Assembly: GCA_019828565.1 (NCBI GenBank)
Contig: JAHDYR010000033.1
Span: forward strand, 160,369 to 224,368
DNA: 64,000 bases
Direction: 5' to 3'
From: Carpediemonas membranifera BICM
Taxonomy: Eukaryota; Protista; Fornicata
The position numbers were made by a program, and so were the translations under genes. The notes under the pieces were generated by a model. The model was not told the DNA's origin, did not search any database, and was given only the letters and a program-made list of their open reading frames with translations. Shown in pieces: positions 1 through 64,000 of the stretch (the stretch's first letter is position 1; each line of letters starts with the position of its first letter).

Positions 1-378
1 AGGCGCCAGGGATGAGGCGCCAGGGATGAGGCGCCAGGATGAGGGAGCCAAGATGAGGGCGCCAGGGATGAGGCGCCAGGGATGAGGCGCCAGGATGAGG
101 GAGCCAAGATGAGGGCGCCAGGGATGAGGCGCCAGGATGAGGGAGCCAAGATGAGGGCGCCAGGGATGAGGCGCCAGGGATGAGGGAGCGATGAGGCGCC
201 AGGGATGAGGCGCCAGGATGAGGGAGCCAAGATGAGGGCGCCAGGGATGAGGCGCCAGGATGAGGGAGCCAAGATGAAGGCGCCAGGGATGAGGCGCCAG
301 GATGAGGGAGCCAAGATGAGGGCGCCAGGGATGAGGCGCCAGGGATGAGGGAGCCAAGATGAGGGCGCCAGGGATGAG
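1..378 (+). repeat. G-rich minisatellite (13-15-nt units gaggcgccagggat / gagggagccaagat / gagggcgccagggat)
   Basis: Tandem units are directly visible and run off the window start. Short runs of the same units recur at 7947-7990 and 34150-34212. Confidence 0.95.
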
Positions 379-604
379 GAGTACAGTATTTGAACCCCGA
401 AAACGCCATATTACCAGCACCAATGAGCTTCATCAACGAAGATGCGCTCACTGGTGCCGGTTATGGCGTTTTCGGGGTTCGTCGATCATTCTGCTCCCAA
501 ATCTGCACCTGTATTTTCGTGAGCATGCCCGGGAGCTGGGCCAGACGAGTGGTGCCACAGGGACTAAGCTCCGCTGCTCAGCCTCTGCCAGGCGACACTC
601 GTCT
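359..604 (+). repeat. Dispersed repeat A, copy 1 (copy 2 at 7971-8216), containing an 89-bp hairpin
   Basis: The 246 nt look identical to 7971-8216. Perfect 19-bp arms lie at 392-410 and 462-480. Confidence 0.95.
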
Positions 605-742
605 GAATTCTGCACGAAAAAATTCAGACGACGAATGATGGGCAAAGGGCCGCGAAAACGCTGAAGTACCAGCGCAAGTAGAGCGGTTTGCAATAAAATA
701 GCTTACTTGCGCTGGTGCTGGCGTTTTCGGGGCCCTGAATTG

Positions 743-1125
743 CCCCGGGCGCTCTCCCGGGCTTCTCTCTCCCGCGCTCTTCTCCCCCGGACGCTCTCCC
801 GGGCTTCTCTCTCCCGGGCGCTCTCCCGGGCTCCTCTCTCCCGGGCTCCTCTCTCCCGGGCGCTCTCCCGCGCTCCTCTCTCCCGGGCGCTCTCTCCCGG
901 GCTCCTCTCTCCCGGGCGCTCTCCCGGGCTCCTCTCTCCCGGGCTCCTCTCTCCCGCGCTCTTCTCCCCCGGGCGCTCTCCCGGGCTCCTCTCTCCCGGG
1001 CTCTATCCTCCGGGGCTCCTCTCTCCCGGGCGCTCTCCCGGGCTCCTCTCCCCCGGGCGCTCTCCCGGGCTCCTCTCTCCCGGGCTCTATCCTCCGGGGC
1101 TCCTGTCCCCAGCGCTGTTTCCCAG
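743..1125 (+). repeat. C-rich minisatellite (cccgggcgctct / cccgggctcctctct units)
   Basis: Tandem units are directly visible. Their reverse complement (gagagcgcccggga / gagaggagcccggga) resembles the 1-378 array units. Confidence 0.95.
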
Positions 1126-1181
1126 GCGCTCTGCTCTCTCCAGCGTCCTCACTCGTAAATGTACGTTGCTGTCTTGTCTGC

Positions 1182-2796
1182 TTGATCTGATTTCATTTAG
1201 TGTGCACTTTAGGGGATAATTTCATTGCAACGCCAAAATGGCGAGTTCAGGTTGTAGCAATGATCTGATGCGCGGAATGTACTAGAAAACATTGCAATTA
1301 CAACGCAAAGCAGCGAAAAGCGGAGAAATCAACATCAATAACAACATCAACACCAAAAGAACAGTATCCCAAAGAATTGTGGGCGTTGCTGCGCCAAAGA
1401 GCAATAAATGACCACAAAGCATTCGCTTATGCACAATTAGCTGCCAGAAAGAACACTACACCGTTACTTTGGATCATCCCAGTTCGCCGGAGATGACGCA
1501 GGTCCAGAACGCTGCCTTGGAGGGCTGGTGAAGCGGTTGTGTAGCGCTTACTCGCCTGGCCTTTGGGGCTCTCTCAACATCCTTCCAGACTACTGCATTG
1601 TCATTCACCGGAGGAGCAGGCCAGAGTCACTTGCCATCTGGCGCATCATGAGGAGATATTGGAATGTGATGATGTGTTTATTGACTAAATGAGCTGGAAT
1701 TAGGCGGGTTTGATGTTGCTTACATGTTCTGTGGCATGCCTGATGTCCAAAGATGTATTTTGGCACAGTGATGTTGTTTAGTGTGCTCATTGCTGACCGC
1801 ATAGTTATCTGACTTCAATGTGTCGTGTTGATGCCAAGAAATCGATGGTAGCTCGCACGTTTGAGGTAGTTGCTTGTTGCATCGATGCAACGCACTTTAA
1901 GGATTAAAAAGCTGTACCCCATAGCCGTTTCCTAAGGCCAAATGCGGCCCTCTCTAGCGTATATACACGCGTGAATTGGGACTAGATGGGACTAGATGGG
2001 ACTAGATGCAGTGTTGTGGCATGCCCGGTTTAGCTGAATCCACAAATGTGGATCGGCTCGGGCTGCCGTATAGGTGGCCATGCTTTGAACTTATGGCTGG
2101 AGACTGATACAATTGGCAGGTAGTTGACTGCTACGGACGTGCTATGGACAACCGACGGTATGCCTGTCTGGGCATCAGCGCTGTCGTTCAGGCCAATCCA
2201 CGTTTGTGGATCCGTGCAGTTTATGGTTTCTCGGCCTCCATGCAACAGCCCTGCCTCACCATCGGTATCGACGTGTACTGCGGCAAGAACAGCTTCACCC
2301 AGGGCGAGGATAACGTCCGCCAGGGTCAGCGCCGCTCCGTCATCGGTATGTCCGCCTGGTACGTCGAAGAGCAGGGCCACCTTGAGACCGTCAACCGTCC
2401 CGTCGAGACCATCGCCCGCTTGGCGAGTAAGCGCTACACTACCGCTTCACCAGCCCTCCAAGGCAGCGTTCTGGACCTGCGTCATCTCCGGCGAACTGGA
2501 ATGATCCAAAGTAACGGTGTAGTGTTCTTTCTGGCAGCTAATTGTGCATAAGCGAATGCTTTGTGGTCATTTATTGCTCTTTGGCGCAGCAACGCCCACA
2601 ACTCTTTGGGATACTGTTCTTTTGGTGTTGATGTTGTTATTGATGTTGATTTCTCCGCTTTTCGCTGCTTTGCGTTGTAATTGCAATGTTTTCTAGTACA
2701 TTCCGCGCATCAGATCATTGCTACAACCTGAACTCGCCATTTTGGCGTTGCAATGAAACTATCCCCTAAAGTGCACACTAAATGAAATCAGATCAA
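1182..2796. repeat. 375-bp inverted repeat pair (1182-1556 / 2422-2796) around an ~865-bp spacer
   Basis: The arms are near-perfect reverse complements with a few substitutions. No target-site duplication was seen. Confidence 0.93.
1600..2023 (+). repeat. Dispersed repeat B, copy 1 (copy 2 at 7291-7704)
   Basis: Near-identical ~420-nt direct copies. Copy 1 has one extra gggactagat unit. Confidence 0.95.
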
Positions 2797-2871
2797 TTTG
2801 TGGTCAGCTGCGCCAAGTCGATGGCTTAGTCAGTGTTTGAGTCATTCCCACGACTTATTTACTTCGTTCAT

Positions 2872-4188
2872 TTACTTCTGGTGCTTTTCCTGCTCTCTCT
2901 TCTCCATCAGGTCGTCATACTCGGCCCTCGTCAGCCTCACAGTTGTCATCCCGGCATCACGGATGTGCTCAAAGGCCTCAACAGGCAGCTTCGGCATCCC
3001 GTCGTCGCTGTCGCTGCTGCTGCCCAAGTCTGACTCGCTCTCGTGATAGCGGCGAAGGTGAATGCGTCTGCTGGGCTCCCTGGTCTTCATAGAGTCATAG
3101 AGCGGAGCGAGCCCACTTCCATTGGTCCCGCTACGGACACCCTCATCGGTATCTCTCTCAGACATATCACACTCAACCTGTTGTGACTGAACAAATGACA
3201 GGTTGTCGACGAGGCTATCCTCGACATCGCTGTCTGAACTCTCCTCATCCTCCCACTCTCCTTCCAGCATCTCCAACCCGGCCTCATCGTCAGACTCCCC
3301 CTCCCCCGTGTCGTCCCCCTCGGGCTTACGCTGGTCGTGGAGCTGGACCATCCTAATCCTGAGCTTGTTGTAAAGCCAGTCATCGAGCGTCGGCGGCACC
3401 AGGTCGGCAGAGCTTCGGATCTCCGGGTTGAGATCGAGGATCGTTGGGCGTCGCGTGGTCGTTAAGTGACTGGACGCCAACTGGCGCCTGAACTGCTCAT
3501 CGGTCAGGCTGATGCGCTTGTCCTTAATGACCTTACGAACCTTGGTCGGATCCCTGGGCCTGCCCGTCCGTCTCTGTGTCTCAATCACCCGCTTCTTGAG
3601 CTGATTGAGATCGACATGCACAGTGGGCGCATAGCGAAGCTGGTTAACACTCAGCCCGACCGACTTGAGAGCCTGCGAGAAGGTGCTAGGCATCACAGCG
3701 GACATCGCGGATGGTGCCCCGGTGAATAGCAACCAGTCAGCGAGTTCCGGGGGAATCTGGAGCTCGCTCACATCAATATCGCGGGCTGATGTGGCAGTCA
3801 TGCCTGTGTGGCTGATGATAAGAGCCAGCGCATTGTAGGGGAAGACTAGTCGGACAATAGCTTCCAATGCGACAGGCTCAAACTGCCCAAGCGGCTTGAC
3901 ATTGTCTCTGCCGGAGTTTCGGAATGAGTTGACGGCACTGAGAGTGACAGCAGCGGTTGCCTTGCTCAACGATGCAGCAAAACCGGGCACAAGCGATCTA
4001 ACCTCCTCGGACCGGATCACGGAGAGCGCTTCGTCCTCGGTACTCCCTCGCTCACGTTGTACGAATTGAACGAACCGCGAAAGGTTGTTTGCGGCCGCTT
4101 TCCGGGAAGATTTCTTGCTGATGGTGCACAACCAAGCATTCTTCACGTCTTGCATGCTTGTTTCCATCTCCCGCGGGCTTCCTTCCAT
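2872..4188 (-). CDS. Degenerate tyrosine-recombinase-fold protein with AT-hook-like motif and acidic tail (paralog 1)
   Basis: 438-aa ORF. YNALALIISHTGMTATSARDIDVSEL resembles integrase box I with R changed to T, IPPELADWL follows, and FSQALKSVGLSVNQLRY resembles HxLRH. RTGRPR and a D/E-rich C-terminus follow. Paralog at 32357-33718. Confidence 0.55.
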   Translation of the reverse strand: MEGSPREMETSMQDVKNAWLCTISKKSSRKAAANNLSRFVQFVQRERGSTEDEALSVIRSEEVRSLVPGFAASLSKATAAVTLSAVNSFRNSGRDNVKPLGQFEPVALEAIVRLVFPYNALALIISHTGMTATSARDIDVSELQIPPELADWLLFTGAPSAMSAVMPSTFSQALKSVGLSVNQLRYAPTVHVDLNQLKKRVIETQRRTGRPRDPTKVRKVIKDKRISLTDEQFRRQLASSHLTTTRRPTILDLNPEIRSSADLVPPTLDDWLYNKLRIRMVQLHDQRKPEGDDTGEGESDDEAGLEMLEGEWEDEESSDSDVEDSLVDNLSFVQSQQVECDMSERDTDEGVRSGTNGSGLAPLYDSMKTREPSRRIHLRRYHESESDLGSSSDSDDGMPKLPVEAFEHIRDAGMTTVRLTRAEYDDLMEKREQEKHQK

Positions 4189-4645
4189 CGATATACGGAT
4201 TTCAGACTTTCGTCATGCACAAAAATTCGAATCTCTCCAAATGCCCAAAACAGTGGTCAAACCGTGTTCAGGGGTACAAAAGAGTGCCATAGGCACGTTC
4301 TTGCATTTCAAAATATTCTAGAGGTCGTTCATAAATTCTCAGATGGCCAACAGTACGAAAGTCTGAAATCCATTTATCATGAGACCCGACAAATTTGAAA
4401 TCCATTTATCGGGTGGATACATCACTGTAGAGGGTATTCATGGATATAGGTGCCTTTTCGGTGCCGAGGGGAGTCAACATTTGAGGTCGTGCAGGCAGAA
4501 AGTCTGAAATCCGTATATCTCATCACTGCTTATAGATCCTGGCAGACAACGCCTTCCTGGCGACGTCTGGGGTGTAAGGATTCGCTTGCCTCTGTGTTGT
4601 CGCATCAGCTTCGCTGAAAACGGGTGAACTGACCCGCGCATTCGC

Positions 4646-5094
4646 GCACTTTACGCTCGCAACGAGATTGAAATGGCGAACTTAAGAATAGAAAGAATAC
4701 TGGCGGCTTTAACGTAGTAGGCATGTGCACAACACTAAGAAACATCAGTTGGCGGGCGCAGAGCATCATTAAAGCAACAATTATCTCTAAACGACATCAA
4801 GTACCAAAAGTCCATCATGATCATACGATATGAACTATAAATGAACTACAGATCAGTATATATGATTTGAGAGTACCAGGCATGGCCAAAATACCGCAAT
4901 ACTCGTCCTTTGATCCACGTGACCTCCATCTTGGTCGGTATCCAGAGAACCTCCGTCAGACGCTTGCAACGGAACATTTAGGGGGAGCATCCTGAATGGG
5001 GCCAGATTTGAGGGACCCTTGGTCTGACATGTCATGACCGAGTACTCTAGGGGCCTCCACAGTGCGTCCCGAGGTACGTTAGAGCACCACAGAC
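4646..5094 (+). other. Conserved ~450-bp intergenic element, copy 1
   Basis: Highly similar to 31445-31893 (reverse strand) and more distantly to 42136-42550. It carries an invariant 37-nt core at 4913-4949. Confidence 0.9.
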
Positions 5095-5422
5095 CTTCCC
5101 CCAAAAGCTGACTCCTGGACCCCTTGGCCGGAGCTCGCCCGAAGCGTGCCTCGGCTTGAACTAACGGCAAGAGAGCATAAAATCAGCCCTTTCGAACCGT
5201 GTTTTATGCTCTGCTGCAGTTATAGAATTATTCAAAGGGCCCTCTCTTTGCGCTTTTTTCTGGTTCGTGGGACGAAGTAGGGACGGACAAAAAAGCAGAT
5301 ACGGAAGGTATTGGAGGTAATGAGGCCGCCTAGGTACATAGTTGCCATGTGGATGGTTTCAGTTTATTACTTTTGGCACTCTATGTCCATTTTTTTATGC
5401 TCTCTTGCTGATAGTGCCGAAC

Positions 5423-7175
5423 ATGGACTTGCTAAAGTGGATTGAGAGCGCTAGCAAGGAACAGTACGATGCGATATTGGCTGCATACACCAAGGCAACC
5501 ACCAATCATGCCAAATGTGCTGTCCTTCGCGCGGTTTTGCTGGATGAACGGAAACTGCTCGATCTAGTCATCAGGAAGCGTTTGTAGTCATAGCAATGCT
5601 TATATAGGAATCAACCTGAACCATATCACCACGAAATTCCGCCTCACGAAGAACGAGAAGGAGGAGCTCCATGATAAGTTGAAGAAGCAGTTTATGGCAC
5701 TCGCCGGACCAAGAAGTTCCAAGAAGCTCGGCGCGCTGGCGAAGTGGGTTGACGACAACCAGGCTGATATCGTGTATAGCAAGGAGAAGCGCAAGGCGCG
5801 TAAGGCCATTATTGAGGCCATTGACGCCGAGGAGAAGGACAAGGGCAAGGGCAAGGCCGAGAGCGCTAAGAAAGAACCCGTCGACGATGAGAGTGGCGTG
5901 GACAGTGGTGAAGAGAGCGGCGTCGACGATTCTGAGTTGTGCGACAGTGAGAGTGAGGTGGACTTTGACAACGAGTCCGACGATGAGATTAGAGAACGCG
6001 CGATCAAGCGCCGGCGCGAGAGAAAGATCGCCCAGAAGCTCAAGGAGTGGGAGGACAATAACGCTCGCAACTACGTCCTGTGGCATAGAGTCCAGAAGGA
6101 GGTGCACGGCGAGCTTCGCATTCGCGCCTCTCGAGAGTCAGCTTCGGTTGCTGGGGACAACCACGTCGACGTCCAGTTCGACAGATACCTTCGCGTATCC
6201 AAGCTGCTCGAAATGAAGGACTGGATTCACAAAGACCTCCCATCTCTTCCGATGGAGGCACGAGTGCTCCATCACAAGGCGCAGAAGAGAGTACTCGAGC
6301 TGGAGGAGACCGTCACGAGGCTGCTGCAAGACGTGGGGTACGCAGCTGACATCTCCATGGGTGCCAGCCCGACACCCGCGCCGTTTCGCCGCGACCTACC
6401 CCAGTCGGGCACACACCAAGCACGAACGAGTACCCCCCGCCGTACGGGGAAGAGCGACACAATCCACATGAAGCGCAAGGCCCTCATGACAATCCCTCAG
6501 AAGATCGCTGATGTCGATAGCAACTCAGAGGAGTCAGACGAGGAGGAGATGGTGACAGAGGAGAAGAAGCGCGAGGCACACGAGGAGGTGGTGACAGAGG
6601 AGAGGAAGGGTGAGTCACATGAGGAGGACGTGACCAAATGCGACGCCTGCATCCAGACTGAGCCGGAGACTCAGACTCGCATCACCTCTGAGGCCGCGGT
6701 GCAGACGTGCATCAACGCGGAGGCTCTCACGGCTGGCTGTACCGCGATTCATGTCAAGAGTGACGGCAACTGCGTTGCATATTGTCTCCAAGCCATTGAG
6801 TTGGGTGGCCGAGTTGATGGCGACTTCGAAAAGTGGCAGCGTGGCCTCTGCCAGTCAGTGAAGGCCAAGTACTGGTCTAAGAAGAATTTCACGGAGCGTA
6901 GCCTGACAGATCCGGACTCCGGCTACTATAACTCGAACGCCATCCGAGTCTGGGCGAGGAAACAGAAGCGGAACATCCTTGTTGTCCAGTCATACGACGG
7001 ATACAACGGCATGCAAGGCATCTCCGCCATCTTATACCTGTTTGATGGCACCACCATGCTTGCACCCGATGCAGACTTGTGGGGGTTGACAGATAATTTC
7101 GCTATTGTCATCGAAGGCGATCCGGCTCACGCCACGCTGTACCAGAAGAAGTGCGAGGTCGTTGAGATTGAATAA
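5423..7175 (+). CDS. OTU-like cysteine protease (putative deubiquitinase), paralog 1; exons 5423-5579 and 5608-7175
   Basis: A 28-nt GT..AG intron (5580-5607) joins the small upstream ORF in frame to the 498-aa ORF. The C-terminus has HVKSDGNCVAYCL (OTU Cys motif) and EGDPAHATLY (His motif). Confidence 0.8.
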
Positions 7176-7290
7176 AGATTTGGATATGCCCGTGTAGCCA
7201 GCGGTTCATGACCTGCAGCAGACATTTGGACGTACAGCGGGATACCACATCAATTAGGTCACTTGCGGGCTAAGATTGTCGTTGTCGATC

Positions 7291-7704
7291 GTCATTCACC
7301 GGAGGAGCAGGCCAGAGTCACTTGCCATCTGGCGCATCATGAGGAGATATTGGAATGTGATGATGTGTTTATTGACTAAATGAGCTGGAATTAGGCGGGT
7401 TTGATGTTGCTTACATGTTCTGTGGCATGCCTGATGTCCAAAGATGTATTTTGGCACAGTGATGTTGTTTAGTGTGCTCATTGCTGACCGCATAGTTATC
7501 TGACTTCAATGTGTCGTGTTGATGGCAAGAAATCGATGGTAGCTCGCACGTTTGAGGTAGTTGCTTGTTGCATCGATGCAACGCACTTTAAGGATTAACC
7601 ACCTGCACCCCATAGCCGTTTCCTAAGGCCAGATACGGTCCTCTGTAGCGTATATACACGCGTGAATTGGGACTAGATGGGACTAGATGCAGTGTTGTGG
7701 CATG
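7291..7704 (+). repeat. Dispersed repeat B, copy 2
   Basis: Direct copy of 1600-2023. Confidence 0.95.
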
Positions 7705-7970
7705 ATCTGCCAGATCGACCAGCCCCTGGATCACTTGGGCCTGCCTCCGTGCCCGGCCTGTTGCGATCAATGATGGTGATTACTTGCAACGAACGCGATC
7801 ACCGGAAATTACCTTACCTTACCTTACCTGCAGGTACCATGGGTGTTCGTTTTCGTCTCCAAACGCCATGGTGTAAGAGCATAAAGTGCATTTTCTGTTT
7901 ACTGTGCCGTTGGGGATTGATGGCGCTGGCGTAGGGGTGCTGTGTGGGCGCCAGGGATGACGGCGCCAGG

Positions 7971-8216
7971 ATGAGGGCGCCAGGGATGAGGAGTACAGTA
8001 TTTGAACCCCGAAAACGCCATATTACCAGCACCAATGAGCTTCATCAACGAAGATGCGCTCACTGGTGCCGGTTATGGCGTTTTCGGGGTTCGTCGATCA
8101 TTCTGCTCCCAAATCTGCACCTGTATTTTCGTGAGCATGCCCGGGAGCTGGGCCAGACGAGTGGTGCCACAGGGACTAAGCTCCGCTGCTCAGCCTCTGC
8201 CAGGCGACACTCGTCT
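7971..8216 (+). repeat. Dispersed repeat A, copy 2
   Basis: Direct copy of 359-604, preceded by residual minisatellite units. Confidence 0.95.
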
Positions 8217-9450
8217 CAATCATCTCAGCGACGTTGGCACCGTTGACTGACGAAGCTTGCATTGCACGCGTGGAGTCAACGGACATAGTGGGCTGCTCAG
8301 CGGTCTGAACAGTGGGGTGGGGGGTGGGGACGGCAGGATTGCGGCGCGGCTGGCACACCCGGAAGGCTCTTTGGGAGCTGTCGAGCTTGGAATTTCGCAA
8401 ATGATCAATTTCAGCGTCAGTGAGGGTTACAAGCTGGCTGAGTCCGGCTATCAATGCGGCACGCCCTGTATCTGTCGCGTGAATTCCTTGGTAGATGCCC
8501 TTCGTGTTAGGAGAGAGTTTGCGGCCAGCAAGGTTCTCGATAGCCTTGGGTACTGACCTCATGAAGTCCTACTTGCGCGGCATGCGCTCTAGAATAGTTT
8601 TTGGGAGGATTGCAAGGATTGCATCCGCGATGGAGCGACAATCGCATTTCGTGCTTCTCTCTTCCCAACGATAGCATGTTGCGATGATTGTGTGCACAAT
8701 ATCACGCACAGTATCTCTTGAAAGCCGCTCCTGGTCTTCTACCATACTGCCCCCCTTTTGTGGGGGTGTAAAAAAACTGAGTGCAGTTTTAAGTTGGAAA
8801 TGGAATCCTACAGGTATAGAGACTATTACGAAGAGATAGGAACCGTTATAGCTGCAATTGATGCAATATTAGCACATCCAGGACTGTGGGCGGTAGCAGA
8901 GCGTGTTGGAATGGATAGATTAGCAAGAGCGAAGGACTTACTCAATATAGAGCAAGAAAGGGCCAAATGCGGGATTCCGCCATCAAGTTCAGAAGAGTAC
9001 AGTGATTCACAGTAAACCGTAGCGATCTATTGAGTTATATTCAGTTCTGGCCATGTTCGGCTTTTCCGGAATGTCAAAAATTTGACACGTCCATTTCTCC
9101 AAATTGCTGATTGCCAACGCTAGACCAGACATGCCAGGCTGTAGTACACGTGCTATACTACAACGTGGTGGTTCTGGTTTGCCGTTGGCAATCAGCAATT
9201 TCGAGAACAGACAAACTTCTTTTGCGATTTTTGCAACTTCTGGAGCATATATCATTTGGTACAGACCCAGCCACGCAATAAAAACGCATAGCGTGGCTTA
9301 CCATGGTCGGAACTATCCTAAAAAAGTTTGCGGTAAATATTGAGTAAATATTTAATATAGATCTCGAGATTTAACGTCCCTTAGGTAGCCCTTGGATGCA
9401 AACATCCGCCCAGTAAATTTCGCTGTACAGCTCTAGCCCAAGACAAAAAT

Positions 9451-10095
9451 ATGAGGGCTCGAAGTTTTGGCCTTCTCAGAAAAAGGTGGCAGTATACTGC
9501 TACTTTTCTTTGCTTGAGTAGCTGTATTACACCCCCTCCAGACAGCATGACAGCTGAGGGAGCCCTCCTGGCGCTGAAGCGCACTCGAGAGCCGGGTGCC
9601 ACGGTCTCTCGTGATGTGGTGGTGGACCTCCTCAAGCGCGTGGTGATGGCAGGCCGACACCCAGCCATGTTCTCGCTGCTTATGGCGGCTGAGAACCGCG
9701 GTGCCTCGCGCCTGACCGCCACCCGCTCCCGCGACTTCGTTCGGGCCTATTGGACCTGTGTCCGGCTTGAGCATCTCCCGGCTATGGAGCTTGCCATGAA
9801 CAAGGAGCTGTTCACGCTCCAGCTCACGGACACGTCCGCCGCGTACGGTGTGGTGGAGGTCAAAGAGCACATCGAGCTCTACGAGAACGCCCGCCAGGAG
9901 GAGTCGTTCATCCTGCTCGTCCAGTTTTCGGGCTATCCGCTGCCGTCACTGACCTTCCTGACCCAGGATCTTTGCCGCACCATGCCTGTCACTCGTTATC
10001 TCAACGAGCATAACTTATGGCGTCGTGTTCGTCGGCGCTGGGAGCATGACGGCATCTTCTTTGAGCTTGGTGACAGCCTTGGTGCCATTGAATAA
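9451..10095 (+). CDS. Stand-alone protein with a C-terminal chromodomain-like region
   Basis: LQLTDTSAAYGVVEVKEH...LLVQFSGYPLP matches the chromodomain Y.V..I...LVKW.GY pattern. It is homologous to 61459-61923 (LQLTDTSLDYAVESV...LVKWIGYPVP). The start codon is uncertain. Confidence 0.55.
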   Translation: MRARSFGLLRKRWQYTATFLCLSSCITPPPDSMTAEGALLALKRTREPGATVSRDVVVDLLKRVVMAGRHPAMFSLLMAAENRGASRLTATRSRDFVRAYWTCVRLEHLPAMELAMNKELFTLQLTDTSAAYGVVEVKEHIELYENARQEESFILLVQFSGYPLPSLTFLTQDLCRTMPVTRYLNEHNLWRRVRRRWEHDGIFFELGDSLGAIE

Positions 10096-10124
10096 ATCAG
10101 ATTGTGACTCTCTCTGGGCGCCAT

Positions 10125-11490
10125 TTACTTGGCCCTTCCCAGGAATACATCCAGTGCTTCACAACCCTTGACATTCCCATATGGTTCCCATGTGTCCTCT
10201 GACGGCTCATATCCCAGCCATCTAACCCGGAACTTCCTGTCTCTCATCCTGGCCTCACTCGTCGACTCTAGTATGGACTCGACCAGATATTCACCGAGCG
10301 TGACTGCCGCGAGTTCCTGAGCCCGTTGCTCGGACAACTCACCCATAAAGGCGCGAACTCTCCGAGGCGACTTGGAACTCCTTCTTTGTGTTGACATCCT
10401 TGACGACATAGCCCACCGTGAGGTTCTGCCTCACGATAGGACGCACTAGCTTCATAGGCCCTCGCCATCCTGACGCCAACTTGGACGGCGGTCCATTCGG
10501 GTACTTGACCAACACATAGTCGGACGAGATAGGTGTCGTTGCTGACACTTTGTCTAGCGCATCTTGGTGCATGACCTTGATTCTCGCCTCTGCCAAGTCT
10601 CGGGCTAACTGAGCTGCTTGAACATTACTGCTGGGCTGTCCAGCCATACTCTGGACGTCTGCCATCATCACGTCTGCCGGGACACGGAAATCGCTACCGA
10701 AGATGACCTCGGCCGGTGTTAAGCGTGTCGCGGTGTGGGGAGACGCGTTGACGATATACTGCGCGACAGGGAGGGAGTCTGACCACAACTCGCTCCGAAG
10801 CTGGTATTGCCTGTTGCGTAAAATGCGCTCAATGCGGCTGTTCGCCCGTTCCACAATGCCGTTTGACTGTGGATGGTACGGGGTGGTGACGTGAGTAGCA
10901 AACCCTACGCGCACCGATAGATCTGTGAATAGCTTGTTGACGAACTGCTTGCCACCGTCTGTCTGTAGAACTCTGGGCACGCCGTACCGGAGAATCCATC
11001 CGTTGACGAAGGCAGTCACAGCTTCGTCCGCCCTTGTGGACTTGAGTGGGACGAGCTCGGTCCACCGCGAGGCCATATCAATAATAACTAAGATGAACTT
11101 GTACCCGCGAGACTCTGGTAGGGGGCCAATAGTATCCATGGCTACCCACTGGAACGGTCGCAGGCTCGCCGTGTGGAGGTACGGTCTGGACGCCTCGGCC
11201 GGCTTGGCGGTAAGTTGGCACACGGGGCAACGATCCATGACCCGCGCTACCCTATCCACTGGAGCCCGGAGCCCGTTAGATCTCAGCCACTCTACCGTCG
11301 TATAAACCGGGAGGTGGGCCTGGCCGTGCATATGAGCTGCCTGGATCTCGTCATCGGTAGCTGTTGCCTGTCTGGCAGTTGCGGAGAAGACTCGACTCAG
11401 CCCGTCCGCCGCTCCGTTGTCAACCCCGGCCACATGCTTCACTGTGAAGTCTAGGTCTGCGATTGACTCGTACCAACGCTGGACTTTTTG
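10125..11490 (-). CDS. G1 integrase plus chromodomain (frameshift near 10350)
   Basis: HHCC and DDE motifs lie in ORF 10339-11691, and the chromodomain lies in ORF 10125-10409. Confidence 0.88.
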
Positions 11491-12250
11491 CGTTAGACGA
11501 TCGTGACATGTAGACCAGGTTCCGGTGGTCAGTGAGGAGAGTAAACGACGTCCAGCACAGGAAACGGCGCCACCTCTGGAGGGCGGTGACAATCGCATAC
11601 GCTTCCTGTTCGATCGTGCTCCAACGCGTCTGCACATCTGAGAACGCGTGGGACATATAACACACCGGCTTGCCGTCCTGGAGGAGAACACCCCCGATCC
11701 CGAGATCAGACGCGTCTGTCATGACCACATGATCCTTCGAAACGTCAAAGTGCTCGAGTGCCGGTGCGTGGCAGAGGCGGTCCTTAACCTTGGCCAGCGC
11801 CTCTGCCTGAGGTAATCCGTCCGGAGCCTCCTTGCCGCTTGCCGCCCGGGCTAACGGTCGGATAAGCTCGGAGAAGTTAGGAACAAAGTCTCTCATAAAG
11901 TTGAGGAATCCCATAAGGGCCTGCGTGGCCTTCTTCGTCTTCGGTAGCCGCAGGCCTTCTACATCGCGGATCCTGTCTGGAGCAATCCGGAAACCCGAGC
12001 CGGACACAACCCATCCTAGGAACTCCACTTCGGCTAGGCCGAAATGCGACTTCTCCTTGTTCAACGATAGCTTGAGCTCGTCACATCGGCGGAGCACCTT
12101 AGCGAGATTGGCCAGATATTCCTGCTCCGAGCGTCCAAAGATGATAATGTCATCTATATATATAATGCAGGCGTCGCCTAAGAGGTCCTGGAACCCGCGC
12201 TCAATCGCGTACTGAAAGTGCGCGCCAGCGTTCTTCAGGCCGAACGGCAT
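11420..12250 (-). CDS. G1 RT / RNase H segment
   Basis: MPFGLKNA, YIDD, FLG, TDASDLGIGGVL and TDHRNL. Confidence 0.9.
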   Translation of the reverse strand: MPFGLKNAGAHFQYAIERGFQDLLGDACIIYIDDIIIFGRSEQEYLANLAKVLRRCDELKLSLNKEKSHFGLAEVEFLGWVVSGSGFRIAPDRIRDVEGLRLPKTKKATQALMGFLNFMRDFVPNFSELIRPLARAASGKEAPDGLPQAEALAKVKDRLCHAPALEHFDVSKDHVVMTDASDLGIGGVLLQDGKPVCYMSHAFSDVQTRWSTIEQEAYAIVTALQRWRRFLCWTSFTLLTDHRNLVYMSRSSNAKSPALVRVNRRPRLHSEACGRG

Positions 12251-14085
12251 TCCGGTGTATTGGAACTTCCCACGGGGGTCATAAACGCCGTGTATTGCCT
12301 AGAACGCTCGGTCAGCTCGACCTGGTGATACCCTTTCGAGAGGTCGAGAGTGGCGAAGACCTTGGCACCAGCAAGCCTGGTCAAGCACGTGTTAACCTCG
12401 GGGATCGGATAGTCGAATGGCGTGGTCAAATCATTGATTCTGCGGAAGTCTACGACCATCCTGGTCTTGTCCTTGCCCTTGGGGACGAGCAATGCTGGAG
12501 AAGAGTATGGCGAGAAGCTGGCCTCGATGTATTTCTTCGACAGTAGTTCGTTGACGTGCTCGTCGAACAGGCCCTGCTTCTGGTACGGTATGTAATTGGA
12601 TCTCGTGGCGACGACGCGGTCCTCCTTGAGTACGAGGTCGTATGGCTCTAATGCTGAGAACCCTTCTCGAGCATCAAAGCAATGAGCATAAGCTGCGAGG
12701 ATGCGGTCATGAGTGAGAGTGTAGTCCGAAGACAGAGTATACGCCTGGAGCGGCTCAGGCTCTGGCACGAAAGGCTCCAAGGCGTCTTCATTGTCAGACT
12801 GAGACGGTTCACACAAGCTGGGGAGAATACCCCACTCGACCATGGTCTGATATGACAAGAGGAGATCATAAGCACAGTCAACCCCATACGCGGAGACTGT
12901 GGTGGATAGACCTTTCGGGGTGAAAGGTGACTTACACATCTTCAACGGCACCTCATAACACGTATCAGTCTCGATCGTTCCACCCGGAGTCTTGATCTTA
13001 ATGGGTGCAGCGAGCTTCGTCGGAATGAGCTCGGCCGCTCTGGCGGAAGCCGGGTTGACAAGAGAAATGTCAGCACCACAGTCGAATAAGACACGGTGCC
13101 ATGTGGTAGATTCGTCGCTACCCATAGGGACGACGGCACTCACGACGGGTAGGGAGCGCTGGCCTTCAGCCGCCGACGTAGAAACAGAGACAGAGAAGCA
13201 TGATCTGGGGTTTACCTGACAGAACTTGTCTAGGTGCCCCGACTTGCCGCACTTCGCGCACACGGCCTTCTCTCTGGTGCATTCGAAAGCGCGGTGGTTC
13301 GGCCTGCCGCAGTTAAAGCATACGATGTCTCGCTGGTGACCGTGGTGTTGCGTCTGCTGCTGACGCTGACCGTGACGTTGGCCTTGCTGGTGGAAGTGCG
13401 TCTGATACTGGCGGGGCTGGTGTTGCTGCCGCTTGTCTTGGCGCGGCTGATCCTGAGGCTCGCGCTGCTCACGCGGGGGGCGTTTGCGGACAGCGGACTG
13501 CTTAGAGCGTTCGCGCTCTTGAGCAGGGGCAGGCTTGGACGTTGAAGTGAGCTTGATTGCTTCCTCCAGACGCTTACATGTCAGGAGGGCGGTCGAAAAG
13601 GTCGCATCAAGTGACAGACCCTTGGAGGCGTGAGAAACCTCCTCTCTGAGCGTTTCGTCTTGGATTCCGCGCAAAAACTGGCCGCGAAGGACTGAATCCT
13701 TGCCCGTGGGTGCAATGAGACGGCGGCGGGAAGCGAAGCGGTCGATATAGAGAGATAGGCGGCCAATATCGATACCAGTGGTCGATAGGTCGAAAAGGCG
13801 GCGCTCAAGGATCGCATCGGAGGGCTTAACAATGTCCACAATCGCCTGGAATACGATGTCCTCGCGTTCGTGCTTCGTTCTTTTGGAGCCATCATCGTGA
13901 TGTTTTGCGGCCTGATACTTTCTGGTAATATCAGTACCCATCGCCTTGCAGTATGAGGTCACCGCGGGTCCGAGTCGCTTAAGCAAGCGCCTCTTTCCGC
14001 CCGCGCGAACATGCTTATCCAATTTCTCGGCAAATGAGAGGACTGCGTGAATCTCAGGCTGTGTACATAAAGGTCCCTTATCCAT
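12235..14085 (-). CDS. G1 Gag-protease-RT (N-terminal part)
   Basis: CFNCGRPNHRAFEC, CAKCGKSGHLDKFC, LFDCGADISLV and LDLSKGYHQ. A frameshift near 12250 continues into 11420-12250. Confidence 0.9.
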   Translation of the reverse strand: MDKGPLCTQPEIHAVLSFAEKLDKHVRAGGKRRLLKRLGPAVTSYCKAMGTDITRKYQAAKHHDDGSKRTKHEREDIVFQAIVDIVKPSDAILERRLFDLSTTGIDIGRLSLYIDRFASRRRLIAPTGKDSVLRGQFLRGIQDETLREEVSHASKGLSLDATFSTALLTCKRLEEAIKLTSTSKPAPAQERERSKQSAVRKRPPREQREPQDQPRQDKRQQHQPRQYQTHFHQQGQRHGQRQQQTQHHGHQRDIVCFNCGRPNHRAFECTREKAVCAKCGKSGHLDKFCQVNPRSCFSVSVSTSAAEGQRSLPVVSAVVPMGSDESTTWHRVLFDCGADISLVNPASARAAELIPTKLAAPIKIKTPGGTIETDTCYEVPLKMCKSPFTPKGLSTTVSAYGVDCAYDLLLSYQTMVEWGILPSLCEPSQSDNEDALEPFVPEPEPLQAYTLSSDYTLTHDRILAAYAHCFDAREGFSALEPYDLVLKEDRVVATRSNYIPYQKQGLFDEHVNELLSKKYIEASFSPYSSPALLVPKGKDKTRMVVDFRRINDLTTPFDYPIPEVNTCLTRLAGAKVFATLDLSKGYHQVELTERSRQYTAFMTPVGSSNTPECRSA

Positions 14086-14105
14086 TAGTTTGGAAGTAAG
14101 CTTAC

Positions 14106-14213
14106 TGTGATCACTAAGGAAAAAGACTTTACAAAGAGAGCTCGACACAAGGGTGTCGAGCTGGACGGATCAAGACCGTATCAAATACGTATCTCATATA
14201 TAAATGGCTGACA
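14106..14213 (-). repeat. 5' LTR of G1 (108 bp, TGTCAG...ATCACA), followed by palindrome GTAAGCTTAC (14096-14105)
   Basis: TGT/ACA termini, homology and near-equal length to LTR 21189-21295, and an outer end that abuts the truncated RT of G2. Confidence 0.75.
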
Positions 14214-16461
14214 GACCTATCCAAAGCGTTCCACCAGATCATAATCAACCAGGACTCGCGCAAGTATACCGCTTTTGTGGCTGGTGGGAAGAAATACCAG
14301 TATAAGCGGATGCCCTTTGGGCTTCGTAATGCTCCCATCCACTGCCAGAAAGCCATGGAACACATTCTGGGTCAATCCCTTTATACTCAGTGTCTCGCTT
14401 ACATAGATGACATTGTCGTCTTTGGAGCGAACCGTGACGAGTTCCTGAAGAATCTGGAGGACGTGTTAGCTCGCATCCACGCGGCCGGTCTGAAGCTTAA
14501 TCCTTCCAAGACGGTCATTGGAGCGACTTCCATCGACTATTTGGGCTGGCGAGTAGACAAGGACGGTAAGCGGATCTCCCCCGACCGTCTGGAGGCCATC
14601 CATGATCTCAAGGAGCCGACTAGTCTGACGGACGCCCGAGCCTTGCTCGGGTTCGCGAACTACTTTCGAGCACTCATTGAGCGTTACGTCGATATGACTG
14701 AACCCATCACCGAGCTCACCCGAGCCGCCGAAAAGTTCGTTTGGGGCGACCGACAACATGACGCGTTTGAGCAGATTAAGCGAGAGCTTCTACTGCAGCG
14801 CACGCTGGTCCACCCCTGTCCCGACGAACATCTCCACATTTTTACGGACGCATCAGACTACGGCATTGGTGGCGTGCTGATGAACGCGGAGTTTAAGCCC
14901 ATCGCGTTCTTCGCCAAGACGCTCACGCCCCAACAGCGCCGTTGGTCTACGATAGAGAAAGAGTGCTACGCTCTGTACTTCGGTACTACCAAGTTCAGAC
15001 GCTATCTCGCTGGACGAGACTTCACAGCTCATCTAGATCACCGTAACTTGGTCTACATGGACCGTTCCTTGAATTCCAAGGTGATTAGATGGAGCCTCGC
15101 GCTGTCTGAGTACTCATTCGACATCGTACACGTTCCAGGTTCCGACAACTCTGTAGCGGACACCCTGTCCCGCCTCGTTCACCTGGACGAGACCTCCGTC
15201 GAACCTTCCCCTCCACCCGAGGCGCATCGGGAATCCTTCCAAGAAGCACATGGCGGAGATGCTGGTCACCTTGGCCGTGATGCCACCTGCAAACGCATCA
15301 TAGCCGCCGACAAGGGCTGGCCTGGCATGCGCCGGGACGTTACTGCCTGGATAAGACAGTGCCCTGTTTGCCAGTTGACACGCCTCAAGCTTTCACCGTT
15401 TCCCCAAGCGACCCATCCCATGACCGGCAGCCGACCCTTCGAAGTAGTGGAGGCCGACACCATTGGTCCCCTCTCACTGCCCGGGCAACACCGCTACGCG
15501 GTTGTGATTATCGACACGTTTACTAGACTCACCCAAGCCTACCCCCACGAAGAGCACGGACGCTGTATCTGCACGTTCGGCTTTATCGACATGGATGAAA
15601 CACTATGGCTCCCCGACATGTTTGATTACCGATGGTGGCTCACAGTACCATAACAGAACCATCAGAGAATTTTGCCAAGACCACGGTATAAGACACGAGA
15701 TCGGTACGCCTTATCATCCTGCGGGACAGGGTGCTGTTGAAAGAGCGAACAAAGAGGTGAAGAGACACCTACGCGCCTGGATTCTCGAACATGACGACGA
15801 CTGGGAGGACGCCTTACCACGAATCACGAATATAATCAACAACGCACCTCTAACGGCCTCCAACCTGTCGCCGTACGAAGTCCTATACGCCAGGGACGTT
15901 CACGAACCGACTAGACAACCTTCCCTCACCGTCGACCACTTTCGTACCACCCTACGCTGTTTACAGAGCAGACAACGCGCTGTCGGTGGCCAAACTCCAG
16001 CGCAGAGCCATCCAGCGAGTCATCTCCTTGGATCCGCCGCCATGATCCAGCGCAAAACTGCCATAGGCATCGTACCCCGGGGCCCGGTCCGGGTAATCTC
16101 CACCAATCCCGACCGCCCCAACACCTACGTCGTTCAAGACCTCACCACTGACCACCGCCTGACAGTACATGCCTCTGAGCTTTACCAGTTCGAGGGCAGC
16201 TACACTGACGCTGAGCTCAAACACTGGGCAGCCCGCAACGAAGGAGAGTACGTGGTTAGGAAGGTTGCTGACCATCGCCGACAAGCGGGCAACCTTCAGT
16301 TCCTCCTCTTGTGGGAGGGCTACGATGACGACGAAGGCACATGGACCGATTACAGCCGCGAAATCGATGGATTAGCTGCCCTGGACGCATACATTAATGA
16401 GCATCCGAGATTGAAGCTTCCATCGCTCAGGAAGGGACGCCACGCCGGTAAATCCCCCTGA
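14214..16461 (+). mobile_element. Ty3/gypsy chromodomain element G2, 5'-truncated pol (RT-RNase H-integrase-chromodomain)
   Basis: It starts at DLSKAFHQ and carries YIDD, TDASDYGIGG, ADTIGP, TDGG, GAVER and YVVRKVADHR..LLWEGY. There is a frameshift near 15550. Confidence 0.93.
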
Positions 16462-16601
16462 GACGTGTGCTGTTGATGTTGTTTGATGAAGAAAGAAGAG
16501 AAGAAGAGGAAAAGTGATTGCAATCACGAGGATAATGATAATGAACGCAAATGATCACCTAAGAGAGAGAGAGAGAGCGTGAACTCGCCGAAACGAACTA
16601 A

Positions 16602-19600
16602 TGTGCCCTTAACCTGCGGAATTCGTAAAACAGTCTTTATCATATTTCTGGGCCCTAGCACGGCACAGTATCGATACTGCCGATTCAAATGAAGACTCTT
16701 ACAATTGACACCCCGTTCGCCGTCGAGAGAGCACTCCAGGAGTACCTCTCGGCGATGCCCCACGAGAAGAATCCAATTTCGTTCTTTAGGGCATTGTCCC
16801 CCGAGACAACAGAAAAACTTCGCGCCCAGTGGCGCCCAACCACTCTTTTTGACACTTTCGAGGACCTACAACGAACCGTTCTGTCCGATTCCGATGCTCG
16901 CCGCGCGGCGAACACAAGCTCTGCCAGTACTGCGGCACGAGCCCGTACAACGAAGACCGACAACCTCACCGCCATCTGGGTAGAGGAGGTACAGAAGACC
17001 ATAAGAAAAGCCACGTTCGCCGCCTGTAGCGAGTGTGCAGCTAAGCACAAGGACCCCACCCTGACAGCAATGACCCGGGAGTGCCTTGAAGCTCAACATC
17101 CCCAGATACTGACTGACTGCGGCAAGAAGGCCCGCGACTTCTTCACCCAGCTGACCGACGACCACGACATCGCAAACGTCGAGACAGTCGCACGGCCTGG
17201 CAACCTGACCGGCCCGGACGGCGAAGACGTCTCGGTGGCGTTCGTGTACATGCCCCCAGTGCCCGAGGAGACCAAGCCCGCCCCCTCCTCGGCGGCTTGG
17301 CCAGTCTTCGATGGCGGGGACGTCTACGCTTTCCTCGCCAAGGAGGCGACCTCCATCGCCCCCTACCTCGCATATACCCTCTTGACTAGTACGGACCCGG
17401 GCGCAAGAGCCAAGCTCCTCAAGGCAAAGCTCGACAACATCACGCTATACGGTCCGGAGCCCCGGCACCGAACGGCCGTCGAGAAGGCACGTAAGCTCAT
17501 AAGCGCCCTCAACCCAGACATCAAGGACGTCCCCACCATCTCCGCAAAACTGCTCGAGCGGATCATTCGGGACTTCGCCACTAGAGGTTTCTCCAAAGAA
17601 GCCGAGGATGTATACGAAGAAGAGATTGAGGACTACTCCGACAAGATCAGCGAACTTCTCGACAAACTACGCGACTTGGATGTTGATCACGACGAGAACA
17701 TCATTATCCCATGGCGTGCCTTCAGACTCGCCAGCCCACAAGCCGACAACAACGAGCAGGCGTCGGGCACTTCAGGCAGGAAGCCGCTCGCTCGCAGGCT
17801 CGATGGTCGCGATCCGTTCCAGCAGTTCAGGGACAAGACCAAGTTCCGCATGCCTCCTTCCCACACGAGATACTGCACACAGCATGGCTGGAACCCGCAC
17901 CACGAGACGAAGGACTGCAGGTTCCTCATCAGACGGGAGGCTTACAAGGCCCAAGAACGCCAGCCACAGACCGAGAAGCGTCAGGAACGCAGACCCGAAG
18001 AGCGGCAAAAGCAGCCCGGCAACCGCGCACGCCCTGTGGCGCCCACCAGTCACCAACAGTCGGATCGCCGGGCCGGCCGCATGGACCTCCGCCCCTCGTC
18101 TACCCTGAAGAACCCCCGCCGCGTCGATGAGGTGTTTGACGCGGATGAAGCGTCTCATTCGGAGTTGGAGAACGAAGTCTACGAGATCGAGGACATCATA
18201 CTCGACAAGGACCCGGTGAAGGTCCCGGCTGTTATCAACGGCCAGCACATGAACGTCAAGTTCGACATCGGCGCTTGCACGTCGGTCATATCAGCCCCTG
18301 CCCTCGCAGCGATCCCCCGACGTGACCCTGATACCGACCTCAGTCGAACTTCTCGGCGCTGGGGACGATATCATCTCCACTGGCAAAGCCGCCAAGGTCT
18401 CGCTGACCCTCCCCAGTGTCGACGGAAAGACCGTGACCACCACTGCGTTGCTCATGGTCACGAAGGGCCAGAGGAAGAAGGTCCTCATTGGACGCGATTT
18501 GCTCCGCCGCCTCGGCTTCCTGCTGAACGACCGGCTACTAATACCGTCCGCTGACCCGATCGATGACGACGACGGCCTGGGACAGCACCCCTACCTCGAC
18601 TCGACAACAGAAGAAGTCGACCCCGAGGAAGAGTGGCGCAAGGTTAAGCTGCCGACCGAAGAGAACCCGGAGCTGGCTGCCTGGCTGACCGACTTCCTTC
18701 GCGAGCGCAAGGCCGTGTTTGGCCCTCTACCTCCGGATGGCAGCAGGATGCCGCCACACGAGATCGTCGTCGATCCAAGCCGCCCTACACCCAGGGCCCG
18801 ACCCAGGCCGTTGAAGGGTGACCCGGGAAACTCAGCCCTCGCGGAGATCGACAAGATGCTCAACCAGGGCGTGATCCGAGAGAGTCAAAGTCCGCACTCT
18901 AGCCCGCACGTCATGGCAAAGAAGAAGAGCGGCGAAGACCGCTTCTGCATCGCTTACAACGTCTTGAACAACGCCACCATCGACGACCTGTACCCCACGC
19001 CGGACATCCGATCGTTTGTACACGAGGCGAGCGGATGCTCCGTGTTCGCGGCGCTCGACCTGCGCAGCGGATACTGGCAGCAGAACATGGCAACCGATAG
19101 CATCCCGCTCACCGCATTCACCGTCCCGGGCGGGCATTACGAGTTCTTACGTACACCATTCGGGCTGAAGAACGCCCCAGCAAAGTTCCAGCGAGCCATG
19201 GACGAGATGCTCGCTGGTATCGACGGTTCGAGAGCCTATATCGACGATATCTTTGCGTACGCCCGCTCCATTCAGGATTTCAAGTCGACCCTCACCCAGA
19301 TCTTCGACCAGTTGGAAGCTTACGATATCAAACTCCGCGCCGACAAGTGTGCCATTGGCATGAAGGAGGTTGAAGTCTGTGGGTTTATAGTCAACGAGTC
19401 TGGCAGGTCGGTTTCCCCTCACGTATCGCAGCCATCCAGGACCTCACACCCCCAACGACGACAACGGAGCTGCGCCGCACGCTAGGCAAGTTCAACTATC
19501 TGTCAAACTATATCCCACACCTCGCCCACGCATCAGCCCCGCTCAACGCCCTCCTAAAGGGATCGCCGCAGAAGTCGGCCCCCCTCGATTGGACTGCCAC

Positions 19601-20820
19601 TGAGGACGAAGCATTCGCCCGTATGAAGACCCTAGTAGCCGAGCACACCGCCCTCGCGCTCCCAGACCTGAGTGCAAAGTGGACTCTCGAGACCGACGCA
19701 TCGTCGACCGCCATCGGTGGTGTACTGTGGCAGGGCGAGGGTGACGAGAAGGTCCCACTCGCCTTCTACAGCAAGACCCTCGACGAGACCCAGCAACGGT
19801 GGTCCACGGTGGAACAGGAGCTTTTCGCCATTGTCTATTGTGTAACGCGACCAGAGTTTTCCCCCCTCTTCAAGCTGAAGCCGTTCGAGCTTCGCACGGA
19901 CCATCGTAATCTGATATGGCTACTCAGGAAGACAGACGAGGACGGCACTAAGAAACTGACACGATGGCGACTCACCATGACAGAGTATCCGTATAACGTC
20001 ACACACATAGCTGGAGCGCAGAACCTCGTAGCCGACGCACTGTCGCGGCCATCATCTCAGCGCAAGAACGAGGTGCGCCGCTCGATCGACCACGTCACCA
20101 CGACGCGCCAAGAGCAGATCACCAGGGCGCACGCCGGTGCACAGGGCCACGTCGGCCCAGACCAGACCATCGCCAATCTGAAGCAGTCCGGTGTCACGTG
20201 GCCAGGCATGTCGGATGACGTCCGCGCGACCTTACGCCAGTGTCCAATCTGTCGCAAGACAAAGCCAGCCCGCAAGGAGCCGATCAAGTGGCACTCTACT
20301 CAGCGCATCCGCCCATTCGAGACGGTGCAGGTGGACACCATTGGCCCTTTGCCCGAGAGAGACGGTCTCAAGTACGTCATCACGGTGGTGGACGTGTTCT
20401 CGAAGTTCACCATATTGAAGCCCACACGGTCAACGAGCGCAGCCGAGGCAGCAGCCGCATTGCTGGAGATCTGGGCGACTTTCGGCGTCCCGGCCGAGCT
20501 CCAGTCTGACCAAGGTACACAGTTCAGGAATGCCCTAGTCGAGGAGATGAACGAGCGACTGAGCCTCAAGCACCGGTTCAGTACGGCATATCATCCGGCC
20601 AGCAACGGCGTAGTCGAACGCCTGAATGGTACCGTCATGAGACGCTTAAGAGCGCTCCTGCTGGACGCCCGCGACGACAACTGGCCCGCATACCTGCCCA
20701 TCGCCCAGCACGTTATCAACGCCACCCGCCACTCCACCACAGGCCTCAGCCCCTTCGAACTATTGTTCGGACGCAAGTCAACCATGCTGCGCGTCGCGCC
20801 CGACGCCCTGACCAACGCAA
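16602..20820 (+). mobile_element. Ty3/gypsy element G3 with 66-bp 5' LTR (16602-16667), 3'-truncated within integrase
   Basis: LTR TGTGCC...GGCACA has perfect 6-bp terminal inverted repeats. Gag starts at 16689 with CTQHGWNPHHETKDC, followed by protease FDIGA, RT YIDD, RNase H and an integrase DDE core. Confidence 0.93.
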
Positions 20821-20840
20821 CCCAGATGCTCGAGCACTGA
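16689..20840 (+). CDS. G3 Gag-Pol in three frameshifted pieces (16689-18554, 18322-19485, 19623-20840)
   Basis: Domain order Gag-PR-RT-RH-IN is continuous. The shifts fall at C-runs near 18315 and 19415. Confidence 0.88.
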
Positions 20841-20845
20841 GCCCG

Positions 20846-21295
20846 GCTCGAGCATCTGGGTCGTTAGCTGGAAAAGACGGCGCTCTAGGATCGGATCAGT
20901 GGGCTTAATTGCGTTAGCAATCGCTCTGAAAACGAGGTCCTCTCTCTCATGTTTCTTACGCTTCTCGCCCGTCACTGTGTTGTGCTTCGCGCTCTTGTAT
21001 GTCTTGGCTACGTCTATACCAACTGCTGCACAGTATGAGGTGACAGCCGGACCCAAACGCTTGATAAGTCGGCGTTTTCCGCCCGTTCGGACATGGCGTT
21101 CGAGTTTCTCCTTAAACGAAAGCAGAGCATTAATCTCTGGTTGAGTACATAACGGACCCTTGTCCTCAGTCATTGTAAGTAACGTTACTGTGGGTTCGTG
21201 AGAACAAAGCTTTACAAAGAATAGAGCTCGACACCCATGTGTCGAGCTGGACGACTCAAGACCTACCTATTAAATAATCTATTGATGAACCAACA
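20846..21295 (-). mobile_element. G1-family fragment G1b: 107-bp 5' LTR (21189-21295) plus Gag N-terminus (ATG 21173)
   Basis: Gag DKGPLCTQPEI..SF.EKL..HVR.GGKRRL.KRLGPAVTSYC matches G1. LTR TGTTGG...CCCACA is followed by GTAACGTTAC (21179-21188). Confidence 0.88.
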
Positions 21296-21819
21296 GGGGT
21301 ACTAGGCCTTGCAGATCTAGAGTCTGTGTTAGCCCTAGCCCACGCCGCCTAACAGGGGTAGATGAGAGGGACTTAGTTGCTTTCCCCGCCCACGGGTAGG
21401 CCACTTAACAGAGTCGTGGGGGCACTGAACAGGGAATCTGGAAAGATGAGAGGGTGCCATGCTTGAACGACCCCGTAGGGACTGCAGGGAATCAGGGAGT
21501 GCTATAGAGAAGGTCTTGCAGGACAAACCTGCCTGTGGAAGCACCGAGGACAGACCCCCAGGCTCCCTGGAAGCTGCCGGGTTTACAGGGAGACAGGAAA
21601 GCGCTCAGCGCACGGAGATGGCGAAGGCCTATGGGGGGAAGTGAAATCGGGAGTGAGCGGAAGCAGTAGCACCGAATCGCTCGTTGGACGCAGCTGACAA
21701 GTTCAATCGCAGGGAGGAGGCAGCGCCCCGGGGAACTCGGCTCCAGTAATAAGGGAGATCAGCCTAAGTAACCGGGGCCCGATACCAGGCACCATAAATT
21801 TTCTTTCTTTCTTTCAGCG

Positions 21820-23271
21820 CAGGGTGCTCACCGTCTTCACGGACAACTCCACAGCCCAGGCTTGGGTCAACCGTCAGGGCTCTACGCACGCGCCCCAAGC
21901 TGCGATGGATCTTGTGCAGGAGCTTCACACTCTGCTCGCAAGCCGCAACCTTATCATCAAGGCCGAGTTCACGCCGGGTCGAGCCAACATCCACGCAGAC
22001 CGGCTGTCTCGCAACATAGAGGTGCCTCCGACACTGACAGAGCAGCTCCTAGCTCTGTGGGGGCCGGCCAACACCATCTGGGAGGGCGACGGCCCGAAGG
22101 TCTGGCGCGGTCGTCGAGTTCTGGTGGTGAATACAGCAGTGACGAGAGCAGTGACGAGTCTATGTCTCAAGGCTACAGCTCCGACAGCACCTACGTCCCA
22201 TCCGAGGACCTGGACCTCGTCGATATTCCTCCTCGTGAAAGACACTATGTCGCCAGAGTTGCGCCTCCTCAAGCAGGCAGCTCGCCTGAAGCGCTACTTC
22301 TCGACAACCGAGCCCCAGAGCGGCATGAAGTCGAGGTACATCGGTCTGGCCCTTCCAACCTGTTCGAAGGAATCAGACTATCTGATCAGCTCTCGCACCT
22401 CGAGGAGCAAGGAAGGCGAGCGGTCGCCGGCTGGGTTACCAAGTTCATCGAGAGTAGAGATCCGAAGCTGTCCCACGCAGCCCAGTTCAGGGCATTCCTG
22501 CTCAAAGAGGGAAGGAACTCAGGGCCGGACTCGGTCGGCCGCAAGGCTTACTGGGTCATCCAAGCAGCCCCGCGATGGTCTAGCTGGAGAGTTCCTCTCG
22601 ACGCGCAGGCGATCCAGAAAGAAGCCCGCAAGAGAGCTACCCTGAAGGGTCTCACCGGAGGGTCACGCCCAGTCTACAGGATCGAGATGAGCGACGCCAT
22701 CGCGAACCGCAACAGTTCTATTAGGGCATACCAGGCAACCCTGTTTGCGTCCATGTGCTACTTGACGGTCAGTAGAGGAAGGGAGATCTTCACGCTAACG
22801 CCCGGGCGCATCACCTTCGAGCCTAACGGTGACGCCACACTCGGCATCCCTCGTACCAAGACCATGATAGGGGTGGCTAAGAGACTCCCTAACGTCTGGA
22901 TCCTGGGTTTTAACCCAGCTAAGGCTTTACAGCGCTGGCTGACTGGCCTATCTCTTCCGGACGATGCCTGCATGTGGCGGGAGGTGACTCCCCGCAATAC
23001 GCTCAGTCGTCGCAACCCACGGTCAGCTAGGGGTTTGCTGCAGGACGTGAAGCGCTTATTCGGCCCAAGGTCGGGCTGGCATTCGTTCCGCAAGGGTGCC
23101 GCCTCGGAGCTTGCCCTATGTGGCACGCCTCTGGAGGCTCTGCTCGCCATGGGTACCTGGCGGGAGGTTCGTAGTTTGCGCTCTTACATCGGACAGGCTA
23201 TGCGCAACGAGCCTCTCTTCGTCCGCGAAGCGACAAGGAGTCTGCTGCGGCCTAGCGCGAAGCGTCTTTAA
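21820..23271 (+). mobile_element. DIRS-type retroelement remnant D1: RNase H end, degenerate MT-like region and overlapping tyrosine recombinase
   Basis: FTDNSTAQAWVNRQGS...PGRANIHADRLSR lies in 21824-22645. YR motifs LTVSRGREI, KT, WHSFRKGAA and MGTW..SLRSYI lie in 21862-23271. Confidence 0.9.
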
Positions 23272-23517
23272 CGCTGCGCTCCTAATCATTCTAAACAATC
23301 TTTAAACGCGTTCGTCGAAGCGAAATGGTTTCGCCTTGATCCGCTCCCGCTATAACAATGCGAGGCTATTGTAGTGAGAGTAGCGGTAGTAGTGTGTCCT
23401 CTGGGTGAGTGGTTCCATCTGGGTTGGTGATTATATGTTAGTTGGCCATGTTATATGGCTGGTTATCAAGCGGCCATGAAATATGGCTAAGGTGACAAGA
23501 AGTGAAATGCAAAAGTT

Positions 23518-23590
23518 TGGTCCCTGCCAGACTCGAACTGGCATCGCAGGATTCAGAGTCCTGAGTGCTAACCACTTACACTAAGGGACC
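23518..23590 (-). tRNA. tRNA-Gln (CTG)
   Basis: The reverse complement ggtcccttagtgtaagtggttagcactcaggactCTGaatcctgcgatgccagttcgagtctggcagggacca folds as a cloverleaf with a GTTCGA T-loop and is followed by a T-run. Confidence 0.95.
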
Positions 23591-24952
23591 TTGGCGGACC
23601 ACTGTCCCCACGCGCGTGCATCCGTGCCCGGATGCGCGGCGAGCGCATGCTGCGGAGAGCAGCACAGAGAGAGGAGCCAGGGAGGCTCCTCCCCTCTTTT
23701 CCCAATCTGGGCATCGTCCCCTGCTGGTGGACGCCCATTTGGTCGTCGGCGTCTGCAGTGCCATAAACACTATTTGGGATTGTCTACAGTTGTAGACGTG
23801 CGCCGCACGCTGGTATGGCAAACCTGCCAACCCCGTCGGACAAGCGTGGTCCGGTTGTGCCGTGCCTTTGGGGCGTGCTAGCAAAACCTGGTGAGGAAGT
23901 ATTTAATAGATTGCGATACGGTGCCGCGGGCCAGCCGGGACCGTATCGTATCGGCTAAAAATAAATACTGATCGAGCCTAGAGTGGCATCAGCCATGACA
24001 CTACCCCTCCCAGAGCGTCAGCTCGCATGTGCATTGGCATCTCTGGGCGCGTTGGGCTGTTACATGTTTTGTCAGGTTAGGCTAAAGTGCAGGCTAAGGT
24101 TTCGCAACGGGGGGCATACGAAGGTGGGGACAAAAAAAATGAACAGCAGGGCAATCCGTCTAGGCTTGTGTTGTAGTGCTGTGGTGACGTAGATGGTTCT
24201 TGGTTGGGCCTGTAGCTCGAGTGAGTGACGCTAGCGTCGTCGATGATGAGTGAGGTGAACTCCTAGAAACCTCGTGGAAGTTGAAGTAGATAGTTCTAGT
24301 AAAGGTACTGTATCTAGTTGCGTTGTTGTTCTCGTGATCCGAAGGGTATTTGCTGAGATATTCGACGTTTTGTCAAATTTTGCTGAGAAAATGGGAAGAT
24401 GAGGTCGCTATGAGGTTGGTGATGGAGATAGGGGAAATGTGATCGTGGATTTGAGAAGTAATTACTTTGTTGTACGGTTCTCCATGACCTTTTCCGCGTC
24501 AAAGGGCGTATAGCTTGTGGGGTGATGATCGTTCGATTCTGGAAATGAGCTCGTCATGCGTCAGAGTCGATTCACGATGAGAGCAGTAAGAGACCGGGGC
24601 ATACGAGCTGATTGCCGGTCCTGGACCGGTTGAGTGCCCCTTTGGGGGGTATTTTGACCAAGTCGGAAAGCTTCGAAATGGTTCAATGACGGTGGTGTAG
24701 TGCGGTAATGTGGCTTAGAAACCGTTGTTGAGGGTGAAACGTCTTGATTAAATGACATTTGTTGTGTTTGTCTGCTTCTGGATGGTTCTTCAGCTCCAGA
24801 AATAGAGTGTTGTGTGAGTGAGAATAAAACGAGGGCCTTTGGGGCCGTTTCATGAGTGATTTGTGATTGTTTTGGCGGCTTTATGTACACTTACGCTTGC
24901 CAGCCTTTCTTTTTGATGTATCTGTTGATCTTTGGTGCCTCTGAGGGGTAGG

Positions 24953-27900
24953 TGTCCCAATCAATTGATTAAATCTCTTTCGCTAGCTGTTCTATCCATA
25001 CCACAGTGATCACTGTCATGGTTTTAGTCAGCAACAGCCGTTTAGACGAGTATCGTCTTCACGTTGCAAGCAAAAAGCAGCCGTCTAGCATCCTCTTTTT
25101 CCTCGGGAGCGAGAAACTAGCCGAAATCCGCGCGGCGTTCATCCCGACAACGAGATTCCCAACATTCGAGGATTTCCAATGCTTCTTTGAGACAGAGATC
25201 CGTCCTCCCATTCATAAGCCTTCCGAGCAGAATGAACCCGAGAAGAACGACGACGACAAATCGGCCGAGGAGCTCAGCGCTCTCCTGGCCAAGCTCAAGG
25301 ATATAGACACCCAAGCGGCCTCGATCGCTTCAGACGAGCTGAAGCAGGCCTTCATCACCGCAGCCCTCAAGGCGGTCAGTCCGCCACCGACGGCCCCAGA
25401 CACCTCGACCAACGCCTCAGAGCGCCTCTCGAGGGAGGAGCTCCGCGAGCGGGCGGACCTCTTGCTCACCTACACCGCGTACTTCGAGCTGACACCCGCC
25501 CAGCGGGCCAACCCAGCCGCTCGCGCGGCGGCGATCCTGGAAAGGACCACGCTCACAGGTGGAGACATCACCTCTATGCAGAAGATGTTCCTAGCTTTCG
25601 GCAAGCACTGTCGCCAGCTGAACCCCAAGTTCCCGACAGAAGAAAACGGTTACACGCCCCTCACCGAGAAGAGGCTGATATCCACGCTTTTCCGCGTGCT
25701 GACCCGCGGTTTTGACGTCACCGAAGCCGCCCTCGCCTTCGAGGATTTCGCCGACGGCGCCACCACCATCGATGACGTCCAGCACCGCATCCTGGCTTTG
25801 CCAACTAACTCCGATGGGACGATCGTCACGCCTTGGTCCTTCTGCCAGAGGACCTCCGGTCCCATGGCAGGCGCCAAGGTCCCCGCTACACCGGGCAACG
25901 GCCGCAAGACCTGCCGCGTCCACGGTCCCGGCGGCCACTCTACTGAAGAGTGCCGGCTGCTGAAGCGCCAGAGTCAGGCTAACAGAGCCACACCGGCGGG
26001 CCGCCAACCTCAAGATCCCCGCCAGGGCCAGGCCTCTCAACGCACACCACACCAAGCCTCAGCCGCCCAGCAGAACCAGTCACGCCAGCCGCAGGCAGTT
26101 GGTCCCCAACGACAGGCCGCTGGACAACCACAGCAGCCCCAGCAACCATCGACGTCGAAGGGTCCTTGGCAGTTCAGGCAGAACCCCAAGCAGGCCACAC
26201 CATTCACACCGACACCCCCCAACAAGCCCCAACAAGGCAGCGTTCAGAACGTAGAGCATGCCGAGCACGCTTACTCGCCGGGCCGGCTTCTCCGGATTCC
26301 AGTGACGATAGGTGACACGCTTATCTCAGCGACGGTCGACCCTGGCTCCGTAGTGTCCACCATCTCGCTGGACCTCGCCAACGCACTCGCCCAGTTTGGC
26401 AGGAGGGGCCCCGACATGGTCCAGCTGACGGGCCCTGACGACCAAGGTCTCCAGCAACACGGCACCTTCGAGACAACGCTGGTCGCGGACCGCTTGGGCG
26501 ACCGCCGAACGATCATCGATTGGCCCCTGCCCGTCATCAGCGGCAGGGCCGATAAGGTCCTCATCGGCTCGGATATATTGTGGTTCTTAGGCCTCATGTC
26601 CGACGAGGGCATCATGCTTCGCCTCCGCCCGCAAGTTCACGACGGCGAGGACGAAGGCCTCCCCGACGACCAGACCGATGACTTCCACGCAGTCAACAAC
26701 ATTGTCAGCGACGACGCGGGCCCACTTGGCACACGCATCGCAAGCGACTTCCCGCTCAAAGCCGAGATGGCTGATGTCATCCGCCGGCACGCACCGGTAT
26801 TCGGCGAGCTGCACCCTGACGGCGCCCAGATCGCCGCCGCAACGATTGACATCGTGCCAGGCGCACCCCTACCCAACCATGCCCCTCGACCGCTCACGGC
26901 ACCCACCGCCGAAAGAGTGCACGAGATTATCGACGACATGGACAGACAGGGCATCGTACGCGATTCCTACAGCCACGTGGCATCCGCAGCCGTCATCGTA
27001 GTGAAGAAGTCAAGCGAGTTACGACTTTGCGCCGACTACCGCGAGCTTAACTCGGTAACTACACCAGACAGGTTCCCCCTCGCAGATATCCGCACCTTCA
27101 CCAACGACTTCATCGGTGCCAAGTACTTCTTCGCTTGTGACCTCCGGTCAGGTTTTCATCAAATGCCAGTACGCGAAGACCACAAGTACCTCACCGCTAT
27201 AACGCTGCCAGGCCGGTTCAAAGAGTACAACTTTGCACCCTTTGGTCTTCGTAACCTACCGTCACAGTTCCAGCGGGCCATCCAGGCAATCCTTGCCCCT
27301 GTGCGCGCCGACGGTACGAAGAACTACATCGACGACATCTTTGGTCGAGCCAAGACACCTCAGGAGCTTCTAGACCACGTCGACCGCCTACTCTGTATCG
27401 CAGAGGAACGCAACGTCCGCCTCCGCGGCGACAAGTGTGTCTTCGGGGCGACGTCTATCGAGATCCTCGGCGATATCGTCGATGGCAAGGGCCGCCGCAT
27501 GAGCCCTACTCGTGTCAGATCCATGCAGGACCTCGCCGCACCTCACTCGGTCAAGGACCTACGCATGATCATCGGTATGTTCACATACCTCAGTGACTAT
27601 ATCCCCGACTGCCAGACACGCCTCAAGCCGCTCCAGGCCTTGGTCAGCAAGGTCCCACCCTACACCTTCAACGACTGGGACGACACGCTTCAGGCTCTGT
27701 TTGATCAGCTCAAGCAGGCCGTGACAGACGAAGAGGTCCTCGCCCATCCGGACCAGAGCAGGCCCTGGCGCCTCGAGACCGACGCCTCTCTCGAAGGCAT
27801 CGGCGGTGTCTTACTGCAGCTTGACTCGGACAACACATGGCGCGTCGTGTCATTCTTCTCAAAGGTCTTCAACGACACACAGTCGCGTTGGTGCACGTAC

Positions 27901-29477
27901 GACCAGGAGCTGTTCGCGATCATCTACTGCCTCACTCGGCCTGACCTCTCGCCCATCTTTAGAGTCCACCAGGACCTGACGATCTGGACGGACCACCGCA
28001 ACTTGGTCTACCTGCACTCCAAGGCTGGCCAGGAAAACCGTAAGCACCTCCGCTGGCTGCTTATGATCCAAGAGTTCGAGTTCGTCATCAGACACATCGC
28101 AGGCGCGCAGAACACACTGGCCGACGCACTCAGTCGATACAACCCGCAGGCCACAGTCACGCAGGTCAACAACGTCTCAGAGGCCGAGCTCGACGAAGAC
28201 GCCAAGCGCAAGATCGTGCAAGAAGCTCACCGATACCACGAGGGCGAGCAGGCCACCATCAGGAACGTCCGCCAGCTTGGGCACGATTGGCCAGGCCTCC
28301 ACTCCGACGTGCACGCAGTCGTGTCAACCTGCGTGTACTGCGCTAAGGCACGCCTCTCCGCTTTCATTAAGACCACAACGCAGTCTTCTCTGCGCGACCG
28401 ACCCTTCCAGACCATCGCTGTAGACACCATGGGTCCTTTCCCTGTCGACTCCGAGGGTTTCAGATACATCGTGGTGGCAACCGACATGTTTACCCGCTTC
28501 ACGGAGCTCATCCCCACAGCTTCCAACAACGCGACGACGGTCGGGCTGGCACTTTGGTCCATCATCGGACGCTACGGTGTGCCTCGCGAGTTCCTTTCGG
28601 ACAACGGCCCCGAGTACCGCAATCGGATGATAGAAGCTTTCCTTGATCGCTTGCAGGTCACGTACCACCGGACAATCCCTTTCCACCCTCAGTCAAACGG
28701 CCTGGCCGAGAGACGCAACCAGGAAGTCAAGCGACACTTACGTGTGCTCTGTCTGATGTTTGACCGTTACGACGCCTGGGCCTCCGTGGTCCCATACGTC
28801 CAGTACATCCTGAACACTACGGTCCACTCCGTCACCGGCGGTCGAACCCATTGCTCTCTTGATGGGCAAGCATGCCTCCGCTCGCGACTTCACGATCGCA
28901 CCCAAGGAGGAGGGTAGAGTTCATACTCCCCTGGACGACATAGCCTCCTACATCGACGCGCTCACCGAGCACCTCCAGATCCTCGCCGACCAGGCCCTCA
29001 ACCGCCAGCAGGCAATGACAAGGACCGCAGAGCCGACGCCCCCGATCGAGCCGGGCACTCTGGTCCTTCGTAAGAACGAGAGCCCCACGAAGCTACACGG
29101 CCACCGCGGCCCATTCCGCATCACAGCCGCCGACGGTTACGCAGCGGAGATCACGCCGCTCACTGGCGGCAAGAGCCGCCGGGTCCACCTGAGCCAGTTA
29201 ATCCGCATCTGCCAAGGCCCCCTCAGCGACGCCGAACTGTTGCGCATCGCGGCTACCGACGACGAGGAGTATTACGTCGAGAAAGTCCTAGAGGTCGACG
29301 ACGAGACTGGCGACCTCCTCATTAAGTGGCTCGGCTTCCCTGAGGCTAAGGCCACGTGAGAGGGTCCCAACTCTGACGCCGCCCGCACGTCCGTCGTGCG
29401 CCGTCACCTCGAGGAGAGGGGTAGTGTCCCAATCAATTGATTAAATCTCTTTCGCTAGCTGTTCTATCCATACCACA
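24953..29477 (+). mobile_element. Complete Ty3/gypsy chromodomain LTR retrotransposon G4 with 53-bp LTRs
   Basis: Identical LTRs at 24953-25005 and 29425-29477 (TGT..ACA), GTAGG target-site duplication (24948-24952 / 29478-29482), and PPT gaggagaggggtag at 29411-29424. Confidence 0.97.
25018..29359 (+). CDS. G4 Gag-Pol (single ORF to 28917; frameshifted integrase C-terminus and chromodomain at 28859-29359)
   Basis: CRVHGPGGHSTEEC, VDPGS, YIDD, TDAS, VDTMGP / SDNG / NGLAER, RGPF and YYVEKVL..IKWLGF. Confidence 0.92.
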
Positions 29478-29513
29478 GTAGGACTTGAGATATGAGTCAA
29501 GGGTTAAACAGGG

Positions 29514-31235
29514 TTAAACGCGACATGTGTCACCTTGCCCTCCTCAGACTTGCTAAAAACGTACATGCCGACGACTGGATCGATCTTTGGGTCAAAATCC
29601 CGGACAACATGGAGGTATGCAACGGACTTTCCAGTCATTGAGCACCAGGCTTCAACAGCCCACTGAGTCAACCACTTCTCCTGTATGATTGGCTTACCGA
29701 TGTTGCCCTCCTCCGTGACAGTGTGTACACTGCACACTTCATGGAAAAGTTCGTCCCGGAGACCCTCCTCGGGCCGCCTGTACCCCGGAGTGGCCCGCCG
29801 GTTCATCTCTATCGCTTCCTTGTATATCTGCTCGCGGTATTTGTCCGCCTTCGTCTCCGCTGCACACTGCTCTTCATTCGTCATCGTCTCCCAGCTCTTG
29901 AACGCATGAGGCTCCGTGACGCCCTCGATCATCATGAGGCAGTGTGTTATACAGTTGCCGTGGGGCAGGGTTTTGTATCTGACCCACTGCTTGCTCTTCT
30001 CCAGCTGATTGGCGACGTCAACTCTAAACTTGACTTCCCTGCTCCTCATCTGCTCGGAAGCTGGGTCGACGTGGTCGACCTGGACATATTCAACGTCCGA
30101 CTCAGCCTCGAATGCCACCTCGTTGTCTGCCTCTTGCTCCTTATCTGCCTCACGCTTCTCCTCTGACTCTGCATTCACCTCTGACTCAGCCATCTCGTCC
30201 TCCTGCTCCTCCTCCTCTGCCTCACCCTCCTCCACTGGCTCCTCTTCCTCCTCTGACTCCTCCTCCGAGTCCTCAGGCCTGGCCTTCTCGGGCGTGATGA
30301 TGAGGGCCTTGCGCTTCACAGACATGGAGGCCTCGGGCTCGTCCGTAGTGCGTCGGGGACAGGAAGTCCTGGAGACTGTGCCAGACTGTGGCGGGATGGG
30401 GCTGCATGGGAGTGATGCATCCATGGACTTGTCAGCGTCATAGGCTGCCTCTCGCTCAGCCTGCTGCTGCAGAAGGCGTCGATGCAGCGTGATGACTTCC
30501 TCACTCTTTGCCGTCAAGCTCTTCCTCAACTGCTTGACTCTCTTCTTGTATCCTCGAACAATTTTGTGATAGTAATCGATGATAGCGCCAGTACCTGGGG
30601 GAGCAGGGGCGTACCTTCTCCCGCGGGGGTCTCCAACCATTCCAGGGCGATGATGTACTCTTCGAAGTACGAGCGGCAGGAGTGCTTCATGTAAGCAAGG
30701 TCTGCCTCCTTGCTGCGCACCCTGGCAACCATTGCTGTGACATGGTCGCGCACAAGCGCGTTGGTGGATGTCGCGTTGCGCCACGCCCGAACCTTGACAC
30801 TCAGCGCCTCTTTTTCGATACGCGCGCCCTCATTCTCCTTGGCATACTCAGCCCTCTTGGAGTTCTTGAAGGCTGTGACAGCGGCCGACTCAAACGCCTT
30901 CATCTCCTTCTCCGTGAAGGTTGCCTCGATGTTCTCGTTCGAGGTCTTATCCTGCACCTGCTGAGACAGCAATGCCTCGAGTTCTGCCTTCTTCTCGCCC
31001 TGAATCTCGAAATATGAGCACAGGTGGTTAAAGTTGATCCCTATATAAACATTTGCACCAATTACGTACCGTTCTTGACGACTATATCGAAGATATCGTT
31101 CTCGTCGAGCAATTTGTCCCGAAGAACGGCACTCTTCGCCTTGTTTGTCTTCTTCTCCTTGAATTCGGTGATAACGGCCTCAATCACATCATCTGAGGTG
31201 CTCTCGATCCACTCGTGAAGGAATTCGAACGTCAT
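29514..31235 (-). pseudogene. OTU-like protease paralog 2, 3'-truncated; introns 31041-31069 and (candidate) 30595-30614
   Basis: Exon 1 (EWIESTS..KSAVLRDKLLDE) and exon 2 (INFNH) align with paralog 1, and KTLPHGNCITHCL is present. The missing His-containing end is found in the copy at 62318-62490. Confidence 0.75.
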
Positions 31236-31444
31236 TCTTCTCTTCGTTATATCCCAATAATGGACATATAACAGAGATGAGAAAATTGCCAGTAACCGTA
31301 GGCAACGGGGTGTCGGAAACGTTATACCATACAAACGGGGGATATAATCGCTCCGAAAACATCCATTATGTGGACTGAATGGCGATATAACGTATGGGGA
31401 GTGATCCGACGAGCTTTCGGGCGGTGCAGGCTAAGACACACCAA

Positions 31445-31893
31445 GTCTGTGGTGCTATAACGTACCTCGGGACGCACTGTGGAGGCCCCTAGAGTACTCG
31501 GTCATGGCATGTCAGACCAAGGGTGCCTCAAATCTGGCCCCATTCAGGATGCACCCCCTAAATGTTCCGTTGCAAGCGTCTGACGGGCGTTCTCTGGATA
31601 CCGACCAAGATGGAGGTCACGTGGATGAACGGACGATAATTACGGTATTCTGGCCATGCCTGGTACTCTCAAATCATCTGTACTGCTCTATGCTCCATTT
31701 ATAGTTCATATCGTTTCGTCCTGATGGACTTTTGGTACTTGATGTTGTTTAGAGATAATTGTTGCTTTAATGATGCTCTGCGCCCGCATACTGATGTTTC
31801 TTAGTGATATGTGCATGCCTGTATCGTTAAAGCCGCCAGTATTCTTTCTATTCTTAAGTTCGCCATTTCAGTCTCGTTGCGAGCATAAAGTGC
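31445..31893 (-). other. Conserved intergenic element, copy 2
   Basis: Reverse-complement match to 4646-5094, with the core at 31590-31626. Confidence 0.9.
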
Positions 31894-32356
31894 ACATTGT
31901 GAAAGGAAAGTGGGTGGTTATCTAATGGATACAGGGCAGGACAAGGCACACAAATGCCGTCCTGAGGTTTGGCATGGGATACTGATCTCATACGACAAAA
32001 ATGGGCGGTGGTATTCGAATTTCAGAATTTCGGCATGTCCGAATTCCGAGGCAAGCGGGTAGGGTGTACAAAACCTGGCCTGGGTCCCTACTGGAGCTAA
32101 TAGATAACAGTATCACCGTGTATTCGTATTCAGAAATATAACTTGTGTTGGTATTGCTATTTCAGAATTACTTCCAGTCCAGGAGATTGTCTTAGAATTT
32201 GGATGTTCATGACTACTTTAAAAATTTAAAAAGTTCCCATGAACCCACTCCAGCTCAGGATTGCGGATCTGAGCCAAGTTTAGGTCGAATCCAAGTATTT
32301 GATAATTTTGTATGTACGAAATTCTGAAATTGCAATACCAACAGAAAACTCGTGAT

Positions 32357-33718
32357 ATGGAGGATCTAGCTGCAAATAGCGACGATATTGTTAAGCGCTG
32401 GTCTGATAGAGTTTCATTGAAGACGCGTAGTGTGTACAAGAAGCACCTGGAGGACGTTTTGGCCAGCCTTTGCCAGGAAACAGGCGCTGAAATGCAGAAG
32501 GGCATCGAGATTGTCCGAAGCGACAACGTTACGACTTATTTGGCCCATTATTTCGCTACAAAGACGCCTGCTATGGCTAAGAGGATCGTTTCGGCTGTTC
32601 AGTCTTTCCGGAACTTCGACTTGCCACACCCCGCGAAGCCGTTGTCCTGGAAAGAGGAGGAAGAGGTGTCGCCTGCATCAGTTGAGAGTCTCCCCAGCCC
32701 GTATGGCGCCATTGCCATTCTGATCAACCAGACGGGCTGGGAGTATTCGTATCTCCAAGGTAATCTCCCCGATGCGATAGACCTTACCTCGTGCCCGAGC
32801 TGGATGGGCTTTGGCACGCTCAAATCGGGATTCCCGCAGGCCAGTGCTGTATCGGAGGCGCTCAAGGTTCAGGGGTTGACGGTTCGCATGCTTCGCTTGT
32901 CGCAGCGGATCAACGTGTCCACCGATAGGATGCAGTCTATCGGCACGCTAGAGCGCCGCGGCAGACCGCGGGAGAAGCCTCAGAAGGTCATTAAGGACAA
33001 GCGCATCAGCCTGACCGATGAGCAGTTCAGGCATCAGTTGGCGTCCAGTCACTTAACGACCACGCGGCGCCCAACGATCCTCGATCTCAACCCGGAGATC
33101 CGAAGCTCTGCCGACCTGGTGCCGCCGACGCTCGATAACTGGCTTTACAACAAGCTCAGGATTAGGATGGTCCAGCTCCACGACCAGCGTAAGCCCGAGG
33201 GGGGCGACACGGGGGAGGGTGAGTCTGACGATGAGGCGCTGTTTGACGAGACAGCTGGCGAGGCAGAGATGCCGGAGACCGCAGTGGAGGGCGAGTTTGA
33301 CGATGAGGCCGGGTTGGAGATGCTGGAAGGAGAGTGGGAGGATGAGGAGAGTTCAGACAGCGATGCCGAGGATAGCCTCGTCGACAACCTGTCATTTCTT
33401 CAGTCACAACAGGTTGAGTGTGATATGTCTGAGAGAGATACCGATGAGGGTGTCCGTAGCGGGGCCAATGGAAGTGGGCTCGCTCCGCTCTATGACGCTA
33501 TGAAGACCAGGGTGCCCAGCAGACGCATTCGCCTTCGCCGCTATCACGAGAGCGAGTCAGACTTGGGCAGCAGCAGCGACAGCGAGGACGGGATGCCGAA
33601 GCTGCCCGTTGAGGCCTTTGAGCACATCCGTGATGCCGGGATGACAACTGTGAGGCTGACGAGGGCCGAGTATGACGACGTGATGGAGAAGAGAGAGCAG
33701 GAAAAGCACCAGAAGTAA
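32357..33718 (+). CDS. Degenerate tyrosine-recombinase-fold protein with AT-hook and acidic tail (paralog 2)
   Basis: SAVQSFRN, PYGAIAILINQTG, ALKVQGLTVRMLR and RRGRPR align with paralog 1. The 3' half is nearly identical to 2872-3535. Confidence 0.55.
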   Translation: MEDLAANSDDIVKRWSDRVSLKTRSVYKKHLEDVLASLCQETGAEMQKGIEIVRSDNVTTYLAHYFATKTPAMAKRIVSAVQSFRNFDLPHPAKPLSWKEEEEVSPASVESLPSPYGAIAILINQTGWEYSYLQGNLPDAIDLTSCPSWMGFGTLKSGFPQASAVSEALKVQGLTVRMLRLSQRINVSTDRMQSIGTLERRGRPREKPQKVIKDKRISLTDEQFRHQLASSHLTTTRRPTILDLNPEIRSSADLVPPTLDNWLYNKLRIRMVQLHDQRKPEGGDTGEGESDDEALFDETAGEAEMPETAVEGEFDDEAGLEMLEGEWEDEESSDSDAEDSLVDNLSFLQSQQVECDMSERDTDEGVRSGANGSGLAPLYDAMKTRVPSRRIRLRRYHESESDLGSSSDSEDGMPKLPVEAFEHIRDAGMTTVRLTRAEYDDVMEKREQEKHQK

Positions 33719-35153
33719 ATGGCGAGTGATTATCAACTGGATGCAGAGGCTGAGCGGCGTAACTAGCCTGCCAGGGTCCGTGTACACAGTATGTGTCTTG
33801 GCCAAGCTTGACTTCGTCGGTTGGCCGAAAAAGCATAAACTGCACGGGTCCAGGTCGGCAACGGTTGCCGACCTGGAAGCCGCTCCTTGGGCGTTGAAGA
33901 ACAGAAGAGAAAGCGATCAGCGATGCTTTTATGCAGTATTAAGCAGGTTGTGCGCGTCAAATGTCCGGTAATGCATTCGTCACCATCTAATCAACATCAA
34001 CTCTTTTTCTCGGCAATGCAGAGGAGAATGCCCGTCACTAAAGGATGATTTGGTACTGAATAAACATTATAATGAGACTGGAATGCTTGTGGACACGAAA
34101 ACAGCAATGACAACATCGGGAGCAAGACAAGAAGATGATTCAGATTTATGAGGGAGAGGACGCCAGGGATGACGGCGCCAGGGATGAGGCGCCAGGATGA
34201 GGGCGCCAGGATTACCTTAAGCTCTGCCGACCTGGTGGCTTTACAAAAAGCTCAGGATGAGGATGGTCCAGCTCCACGACCAGCGTAATCCCGATGGGGT
34301 CGACACAGGGGAGGGTGAGTCTGACGATGAGGCGCTGTTTGACGAGACAGCTGGCGAGGCAGAGATGCCGGAGACCGCAGTGGAGGGCGAGTTTGACGAT
34401 GAGGCCGGGTTGGAGATGCTGGAAGGAGAGTGGGAGGATGAGGAGAGTTCAGACAGCGATGCCGAGGATAGCCTCGTCGACAACCTGTCATTTGTTCAGT
34501 CACAACAGGTTGAGTGTGATATGTCTGAGAGAGATACCGATGAGGGTGTCCGTAGCGGGGCCAATGGAAGTGGGCTCGCTCCGCTCTATGACGCTATGAA
34601 GACCAGGGTGCCCAGCAGACGCATTCGCCTTCGCCGCTATCACGAGAGCGAGTCAGACTTGGGCAGCAGCAGCGACAGCGAGGACGGGATGCCGAAGCTG
34701 CCCGTTGAGGCCTTTGAGCACATCCGTGATGCCGGGATGACAACTGTGAGGCTGACGAGGGCCGAGTATGACGACGTGATGGAGAAGAGAGAGCAGGAAA
34801 AGCACCAGAAGTAAATGGCGAGTGATTATCAACTGGATGCAGAGGCTGAGCGGCGTAACTAGCCTGCCAGGGTCCGTGTACACAGTATGTGTCTTGGCCA
34901 AGCTTGACTTCGTCGGTTGGCCGAAAAAGCATAAACTGCACGGGTCCAGGTCGGCAACCGTTGCCGACCTGGAAGCCGCTCCTTGGGCGTTGAAGAACAG
35001 AAGAGAAAGCGATCAGCGATGCTTTTATGCAGTATTAAGCAGGTTGTGCGCGTCAAATGTCCGGTAATGCATTCGTCACCATCTAATCAACATCAACTCT
35101 TTTTCTCGGCAATGCAGAGGAGAATGCCCGTCACTAAAGGATGATTTGGTACT
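33103..35153 (+). repeat. Near-tandem duplication 33103-34057 / 34219-35153 (3' part of the YR-like gene plus flank)
   Basis: Near-identical ~950-nt copies, with minisatellite units (34150-34212) at the junction. Confidence 0.95.
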
Positions 35154-35438
35154 AACAGGCTTTAATAAGCATGTCAAGCCTGTGATCACGATAACAGCCT
35201 TCAATAACTACATCAAGGCAATACATCAAGAAGATTGTTTAAAGAGACGGCGGGGAGCAAGATGCAGGGAGAGCGGCAGGGAAACGAAGGCATGGGGACA
35301 GGAGCCCGAGAAGAGCGCCTGGAGAACGGTGAGGAAGAACGGCGGGGAAGAGCAGCCGGGCGCATGGTACACACATCTGTCATCATGTGGCATCAACATT
35401 GCCACAGTGGTCAACTCAATAACAAGCAATGTCTTCAT

Positions 35439-36723
35439 TTACTCACTGTTCTGGATCACCAATTCGTACGACGAGTAACAGTCGGGACAGAGCCGAATCT
35501 TGGGAATCGACTTGCCACAGATGACAATCTTCAGCAGCTCCATCTGTACGCAGTTGGCAGAGTTACAGAACCAGTGCCCGCACTGCCTACAGTGCACGGC
35601 TGAGTCGTTGCGTCGGCATGCGTAACACTTCTTCTCATTGAGGCAATAGCTACACGTGTATTTCCAGCGACCCTTATTGGACTCGGCCCAGTTCTTGTTC
35701 TTTCCAGTCTTAGGCCGGGGAGGGACACAGCGTGAGTTGTCGTGGAAGTTCACTTTGCATTCCTGGCAAGTCACAAACTTTGACGTCACGCGATTGTCGA
35801 TCCAGTCCAGACTGTGGCAATGGCCGCAACAGAAACAAAGCAGCCTATTCTGAATGTCGAGAATCGAGAAAGAATCATCACCGACCTCAGACACATCGTC
35901 ATCGTTGTCCCCTTGGCTGGCCAGACGTGCCTCCACGGTGGCGAGCCTCTGATCGACACTCATCGCGACACGGTGAACATCGTGCAGCACAATCGACTCG
36001 CGAGGCGCTTGAGGGGAAGCTGGAGAGGGAACCGAAGTGGGACCGGACGATGAGTGCAGGAAAGGCTTCACTTTTCACGCAAAGCTCTTGCTTCACGTGT
36101 GTAAGGGCGGGGGTGGCAGGGTTGGGGATTTCAACTGTTCTGCACTTGCCCACAAATCTCTCCGGGTCATTGATATCGGGCACACAGAGATTAAAGTCTC
36201 GGGAGTCGAGATTATCTGGCACAGGAATATTGAGTCTCGACAGGACGGATCTGATCGCGCTGGTTAGCTCCGAACGGACTGGGCGAGGGAGCTCTTGCAG
36301 AGAGCATGGACAACCTTGGGTTTCCCGTCAGATATGGCCACAGTAACCCCCATCGTCTCAGCCCAATCTCGGACGTTCTTCGCAACAACCCTTCCCATCG
36401 AGACGCCAGGTTTCAACTTCAGCTCATCGAGGAAGTCCGGTGTTTCGGAGCACGGCTGAAGAAACGACACGATGATGTGGTTGAACGCATTTCCGAGCTT
36501 TTTTGATGGACAGGCCAGTTGGGTCTGAGTCAAAGACGTCAAACGCAAACGTGAAGAAGGCCTTAAGCATGCCCATCATGAGAATTGACCGGCAAGTACT
36601 CAAAGCGGTTGTGTTCCACTTCGTCATCGGTCTCGATCTCTTAGAAACAGCCTTAACTGCATGATCGTCCGCCATGTTCTCATTTACGGCCGCGCGCTTC
36701 GTTTCTAGCTCCGTTTCTGTCAT
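35439..36723 (-). CDS. PHD/zinc-finger protein (split over several frames), divergent from the transposase
   Basis: C..C...CQECKVNFH..RC...YTCSYC forms a PHD-like C4HC3 followed by a second Cys cluster. It is homologous to 46458-47681. Confidence 0.65.
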
Positions 36724-36820
36724 TCCAGAGTAGATTTTCTACTAAAAATTGGCATTGTTACAACCAATCATTAACATTAATAGAGAAGGAGAATAAAGAC
36801 TCACCAGCCCGCGGCCAATC

Positions 36821-39438
36821 GTGACTCAGGTTCGCATCAGACGTCGACAGAGACGAGTTAAACATGAGGCTGGGCAATTGTCTTCTGAGCTAATCCTTAA
36901 CCTTTCAAAGAGGATGCTAATACCGAAGTGGACGCTATTACACGGCACTATTTATGCTCCTCAAGAGGATACTGGCATCAACACCATTCTATGCAGCGTG
37001 TACCTTTCCATTGACTCAGATAACGTCAGCACACATCGGTTTCGTGTTTCCAAAGCTCCCCAACGCCGTGAGTTCGTCCAGGTTGTTCAAGAGTTGCTCA
37101 GTGCAGGATATATATGTCGCCAGGATGTTTCAAAGCAGCTGTACCCCTCTCCGACTGCCACATCTATCGCTGCGGAGAAGAGGAATCACACGACTTACCC
37201 AAGAGCCTACGTGAAGCATACATCCGCAGTTGACACTCTCGCAGCCGAGAATGAGTGTCTACGGAAGCGTCTGGCCGACACGGAGCGCCTGATTCAACTA
37301 ACGAACCAGCTCAAGTCCATCACAAACGGATACAATGCCGTTAACGACGAGATCCGCATAATGAACTCTCTTGCAGGTAGGCTTAACCTTGATATTGTGC
37401 GGATATCTCCTGTTACCTCGAAGATCAAGTCTCTCGCGTGTAATATCCAGAATATGGAGGAGATAGAATCACTTCTCCAATCTGACACCGCTTGGAGGAG
37501 ATTTATCCGCAGTCACGTTCCCGCCAACATTCAGCACAGGGTAACGGCGAGAAGGTCTGATCAGGCCAATCAGGAATATGAGCTCGACCTCATCACCCAT
37601 GTCGAAGCTCCTCTTGATGTTGTACGATCATCTATTCAGGGCGACTCGGCCCATGCAGAGCACGTTGCAGGAAAGATCGTCGTCTTCTATGACTCAGAGC
37701 AGGACCGTGAGACTCACTATAGCATCATGAAAGAGCAAGGCCTCACCCCTCGGATGCAGACGAGTGCAAGATATACCCATGTATATCATGCATCATTTGA
37801 TATCATGGAGTATTATCGCCAAGCGGTTGCATTCCCCGTATCGCTGGAGACGTCACGATCCGGGCGCAAGAGTGCAGCTCGGACATTAAGACGACAGAGT
37901 CATTCCGCTGAGACGGGGACGATCCCACTCGTGTTAGAGGTGTGGGTCGATGCGTGGAGAGGGCTGACAACCGCTGTTAAGATTCGTTTCCTCGACGACT
38001 CCCACAAAGTCTTTCCGTCTGGTGCGACTCCTCCTTTCCGGATTCTTGAATACAACGGCCCAGAAAGTCTCATCACTGAGCATTTTGCCTTCATTGAACA
38101 GTCCATCGAGAGCACACACCGCGAGGTGCTGGAAGTCAGGAACACGGGTCTCCTCTGCCGAGTAACGCGTGTCTTTATTATCGCTGACCATCCAGCCATG
38201 TCCAAGGTTTGCGGGGCACTCATTGGAGGCAATTACCCCTCGCCATTCAGTCCCGTTCATTCGAAGAACAAGGGCTGGAGTCCCTTTGGTCGCACCCCGC
38301 GCTGCACCTTGGCAGATATCCTGCTGGCGAAGCATAAGTCACAGTTCGACACTATTATGGACAGAGAGGCCAAATGGGGATCCTTCTATAACCATCAGAA
38401 GAAGTGCATCGCTCCCACTTTGTTTGAGACGTCGACTGCGTCGCTGCCCAGAGACTGCGTCTTCTTATTCCCTCCAATCATGCATGTCAGTCATGACTTT
38501 GTGTCGTTGATTCATGCCATGTGCCGCATGTTCAAGCCAGAGCCAATTGACCCAGAGAGCGACCCTCGTCAAATTAAGGAGGTGAAGGCAAGGAACGCGA
38601 TGCTAGCGAATCTGGCGTCGTTTGAGCCACCCAGCCGTACGACGGGCTGCAACGAGCAAGTCAAGGGGAGAAAGATGATAGCATCGATTGGACTTAAGCT
38701 GCATCGTGCGTTCCCGCCACCCCCGTGCAGTCATTATTCATACTCGCTGCATACCTCCAGGAGCACTACTATTCCCACGAGGATGTAACTGAGAACATGG
38801 TCGTGTGGCATCGCTTGACAGCACTTCTCGTGCACCTCTTCTCTGTGACCATGTGTCTTAGCACATCTAACACGGTTGCCCCAGACATTCCGATCCGTCA
38901 ACCATCTGCGACTCCCGATACGGCGCCGTGTGTTGATACACTTCACGGATTGGCGCGTATTGCCGCGCTGCCGGATATACAAGCGAAGACTCGGGCTTCC
39001 TTTGGTCGAGTCATCGAAGAGTGCTTTGAACGTGATTTCATTGGGAATCAGGAGAGTCGAGTGCGATTGCGTCAGAACCAGACGGTTCTTGAGAGCACTA
39101 TTCTGAAGGAGCAGGTTGAGTTGCTGTTCAGATGCCTTCGTGGAGTGATTTCCTACGGAAGACGCGAAACAGATGTCCCACCCCAGTCACCCCTGAAACA
39201 TATGCGCATTCATAAGTGTTGTAAGGATGCCAATTGGTGGCTTCGTATCCGGAGTGTGCATTCTAAGACGCTGACAGCGACTGAGTGCCAAAAGCTGCAC
39301 ATGGTGTTTACGAAGGAAGTCAACGGCCTATGGCGCACTGTCTTGTCGAAAGCAGACTGTACCTTTGACTCAGACTGGCTGTATGTTCCCATTCACGAGC
39401 AGGGACACACTCTTGATGTTTGCATATGTAAGAGATAG
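36821..39438 (+). CDS. DDE transposase-like protein, CMC (EnSpm/Chapaev/Mirage) / Transib / RAG1-related; frameshift at the C-run near 38720
   Basis: Motif order VLEVWVD, FIIADHPAMSKVCG..GGNYPSPFS, PPIMH, LHGL, IEECFER parallels D..DxPA..CxxC..H..H..E of this group. The CxxC is degenerate. Confidence 0.6.
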
Positions 39439-40588
39439 TAAAGATCGGATTTAGTCTCGCGGTCAATCTCACGTGGCCCAGAGCAGCGTGCTCCTGGAAT
39501 CAACAGGGCATAAAACACCCTGCGTATTCCGGTAGCACACCGTTCTGACTCATACGTCCGTCTCTGGTTGTCGTATACAGGTCTATTTACGTGTTTGGCG
39601 ATGGCGCTCCCTTAAATCTGCTTGAACAGCGTGTCGTGGCTGTCAGTATGCTGCAAATGTCTCAGCGAGAAAGGAGTCACCAATCGCGTTCAGCTTTCTT
39701 GTTTCTCGCCTGATAAGGCTCGTAATATCGTTCAAGCGTGAATCTATGAAGTAATGGGACTGAATGGCCTCTATTGCGTCAATTTCTTGCGTAATCGTTG
39801 TTGAATGGCCTAGAATAGATGTTGCAGCTGCTTCCAGCTCCTGTTGCATGCTAAATGCTGTGTTTTGGACAATTGGTCGTGTTCAGGCAGATTTTTTTCG
39901 TGCAAAGTGCAGGCTAATACGCGCCCTTAAACTGTGGGATCAGCCGCTGGGTAAATATACTGAGAAAAAACCATATAGCTGAGTTCACTGTCTTGTGCTG
40001 AATACGGTGGCGCCATTTATTTCTCTGAATCGCTAAGTTTTGTCAGCGTTGACCGCGCACGACCGGTCGTCCTTACGCGATGTCACCAACACCATCATAT
40101 TCTTCCCCCTGATATTCTACGTGTCCCCCAGTCTGGATTCGTGGTCTGCAATATTCACAGAGATATTCGCCTTCTCTTTCGCGAATTTGACTCTGATCAA
40201 GTCGAAAACCGAAAAAACGACCATATCTCGAAATCTACACGTTGGAATCGGTACCAGAGTGATTTTGCGCATATGTACATCCCGTCAGCAGTCTGCAAAA
40301 TCACTCTCATACCGATTCCAACGTGTCAATTTTGAGATATTGCTCGTTTCATCGTTTTGCCTTAACCTGCGTCGCAAAGAAGTCGAAATCAGTGCTTAGA
40401 CCGCACTGGACCTCTTTACAGGCTCTCTGCATACGCGCTTTAGTATGCAATGAAGGTATTCATTTTCCCGTAAATTGTTTAAATTCAATGAATACTTCAT
40501 TTTCGGTCCGGAAGAAATAGATAATCTAGGTTTTTTAGGCCCTAGATTATCTAGAAAAAATCGTAGATTATCTACCGACTTTCACAGT

Positions 40589-40963
40589 ATGAGAGGAGTT
40601 GATGACATCGATCATCGCTTCTTCATGTTTGTTCACCCAGTGTTGCCCAGGTATTTACCCAGATTGGTTGCGATTCGTGACTGCAAGACTGATTCCATCA
40701 TTTCGGCCTTGTTGCTCACGAAGGAGTCATACAACACCGAAGCTACTGATGAAACCCCTTCCGAGCTGCGCCAGGACTTATATGTTGTGGTTATTCGCAC
40801 GGCATTCTATGCCAGGGGCAATGGTCTCGCCACGATTCTTCTTTCGGTTGCCTCTGCCGGACAGAGGATCCGCCTGCAGTGTGTAAGTTCTCTTGTGCCA
40901 GCCTACCAGCGTATGGGGATGTCCATCTCCAAGCAAAAAGTCCACGATGGAGTACCTGGATGA
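40589..40963 (+). CDS. GNAT-family acetyltransferase-like protein
   Basis: LYVVVIRTAFYARGNGLATILL (acetyl-CoA motif A, RxxGxA) and LVPAYQRMGM (motif B). Confidence 0.7.
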   Translation: MRGVDDIDHRFFMFVHPVLPRYLPRLVAIRDCKTDSIISALLLTKESYNTEATDETPSELRQDLYVVVIRTAFYARGNGLATILLSVASAGQRIRLQCVSSLVPAYQRMGMSISKQKVHDGVPG

Positions 40964-41432
40964 TGCGAAACTGGTGACCATGGAGGCAACATACGGCCCG
41001 AACAAGTGGACGAAGCTCGGTGAGAGTCTCGTTGCTTGCCATGGATATGCCATGAAGTCCTGGAGGGCTCCCCCGTCCGTCGACTACGGTACGGCTTTTC
41101 ACTTCTGTGGACCAGGTCCAGCCTCCCCCAAAGAGAACCCAAGCCACCCAACCCACCCTGCCCACCAAGCCCTCGGACAAGCTCAACCGCTACATTAAGC
41201 GTCTGAGGAAGAGTGTTACCCCGCACCCGACGCGCAAGAAGCAACGTGAGATAATCATCGCCCTTTACGACAGCAACCGAAGGGATTTGGTCCAAAAGAT
41301 CGTGGATAAGAGATCAAAGATGCGTAAGGATTACCAGAAAGAGAACTATTTCGAGGAAGAGTGGTACCATCTGCTGTCTGAGAAGGAAGATGAGGAAGAG
41401 AATGAAGATTAAATGAAGAAGCAGTCGATTTA

Positions 41433-42119
41433 TTACTCATTTGAGTTGACGTTAGCTGCGTGGAAGAGCAGGAGGCTCGCGTAAACGGGTATACGCAGAA
41501 CATCACGAGCCTCTGCAGCGGCACGGGCAGCGTTCCTCTTCTCAATCACAGCGGCGAGGTCCTTGAAGGTCTTCGAGTGCTTCTTGAGGACAAGCTGCGG
41601 ACGCTCGAAGATGAGCTTAGAGTCCTTGCGGCACACACTCTCCAGAAGGACCTCTCTGACCTTGTCGACAGAGATACCAAGCCTCTGGGCGACGAAGGCG
41701 TAAGCGCGGGGGCGGACCGACTGAGGGATGCCGTGGAACAGCTCGCGGTACTCACGGACAGTTGCCAAGAGAGGGCTGCCATGGTCGACCTCATCTCCTT
41801 CGGCGTCCAGGCTGATGAGGGCCCTGAAGCGCTTCTCCTTGGCCTCAGAAGACTCGCCCTTGTACTGCGCCATGATCTGCTCAATGCTATCGAGAGAACG
41901 GAACTCCGCTTCATCCCTAAGATCCTCCGGAACGAATGTGGGGAGGTCATTGGGGCGTCTGTCAACCACCTCATTGCAAATGCGGTTTCCGGTGGCGACA
42001 TCGGCAGCGGAGATGCTTCCAGCAGCGTGCTCCTTTTCTAAGTAAGTAGAAATCATTTCCACAGCGTTTAGACGCTTTCTGCCCTTGCTCTTAGCAGTAT
42101 TACTCCGTTTCGGAGGCAT
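41433..42119 (-). CDS. Hypothetical protein with a possible HTH, in the position held by the YR-like gene in the other cassettes
   Basis: 228-aa ORF with a basic NLS-like N-terminus and AYAFVAQRLGISVDKVREVL. Confidence 0.55.
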   Translation of the reverse strand: MPPKRSNTAKSKGRKRLNAVEMISTYLEKEHAAGSISAADVATGNRICNEVVDRRPNDLPTFVPEDLRDEAEFRSLDSIEQIMAQYKGESSEAKEKRFRALISLDAEGDEVDHGSPLLATVREYRELFHGIPQSVRPRAYAFVAQRLGISVDKVREVLLESVCRKDSKLIFERPQLVLKKHSKTFKDLAAVIEKRNAARAAAEARDVLRIPVYASLLLFHAANVNSNE

Positions 42120-42135
42120 AACGTTTCTTCAAGGT

Positions 42136-42550
42136 GCACTTTATGCTCGCAACGAAATTAGAAAACCAAACGAAGAAAGGAGAAGAGTATCGATCCTCAA
42201 ACGCTGGCAAGCATGTGTATATCACTAAAACAACATCATGAGAGCTCTGTGGCCTCGAATGGCCTGTAATAGAACCTAAACAACATCAACAATTGTAACT
42301 CGTCGAGGAAGCGTTGAGATGAACTATAAACGCGGGAATGGATCAAACAATGGATTTAAGAGTGGCATACAAGGCCAGAATACCGCAATTATCGTCCGTT
42401 GATCCACGTGACCTCCATCTTGGTCGGTATCCAGAGAAAGCCCTTCAGACGCTCGCAACACAACATTTAGAAGACTTATCGTGAATGGCTCCTTCCATGA
42501 TGGACCTTCACCTGGACATGCCATCTCTGACATGTCCAATGGTCTCCATT
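42136..42550 (+). other. Conserved intergenic element, copy 3 (diverged)
   Basis: It starts gcactttatgctcgcaacga and carries the identical core at 42402-42438. Confidence 0.85.
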
Positions 42551-42648
42551 GAGCTCGCATTCATCCCTCTGAGCATCCGCCCCATGGTCCAATCAGATGC
42601 CCAATCAAAATTCTGCACCGAAGTGCCCCGAGGACCTCCTCTGAGTTC

Positions 42649-42813
42649 ATAAGGCTCTCAGAGCCTTATACACCAATTCGAAATCGTGTATAAGGCTCTC
42701 AGAGCCTAATGAATCTCCCGCGCCGTTGCCTACTGATACTGGTCATTTTTCCGCATGGTTTATTAGGCTCTCAGAGCCTTATGAATTTTTTCATTAGGTC
42801 CTGAGAGCCTTAT
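42649..42813. promoter_or_regulatory. Four copies of palindrome ATAAGGCTCT-C-AGAGCCTTAT upstream of OTU paralog 3
   Basis: Copies at 42649-42669, 42690-42710, 42762-42782 and 42793-42813, with the ATG at 42818. The regulatory role is inferred. Confidence 0.6.
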
Positions 42814-42817
42814 AATC

Positions 42818-44182
42818 ATGCAATCGGTTTTCGACTTCTACATGCTCTTGAAGCGTTCGAAAACGTTTGGTAAGCAGTTCTTTATCTTCTATGACAGCGC
42901 TGAGATTAGTCAGGCCTCATCAAACGCGCAGGAGATGATCAAGTGCTCACTTCTTCGTAAGTTCCTTCTGCCCGATGACAAGATCCTCACCGCCCTTCTT
43001 CGTGATCGTAAGTACTTTCCCCATACCTTTTTACACAGATATTGGCTGGAAAACGCTTCGCAAGCTCTTCAGGTCGCCTCACCTTATCCTGCACCTAAGA
43101 GAAACTGCCGAGGCTCAGCTTGAGCTGATCACGACATCGGCTGAGCTGAAGAAGGTCATGGGAGATCATGCCTACGACAGCCTTGTCCAGAAGGTCCGCC
43201 GAGAAGTGTCTTCGGATCACGAGCACGACGTTGGAGGTAAGTACTCCAAATAACTCCTGCTTATTCAGTCCTTTCGCTGCTCCGTGAGCGCATAATGCGC
43301 AAGGTGAAGCCAGGAAGGTCGGGGGTCGTCCGTTCGTTCAAGAACAACGCCGAGCCTGAGCTGTCGGACCCGGTCGACGTGCAGTTCGACCGGATAAGGC
43401 ACCTGGACGCGCTTCTGATGGACTCTCCCGTCCACAGAAGTACCCTGAGTGGCACATCGCGCCTCCTGCGCCGCCATCTTGCCGTGGAACACAACGGTGC
43501 GATCCGTGATTTGAAGAGGGAGCTTTGGCAAGCCCGGGCCAAGATTGAAAAGCTCGAGACGGAGAAGCTTGTGCCCTTGAAGAAGGAGGCTGAGGTCATA
43601 GACCTGGATCGGGAGGCTTTGGTGGCCGCAGACCCCAAAGATGACGTCCAGACCATCATGGAGAAGACCGCTAAGAAGTTTAAGAACGATACAAGCTCTC
43701 TGAAGCGGTCTGAGGTGCCTGGGGATGGCTCATGCATTCTCAGCGCCATGCATCTCATCAGGACTGGGTCCCAGCCTACTGTTGGTGAGAAGCTTCAGCT
43801 GTACGAGGACATCCGATCCTTCTGTGAGGGCAAGGGGTTCGAGGGCGACCCGTTCTCTGAGATGCCTGGCTCCCCTTTCCCCTGGGCAGACCATGAGGCC
43901 ATCCAGGCCAGTGTAGAGCTGAGTCACACTCCGGTAATCATCACCCAGATCGACGAGGACCTTACCTGCCTCTGGGTCCACAAAGGTTGGGAAGATTCAG
44001 AGTTCTTGCCCATCCAGGATGCGACGCTGGACAAGATCTTAGGTCTTTGTGAGAGCATGAAGCTCACTCAGTTCATCGTCATCGAGAATCGTCATGCCTG
44101 TGTCTACAGTCTTCCGGACCGCAAGCGCAAGGCAGAGCCCGAGAAGCGTGCTACTCGTCCGGAGGATGTCACCCGCTCATAA
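42818..44182 (+). CDS. OTU-like protease paralog 3; exons 42818-43007, 43039-43236, 43269-44182
   Basis: Two GTAAGT..CAG introns (31 and 32 nt) join three ORFs in frame. EVPGDGSCILSA and VIENRHACVY are OTU motifs, and VDVQFDR is shared with paralog 1. Confidence 0.85.
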
Positions 44183-44212
44183 ATGATTGATTGAATTGAT
44201 ATCTCTTCAAGT

Positions 44213-45319
44213 TTATTCACTCTTGCCTTGAGTCATGCGCGCAGTGTGGAAGCGCTTACGGGCGGGGTTGGACTTGGTCTTCCGCTTGCGGGGCTGCGGC
44301 TTGACCTGCAGTATTTTGAACTGCTCCACCTTTCGAGCGAGGTAGTGAGGGTCATCTATGGCGAGACTCTTGAAGCGAGCAATCGGGTGCTCCTCTTCAT
44401 CGGCCTCAAAGTAGGTCTCGCCATAATCGATGCGCAAGAACTCGCCGCGAACGATGTTGGCAGTGGCCCTGACCGATATCACTGGCAGGCCATCCACCAA
44501 GACGTCCACGAACTCACAGTTGACATCGTCAGGGCTGTGGTTAATCAGGTGGACACCCGCTGCGGCCGACATGGCATCGACGGCGACCTGACTGTCAGCG
44601 AATGACATGCTGTGTAATGGTAATGGAATATGCGAAACAAACACCATCTGGCCGTTGTTGCTGGCCGTCTCAGCATCGGGAATCAGCTTCCCGAAGTATA
44701 TGCCGAGACATGTGCCAGCTGAGATATCCTCAGTGGCAATCATGCCTCGGCCGACGCTCTGCGTCCGATTGAGGGCCGGATGGTCGGGCTCCTGGGTCAG
44801 ACGGGGGTCGCAACGGGTCTCGGATGAGATCCAGGCCGGAGCAGGAATGGCCTGAAGGCTTATCTCATCCGAAATCAGCCGCTTGACGTCCTGCAGGTCT
44901 GAACCCGGGTAAACATGCGTCCACCTAGGGTGGACGTGCATGACGGACCCCTCGACGGAGTCCTCCTCGGCTTCAGACGAGCTGGATGAATGGGAAGGCG
45001 ACTCGGGAGGCGGAGGAGGAGGAGAATCTTGCTCCTTACCATCCTCGGGCGACTCGGGAGGCGGAGGAGGAGGTGATGCTGCCGTTACAGTCGTTTCCGC
45101 AGGACGTTGATCCTGCGGAGAAGCAGATGACTCAAAAGTCTTGTTGGGTGGATTTTGAGTCCTTCTCTTACCTACCGGTTGCTGCTTCCTTGCGGACATC
45201 TTTCTTCTCGCCATATCTTCGTTCTCTTTTTTTTTCTCGCAACTCCCGATCCGAAGAACAGGCGCATCGCTGATCAGATCCGAACAATACTGCAGTAGCA
45301 TGCATAAATAGTGTAGCAA
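44213..45319 (-). CDS. SET-domain lysine methyltransferase
   Basis: GRGMIATEDI..G..LGIYFG, LINHS..VNC and EFLRIDYGETYF. The true start is probably an internal Met. Confidence 0.9.
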   Translation of the reverse strand: MLHYLCMLLQYCSDLISDAPVLRIGSCEKKKENEDMARRKMSARKQQPVGKRRTQNPPNKTFESSASPQDQRPAETTVTAASPPPPPPESPEDGKEQDSPPPPPPESPSHSSSSSEAEEDSVEGSVMHVHPRWTHVYPGSDLQDVKRLISDEISLQAIPAPAWISSETRCDPRLTQEPDHPALNRTQSVGRGMIATEDISAGTCLGIYFGKLIPDAETASNNGQMVFVSHIPLPLHSMSFADSQVAVDAMSAAAGVHLINHSPDDVNCEFVDVLVDGLPVISVRATANIVRGEFLRIDYGETYFEADEEEHPIARFKSLAIDDPHYLARKVEQFKILQVKPQPRKRKTKSNPARKRFHTARMTQGKSE

Positions 45320-45403
45320 TGAAGGTATACCTCTTTACTTGGATCAAAAGCTTGTCCTTTGCTTCAAATCAAAATGTGCCATTCATGAAAAAAAAAAGGC
45401 ACA

Positions 45404-46414
45404 TTGCAAATGGACGAGAAATACGGAGAATTCGGCACGCGACGCATCAGTAAGGACCAAGAAGTCTTTGAATGTGTCTGTGGTAAGGTTCAGCTCAGGC
45501 GTGGACATCGCGGGATCGGTTTCAAGTCTTCTTCCTCTCACGAGTGTCCTTTTACAACAGAGAAGTTGATTAACCGACGGGTGCTAATCACCATCGAGCC
45601 GCTGCATGGTTTCGAGACCCCGACTCAGCCCTACCCCGTCTTCCGCGTGGAAAGTCTTGCCAACTCATCTGGCTATCATTTCAAGCTCAAGACGGCTCTA
45701 GAGCTCGTTGATGATGAGTGGCTGACTGCCGTTGCCCGCACCTTTAAGTCTACGTCCCATCTGGCCGAGGTACTTGAGGAGTTGGCGTCGCAGTACTCTA
45801 ACTTCGACACTTACTGGGTGATATCGGGTCATTCTGATACAGAAACGTCGCGTATGATCATTGATACGTCTACGAACGAGTTTCTGTATCACCATGATCT
45901 GGTCCAGCTCATCCTCAGGTCATTCGAGAGCCCTTCCTTGGTGAGATCGACGCGTGTGCGTCTGATTTACTTTGCCACCTGCTCCGGACTCGACAGATCT
46001 GAGGAGTCTCAGCTGTGCAGTGCTATTTCGACAGCCAAGTACAAGAACACATGCATTATCCTCACTCCTGAGAAGGTTCTGGCGCATGAGCTTGTTCTCC
46101 AGGACGCCTATTGGCTCTACCGCGTGACATGCCTCGACAATCCTCTTTTCTTTCTGACGAAGTACTTCTCTGGCTATCGTTTCGCGCCTGGCTCAGCAGG
46201 AAGACGGATTATAGCCAATGGTTCCTTGTCATTTCCCAACGAGGCCAGGGTCATCATGTCTGAGACTAGCTATGCCCGGCCCATTCCTCTTCCTGAAATG
46301 CAAGACATCGTTTCTGATGTCAACGAGTATGACCCGTTAAGAACCGACCAGAGAAGACTTATGAATGATCGATACATAAGCATGATGACCCGTGCGCTTG
46401 AGAGAGACGTGTAG
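45404..46414 (+). CDS. Hypothetical protein
   Basis: 336-aa ORF, divergent from the SET gene. No motif recognised with confidence. Confidence 0.6.
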   Translation: MQMDEKYGEFGTRRISKDQEVFECVCGKVQLRRGHRGIGFKSSSSHECPFTTEKLINRRVLITIEPLHGFETPTQPYPVFRVESLANSSGYHFKLKTALELVDDEWLTAVARTFKSTSHLAEVLEELASQYSNFDTYWVISGHSDTETSRMIIDTSTNEFLYHHDLVQLILRSFESPSLVRSTRVRLIYFATCSGLDRSEESQLCSAISTAKYKNTCIILTPEKVLAHELVLQDAYWLYRVTCLDNPLFFLTKYFSGYRFAPGSAGRRIIANGSLSFPNEARVIMSETSYARPIPLPEMQDIVSDVNEYDPLRTDQRRLMNDRYISMMTRALERDV

Positions 46415-46457
46415 TAAACAGATATATATACAATTTATGATCATCTCTCACTAAACA

Positions 46458-47681
46458 CTAAACAATCGGTCTCATGCCCTCTACTCGCTTATAGACAACC
46501 TTACATTTGCTGCAGAGGGGAACGATGTACAACTTGCCATCAATGGTGTACTGCACTTCCTCAGAGCAATGCTCACAGTACCACCAGTGACAGCCTCGGC
46601 AGCAAAGAAGAGTAGAAGCCTGTTCTTCTGCTTTCTTCGTGTTCTTGGATCTTAGGCCCTTTTTGCACGCCTGGCACTTGTTGCTAGAGCCGGTAATATA
46701 GCACGCGGGACAGTAGTCCTTCTTGCCCTTCGTCCTGACACATTGCTCGTGCAGGAAACCTTTGCAAGCACAGCATCTCCTGAACGTAGTGCCGTCTGGA
46801 TTGAAGAACCACTCGGGGGTACCACACACAAGACATCCAAATAGCATTTTGCGCTGATGAAGGCTAAGGAAAGTCGTCTTACATGTCTCGGGTTCGGTAG
46901 GCGGGTCTCTCACACGGGTCTCTGAGACAACGTCGTTGATCAGGACCTTAATACGGTCAACAACAGCATCGGACACGTTGTTAGACACCTGCTGCAGATC
47001 GTCGTCACCAAGCCTGGGTCGCTTGGCTTCCTCGTCGTCAAAGACGATCTTCTTCCGAACCGGCACCGATCGATCTGTCGTTGACTGAGGTGTGTCTGCT
47101 TCATCACCAACACCAAGTGAAGACAGTTGCGTAGTCGACCGTATCGGTGGGATCTCTGCCTTGATCATCGTAGTCGGGGTCGATTTGACCGTTGCCTTTT
47201 GCTTGACAGGCTTATATCTCACCCGGTTGATCACAGGCAAGTTCTCAAGGCTGATTGAGTCGGAAACATCGTTCAGTCCAGCATCTGAGAGAACTTCTGA
47301 GAGCATCTGGCGGAACTCGGCATGGCAGGGCTGACTACGGACAGCAATGTGCTGCATGACAGAGCCATTGTACTCCGCAGAGGGTCTAACTGCTGTTATA
47401 AACGTAGTAACGCCGACAACAGTCGTCCGCCTGACCTGTTCCCGGAGTTCAATTGACTTGAACCCAGGGCATTCGGCGGCGACCCTGCGCTGGACCTCCA
47501 GAAGTACCTTATGGATGTCGCGTGCACTCAAGCCGAGGTCAGTTGCCTCGTCGTCCTCAAATACTGAAGAAACAACGGCTGTAACAAATGAACGACGGAG
47601 ATTTGCGAGCTTACTGTTGCCATACTGTCTGATGGGGGGCGTAGCAGCAATAGGTTCTGGTACAGACACTTCTGAATTCAT
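46458..47681 (-). CDS. PHD/zinc-finger protein (paralog of 35439-36723)
   Basis: CLVC...CCACKGFLHEQC...YCPAC followed by CQAC..CRGC..CEHC..CSKC. Confidence 0.8.
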   Translation of the reverse strand: MNSEVSVPEPIAATPPIRQYGNSKLANLRRSFVTAVVSSVFEDDEATDLGLSARDIHKVLLEVQRRVAAECPGFKSIELREQVRRTTVVGVTTFITAVRPSAEYNGSVMQHIAVRSQPCHAEFRQMLSEVLSDAGLNDVSDSISLENLPVINRVRYKPVKQKATVKSTPTTMIKAEIPPIRSTTQLSSLGVGDEADTPQSTTDRSVPVRKKIVFDDEEAKRPRLGDDDLQQVSNNVSDAVVDRIKVLINDVVSETRVRDPPTEPETCKTTFLSLHQRKMLFGCLVCGTPEWFFNPDGTTFRRCCACKGFLHEQCVRTKGKKDYCPACYITGSSNKCQACKKGLRSKNTKKAEEQASTLLCCRGCHWWYCEHCSEEVQYTIDGKLYIVPLCSKCKVVYKRVEGMRPIV

Positions 47682-48139
47682 GAGAATTTCTATCCAAGCT
47701 GTTTACGTTGTTACATTTGTCTATTTACGTAGACTCCTGGCATTGACAATACCTAAAACTGCGACATTTGTCGATCATGATTCGAGCAACTAGCCACCAA
47801 AAGGTAGAAACGGTAACGTCAGGGCTCGTGGAAGTTGCCAAAGTACAAGATTCTTACCAAATAATCCGAAAAACTGCTCAGGGCTTGCGAAAGGAAGAAG
47901 AAATCAACAAAAAGGTGAATGACACAGAGTTTCTGCTGCAAGAGATACGCGATTTGTTTATAGATGCCATACAGACGATGAGGGACAAGTAAAAATGACA
48001 TTCACTAGCTTTGCTTCTCATTTCACATATTCTTGTGAAATATGTGAAATGTGAAACAGATTCTAGTGAATCTCATTTTTTCTTGCACTTTTTGGAGTAT
48101 CTCCAGGGTATCTCCCGGGAGACTCTAGCCATTCTTACA

Positions 48140-50660
48140 GTATGAGAGCAGGAATTTCTGGGAGCCGTCGTCAATTCAAGAGAGATGTGCATCAAACTCA
48201 CCGAAGCCAAGCGCAAGAAGTACAAGAACGCCGTGGACAACATTTTAAGAGAAAGAAGGTTCTTTATAAGCGAACTAAGCCGGCTGGTCGGAAGACTGAC
48301 CTTCACCAAGGTGTGCTGCGGCACAACAGCGCTCATCAGGGTCAGGGAGCTCTGCATCGCCGCACAAGGTCTCAAGAGGAGCAAGAACCCCAGAGCCACT
48401 CGAGGATGCCTCTCAGAGGCAGCGATAGCGGACCTTCAGTGGTGGAGCCGCAAGCTGGAGACGATCCCGAGCTGCCCGATCAGACCACCCAGGAGCGCCA
48501 CAATAAGGGTCGAGAGCGACGCATCAGACGAGGCGGCCGGGGCCATCGTGTTCCGGGGACCGGCGCTGGCCAGGTCGTGGTCACGCCAGTGGACGAAGGA
48601 CGAGCTGAAGATGTCAATCAACGCGAGGGAATCTTTGGCGGCCATGGAGGCAATCATGGCCATGCTGCAGACGGAGGACTCGGCCGTCATACTGCTCACG
48701 ACCGACAACATCTCGGCCCGCAAATGGGTGGCGAAGAGCGGCACGAGGGCGCCCAAGCAAGTACGAGCGCTCGCCCGGGCATTCGGAGATTGGTTAGACC
48801 AGCACAAGCACAAGCTCATCGTCAGATACCAGCCAGGGCCACTGAACTGGCAGGCCGACAGAATATCCAGACCGAGATCCTTCCAAGTCGGGCACTTTAT
48901 CCCGACAGAGGTACTGCTGGCAGCGTCATGGAGATGGGGTGCAGTGGAAGAAGACTTGTCAGAGCAGCAGCTGGAGCCGCTCACGGAGGAGTTGAGAGGA
49001 CGGCGACTGCTCCTATGCCCCAAGTTACAGGCTCCTCGGCAGATACACACAGAGACTGGCCGAGATCGCACGCAACACAGAGACCCCACCAGCACTTCAG
49101 GACAGCGGAGTCATGTTAGTAACGGTCAAGGTCCGCAACAACCACCAGCTCACACTCAGGAAGATCGCCCAGAAGTCAGTCGTGGTCAGCGTGAACAGAG
49201 AGGAGTGCCCGCAGGAGTGGCGTGCCCTCTCATGGAACAGATGGAAGATACAGCTGGTCGCATATTGGATCGCGACCTGAGGGCAGCGGGCGTCAACATT
49301 GGCAGGATTAGCACAGCATCAGCCGCAACAAGGAGAGATCGCGATATCCACGTGGACAGGACGGTGCAGAGCCGAGTGAACACCGCTCTCTGCCTGGTCA
49401 AGTACTCCCAAGCCGTGAAGGACGACATCGCCCGCGAGACAACAGCCTACCTCACCTATGCCCGCGGTGCACGAGAGAGACCCAGCCTGCCGCCCGCCCT
49501 GGAGAAGCTGTGGGTCGTGATTAGCCTGCATGGAGACCTCTTATGGAACTATATGATGATTGAGGGCCAATACTGTGCGGGTGCGAGGGTCTCGACTAAA
49601 TTCTCACGGATCTGTAAAGGTCTGGGGGCAATTGGTCAACCAAGAGGTCTGCACGCAGAGGACCAAGACGTGATAAGGGCAATAGCGAAGGCGGCCAGCA
49701 GCACTAGGGGAGCACTCGAGAGGAAGCAAGGCAGAGCACTGCCCATTGAGTGGAGGTGGATAGAGCGAAGTATCCGATCGTATGAACGATGCAAGCACAC
49801 CCCACACCTGGTCCAAGCTGTGACAATAGCTCTGCTGGCATTCACGACAGTCTCGCGGCTGGGGGAGGTCCTAGCGCTCAGGCGTGAGGACGTTCTACAG
49901 GTCGACGGGGCGATAGTACTGCGCTTTAGGACGACTAAGACCAGACAGAATGTGCTCAAGGCGGTACCGAGAACGAAGACGGAGACATGCCCGACAAGGT
50001 GGCTCGTGGAGCACCTCAAGTCGGTACGAGATGGACCGCTCTGGCGCGAGTCTGTGGCCGACGGCAAGCCGATCGCAAGAGCCCCTGGCCGGGACCCAGG
50101 CGAGGAGGTGGGAGGTGATCGAAGATCTCCGCGAGCTGTTACACCTGGACATTTCTGGCCATTCATTCAGAAGGGGCGGCGTAGTCGAACTCGTCAGAAG
50201 AGGAACACCATTGACAATAATTCAAGCGTTAGGTACCTGGAAGTCGAGTGAGTCAGTATTAGCATATTGTGAGGAGGCGATACGTCTGGCCCCGGAGATC
50301 GCCCAGCTGACCATGGGCTAAAAGATTGGATTTGATGACGGTTGGCACGGAATGGGATGTTACACCCTGTTGCCTGTTGCCTGTTCAGGCCGTGCATAGC
50401 ACGTTGGCAAGGCCAGCGGAGCCAACACTTCGGCGCGAGAGGTCGAGGATGATTCGATACGATCTCAAAGACGGGATCGTGCGTCTCATAAGGGCGGTTC
50501 AGTTGTTCAAGAGCGAACTGAAACCGCGGGGCAGCCTTGCTCCCGATCCCCTCCTTCGGAGGGTGACGCTCGGCATCACGTAAGGTCGAGCGAGGTAATT
50601 TACTCCGGCTTACGCAGAGTTAGACCCGGGACGATGCGAGAACGCGACACAATAAATTAC
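48140..50660 (+). mobile_element. DIRS-type element D2, 5'-truncated (RT end, RNase H, MT-like remnant, tyrosine recombinase to 50321, structured 3' region)
   Basis: EFLGAVV, ESDASDEAAG, INARES, TTDNISA, NWQADRISR, TVSRLGEVL, KT and GHSFRRGG..LGTWKS..LAY. Confidence 0.9.
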
Positions 50661-50826
50661 CCCCCCCCTGTGGGAATGGACGGAGTCTACCGGATTGTCA
50701 GCCTGTCTGACTGACAAGGAGAGCGAAGCGTCAGTAGTTCGGCGCAGGTGGCCGAGGGGATTTAGATTCGGTCCTGATTTGGTCTGGCTCTGTGGAGTCG
50801 ATCGAGATCGAATCGAAGAGGCCTAG

Positions 50827-53800
50827 ATGGAACGGGAGCAAGAAGAACAAGCCCAGCAAGGGCAACATGAGTAGGAGGTGCTCAACGCCCCAATTGAAGA
50901 GGAAAAACCAGTAGCTGAAGAACTACAAGCCCTACGGGCGGAGCTCGCTGATCTTAGAGCCGAGCGAGCACGCAACCATTGGATCAAGCCTTCAGCGGGC
51001 GCCATGCGTGAGGAAGCCGACTTCCTTGAACGCCTGTACCGTGACCTGCGCTTCAACCGCGCGACCTCAGGCGATGTCGTCCTCAACCGCCTCTACGCCC
51101 GGCACCGCCTCCTCTGGGCCAAGGACCGTTATGGTTATGAGGTCTCCCTCTCTATCAACGCCGTGATCGAGGCTGAGCTGGCCAGAGAGCCCGAAATCGA
51201 TGAGGATCAACTCGAGTCTAAGATCCTGACGGCCCTCTCAAAAATTCCCCGCCTCGGAGAGAAGGAGCGCACACGCTCTTCTTTTCAGAAGAGGAAGCGC
51301 GCCGGCCCTCGGCAGCATTAACGAGCAAACCCGATCAAGATGCATTTTACCCAACACCTCCTTCAGATCCTCCTCCTTCCCCACCTCCTCTTCCCCCTTC
51401 CTCACCAACGCCTCCACAACCGAGCTACGACATCCCGTCTCACCCCGCACGCCCTGTAGACGAAGAGCCTCTATCCTATCCCTCCAACGCGGACAAGACC
51501 TTTCTCTCCATGAATCTGCGGTGGAAAACATGGCAGCGCTTTGGAGCGCCCTCCGAAGTGGTACAGTGGCTCAGAGAAGGCGTCCCGATCACAACAACAG
51601 CGACACCGAAGCGCCCCAGCCTCCAATGCGCCAGAAAGGACCAGCTAAGACACTTCCGCGCTCATCTTCGAGAACTTCTAAGGGTGGGCGCGGCATCCCC
51701 AGTGTCGTGGGTCCTACCCACAATTTACATAGTTAACATTTACATAGCCATGTTTCTCGACACACAAGTGGCAACCCCCTTCTTTGTTCTAAACTCTTTT
51801 CTTCTTTTGAGGTTAACGGACCACATTACTAGTAATCAAAGCCAGAAAACCGAAATGCAGAAGAAACAACTCATCCCTCCGCTGTTCAAGACGCCGTCTG
51901 TCTCCGAGCTGATCAGCTTTGCCGAAAAGTTCCGAGACTACCGCGCAATGGGAGGTAAGCGATCGATCGACGCAATGATCGACCCCGCGATTAAGGACCT
52001 ATTCCCTGTCGATGACGAAGACGAGACCCCACTTATTCTTAGCAAGAAGAAAGCTCGCCGCGAGCATCGGGACAAAGTGGTCCTCAAGCGCCTCGGCACA
52101 ACGCTGAAGCCCCGTAACTTAACAGCTCAACTGATGCCATTCCGCCTCCACGCCTCCGACTTCTCGGTTATGGAGGTCGCCCGCGTCAACCGCCGCTTCA
52201 AGCTCGTCCTCGCCCTATTCCAAGACGACAGCCTTCTAACCGATGTGGTCGTAACCCCGTTTTTAACAGTATGCAGACTCGATTGCCGCAGCCGCCTGGA
52301 TCAACAAGCAGGGGTCTACATCCGCCCCGTCCTCCGTCATCACAGCGCTTCAGAGCCTACTCCCAAGACTGGCAGAGGCGGCCATCAGCGTCCACGCGGT
52401 TCACACACAAGGCCATATGAACGTGGAAGCAGACGCTCTCTCACGCTTCGCAAAGCTCGACTGGCAGACCCCAAGGGGGATGCTCGCTTGGATCCAAAGG
52501 GCGTGGGGCCCAGTACAACTGGACGCCTCAGGACACCCCCAGAAGGAGCTCCTACTCCCAGGATTCGCCTCGCAGTCCCTGTCGTTCACGGACAGAGGCC
52601 TTCAGGCAGAGTGGCGCGGGTCAAGGGTGTTCGTCGCTCCACCATGGGCCATGCTCCCGGCGGTCGCCGCAAAGCTGGCCAGGATCCGGCTGCCCACCTC
52701 CACCAGACACCCAAGATCAGTTGCATCGGCAGTCATCCTGGTCTGCCCGGACATTGCGTCGACGGCAACGCTGTGGCTGAGGCGACAGGCTCACTGCAAG
52801 CGCTTCTTTCGAATCCCGCGCGATCAACTGGTCAACACCGAGTTGGAGCGGCTGCAGAGCGACGGCTCCATCCGCATGCTCGCACTATTCATCGAGACGA
52901 GATCTTTGACAGAGCAGTCGCCCATTCAGTACTAGCCGGCTACTCCGAGGCATACAGGCGCCACATCGCAGGGACAGTGGCACAGTTCGCCACATTCAAC
53001 AGCGACCTCCCGCTCAGCTCGGACGAGCTTGTCTCCCGGTGGGCTGCAGAGCAGGCAACCCATGTAGGAGAGGTCACGCTACGAAGCAAGGCCTTCACCA
53101 TAGCCCGGTTCACACCCCTTTTAGTGGGCGAGGTCTCCCAGTTCATATCCCAGCTGGCGCAGCAGCATGCCAAGCAAGCTAGGTCCGCACCAAGAGGCCC
53201 TGCGGTTCCTATCCGCGCGCTCATCATCATAGACCGCTGGGGCTCGGCCACGCCCGAGCAGAGGGCCGACCCCTGCTGGCTGCAGGCCTTCTACTTCGGC
53301 GTCATCACTTACGTCACGACATCAAGGCCTGGTGAGATCTTCTCGCTGACTCCGGCCGACGTCGCCGGCAGACCAGGTCGTGGTCTGAGGGTCTGCATCC
53401 GTCGGACTAAGACCGGCATGACGAACGTGTACAAGGTGGTCCCGAGGCTGGGCGATGCCCCCTTCTGCCCGGCCACTTGGCTTCACGCCCATGCTCGTAA
53501 CCTCCCTAGTAGCCAGCGTCTCTGGCGGGCCCCTGCCAATATCCGAGGAGACCTATCACTGTCGACTGAGGTGTCCTATGCCGTGCTCGAGGACCAGGTT
53601 AGGGGGGTCTTCGGCAAGGTGACGCGATTGCACGGATTCCGCAGAGGATCAGCCGCCGACCTCCTCCTGTGTGGCATCCCAGTAGAGGTTGTCGCCGCGA
53701 AGGGCACCTGGGCGACGACGGTGAGCCTTATCCGCTATGTGGGCGATACCCTGCGCCTTGATGGCGCCTCCTCCGCAACCCCACTGAGGAGAATGTTAAG

Positions 53801-54120
53801 AGAAGAAGAGTGATATAGTCGACTATGGCGATTGAGGAGTCGCCGTGGTCGACACCGTTGAGAGTCCCGAGGGACTAACGGTAAATGAGCTGATATCAAC
53901 TATGTTTTGGGTCCGACCGGGACAACCCCATGGTTTTAGAGCAGCGAGACTGCCTAGTCGTCTGCACGTCAGACCGGTGACGTCAGCTCCGACGTGCGTT
54001 AATCGAGCATGGGCGATGGCTCCGGTCACACCCTGTCTGCTATGATGTGGTTCGAGACCACCTCAATAAGCTCAACTTGGGTTGGATCATTAGAGTGAGT
54101 CAATTGATCGAGTCATTTGA
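50827..54120 (+). mobile_element. DIRS-type element D3 (gag-like ORF 50878-51321, RT start, RNase H-MT, tyrosine recombinase to 53813), interrupted at 51703 to ~52260
   Basis: WQRFGAPSEVVQWLREG, ADSIAAAAWINKQGS, NVEADALSR, WRGSRVFVAPPW, TSRPGEI and LHGFRRGSA..GTW..IRY. Confidence 0.88.
51703..52260 (+). mobile_element. Gypsy fragment G5: 123-bp 5' LTR (51703-51825) plus Gag N-terminus (ATG 51855), nested in D3
   Basis: LTR TGTCGT...ACCACA is followed by TTACTAGTAA. PLFKTPSVSELISFAEKF..YRAMGGKR is homologous to G1 Gag. Confidence 0.75.
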
Positions 54121-55262
54121 TCCGATCATTTCACAGAAGGAAAGGAACGCGGGGAACGAGCCCCATACCGCATTTGGGAACCCCATATTGCCCGTCCCAT
54201 GACCTACTGGGAGCAGCCCGGGATGGACGGCTGTACGGCAATTGCAAGTGCGTAAACGAAGAGTGTTTAATAGGGGGTTTAGACCACATATGCATAAATG
54301 GCCGAAACCAAATATCTGAATCTAATTCTGTATCTATAAATATATCTTGCGATATTGCTATCTATGGCCGTGGTAGGGTATGATAGCAACACGGCAGAGC
54401 GCTGCGGAGGTACCCACACATGGCGGATTCGACTGCTGGAGAGCAGGCTCTCAGACTTACACAGGAATTATCTACGGCACCAGCAGGGTCGGTGTTTTCT
54501 CATGGCATAGGCCACTTCTTTCTCCGACCCTGCCGAGCGCATGTCGTTCTCAGGTACGCCCAGGGGCGTCTCTAAGGAACATTTATCCGGCTGATCCATA
54601 TAAATGTTTCTCCCCCCCATTGGAAATACAGAAGTGAATGTGAGTGTCTGCCTCATACTGTCAATGTCCCTAGATTATCTTTGCTAAACCCTAGATTATC
54701 TTCGACCTCAAAAAGCTAGATAATCTACGGTTGCAAGAAAAAATGAACTCGACGATGAGCCGGAGCTGGATCTTCAAAGTGGTATGGTAGTACTTGGCTA
54801 TACCTAAGCAATACGCATGCGCAGTATCAAACTTTAAATCCTGCTAGAAAAAAGTAACATAGGGACAAATTCGAATTGAGAGTTGAGACTCAAAAAACGG
54901 GCAGGGGGGAGGAAATGGTCCATAAGTACGCCTTATGGGTCGCTTCCTCCCCTCTGCCCCTTTTTTTATCGCAAAATCGATTTGCCGGATTTGACACACG
55001 TTTGATGTGATCAAAATGGATTTGATAGACATGGGTCCAGATCATGCAGTTGGCCATCCTGAAGCGCTAGGGCGGCCTGCAGCAATGCCTCTGCTGAATG
55101 CCCTTCATGCCTGACGGACAGGACGCGCGTTGAATCTAAAGGACTGCATGTTTCGGCATCAGAAGAAGGTGTGGAATACAACGAAGTCATCGCCGATCTG
55201 GATACCCCTGACGACAGATGGAATGACTGAAGCTGTAAACATATCCATTGACTCTGAATCTT

Positions 55263-55727
55263 TTATTTCTCCATCTGCGAGTTAAGCCAGGCCACTGCCT
55301 TTCCCGTCAGATATACCTTACGCGTGTCGTGCACCTTCTTTGTTGCTCTTGCGGCTGAAGCATCAACAGTGGCCTGCTTCAACAAATCTCGGCAGCTAGA
55401 CTTCGGCGTCTTGGTGCCACGCCGCGTGCAGGCCCACTCTCTATCGTCCACGGACTCACCACACACAACGCATGACCCTGCGAATACGGTCGGTGCCTTC
55501 TCCTTCAGCTTCTGTCGAAGCAGATCGCACATCGCGGTCTTGACGACGCGTCGAGACAATTCATGCGTGCGCAGGGTACTAACAGGCTCAAACAACAGCT
55601 CTGTCTGAGTAGACGCCTCCTCTAGGTCTCGCACAGTCTGAGTCTCTGCATGCTCACCCTGTGGCGAAAACTGCTGGCATTTTCCCACCATCCTCGGCTT
55701 ATCAGGATCAGGACCCAGCGCATTCAT
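55263..55727 (-). CDS. Small hypothetical protein with a CxxC zinc-ribbon-like motif
   Basis: CVVCG...C..C. It may be continuous with the HEPN ORF upstream. Confidence 0.4.
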   Translation of the reverse strand: MNALGPDPDKPRMVGKCQQFSPQGEHAETQTVRDLEEASTQTELLFEPVSTLRTHELSRRVVKTAMCDLLRQKLKEKAPTVFAGSCVVCGESVDDREWACTRRGTKTPKSSCRDLLKQATVDASAARATKKVHDTRKVYLTGKAVAWLNSQMEK

Positions 55728-55756
55728 GTAAACAGGTACCTCAACCCGCTTCTCGA

Positions 55757-56191
55757 CTATCCTGACAGGCTGGGAGTCCCTGCGGGAAGGGGCTTGCGGG
55801 TGAACTCGCGTCCTGGTCGGCCCCCGTTCGCCTCGTTGTGCAGAGCCTCCATGAAGGCATTGAAGCCGTCATCACGGCCCACCTTCTGCGTCACAAACGA
55901 CATGACGCATGTGACCGACATCTCAAAGGATGCAAAATCGTCAGCACTGGAAACATCGCGATTGTGGCAGATTGAGTTTCGAGCTGCCAACAGCTCGCGT
56001 ATATGTCTCTTATCAGCGTGATGAAGATCAGGAACACGATGTAGGATCGCTTGCAAAAGCATAGCCGGATCCATCTCGCCACCGTCACCACGGTACCTCG
56101 CGATGTACTCCTGCAGCTTCGGAATCATCCTCAGTAGCGCTTCAAACATCATGCTGGCGTATCCTGCTGAATCCTTCGCCCCAGAGCTCAT
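55757..56191 (-). CDS. HEPN-domain (Swt1-like) putative RNase
   Basis: All-helical 144-aa ORF with D..MLLQAI...IRELLAARNSICH, containing the Rx4H motif. Confidence 0.65.
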   Translation of the reverse strand: MSSGAKDSAGYASMMFEALLRMIPKLQEYIARYRGDGGEMDPAMLLQAILHRVPDLHHADKRHIRELLAARNSICHNRDVSSADDFASFEMSVTCVMSFVTQKVGRDDGFNAFMEALHNEANGGRPGREFTRKPLPAGTPSLSG

Positions 56192-56734
56192 ATCGGTTTC
56201 TTCAGAACGAAATTCTAAAGAAATGTTCGGTGGTAAGTGAGATCACTGCGCATCTAGAGACAGCAGAAACGTAACCTACAGCCCATATTGATGTGTGCTG
56301 GTCTTATCCGGATGTCCAAGGACCTTGATTCGCTCTGGGGTAGTCCCCCCATGACCGTCAGGCACGCGAACCGCATCCTGCACGAAGCGGGGATGCAGAG
56401 TCTGAAAAGACCCATCTCTCTGTCCGATCTGGATACCCCTGACGATAGATGGAATGACTGAAGCTGTAAACATATCCATTGACTCTGAATCTTTTATTTC
56501 TCCATCTGCGAGTTAAGCCAGGCCACTGCCTTTCCCGTCAGATATACCTTACGCGTGTCGTGCACCTTCTTTGTTGCTCTTGCGGCTGAAGCATCAACAG
56601 TGGCCTGCTTCAACAAATCTCGGCAGCTAGACTTCGGCGTCTTGGTGCCACGCCGCGTGCAGGCCCACTCTCTATCGTCCACGGACCCACCACACACGGC
56701 ATTCATGATTCCAAGGTCTAATTATTTACTCGAT

Positions 56735-58263
56735 TTATTCCGGCACCTCGTTGAGCAGGAAATAGTGCACTTTCAGGCGAGCATATCTCACTCTAGACAC
56801 GCTGCACTTGACCACCGTAGCCACGCCATCGCAGTCACCCACAACATCATACCACTGCCCTTCTGTGTCGCATAATGCGTACACACGCTCATATGTCTGA
56901 TAGACAGCTGTTGCCTCAAAGGGCATATCTAGCGTACAATCGTCCTCGCAAATATGGGTGCAACCAGGAGACACCCAAATCAGCCGCCAGGGGAAAAAAC
57001 AACACCGCCTTTACATTCAAAGGGAATGCAATCGGCGTTGCTGTGAGGCATTTCTCGCGCTGCTGGTATTCAGGCAGTAGGCCAGACTGGGCGATATGTT
57101 GGGAACCACACCGGCGAACAGGAGTTGACTGCCGCTGAGGAAGACGTTGCAGCGACAGTCTGCCATGAGCTGGTCGACCCTGAACGGCAGCTTTTCGAAG
57201 CCCCGTATACATCTATCGCGTCCAAGTCCCAGCTTATAGTGGCGGTTGAAATCGCTGATTACCTGCTGATCGCCCGCGGAGAGGATAACTGTCCCCCTCC
57301 ATACATGATCCGATCAGGGGATGAAGCCAGTGGGCACAGCGACTGGGTGGAAGACGTATCTTCTCAGATCGTCATGAACTGTGAAGCATGCACCGTTTCC
57401 AGCCATGACAGTACCGACTGGGGTGAGGATGAACCTGCGACAAGCCTGCTCCGACACATCGATCACCATCCTGTTCTTCTCCCAGGGGGGCAGACTGGCC
57501 TCGAGCTCGGCGATATTAGGGCAGCTGGTGAAGGTGAGGCGGGTCGCATTCCAGAGCCAGTCCAAGCTCCATGCCCACAGACCCTTAGGTGTCCTGGCAA
57601 GATGGCTGCAATTGCAACTGTAGACCTCGAGGCCCTGGGCATCCTGGCTCTAATGAAGATGGCGAGGTTGTCTGGACGAAGCATGAATAGACGGCCCATG
57701 TACATGCGGTGATGGTAGTGTGTGTTCCCATTTGAGAATTGGTAGTACTCGCCGTCCTTCTCGGCGACGTTCAGTGTGAAGAAGAACTTGCGGCAGAGGA
57801 ACCGGAGACACTTGCCCTCGGGGGCGAGAGCATTTCGGATGATGTCCTGGAGGTCTGGGTTGGCCCCTCCACCCATAAGACACGCCCACACCGCGCCCTG
57901 GTTCAGTGTGTGCATGGCTGCCGGGAGCTCATCGCCAGGCGAGAGCTCGACGTTCATGGACAGCGGGGGTCCGTCTGCGAGGATCGAGCGGGCGTGATCT
58001 AGGAGGACTTGTGCGGTTGGTTCAAGCGGGGGGATCTTGGAGAGCGTGGCGAGGAGGGATTCGAGAGAAGGGGCGCTCGCTGGTGCAGTAGTGCTCTCTG
58101 CGTTGTGGATCGAGGGCATCTCCTCGCCAAAATGCCTGGTGTAGGCGCATTGGAGCAAGGATGGTACGTCCCCGGAGATACGGGCTGCTACAACTAGCGA
58201 GGCGCGGAATACGGAGATAAGGGCTTCTTTGATGGCTGATGGGGAGGAACTAGCACTGCTCAT
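56735..58263 (-). pseudogene. Fragmented hypothetical gene
   Basis: Successive minus-strand ORFs 57463-58263, 57314-57565 and 56735-56974. No family recognised. Confidence 0.4.
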
Positions 58264-58973
58264 CGATTCCAGCGCTCAGTTCGGTGGCGACTTGTTCTCG
58301 TTCTTAAACTGCTCAATGAGAAAGGATGACAGCAGAAACACGACACGACGTCCTGGAGGACGTCCTGGTGTTGGGAGGGGGGTGTTCTTGAGCACGTGAT
58401 AGTGGACGGCCTTGTTGGTGGGCGCGGCCCATGAGAAGCACCAGCGCAAGTAAAGCATTTTGCAATATATTACTTGCGTTTGCGCTGTCGTTCCTCCGGG
58501 CGCACTTCCCCGGCCGCTCTTTGACACGGACATTGCCGTGGGGCCTCCTCCTCGTAGCTGTTTCCTCCCCGGGTTCTGTAAATGGTGTGTTTTGATTCAT
58601 CTGTCCCTTTGTTTGTCTCGGCGTTGAACTTTGAAAGCAATAAATGGCTACGATCAAGATATTATTGTCCAATGAGGCTCTTTACATCGCCTTCTAGCTC
58701 GATATTGATGTTGTTAGTGATTTTCTAGAGTACAGCACCAGTTTCGGTAATAGGGGGACAGACGAGCGCAAACAACTACATGGCTCCGAACTACACGCGT
58801 CTTGGCGTTGATATTGGTTATTAAATGGACTGTTCGTAACATATTGAGGGATTTCGTCACTGTACTCAAATGCACAAGTGTGCAGTTTATGCATCTGCCG
58901 GAATCTCATTTAAGGGAGATAAAAGCGTCCTAAACAACAGGGATCTGTCAGTCATTATCAAACTTTACTTCTC

Positions 58974-60173
58974 TCACTCAGCCTCGTTGTCCCGCTTCTC
59001 CGGAGTAACCAATTGAGCCTTCCTTGTGCCGGGACGGGTGACACCAAAGACTCGGAAGAGTAAGTCGCTCGTCTGCTCCAAACCCTGGCTTTCCTCAAGC
59101 CTCAGAATGTTGTGCCGGATCTTATCTCGGTCCTGGTCTTGAAGATGCCCGAGCTCAGCGTTCAGCCTGTTATCAAAGGCTTGGCTGAAGATGAGCACGG
59201 AATGGGCCAGGGTTAGGGGCACAGCTTGGTGACTTGCAAGCTCGCGGAACTCCTTTGGCCAGAGAATGGCGTACTTGATCATTTTGGCGTACTTACGCCG
59301 CACATTGTGGGTCTTGATGGAACTCATCTCGTGGATGCGCTTGTAGATGCCATCACAGTAGGTGTTCTTGCCAACGCGCCCAGCCAGTACATCGGCACGT
59401 AAACGTTCGGCTGCGGCGTCAAGACGGGCGACCCTACCCTCATCGTCGACGGGCATCGCTCCACGCTTCCCTGCGATCGTGTACAGCTCCAGCTGCCAAG
59501 CAATCATGATCCGCAGCATCATCTCGCGTGTTGCACCAGACGTCATTGTCTCTAGCATGAGTTCCAGGCGGTGTTCATCCATGTAGCCAGACTGAATGAC
59601 AGTAAGCGTCGTCATAGCACTGGATACTGGCGCGATAATGCCGCCATACCAAGGCTCCTCCTTGAGCACCGCGGTAACATCGAATGTCTCAAGGGTGAGA
59701 TCAATCTTGGGCTTCTTCTTGTCCTTCTTGCTCGCCGAAGGCTGCCCCTCACCCTCACCTGATGCTTCTTCGCCAGCCTTGCCCACACCCTTGGCCGATG
59801 CCTGTCCCTCCCTGGTGATAGAACCATCTACTTGGCAGCTCCGACGTGCGAAGCGCCTCGTAGACGGGATTGCTGCTTCTTGTATGTTCTCTGCAGCCAC
59901 CACAACATCGCTTGTGCTCTCAAGAGGCTTTTGCTTGCGCTCTGTCAGCATCTCGACGACGTTCTCGTGAACACGGTGCTTCAGAACATCAACAACGCCT
60001 TCAGTGCGATACTTAGGCTCAATGCTGAAGTAACAAATCAATGCATGCACGATCTGGCGCTTTGATCCTTCCATCTCTTCGTCTCTTTCGTTCATTCGGA
60101 AACCGTTAAATAAACCATGGAATGGGTGGAACATGCGAGTGATCCAGACCTCAAGCGTGTCTACACACGGCAT
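58974..60173 (-). CDS. Hypothetical protein
   Basis: 399-aa ORF with a basic KKDKKKPK patch, divergent from the second SET gene. Confidence 0.65.
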   Translation of the reverse strand: MPCVDTLEVWITRMFHPFHGLFNGFRMNERDEEMEGSKRQIVHALICYFSIEPKYRTEGVVDVLKHRVHENVVEMLTERKQKPLESTSDVVVAAENIQEAAIPSTRRFARRSCQVDGSITREGQASAKGVGKAGEEASGEGEGQPSASKKDKKKPKIDLTLETFDVTAVLKEEPWYGGIIAPVSSAMTTLTVIQSGYMDEHRLELMLETMTSGATREMMLRIMIAWQLELYTIAGKRGAMPVDDEGRVARLDAAAERLRADVLAGRVGKNTYCDGIYKRIHEMSSIKTHNVRRKYAKMIKYAILWPKEFRELASHQAVPLTLAHSVLIFSQAFDNRLNAELGHLQDQDRDKIRHNILRLEESQGLEQTSDLLFRVFGVTRPGTRKAQLVTPEKRDNEAE

Positions 60174-60240
60174 CTTGCTTCATAAATGACTGTTTATTGC
60201 CCAAATTTTGTGTTGCGGCGTGACCGAATCGAACGAGAAC

Positions 60241-60906
60241 ATGAAGCTCACCAACAAGGCAGATACTGTGATTACGGCGGAGGAATACCAGCAATACTAC
60301 TCCTCTGATGACTTTGAGTCATTTGTTGCGGCCTGTGATGAAGCAGGCATTCGTTCTGCCCACAGCACCACGTTCTCCGTCACAGTGGACAAGAATGGCT
60401 TCAACAGCGAGCTAGATCTGGCCATGGTGCCTCAGCATGCGCTTATGGGGCCGACAGTGGGCGATGGTATCCTTACCAACAAGAGCATCCCCAACGACGC
60501 AGTCATTGGCATATACTGCGGCAAGATCATCCCCGAGCCCGAACCTGGTGCAGTGACGACCTACGTGACGAGGCTCAAGAAGCCTAACAACTTTGCTGTT
60601 GACTCGGCCGGCCTCACGTTCGGCTGTCACAAGATCAACGATGGTGCCGCTTTCTACAACGTCGTACCGGGGACGGCCTACGTTAATGTGCAGGTGGGGG
60701 ACCAGAAGAAGCGTCTTCCCGTCATTCTTTACTTGGCGGATCGCGCTATTGCCAAGTTCGAGTACCTCTCGATCGAGTATGGCGAGCAGTACTGGCGTGG
60801 ACGCAAGCCCATGGCCCTCTACCCCTTCTGTCTGGAGAAGATGCTTGCTGAGGCTGAGTATGAGGGAGATCAACGATGTCTTAGACGCCGTTCTCTCCTA
60901 ACCTAA
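60241..60906 (+). CDS. SET-domain protein (second paralog)
   Basis: GDGILTNKSI..VIGIYCGKII, HKIND (variant of INHS) and EYLSIEYGEQYW. Confidence 0.8.
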   Translation: MKLTNKADTVITAEEYQQYYSSDDFESFVAACDEAGIRSAHSTTFSVTVDKNGFNSELDLAMVPQHALMGPTVGDGILTNKSIPNDAVIGIYCGKIIPEPEPGAVTTYVTRLKKPNNFAVDSAGLTFGCHKINDGAAFYNVVPGTAYVNVQVGDQKKRLPVILYLADRAIAKFEYLSIEYGEQYWRGRKPMALYPFCLEKMLAEAEYEGDQRCLRRRSLLT

Positions 60907-61075
60907 ATTGAGATCCCAACAATTCATTGCTTTCAAAAGTTCAAGGGTCCTTCTACCTGGCCCATCATCACTGGGATCCTCGTGCTTGGCGCCCACATCC
61001 CCGATGTCACCCAAAAAGATCTAGAATTTTCCGAAAATCGGCTTCCGACAATTTTCATTGATCCCCTGACGCTCG

Positions 61076-61923
61076 ATGGAACTGGATATTGCGTATCAAC
61101 TGGTTGCTCTGAAGGATATGAAGTCTATTGAGTCTCTTAAGATCAATTCCATCACGATTCAGAAGGAAAAGGTCCGGAAAGCTGTCATTCTTGCTTTCGC
61201 GCAGTCTCCCGCGGGTAAGAAGTGGGTAACGAGCACACTGAGGCTCTGTGCTGACCGCTACAGCGCTTCGATCCAGTACAACGTGCAGAGCATGTTGTTT
61301 GGCATGAACTCCAACGCCACATTCAACGAGGAGGCAGCAATAGCGACTCTGCGCGTTCATGAGAGGCTCGTAACCCCGCTACACCAGTCAGTCTTCGCTA
61401 ACATGGTCAGGGCCAAGCACACGACACCGACTCTAGACGATTTCCCTCGATACCGCGTGTGTCTTCCCGACTTTTTACTGAGTTGGATCGCCTTGCCGCA
61501 TGGGTGGGTGAGCGCAACCCCAGTGTCTGGGTCATCATGACGGAGGCTCGTATTACTGGCGTTTTAGATGGTGAGATCTATGAGCCGCTGCTTCGGGCCG
61601 TTGCTGACGACGTTGATAGATTCACGTTCGGCAGCCCTGAAAAGTTCCTCCAGTTAACCGACACGAGCCTTGACTATGCCGTCGAGAGTGTCCAGATCAA
61701 GGACTATGCCAATCGTCGCTGCCTTGTCAAGTGGATCGGGTATCCTGTGCCTGTCACCGTTCCGCTGACCGATACGTTGCGTGAGCTGGAGGCTGGGGAA
61801 ACCTCGGGGTTTGTGGGCGTGCGACGGGAGATAACCTTCTCTGGGCGGGGTCGTACAACCGGGGAAATTCAGAACAATCTTTTCAGGCGTCGGGAACCCG
61901 AGCCTGACGTTTCTGAGGAGTAA
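61076..61923 (+). CDS. Chromodomain-like protein (frameshift near 61470), paralog of 9451-10095
   Basis: LQLTDTSLDYAVESVQIKDYANRRCLVKWIGYP. Confidence 0.6.
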
Positions 61924-62317
61924 ATCAAGATAATATTGTCCAATGAGGCTCTTTACATCGCCTTCTAGCTCGATATTGATGTTGTTAGTGATTTTCTAGA
62001 GTACAGCACCAGTTTCGGTAATAGGGGGACAGACGAGCGCAAACAACTACATGGCTCCGAACTACACGCGTCTCGGCGTTGATATTGGTTATTAAATGCA
62101 CTGCTGGTAGCATATTGAGGGATTTCGTCACTGTACTCGAATGCACAAGTGTGCAGTTTATGCTTTCTCGGCCAGCCGACGATATTTACCACCACAGACA
62201 GCTGCATACAGGCTGTAGACTAGACATATACAGCAGGCTGAGTAATATAGCACCATACCCCTACAAACCGCGAATCAACCTCAAAGTCACATAAACATAA
62301 GCGATACGGTCGGTATA

Positions 62318-64000
62318 TCAATCCTTTACTCTTACTTCTTCACTGACCATCTCCTCCTCTTCAGCCCGGGAGGAACCTTTGCGCAGAGTGGCGTGTCCCC
62401 TTGTCACTTCGACCGCATACTCGATTTCCCACTCGCGACACTGTTGGGCAAAACACGCCAGGGCGCTCTGGCCGTTTTCGTTGGGCTTAAACGCGACATG
62501 TGTCACCTTGCCCTCCTCAGACTTGCTAAAAACGTACATGCCGACGACTGGATCGATCTTTGGGTCAAAAATCCCGGACAACATGGAGGTATGCAACGGA
62601 CTTTCCAGTCATTGAGCACCAGGCTTCAACAGCCCACTGAGTCAACCACTTCTCCTGTATGATTGGCTTACCGATGTTGCTCCTCCTCCGTGACAGTGTG
62701 TACACTGCACACTTCATGGAAAAGTTCGTCCCGGAGACCCTCCTCGGGCCGCCTGTACCCCGGAGTGGCCCGCCGGTTCATCTCTATCGCTTCCTTGTAT
62801 ATCTGCTCGCGGTAGTTGTCCGCCTTCGTCTCCGCTGCACACTGCTCTTCATTCGTCATCGTCTCCCAGCTCTTGAACGCATGAGGCTCCGTGACGCCCC
62901 TCGATCATCATGCGAGGCAGTGTGTTATACAGTTGCCGTGGGGCAGGGTTTTGTATCTGACCCACTGCTTGCTCTTTTCTCCAGCTGATTGGCGACGTCA
63001 ACTCTAAACTTGACTTCCCTGCTCCTCATCTGCTCGGAAGCTGGGTCGACGTGGTCGACCTGGACATATTCAACGTCCGACTCAGCCTCGAATGCCACCT
63101 CGTTGTCTGCCTCTTGCTCCTTATCTGCCTCACGCTTCTCCTCTGACTCTGCATTCACCTCTGACTCCAGCCATCTCGTCCTCCTGCTCCTCCCTCCTCT
63201 GCCTCACCCTCCTCCACTGGCTCCCTCTTCCTCCTCTGACTCCTCCTCCGGAGTCCTCAGGCCCTGGCCTTCTCGGGCGTGATGATGAGGGCCTTGCGCT
63301 TCACAGACATGGAGGCCTCTGGGCTCGTCCGTAGTGCGTCGGGGACAGGAAGTCCTGGAGACTGTGCCAGACTGTGGCGGGATGGGGCTGCATGGGAGTG
63401 ATGCATCCATGGACTTGTCAGCGTCATAGGCTGCCTCTCGCTCAGCCTGCTGCTGCAGAAGGCGTCGATGCAGCGTGATGACTTCTCACTCTTTTGCCGT
63501 CAAGCTCTTCCTCAACTGCTTGACTCTCTTCTTTGTATCCTCGAACAATTTTTGTGATAGTAATCGATGATAGCGCCAGTACCTGGGGGAGCAGGGGCGT
63601 ACCTTCTCCCGCGGGGTCTCCAACCATTCCAGGGCGATGATGTACTCTTCGAAGTACGAGCGGCAGGAGTGCTTTCATGTAAAGCAAGGTCTGCCTCCTT
63701 GCTGCGCACCCTGGCAACCATTGCTGTGACATGGTCGCGCACAAGCGCGTTGGTGGATGTCGCGTTGCGCCACGCCCGAACCTTGACACTCAGCGCCTCT
63801 TTTTCGATACGCGCGCCCTCATTCTCCTTGGCATACTCAGCCCTCTTTGGAGTTCTTGAAGGCTGTGACAGCGGCCGACTCAAACGCCTTCATCTCCTTC
63901 TCCGTGAAGGTTGCCTCGATGTTCTCGTTCGAGGTCTTATCCTGCACTCAAGCGAGACAGCAATGCCTCGAGTTCTGCCTTCTTCTCGCCCTGAATCTCG
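62318..64000 (-). pseudogene. Second copy of OTU paralog 2 with an intact 3' end but many single-base indels
   Basis: Near-identical to 29514-31010. It continues to EVTRGHATL and a stop at 62318. Confidence 0.85.

Follow-up and report, generated by a model that had tools for sequence, protein, structure and literature searches.

Retroelements fall into main lineages that are defined by how they prime reverse transcription, a step at which the host can also exert control, for instance through small RNAs that originate from the 3′ ends of tRNAs. Self-priming of the Tf1 type involves a duplex of ~11 bp. Retroviruses carry, besides their tRNA primer-binding site (PBS), a distinct dimer initiation site in the 5′ leader, a palindrome of 6 nt in a loop. 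In Tf1, the 11 nt at the start of the element's own transcript, inside the LTR, anneal to the PBS (Levin 1995, as recounted in PMC5006619 and PMC6934838). In the Skipper chromoviruses of dictyostelids, the TGG-type PBS has been lost and the LTR holds no complement; the authors suspect a novel form of self-priming (PMC5006619). Fungal Ty1/copia elements of the GalEa group have no tRNA-type PBS and carry a Conserved Hairpin Site (Donnart et al. 2017, PMC5445492): the sequence following the 5′ LTR is palindromic when the terminal A of that LTR is counted in, and includes 9 conserved nucleotides, two variants of which, CTGATCAGT or CTAATTAGT, account for 85% of the families. A second, inverse-complementary copy (CHSeq2) lies 12–41 bp downstream and yields a hairpin, the LTRs measure 138–311 bp, and the mechanism was left unexplained (PMC5445492). 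This fungal site is the only close published precedent that we found for the arrangement described below.

Carpediemonas membranifera is a free-living metamonad. The stretch of its genome analysed here, 64,000 nucleotides in length (the window), contains five perfect palindromes exactly where a preliminary description had located them (Table 1). Their positions stand, but their lengths had been underestimated: each spans 12–14 nt and takes in the final 1–3 bases of the preceding CACA-ending repeat. As described, the first ATG follows 4–19 nt past the 8–10-nt core, and the centres of G1 and G1b differ by a GC-to-CG swap which leaves both self-complementary. In none of the five does a TGG lie within 8 nt of the point where the repeat ends. 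All five had been attributed to LTR retrotransposons with a palindrome at the junction. This attribution holds for G1, G1b, G3, and G4, chromovirus-like Ty3/gypsy elements in which the palindrome marks the junction of the 5′ LTR and the leader, but not for G5, which encodes a tyrosine recombinase.

Table 1. Coordinates of the retroelement features in the window
Feature	Position	Strand	Remarks
G1 internal region	10125-14085	-	gag (zinc knuckle), protease, RT, integrase, chromodomain; Pfam, tblastn
G1 palindrome	14095-14106	-	AGTAAGCTTACT; gag ATG 14085-14083
G1 putative 5′ LTR, ~108 bp	14106-14213	-	CACA end by analogy; start from TGT and similarity to G1b
G2, 5′-truncated gypsy pol	14169-16451	+	RT to chromodomain; Pfam, tblastn
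G3 putative 5′ LTR, ~66 bp	16602-16667	+	TGTGCC...GGCACA; putative start
G3 palindrome	16666-16679	+	CAGTATCGATACTG; ATG 16689
G3 internal region	16689-20840	+	gag, RT, RNase H, integrase in three frames; Pfam, tblastn
G1b fragment	20859-21295	-	putative 5′ LTR 21189-21295 and ~320 nt of gag
G1b palindrome	21178-21189	-	AGTAACGTTACT; ATG 21173-21171
G4 target-site duplication, left	24948-24952	+	GTAGG; same 5 nt at 29478-29482
G4 5′ LTR, 53 bp	24953-25005	+	TGT...CACA; identical to 29425-29477
G4 palindrome	25003-25016	+	ACAGTGATCACTGT; at PBS position, overlapping final 3 LTR bases
G4 gag-pol ORF	25018-28917	+	RT, RNase H, integrase; Pfam, tblastn
G4 polypurine tract	29411-29424	+	GAGGAGAGGGGTAG; adjoins 3′ LTR
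G4 3′ LTR	29425-29477	+	identical to 5′ LTR
G4 target-site duplication, right	29478-29482	+	GTAGG; matches left copy
G5 palindrome	51825-51836	+	ATTACTAGTAAT; inside or beside tyrosine-recombinase retroelement; LTR end there not demonstrated
G5 ORF	51856-53813	+	shared 'X' domain and tyrosine-recombinase region; tblastn; DIRS/Ngaro-like

The boundaries of G4 are proven, as had been claimed, by two identical 53-bp repeats, the GTAGG pentanucleotide flanking both sides, and a polypurine tract in front of the 3′ copy. Because the LTRs are identical and the target-site duplication is present, a recent transposition of an element with the palindrome architecture is indicated. The best PDB match of G4 is the Ty3 Gag-Pol (E 5e-69); the reading frame breaks near 28840, and the C-terminal ~170 codons resume in another frame (28847–29359), with no match to this C-terminus in the Pfam search. 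Oddly, a 9-nt string matching the polypurine tract is also found directly upstream of the G4 5′ LTR.

The other gypsy elements of the window are damaged. The internal region of G1 is split over at least three frames, and its putative LTR contains the hairpin AGCTCGACAC-N4-GTGTCGAGCT. G1 has inserted into G2, the 5′ junction of which is gone, whereas the G1b fragment, 69% identical at the nucleotide level to positions 13780–14177 of G1, cuts off the 3′ end of G3. The pol order protease–RT–RNase H–integrase, recovered by Pfam on G1, G3, and G4, assigns them to Ty3/gypsy (Metaviridae); Pfam Chromo matches, for a chromodomain at the C-terminus of the integrase, were obtained for G1 (E 1.8e-9) and G2 (E 4.9e-7) and also in relatives. 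Direct TG...CA LTRs, target duplications, and polypurine tracts are present in G4 and in its relatives (L001, L016, L030, and a solo LTR). The LTR ends proposed for G1, G1b, and G3 fit the pattern proven in these relatives, and in the case of G3 another element (L019) is identical over the final 12 nt of the LTR and the palindrome; the LTR starts are still putative, as the window has retained none of the matching 3′ LTRs.

The placement of G5 among Ty3/gypsy LTR elements was rejected: its ORF contains a tyrosine-recombinase region and no gypsy pol. This ORF shares 28% identity (E 2e-22) with a recombinase ORF at 21862–23268, which itself has a weak Pfam Phage_integrase match (E 2.6e-4; 21.2 bits, under the 27.1-bit cut-off). 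Related ORFs in two other elements (L026 and L008) join RT, RNase H, the X domain, and the recombinase; G5 itself is devoid of RT, and the window holds no second copy of its putative 'LTR'. Judged by its sequence, G5 is a DIRS/Ngaro-like tyrosine-recombinase retroelement.

For comparison, we considered ~20 more families from contigs probably belonging to Carpediemonas frisia, from Aduncisulcus paluster, and from environmental contigs. The resulting set of 22 junctions (window elements and fetched relatives) represents 21 distinct sites, with three environmental elements added separately. All relatives with a readable 5′ junction have an LTR of 53–128 bp followed directly by a perfect, family-specific palindrome of 10–14 nt. 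In 22 of the 22 junctions, the first 1–3 nt of the palindrome belong to the LTR and its centre lies 4–6 nt beyond the LTR end, and the placement is the same in the three further environmental elements. Perfect palindromes of at least 10 nt occur at a background rate of 1.2e-3 per centre across 188 kb (the window and the fetched loci), and a chance origin of the junction palindromes is excluded. The LTR ends are proven by L001 and L002, in which identical 5′ and 3′ LTRs are accompanied by polypurine tracts ending in GGGGTAG and by differing 3′ flanks; the same motif is found in the polypurine tract of G4 and ahead of the 3′ LTRs of relatives. Furthermore, a solo LTR is bounded by a 5-bp duplication (ACATT), and L016 and L030 by 4-bp duplications. 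These copies put the boundary exactly where the preliminary description did, and no palindrome follows the 3′ or solo LTRs in the flanks of the relatives inspected.

The symmetry of the site is strict. Arm positions 1–5 are Watson–Crick paired in all 21 distinct sites, with 3–4 pair types per position and without a single G–T pair (pairing is 100% Watson–Crick); the final A of the LTR (position −1) pairs with T in 22/22, and shifting the partner by one base leaves only ~20% pairing. Cores are 8, 10, or 12 nt long, and sister families differ at most positions. In the RT tree, sister families possess different yet perfect palindromes, with symmetric changes that extend to length, and the same palindrome reappears on distant branches; on this tree, which includes no Tf1/sushi reference sequences, the trait may have had a single origin or multiple origins. 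Short cores reach further into the LTR (4/6 versus 2/16; Fisher p = 0.025), which would bring the primer–template duplex to ~11 bp.

The other primer types examined left no trace at these junctions. TGG was found within 8 nt of the LTR end in none of the 22, and no site matches tRNA-Gln or tRNA-Glu, the two host tRNAs compared. Complementarity to the LTR, as would be expected for pairing with the transcript 5′ end, shows no excess (mean longest complement of 4.8 nt versus 4.7 nt for shuffled LTRs), and no second copy of the palindrome exists within 70 nt downstream or elsewhere in the element, matches being as in random windows. Ordinary PBSs are detectable by this method, since a canonical 22-nt tRNA-type TGG site was recovered in a more distant relative (L034). 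The compared junctions thus share one anatomy, keep their symmetry, and lack the alternatives tested. The non-tRNA priming mode suggested earlier outlasts these in silico refutation tests, with the reservations that the cut and the priming between co-packaged copies are conjectural, that G5 does not fit, and that GalEa provides a precedent. As in GalEa, the palindrome takes in the terminal A of the 5′ LTR and replaces the PBS; however, the present elements belong to gypsy rather than copia, display ~20 fast-evolving, family-specific sequences instead of a conserved one, have no second copy of the site, and possess shorter LTRs. They also differ from Skipper, where a polypyrimidine stretch is found in place of a palindrome.

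We propose, with moderate confidence, that the palindrome is a tRNA-independent PBS that most likely acts in trans, between a pair of genomic RNAs. Because the palindrome is family-specific and nothing else could match it, the partner would be this very site on a second genomic RNA of the element. The steps that we infer, namely, pairing in trans, a cut, its position, and the enzyme responsible, would proceed as follows. Two co-packaged genomic RNAs would join via the palindrome in a 9–13-bp duplex, for which predicted energies are −8 to −22 kcal/mol, versus 0 to −2.8 kcal/mol for the hairpin. A cut would then be made in one strand, at a point of the right arm that faces the U5 end; the RNase H of the element is the probable agent, as in Tf1. 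The new 3′ OH would be extended over the short U5-R of the partner. Plus-strand synthesis would copy the primer back to DNA, so that the arms would re-template each other repeatedly; such templating of each arm from the other could account for the strict Watson–Crick symmetry despite fast sequence drift. The scheme has its demands. A cut just 3′ of U5 parts the leader from the coding RNA, and hence one partner or more would have to stay intact, or the steps would have to be carefully timed. Whereas the LTR always ends at CACA, the palindrome has an outer edge that shifts between −1 and −3; the cut would therefore not simply fall at the duplex edge, and no conserved motif marking a cleavage site is found among the compared junctions. 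More tentatively, these elements might exemplify a third mode of minus-strand priming beside the tRNA and Tf1 types, a reciprocal self-priming in an RNA dimer in which the primer is the PBS sequence itself. Similar to Tf1/sushi, they are chromodomain-containing Ty3/gypsy elements without a tRNA PBS, with a proposed primer from their own RNA, a duplex of similar length, and a presumed RNase H cut, but the LTR contains no complement to the site, which is self-complementary instead.

In having a short palindromic site in the leader and a proposed pairing of genomic RNAs, these elements also recall the retroviral dimer initiation site. Given that such sites are short palindromes and that the predicted dimer duplex is stable, the palindrome could function solely in RNA dimerisation or packaging, with priming left to another molecule, for example, one of the small RNAs of the host or part of a tRNA. 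We consider this unlikely. The palindrome of 10–14 nt adjoins U5 and replaces the PBS rather than coexisting with it, and in 0 of 22 leader contexts does it lie in the loop of a larger stem. It occupies the exact nucleotides where annealing of a primer would yield the observed LTR end, an ATG follows after 2–5 nt in several families with no TGG or conserved sequence nearby, and one host primer cannot fit ~20 different sequences. Moreover, RNA pairing by itself would allow G–U, which was never seen.

Priming in cis appears less probable again. Here, the leader RNA would be cut after the palindrome and fold back, so that a mini-hairpin with a 4–5-bp stem and a 4-nt loop primes itself. RNAfold does predict a minimal monomer hairpin, with the central 4 nt as the loop, in 16 of 22 leader contexts, and a hairpin at the same place was proposed for GalEa by its authors (PMC5445492). 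However, these hairpins are energetically marginal and have no spacer, and the downstream partner sequence of the GalEa type is missing. Furthermore, a 3′ end at the outer edge would start DNA synthesis 1–3 nt inside the LTR, with loss of the terminal CA, an invariant feature of every 3′ LTR.

Strict Watson–Crick symmetry without G–T is what a dimeric DNA-binding protein would select, and many cores resemble restriction sites. A symmetric DNA-level site for a host factor, integrase, or nuclease, unconnected with priming, is nevertheless improbable: sequence and core length vary between sister families, which a sequence-specific protein would not accept, and the elements would then be left without any primer site. 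Finally, ordinary priming by tRNA 3′ ends, halves, or fragments with an accidentally palindromic look is hardly credible even though tRNA priming is usual for LTR elements, considering the missing TGG, the lack of a match to the only two tRNAs compared, the ~20 sequences that are all perfect loop-free palindromes, unlike tRNA segments, and the very different appearance of the true tRNA-type PBS in L034.

The reading of the palindrome as a PBS used in trans, if true, would apply to a lineage covering no fewer than three fornicate protists along with several eukaryotes known from environmental contigs, and the same principle may underlie the GalEa site of fungi. LTR finders that demand LTRs of at least 100 bp and a tRNA PBS will miss such elements, and for this reason the repeat annotation of metamonads is probably incomplete. 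The palindrome would offer a simple, testable system for priming. It would also mean that an LTR can shrink to about 50–80 bp and that a full replication cycle is feasible when the LTRs measure 53–80 bp and the leader spans a few dozen nucleotides. A lineage-wide palindrome in place of the PBS would imply independence from host tRNAs and a built-in coupling of genome dimerisation with the initiation of reverse transcription.

In the free-living metamonad Carpediemonas membranifera, the window is a nest of retroelements, four of which (G1, G2, G3 and G4) display the Ty3/gypsy domain order RT-RNase H-integrase in Pfam searches, with significant chromodomains in G1 and G2. The top solved-structure match for G4 is the Ty3 Gag-Pol, and its gag region yielded no match as a protein query. 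G4 is bounded by identical LTRs with a GTAGG duplication on either flank and a polypurine tract ahead of the 3′ copy, which confirms the boundary proposed in the preliminary description; there is a frame break near 28840, and the 1.5-kb repeat copy at 62484 contains no empty site for the element. The 9-mer GAGGGGTAG of this polypurine tract recurs just upstream of the 5′ LTR, shifted by one base and overlapping the GTAGG duplication; the match exceeds the length expected by chance and could reflect target preference, the tract of an old element or aberrant end formation. No 3′ LTR of G1, G3 or G1b (a G1-like fragment) survives in the window, so that only the ...CACA end can be argued for these copies, and solely by analogy. 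The LTRs of G1 and G1b share a 10-bp stem (AGCTCGACAC / GTGTCGAGCT) with differing 4-nt loops, a conserved hairpin within the LTR.

Features of the window and of related loci. Coordinates without a prefix refer to the window, those with an L number to fetched loci outside it.
Feature	Location	Strand	Remark
G1		−	inserted in the RT of G2
G3			follows G2
G1b			truncates G3 at the 3′ end
G4			separate element, nearly intact
G4 LTRs	24953-25005; 29425-29477		53 bp each
Other LTR examples	L001:1-78; L030:216-286; L009:1-80
Solo LTR	L001:5166-5243		between ACATT duplications
GAGGGGTAG in G4 polypurine tract	29416-29424
GAGGGGTAG, upstream copy	24943-24951
Stem in G1 and G1b LTRs	14142-14165; 21226-21249	−
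Tyrosine-recombinase (DIRS/Ngaro-like) retroelements	21862-23271; 48185-50251; 51856-53813; L005:1-1220; L026:3-1412; L008:242-1882; L028:631-2866
AT-rich LTR motifs, examples	L001:20-50; L004:8-30; L006 region; 24959-24975
Junction-like site GGCA/GTATAC/TGC	9489-9500	+	47 nt upstream of a 182-aa ORF
Junction-like site AACA/AAGTAATTACTT	24456-24467	−	AAGTAATTACTT is the L020 core
ATGAATTCAT, two copies	L024:3739-3752; L024:3830-3841		flank a 70-nt LTR-like unit
(CCTTA)n	L019:~5077 onward		follows the first 25 nt of a 3′ LTR
TGG site of distant relative	L034:3740-3960
Direct repeat pair, 427 bp	1597-2023; 7288-7704		95% identity, 5.7 kb apart
1.5-kb unit	29511-31009; 62484-64000		98% identity; 426-aa ORF without domains
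1-kb tandem duplication	33140-34140; 34236-35236
Satellite arrays, 14/15 nt	1-1130		left end of the window
407-aa ORF	46461-47681	−	multicopy gene

All five palindromes previously reported at 5′ LTR ends are present and perfect, although they are longer than originally described (12 or 14 nt), because they include the last one to three bases of ...CACA. Four of the five mark LTR junctions, an association that is far above chance and lineage-wide, but the fifth, G5, is an element of another kind. The G5 ORF contains a tyrosine-recombinase region together with a domain also present in RT-RNase H-recombinase ORFs of other contigs, it is followed by no gypsy pol, and the reading frame upstream of it continues unbroken across the supposed LTR. 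We therefore assign the G5 palindrome to a DIRS/Ngaro-like element and exclude it as an LTR junction. The tyrosine-recombinase elements join the recombinase to RT-RNase H and to an unnamed domain that they have in common; in one of them (L005), several copies of a 16-nt palindrome, GAGACAGTACTGTCTC, follow the recombinase gene and may represent recombination sites.

The window holds further repeats. The 427-bp direct repeats, each containing a 16-nt palindrome (GTTGCATCGATGCAAC), enclose ORFs without Pfam hits and delimit another, unclassified repeat-bounded element. The 407-aa ORF, which shows a weak Rubicon-homology match, encodes one of six proteins from different C. membranifera contigs that cluster at 90% identity or above. 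Two junction-like sites may be remnants of further degraded elements of the palindromic kind.

The closest pol relatives (30-59% identity) were found in PPCM01 metagenome contigs, in Aduncisulcus paluster and in environmental contigs (Logan, ENA, JGI); judging from the published accounts (PMC5437931, PMC8516963), the PPCM01 contigs probably derive from the Carpediemonas frisia culture of Hamann et al. 2017. Every relative family with a readable 5′ junction carries a perfect 10-14 nt palindrome directly after the 5′ LTR, and host sequence beyond 3′ or solo LTRs lacks it. The LTRs of these relatives span 71-128 bp (53 bp in G4), run from TGT to (C)ACA and, at the 3′ end of the elements, are preceded by a ...GGGGTAG-type polypurine tract. 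The position of the LTR end is proven independently by L001, whose two LTRs agree throughout their 78 bp, whose 3′ LTR is flanked by sequence that differs from that in L002, and which also contains a solo LTR; the junction assigned in the window is thus supported by other copies. Target duplications of 4 bp were detected in L016 and L030. Although extremely short, the LTRs of this lineage remain identical between the two ends and flanked by target duplications and are, to our knowledge, among the shortest functional LTRs; they would escape standard LTR-finding software set to a minimum of 100 bp. In L019, a 3′ LTR breaks off into (CCTTA)n, possibly a repeat of telomeric type or the place where a chromosome end has healed. 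The two copies of ATGAATTCAT in L024 may stem from nested or tandem elements with a common palindrome.

Each LTR also contains one or two AT-rich motifs (TTTATAA; TATAAAT or (A)GTAAAT) located 25-70 nt before its end. These resemble two signals of Giardia, its AT-rich initiators and its poly(A) signal AGTRAAY, a lead hinting at an initiator and a poly(A) signal of metamonad type. R plus U5 would in that case comprise only ~25-45 nt, with a very short R.

Perfect palindromes of at least 10 nt occur at a background rate of 1.2e-3 per centre (188 kb, window plus loci), and yet one is found in all 22 tabulated junctions, centred 4, 5 or 6 nt past the LTR end. Because the MAFFT junction alignment was keyed on the LTR end rather than on the dyad, pairs were counted with a script that superimposed the sites at their centre. 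Watson-Crick pairs join arm positions 1-5 in each of the 21 distinct sites; every position shows three or four pair types, G-T pairs are absent, and the last A of the LTR pairs with T in 22/22 junctions; sliding the partner by one or two bases reduces pairing to 18-25%. In sites with 8-nt cores, symmetry reaches further into the LTR (4/6 versus 2/16 in the others, p = 0.025), so that the potential primer-template duplex stays near 11 bp. On the RT tree, the palindromes almost always differ between sister families, including symmetric changes in length, and the same palindrome reappears on distant branches; rooting with distant contigs did not distinguish one origin of the trait from several.

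Consistent with the proposed lack of a tRNA-type primer-binding site, TGG is absent within 8 nt of all junction sites, and neither of the only two tRNAs found, tRNA-Gln (window) and tRNA-Glu (L030), matches any of them. Rfam returned no match at the palindromes, the only match in the window being the tRNA. By contrast, L034, a gypsy element of more distant kinship that comes from a JGI metagenome and might serve as an outgroup for tracing how the palindromic type arose, carries a TGG site of the conventional sort with a 22-nt complement resembling a tRNA 3′ end, indicating that ordinary binding sites would have been detected. Tf1-type complementarity was rejected, since the pairing between site and LTR equals that in shuffled LTRs, as was a GalEa-type second downstream copy, which is absent. 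Full-text searches retrieved no account of Carpediemonas retrotransposons and none of a palindromic primer-binding site in Ty3/gypsy elements. Closest among published systems is the 'Conserved Hairpin Site' of the fungal GalEa copia elements, nine conserved nucleotides that form a palindrome together with the final A of the LTR and have a downstream partner (PMC5445492); in the dictyostelid Skipper chromoviruses, too, the TGG site is gone and a polypyrimidine stretch stands instead (PMC5006619). Lacking the defining features of both the Tf1 and GalEa types, the window elements belong to neither, and we class them as chromovirus-like Ty3/gypsy elements whose non-tRNA priming site is of a new variety.

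Because annealing of the primer fixes the LTR end, the minus-strand primer must pair directly 3′ of U5, precisely where these elements hold a sequence that changes from family to family yet is invariably identical to its reverse complement. A partner encoded elsewhere in the element would have no need of palindromy, and no further copy exists anywhere in the elements, which disfavours such a partner; judged from sequence, the sole RNA that would always match is a second genomic RNA, at this very site. Among the rivals, a mini-hairpin in cis would exploit the same symmetry, but the palindrome alone is predicted to form a marginal hairpin (0 to -2.8 kcal/mol) versus a solid homodimer (-8 to -22 kcal/mol). 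The latter would suit a dimerisation signal only, a reading that leaves aside the need for a primer at this position. A protein site at the DNA level would fit the dyad symmetry, but the palindromes differ in sequence and length between sister families. Priming by tRNA fragments is opposed by the lack of TGG, and no host RNA can match all of some twenty differing sequences.

We favour the originally suggested priming in trans, between the two RNAs of the dimer and following a cut in the right arm, a hypothetical mechanism that is plausible and survives the available tests. Two genomic RNAs would pair through the palindrome, and the right arm would be cut, probably by the element's own RNase H, by analogy with Tf1 (PMC5006619). 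The LTR end is constant while the outer edge of symmetry varies from -1 to -3, implying that the priming 3′ OH pairs no earlier than the first base past the LTR; the cut would thus fall 1-3 bases in from the right edge, which in most families lies between C and U. Should plus-strand synthesis then copy the primer back, any change in one arm would be reproduced in the other, which would account for the strict Watson-Crick pairing, the missing G-U pairs and the fast, symmetric turnover of the palindromes.
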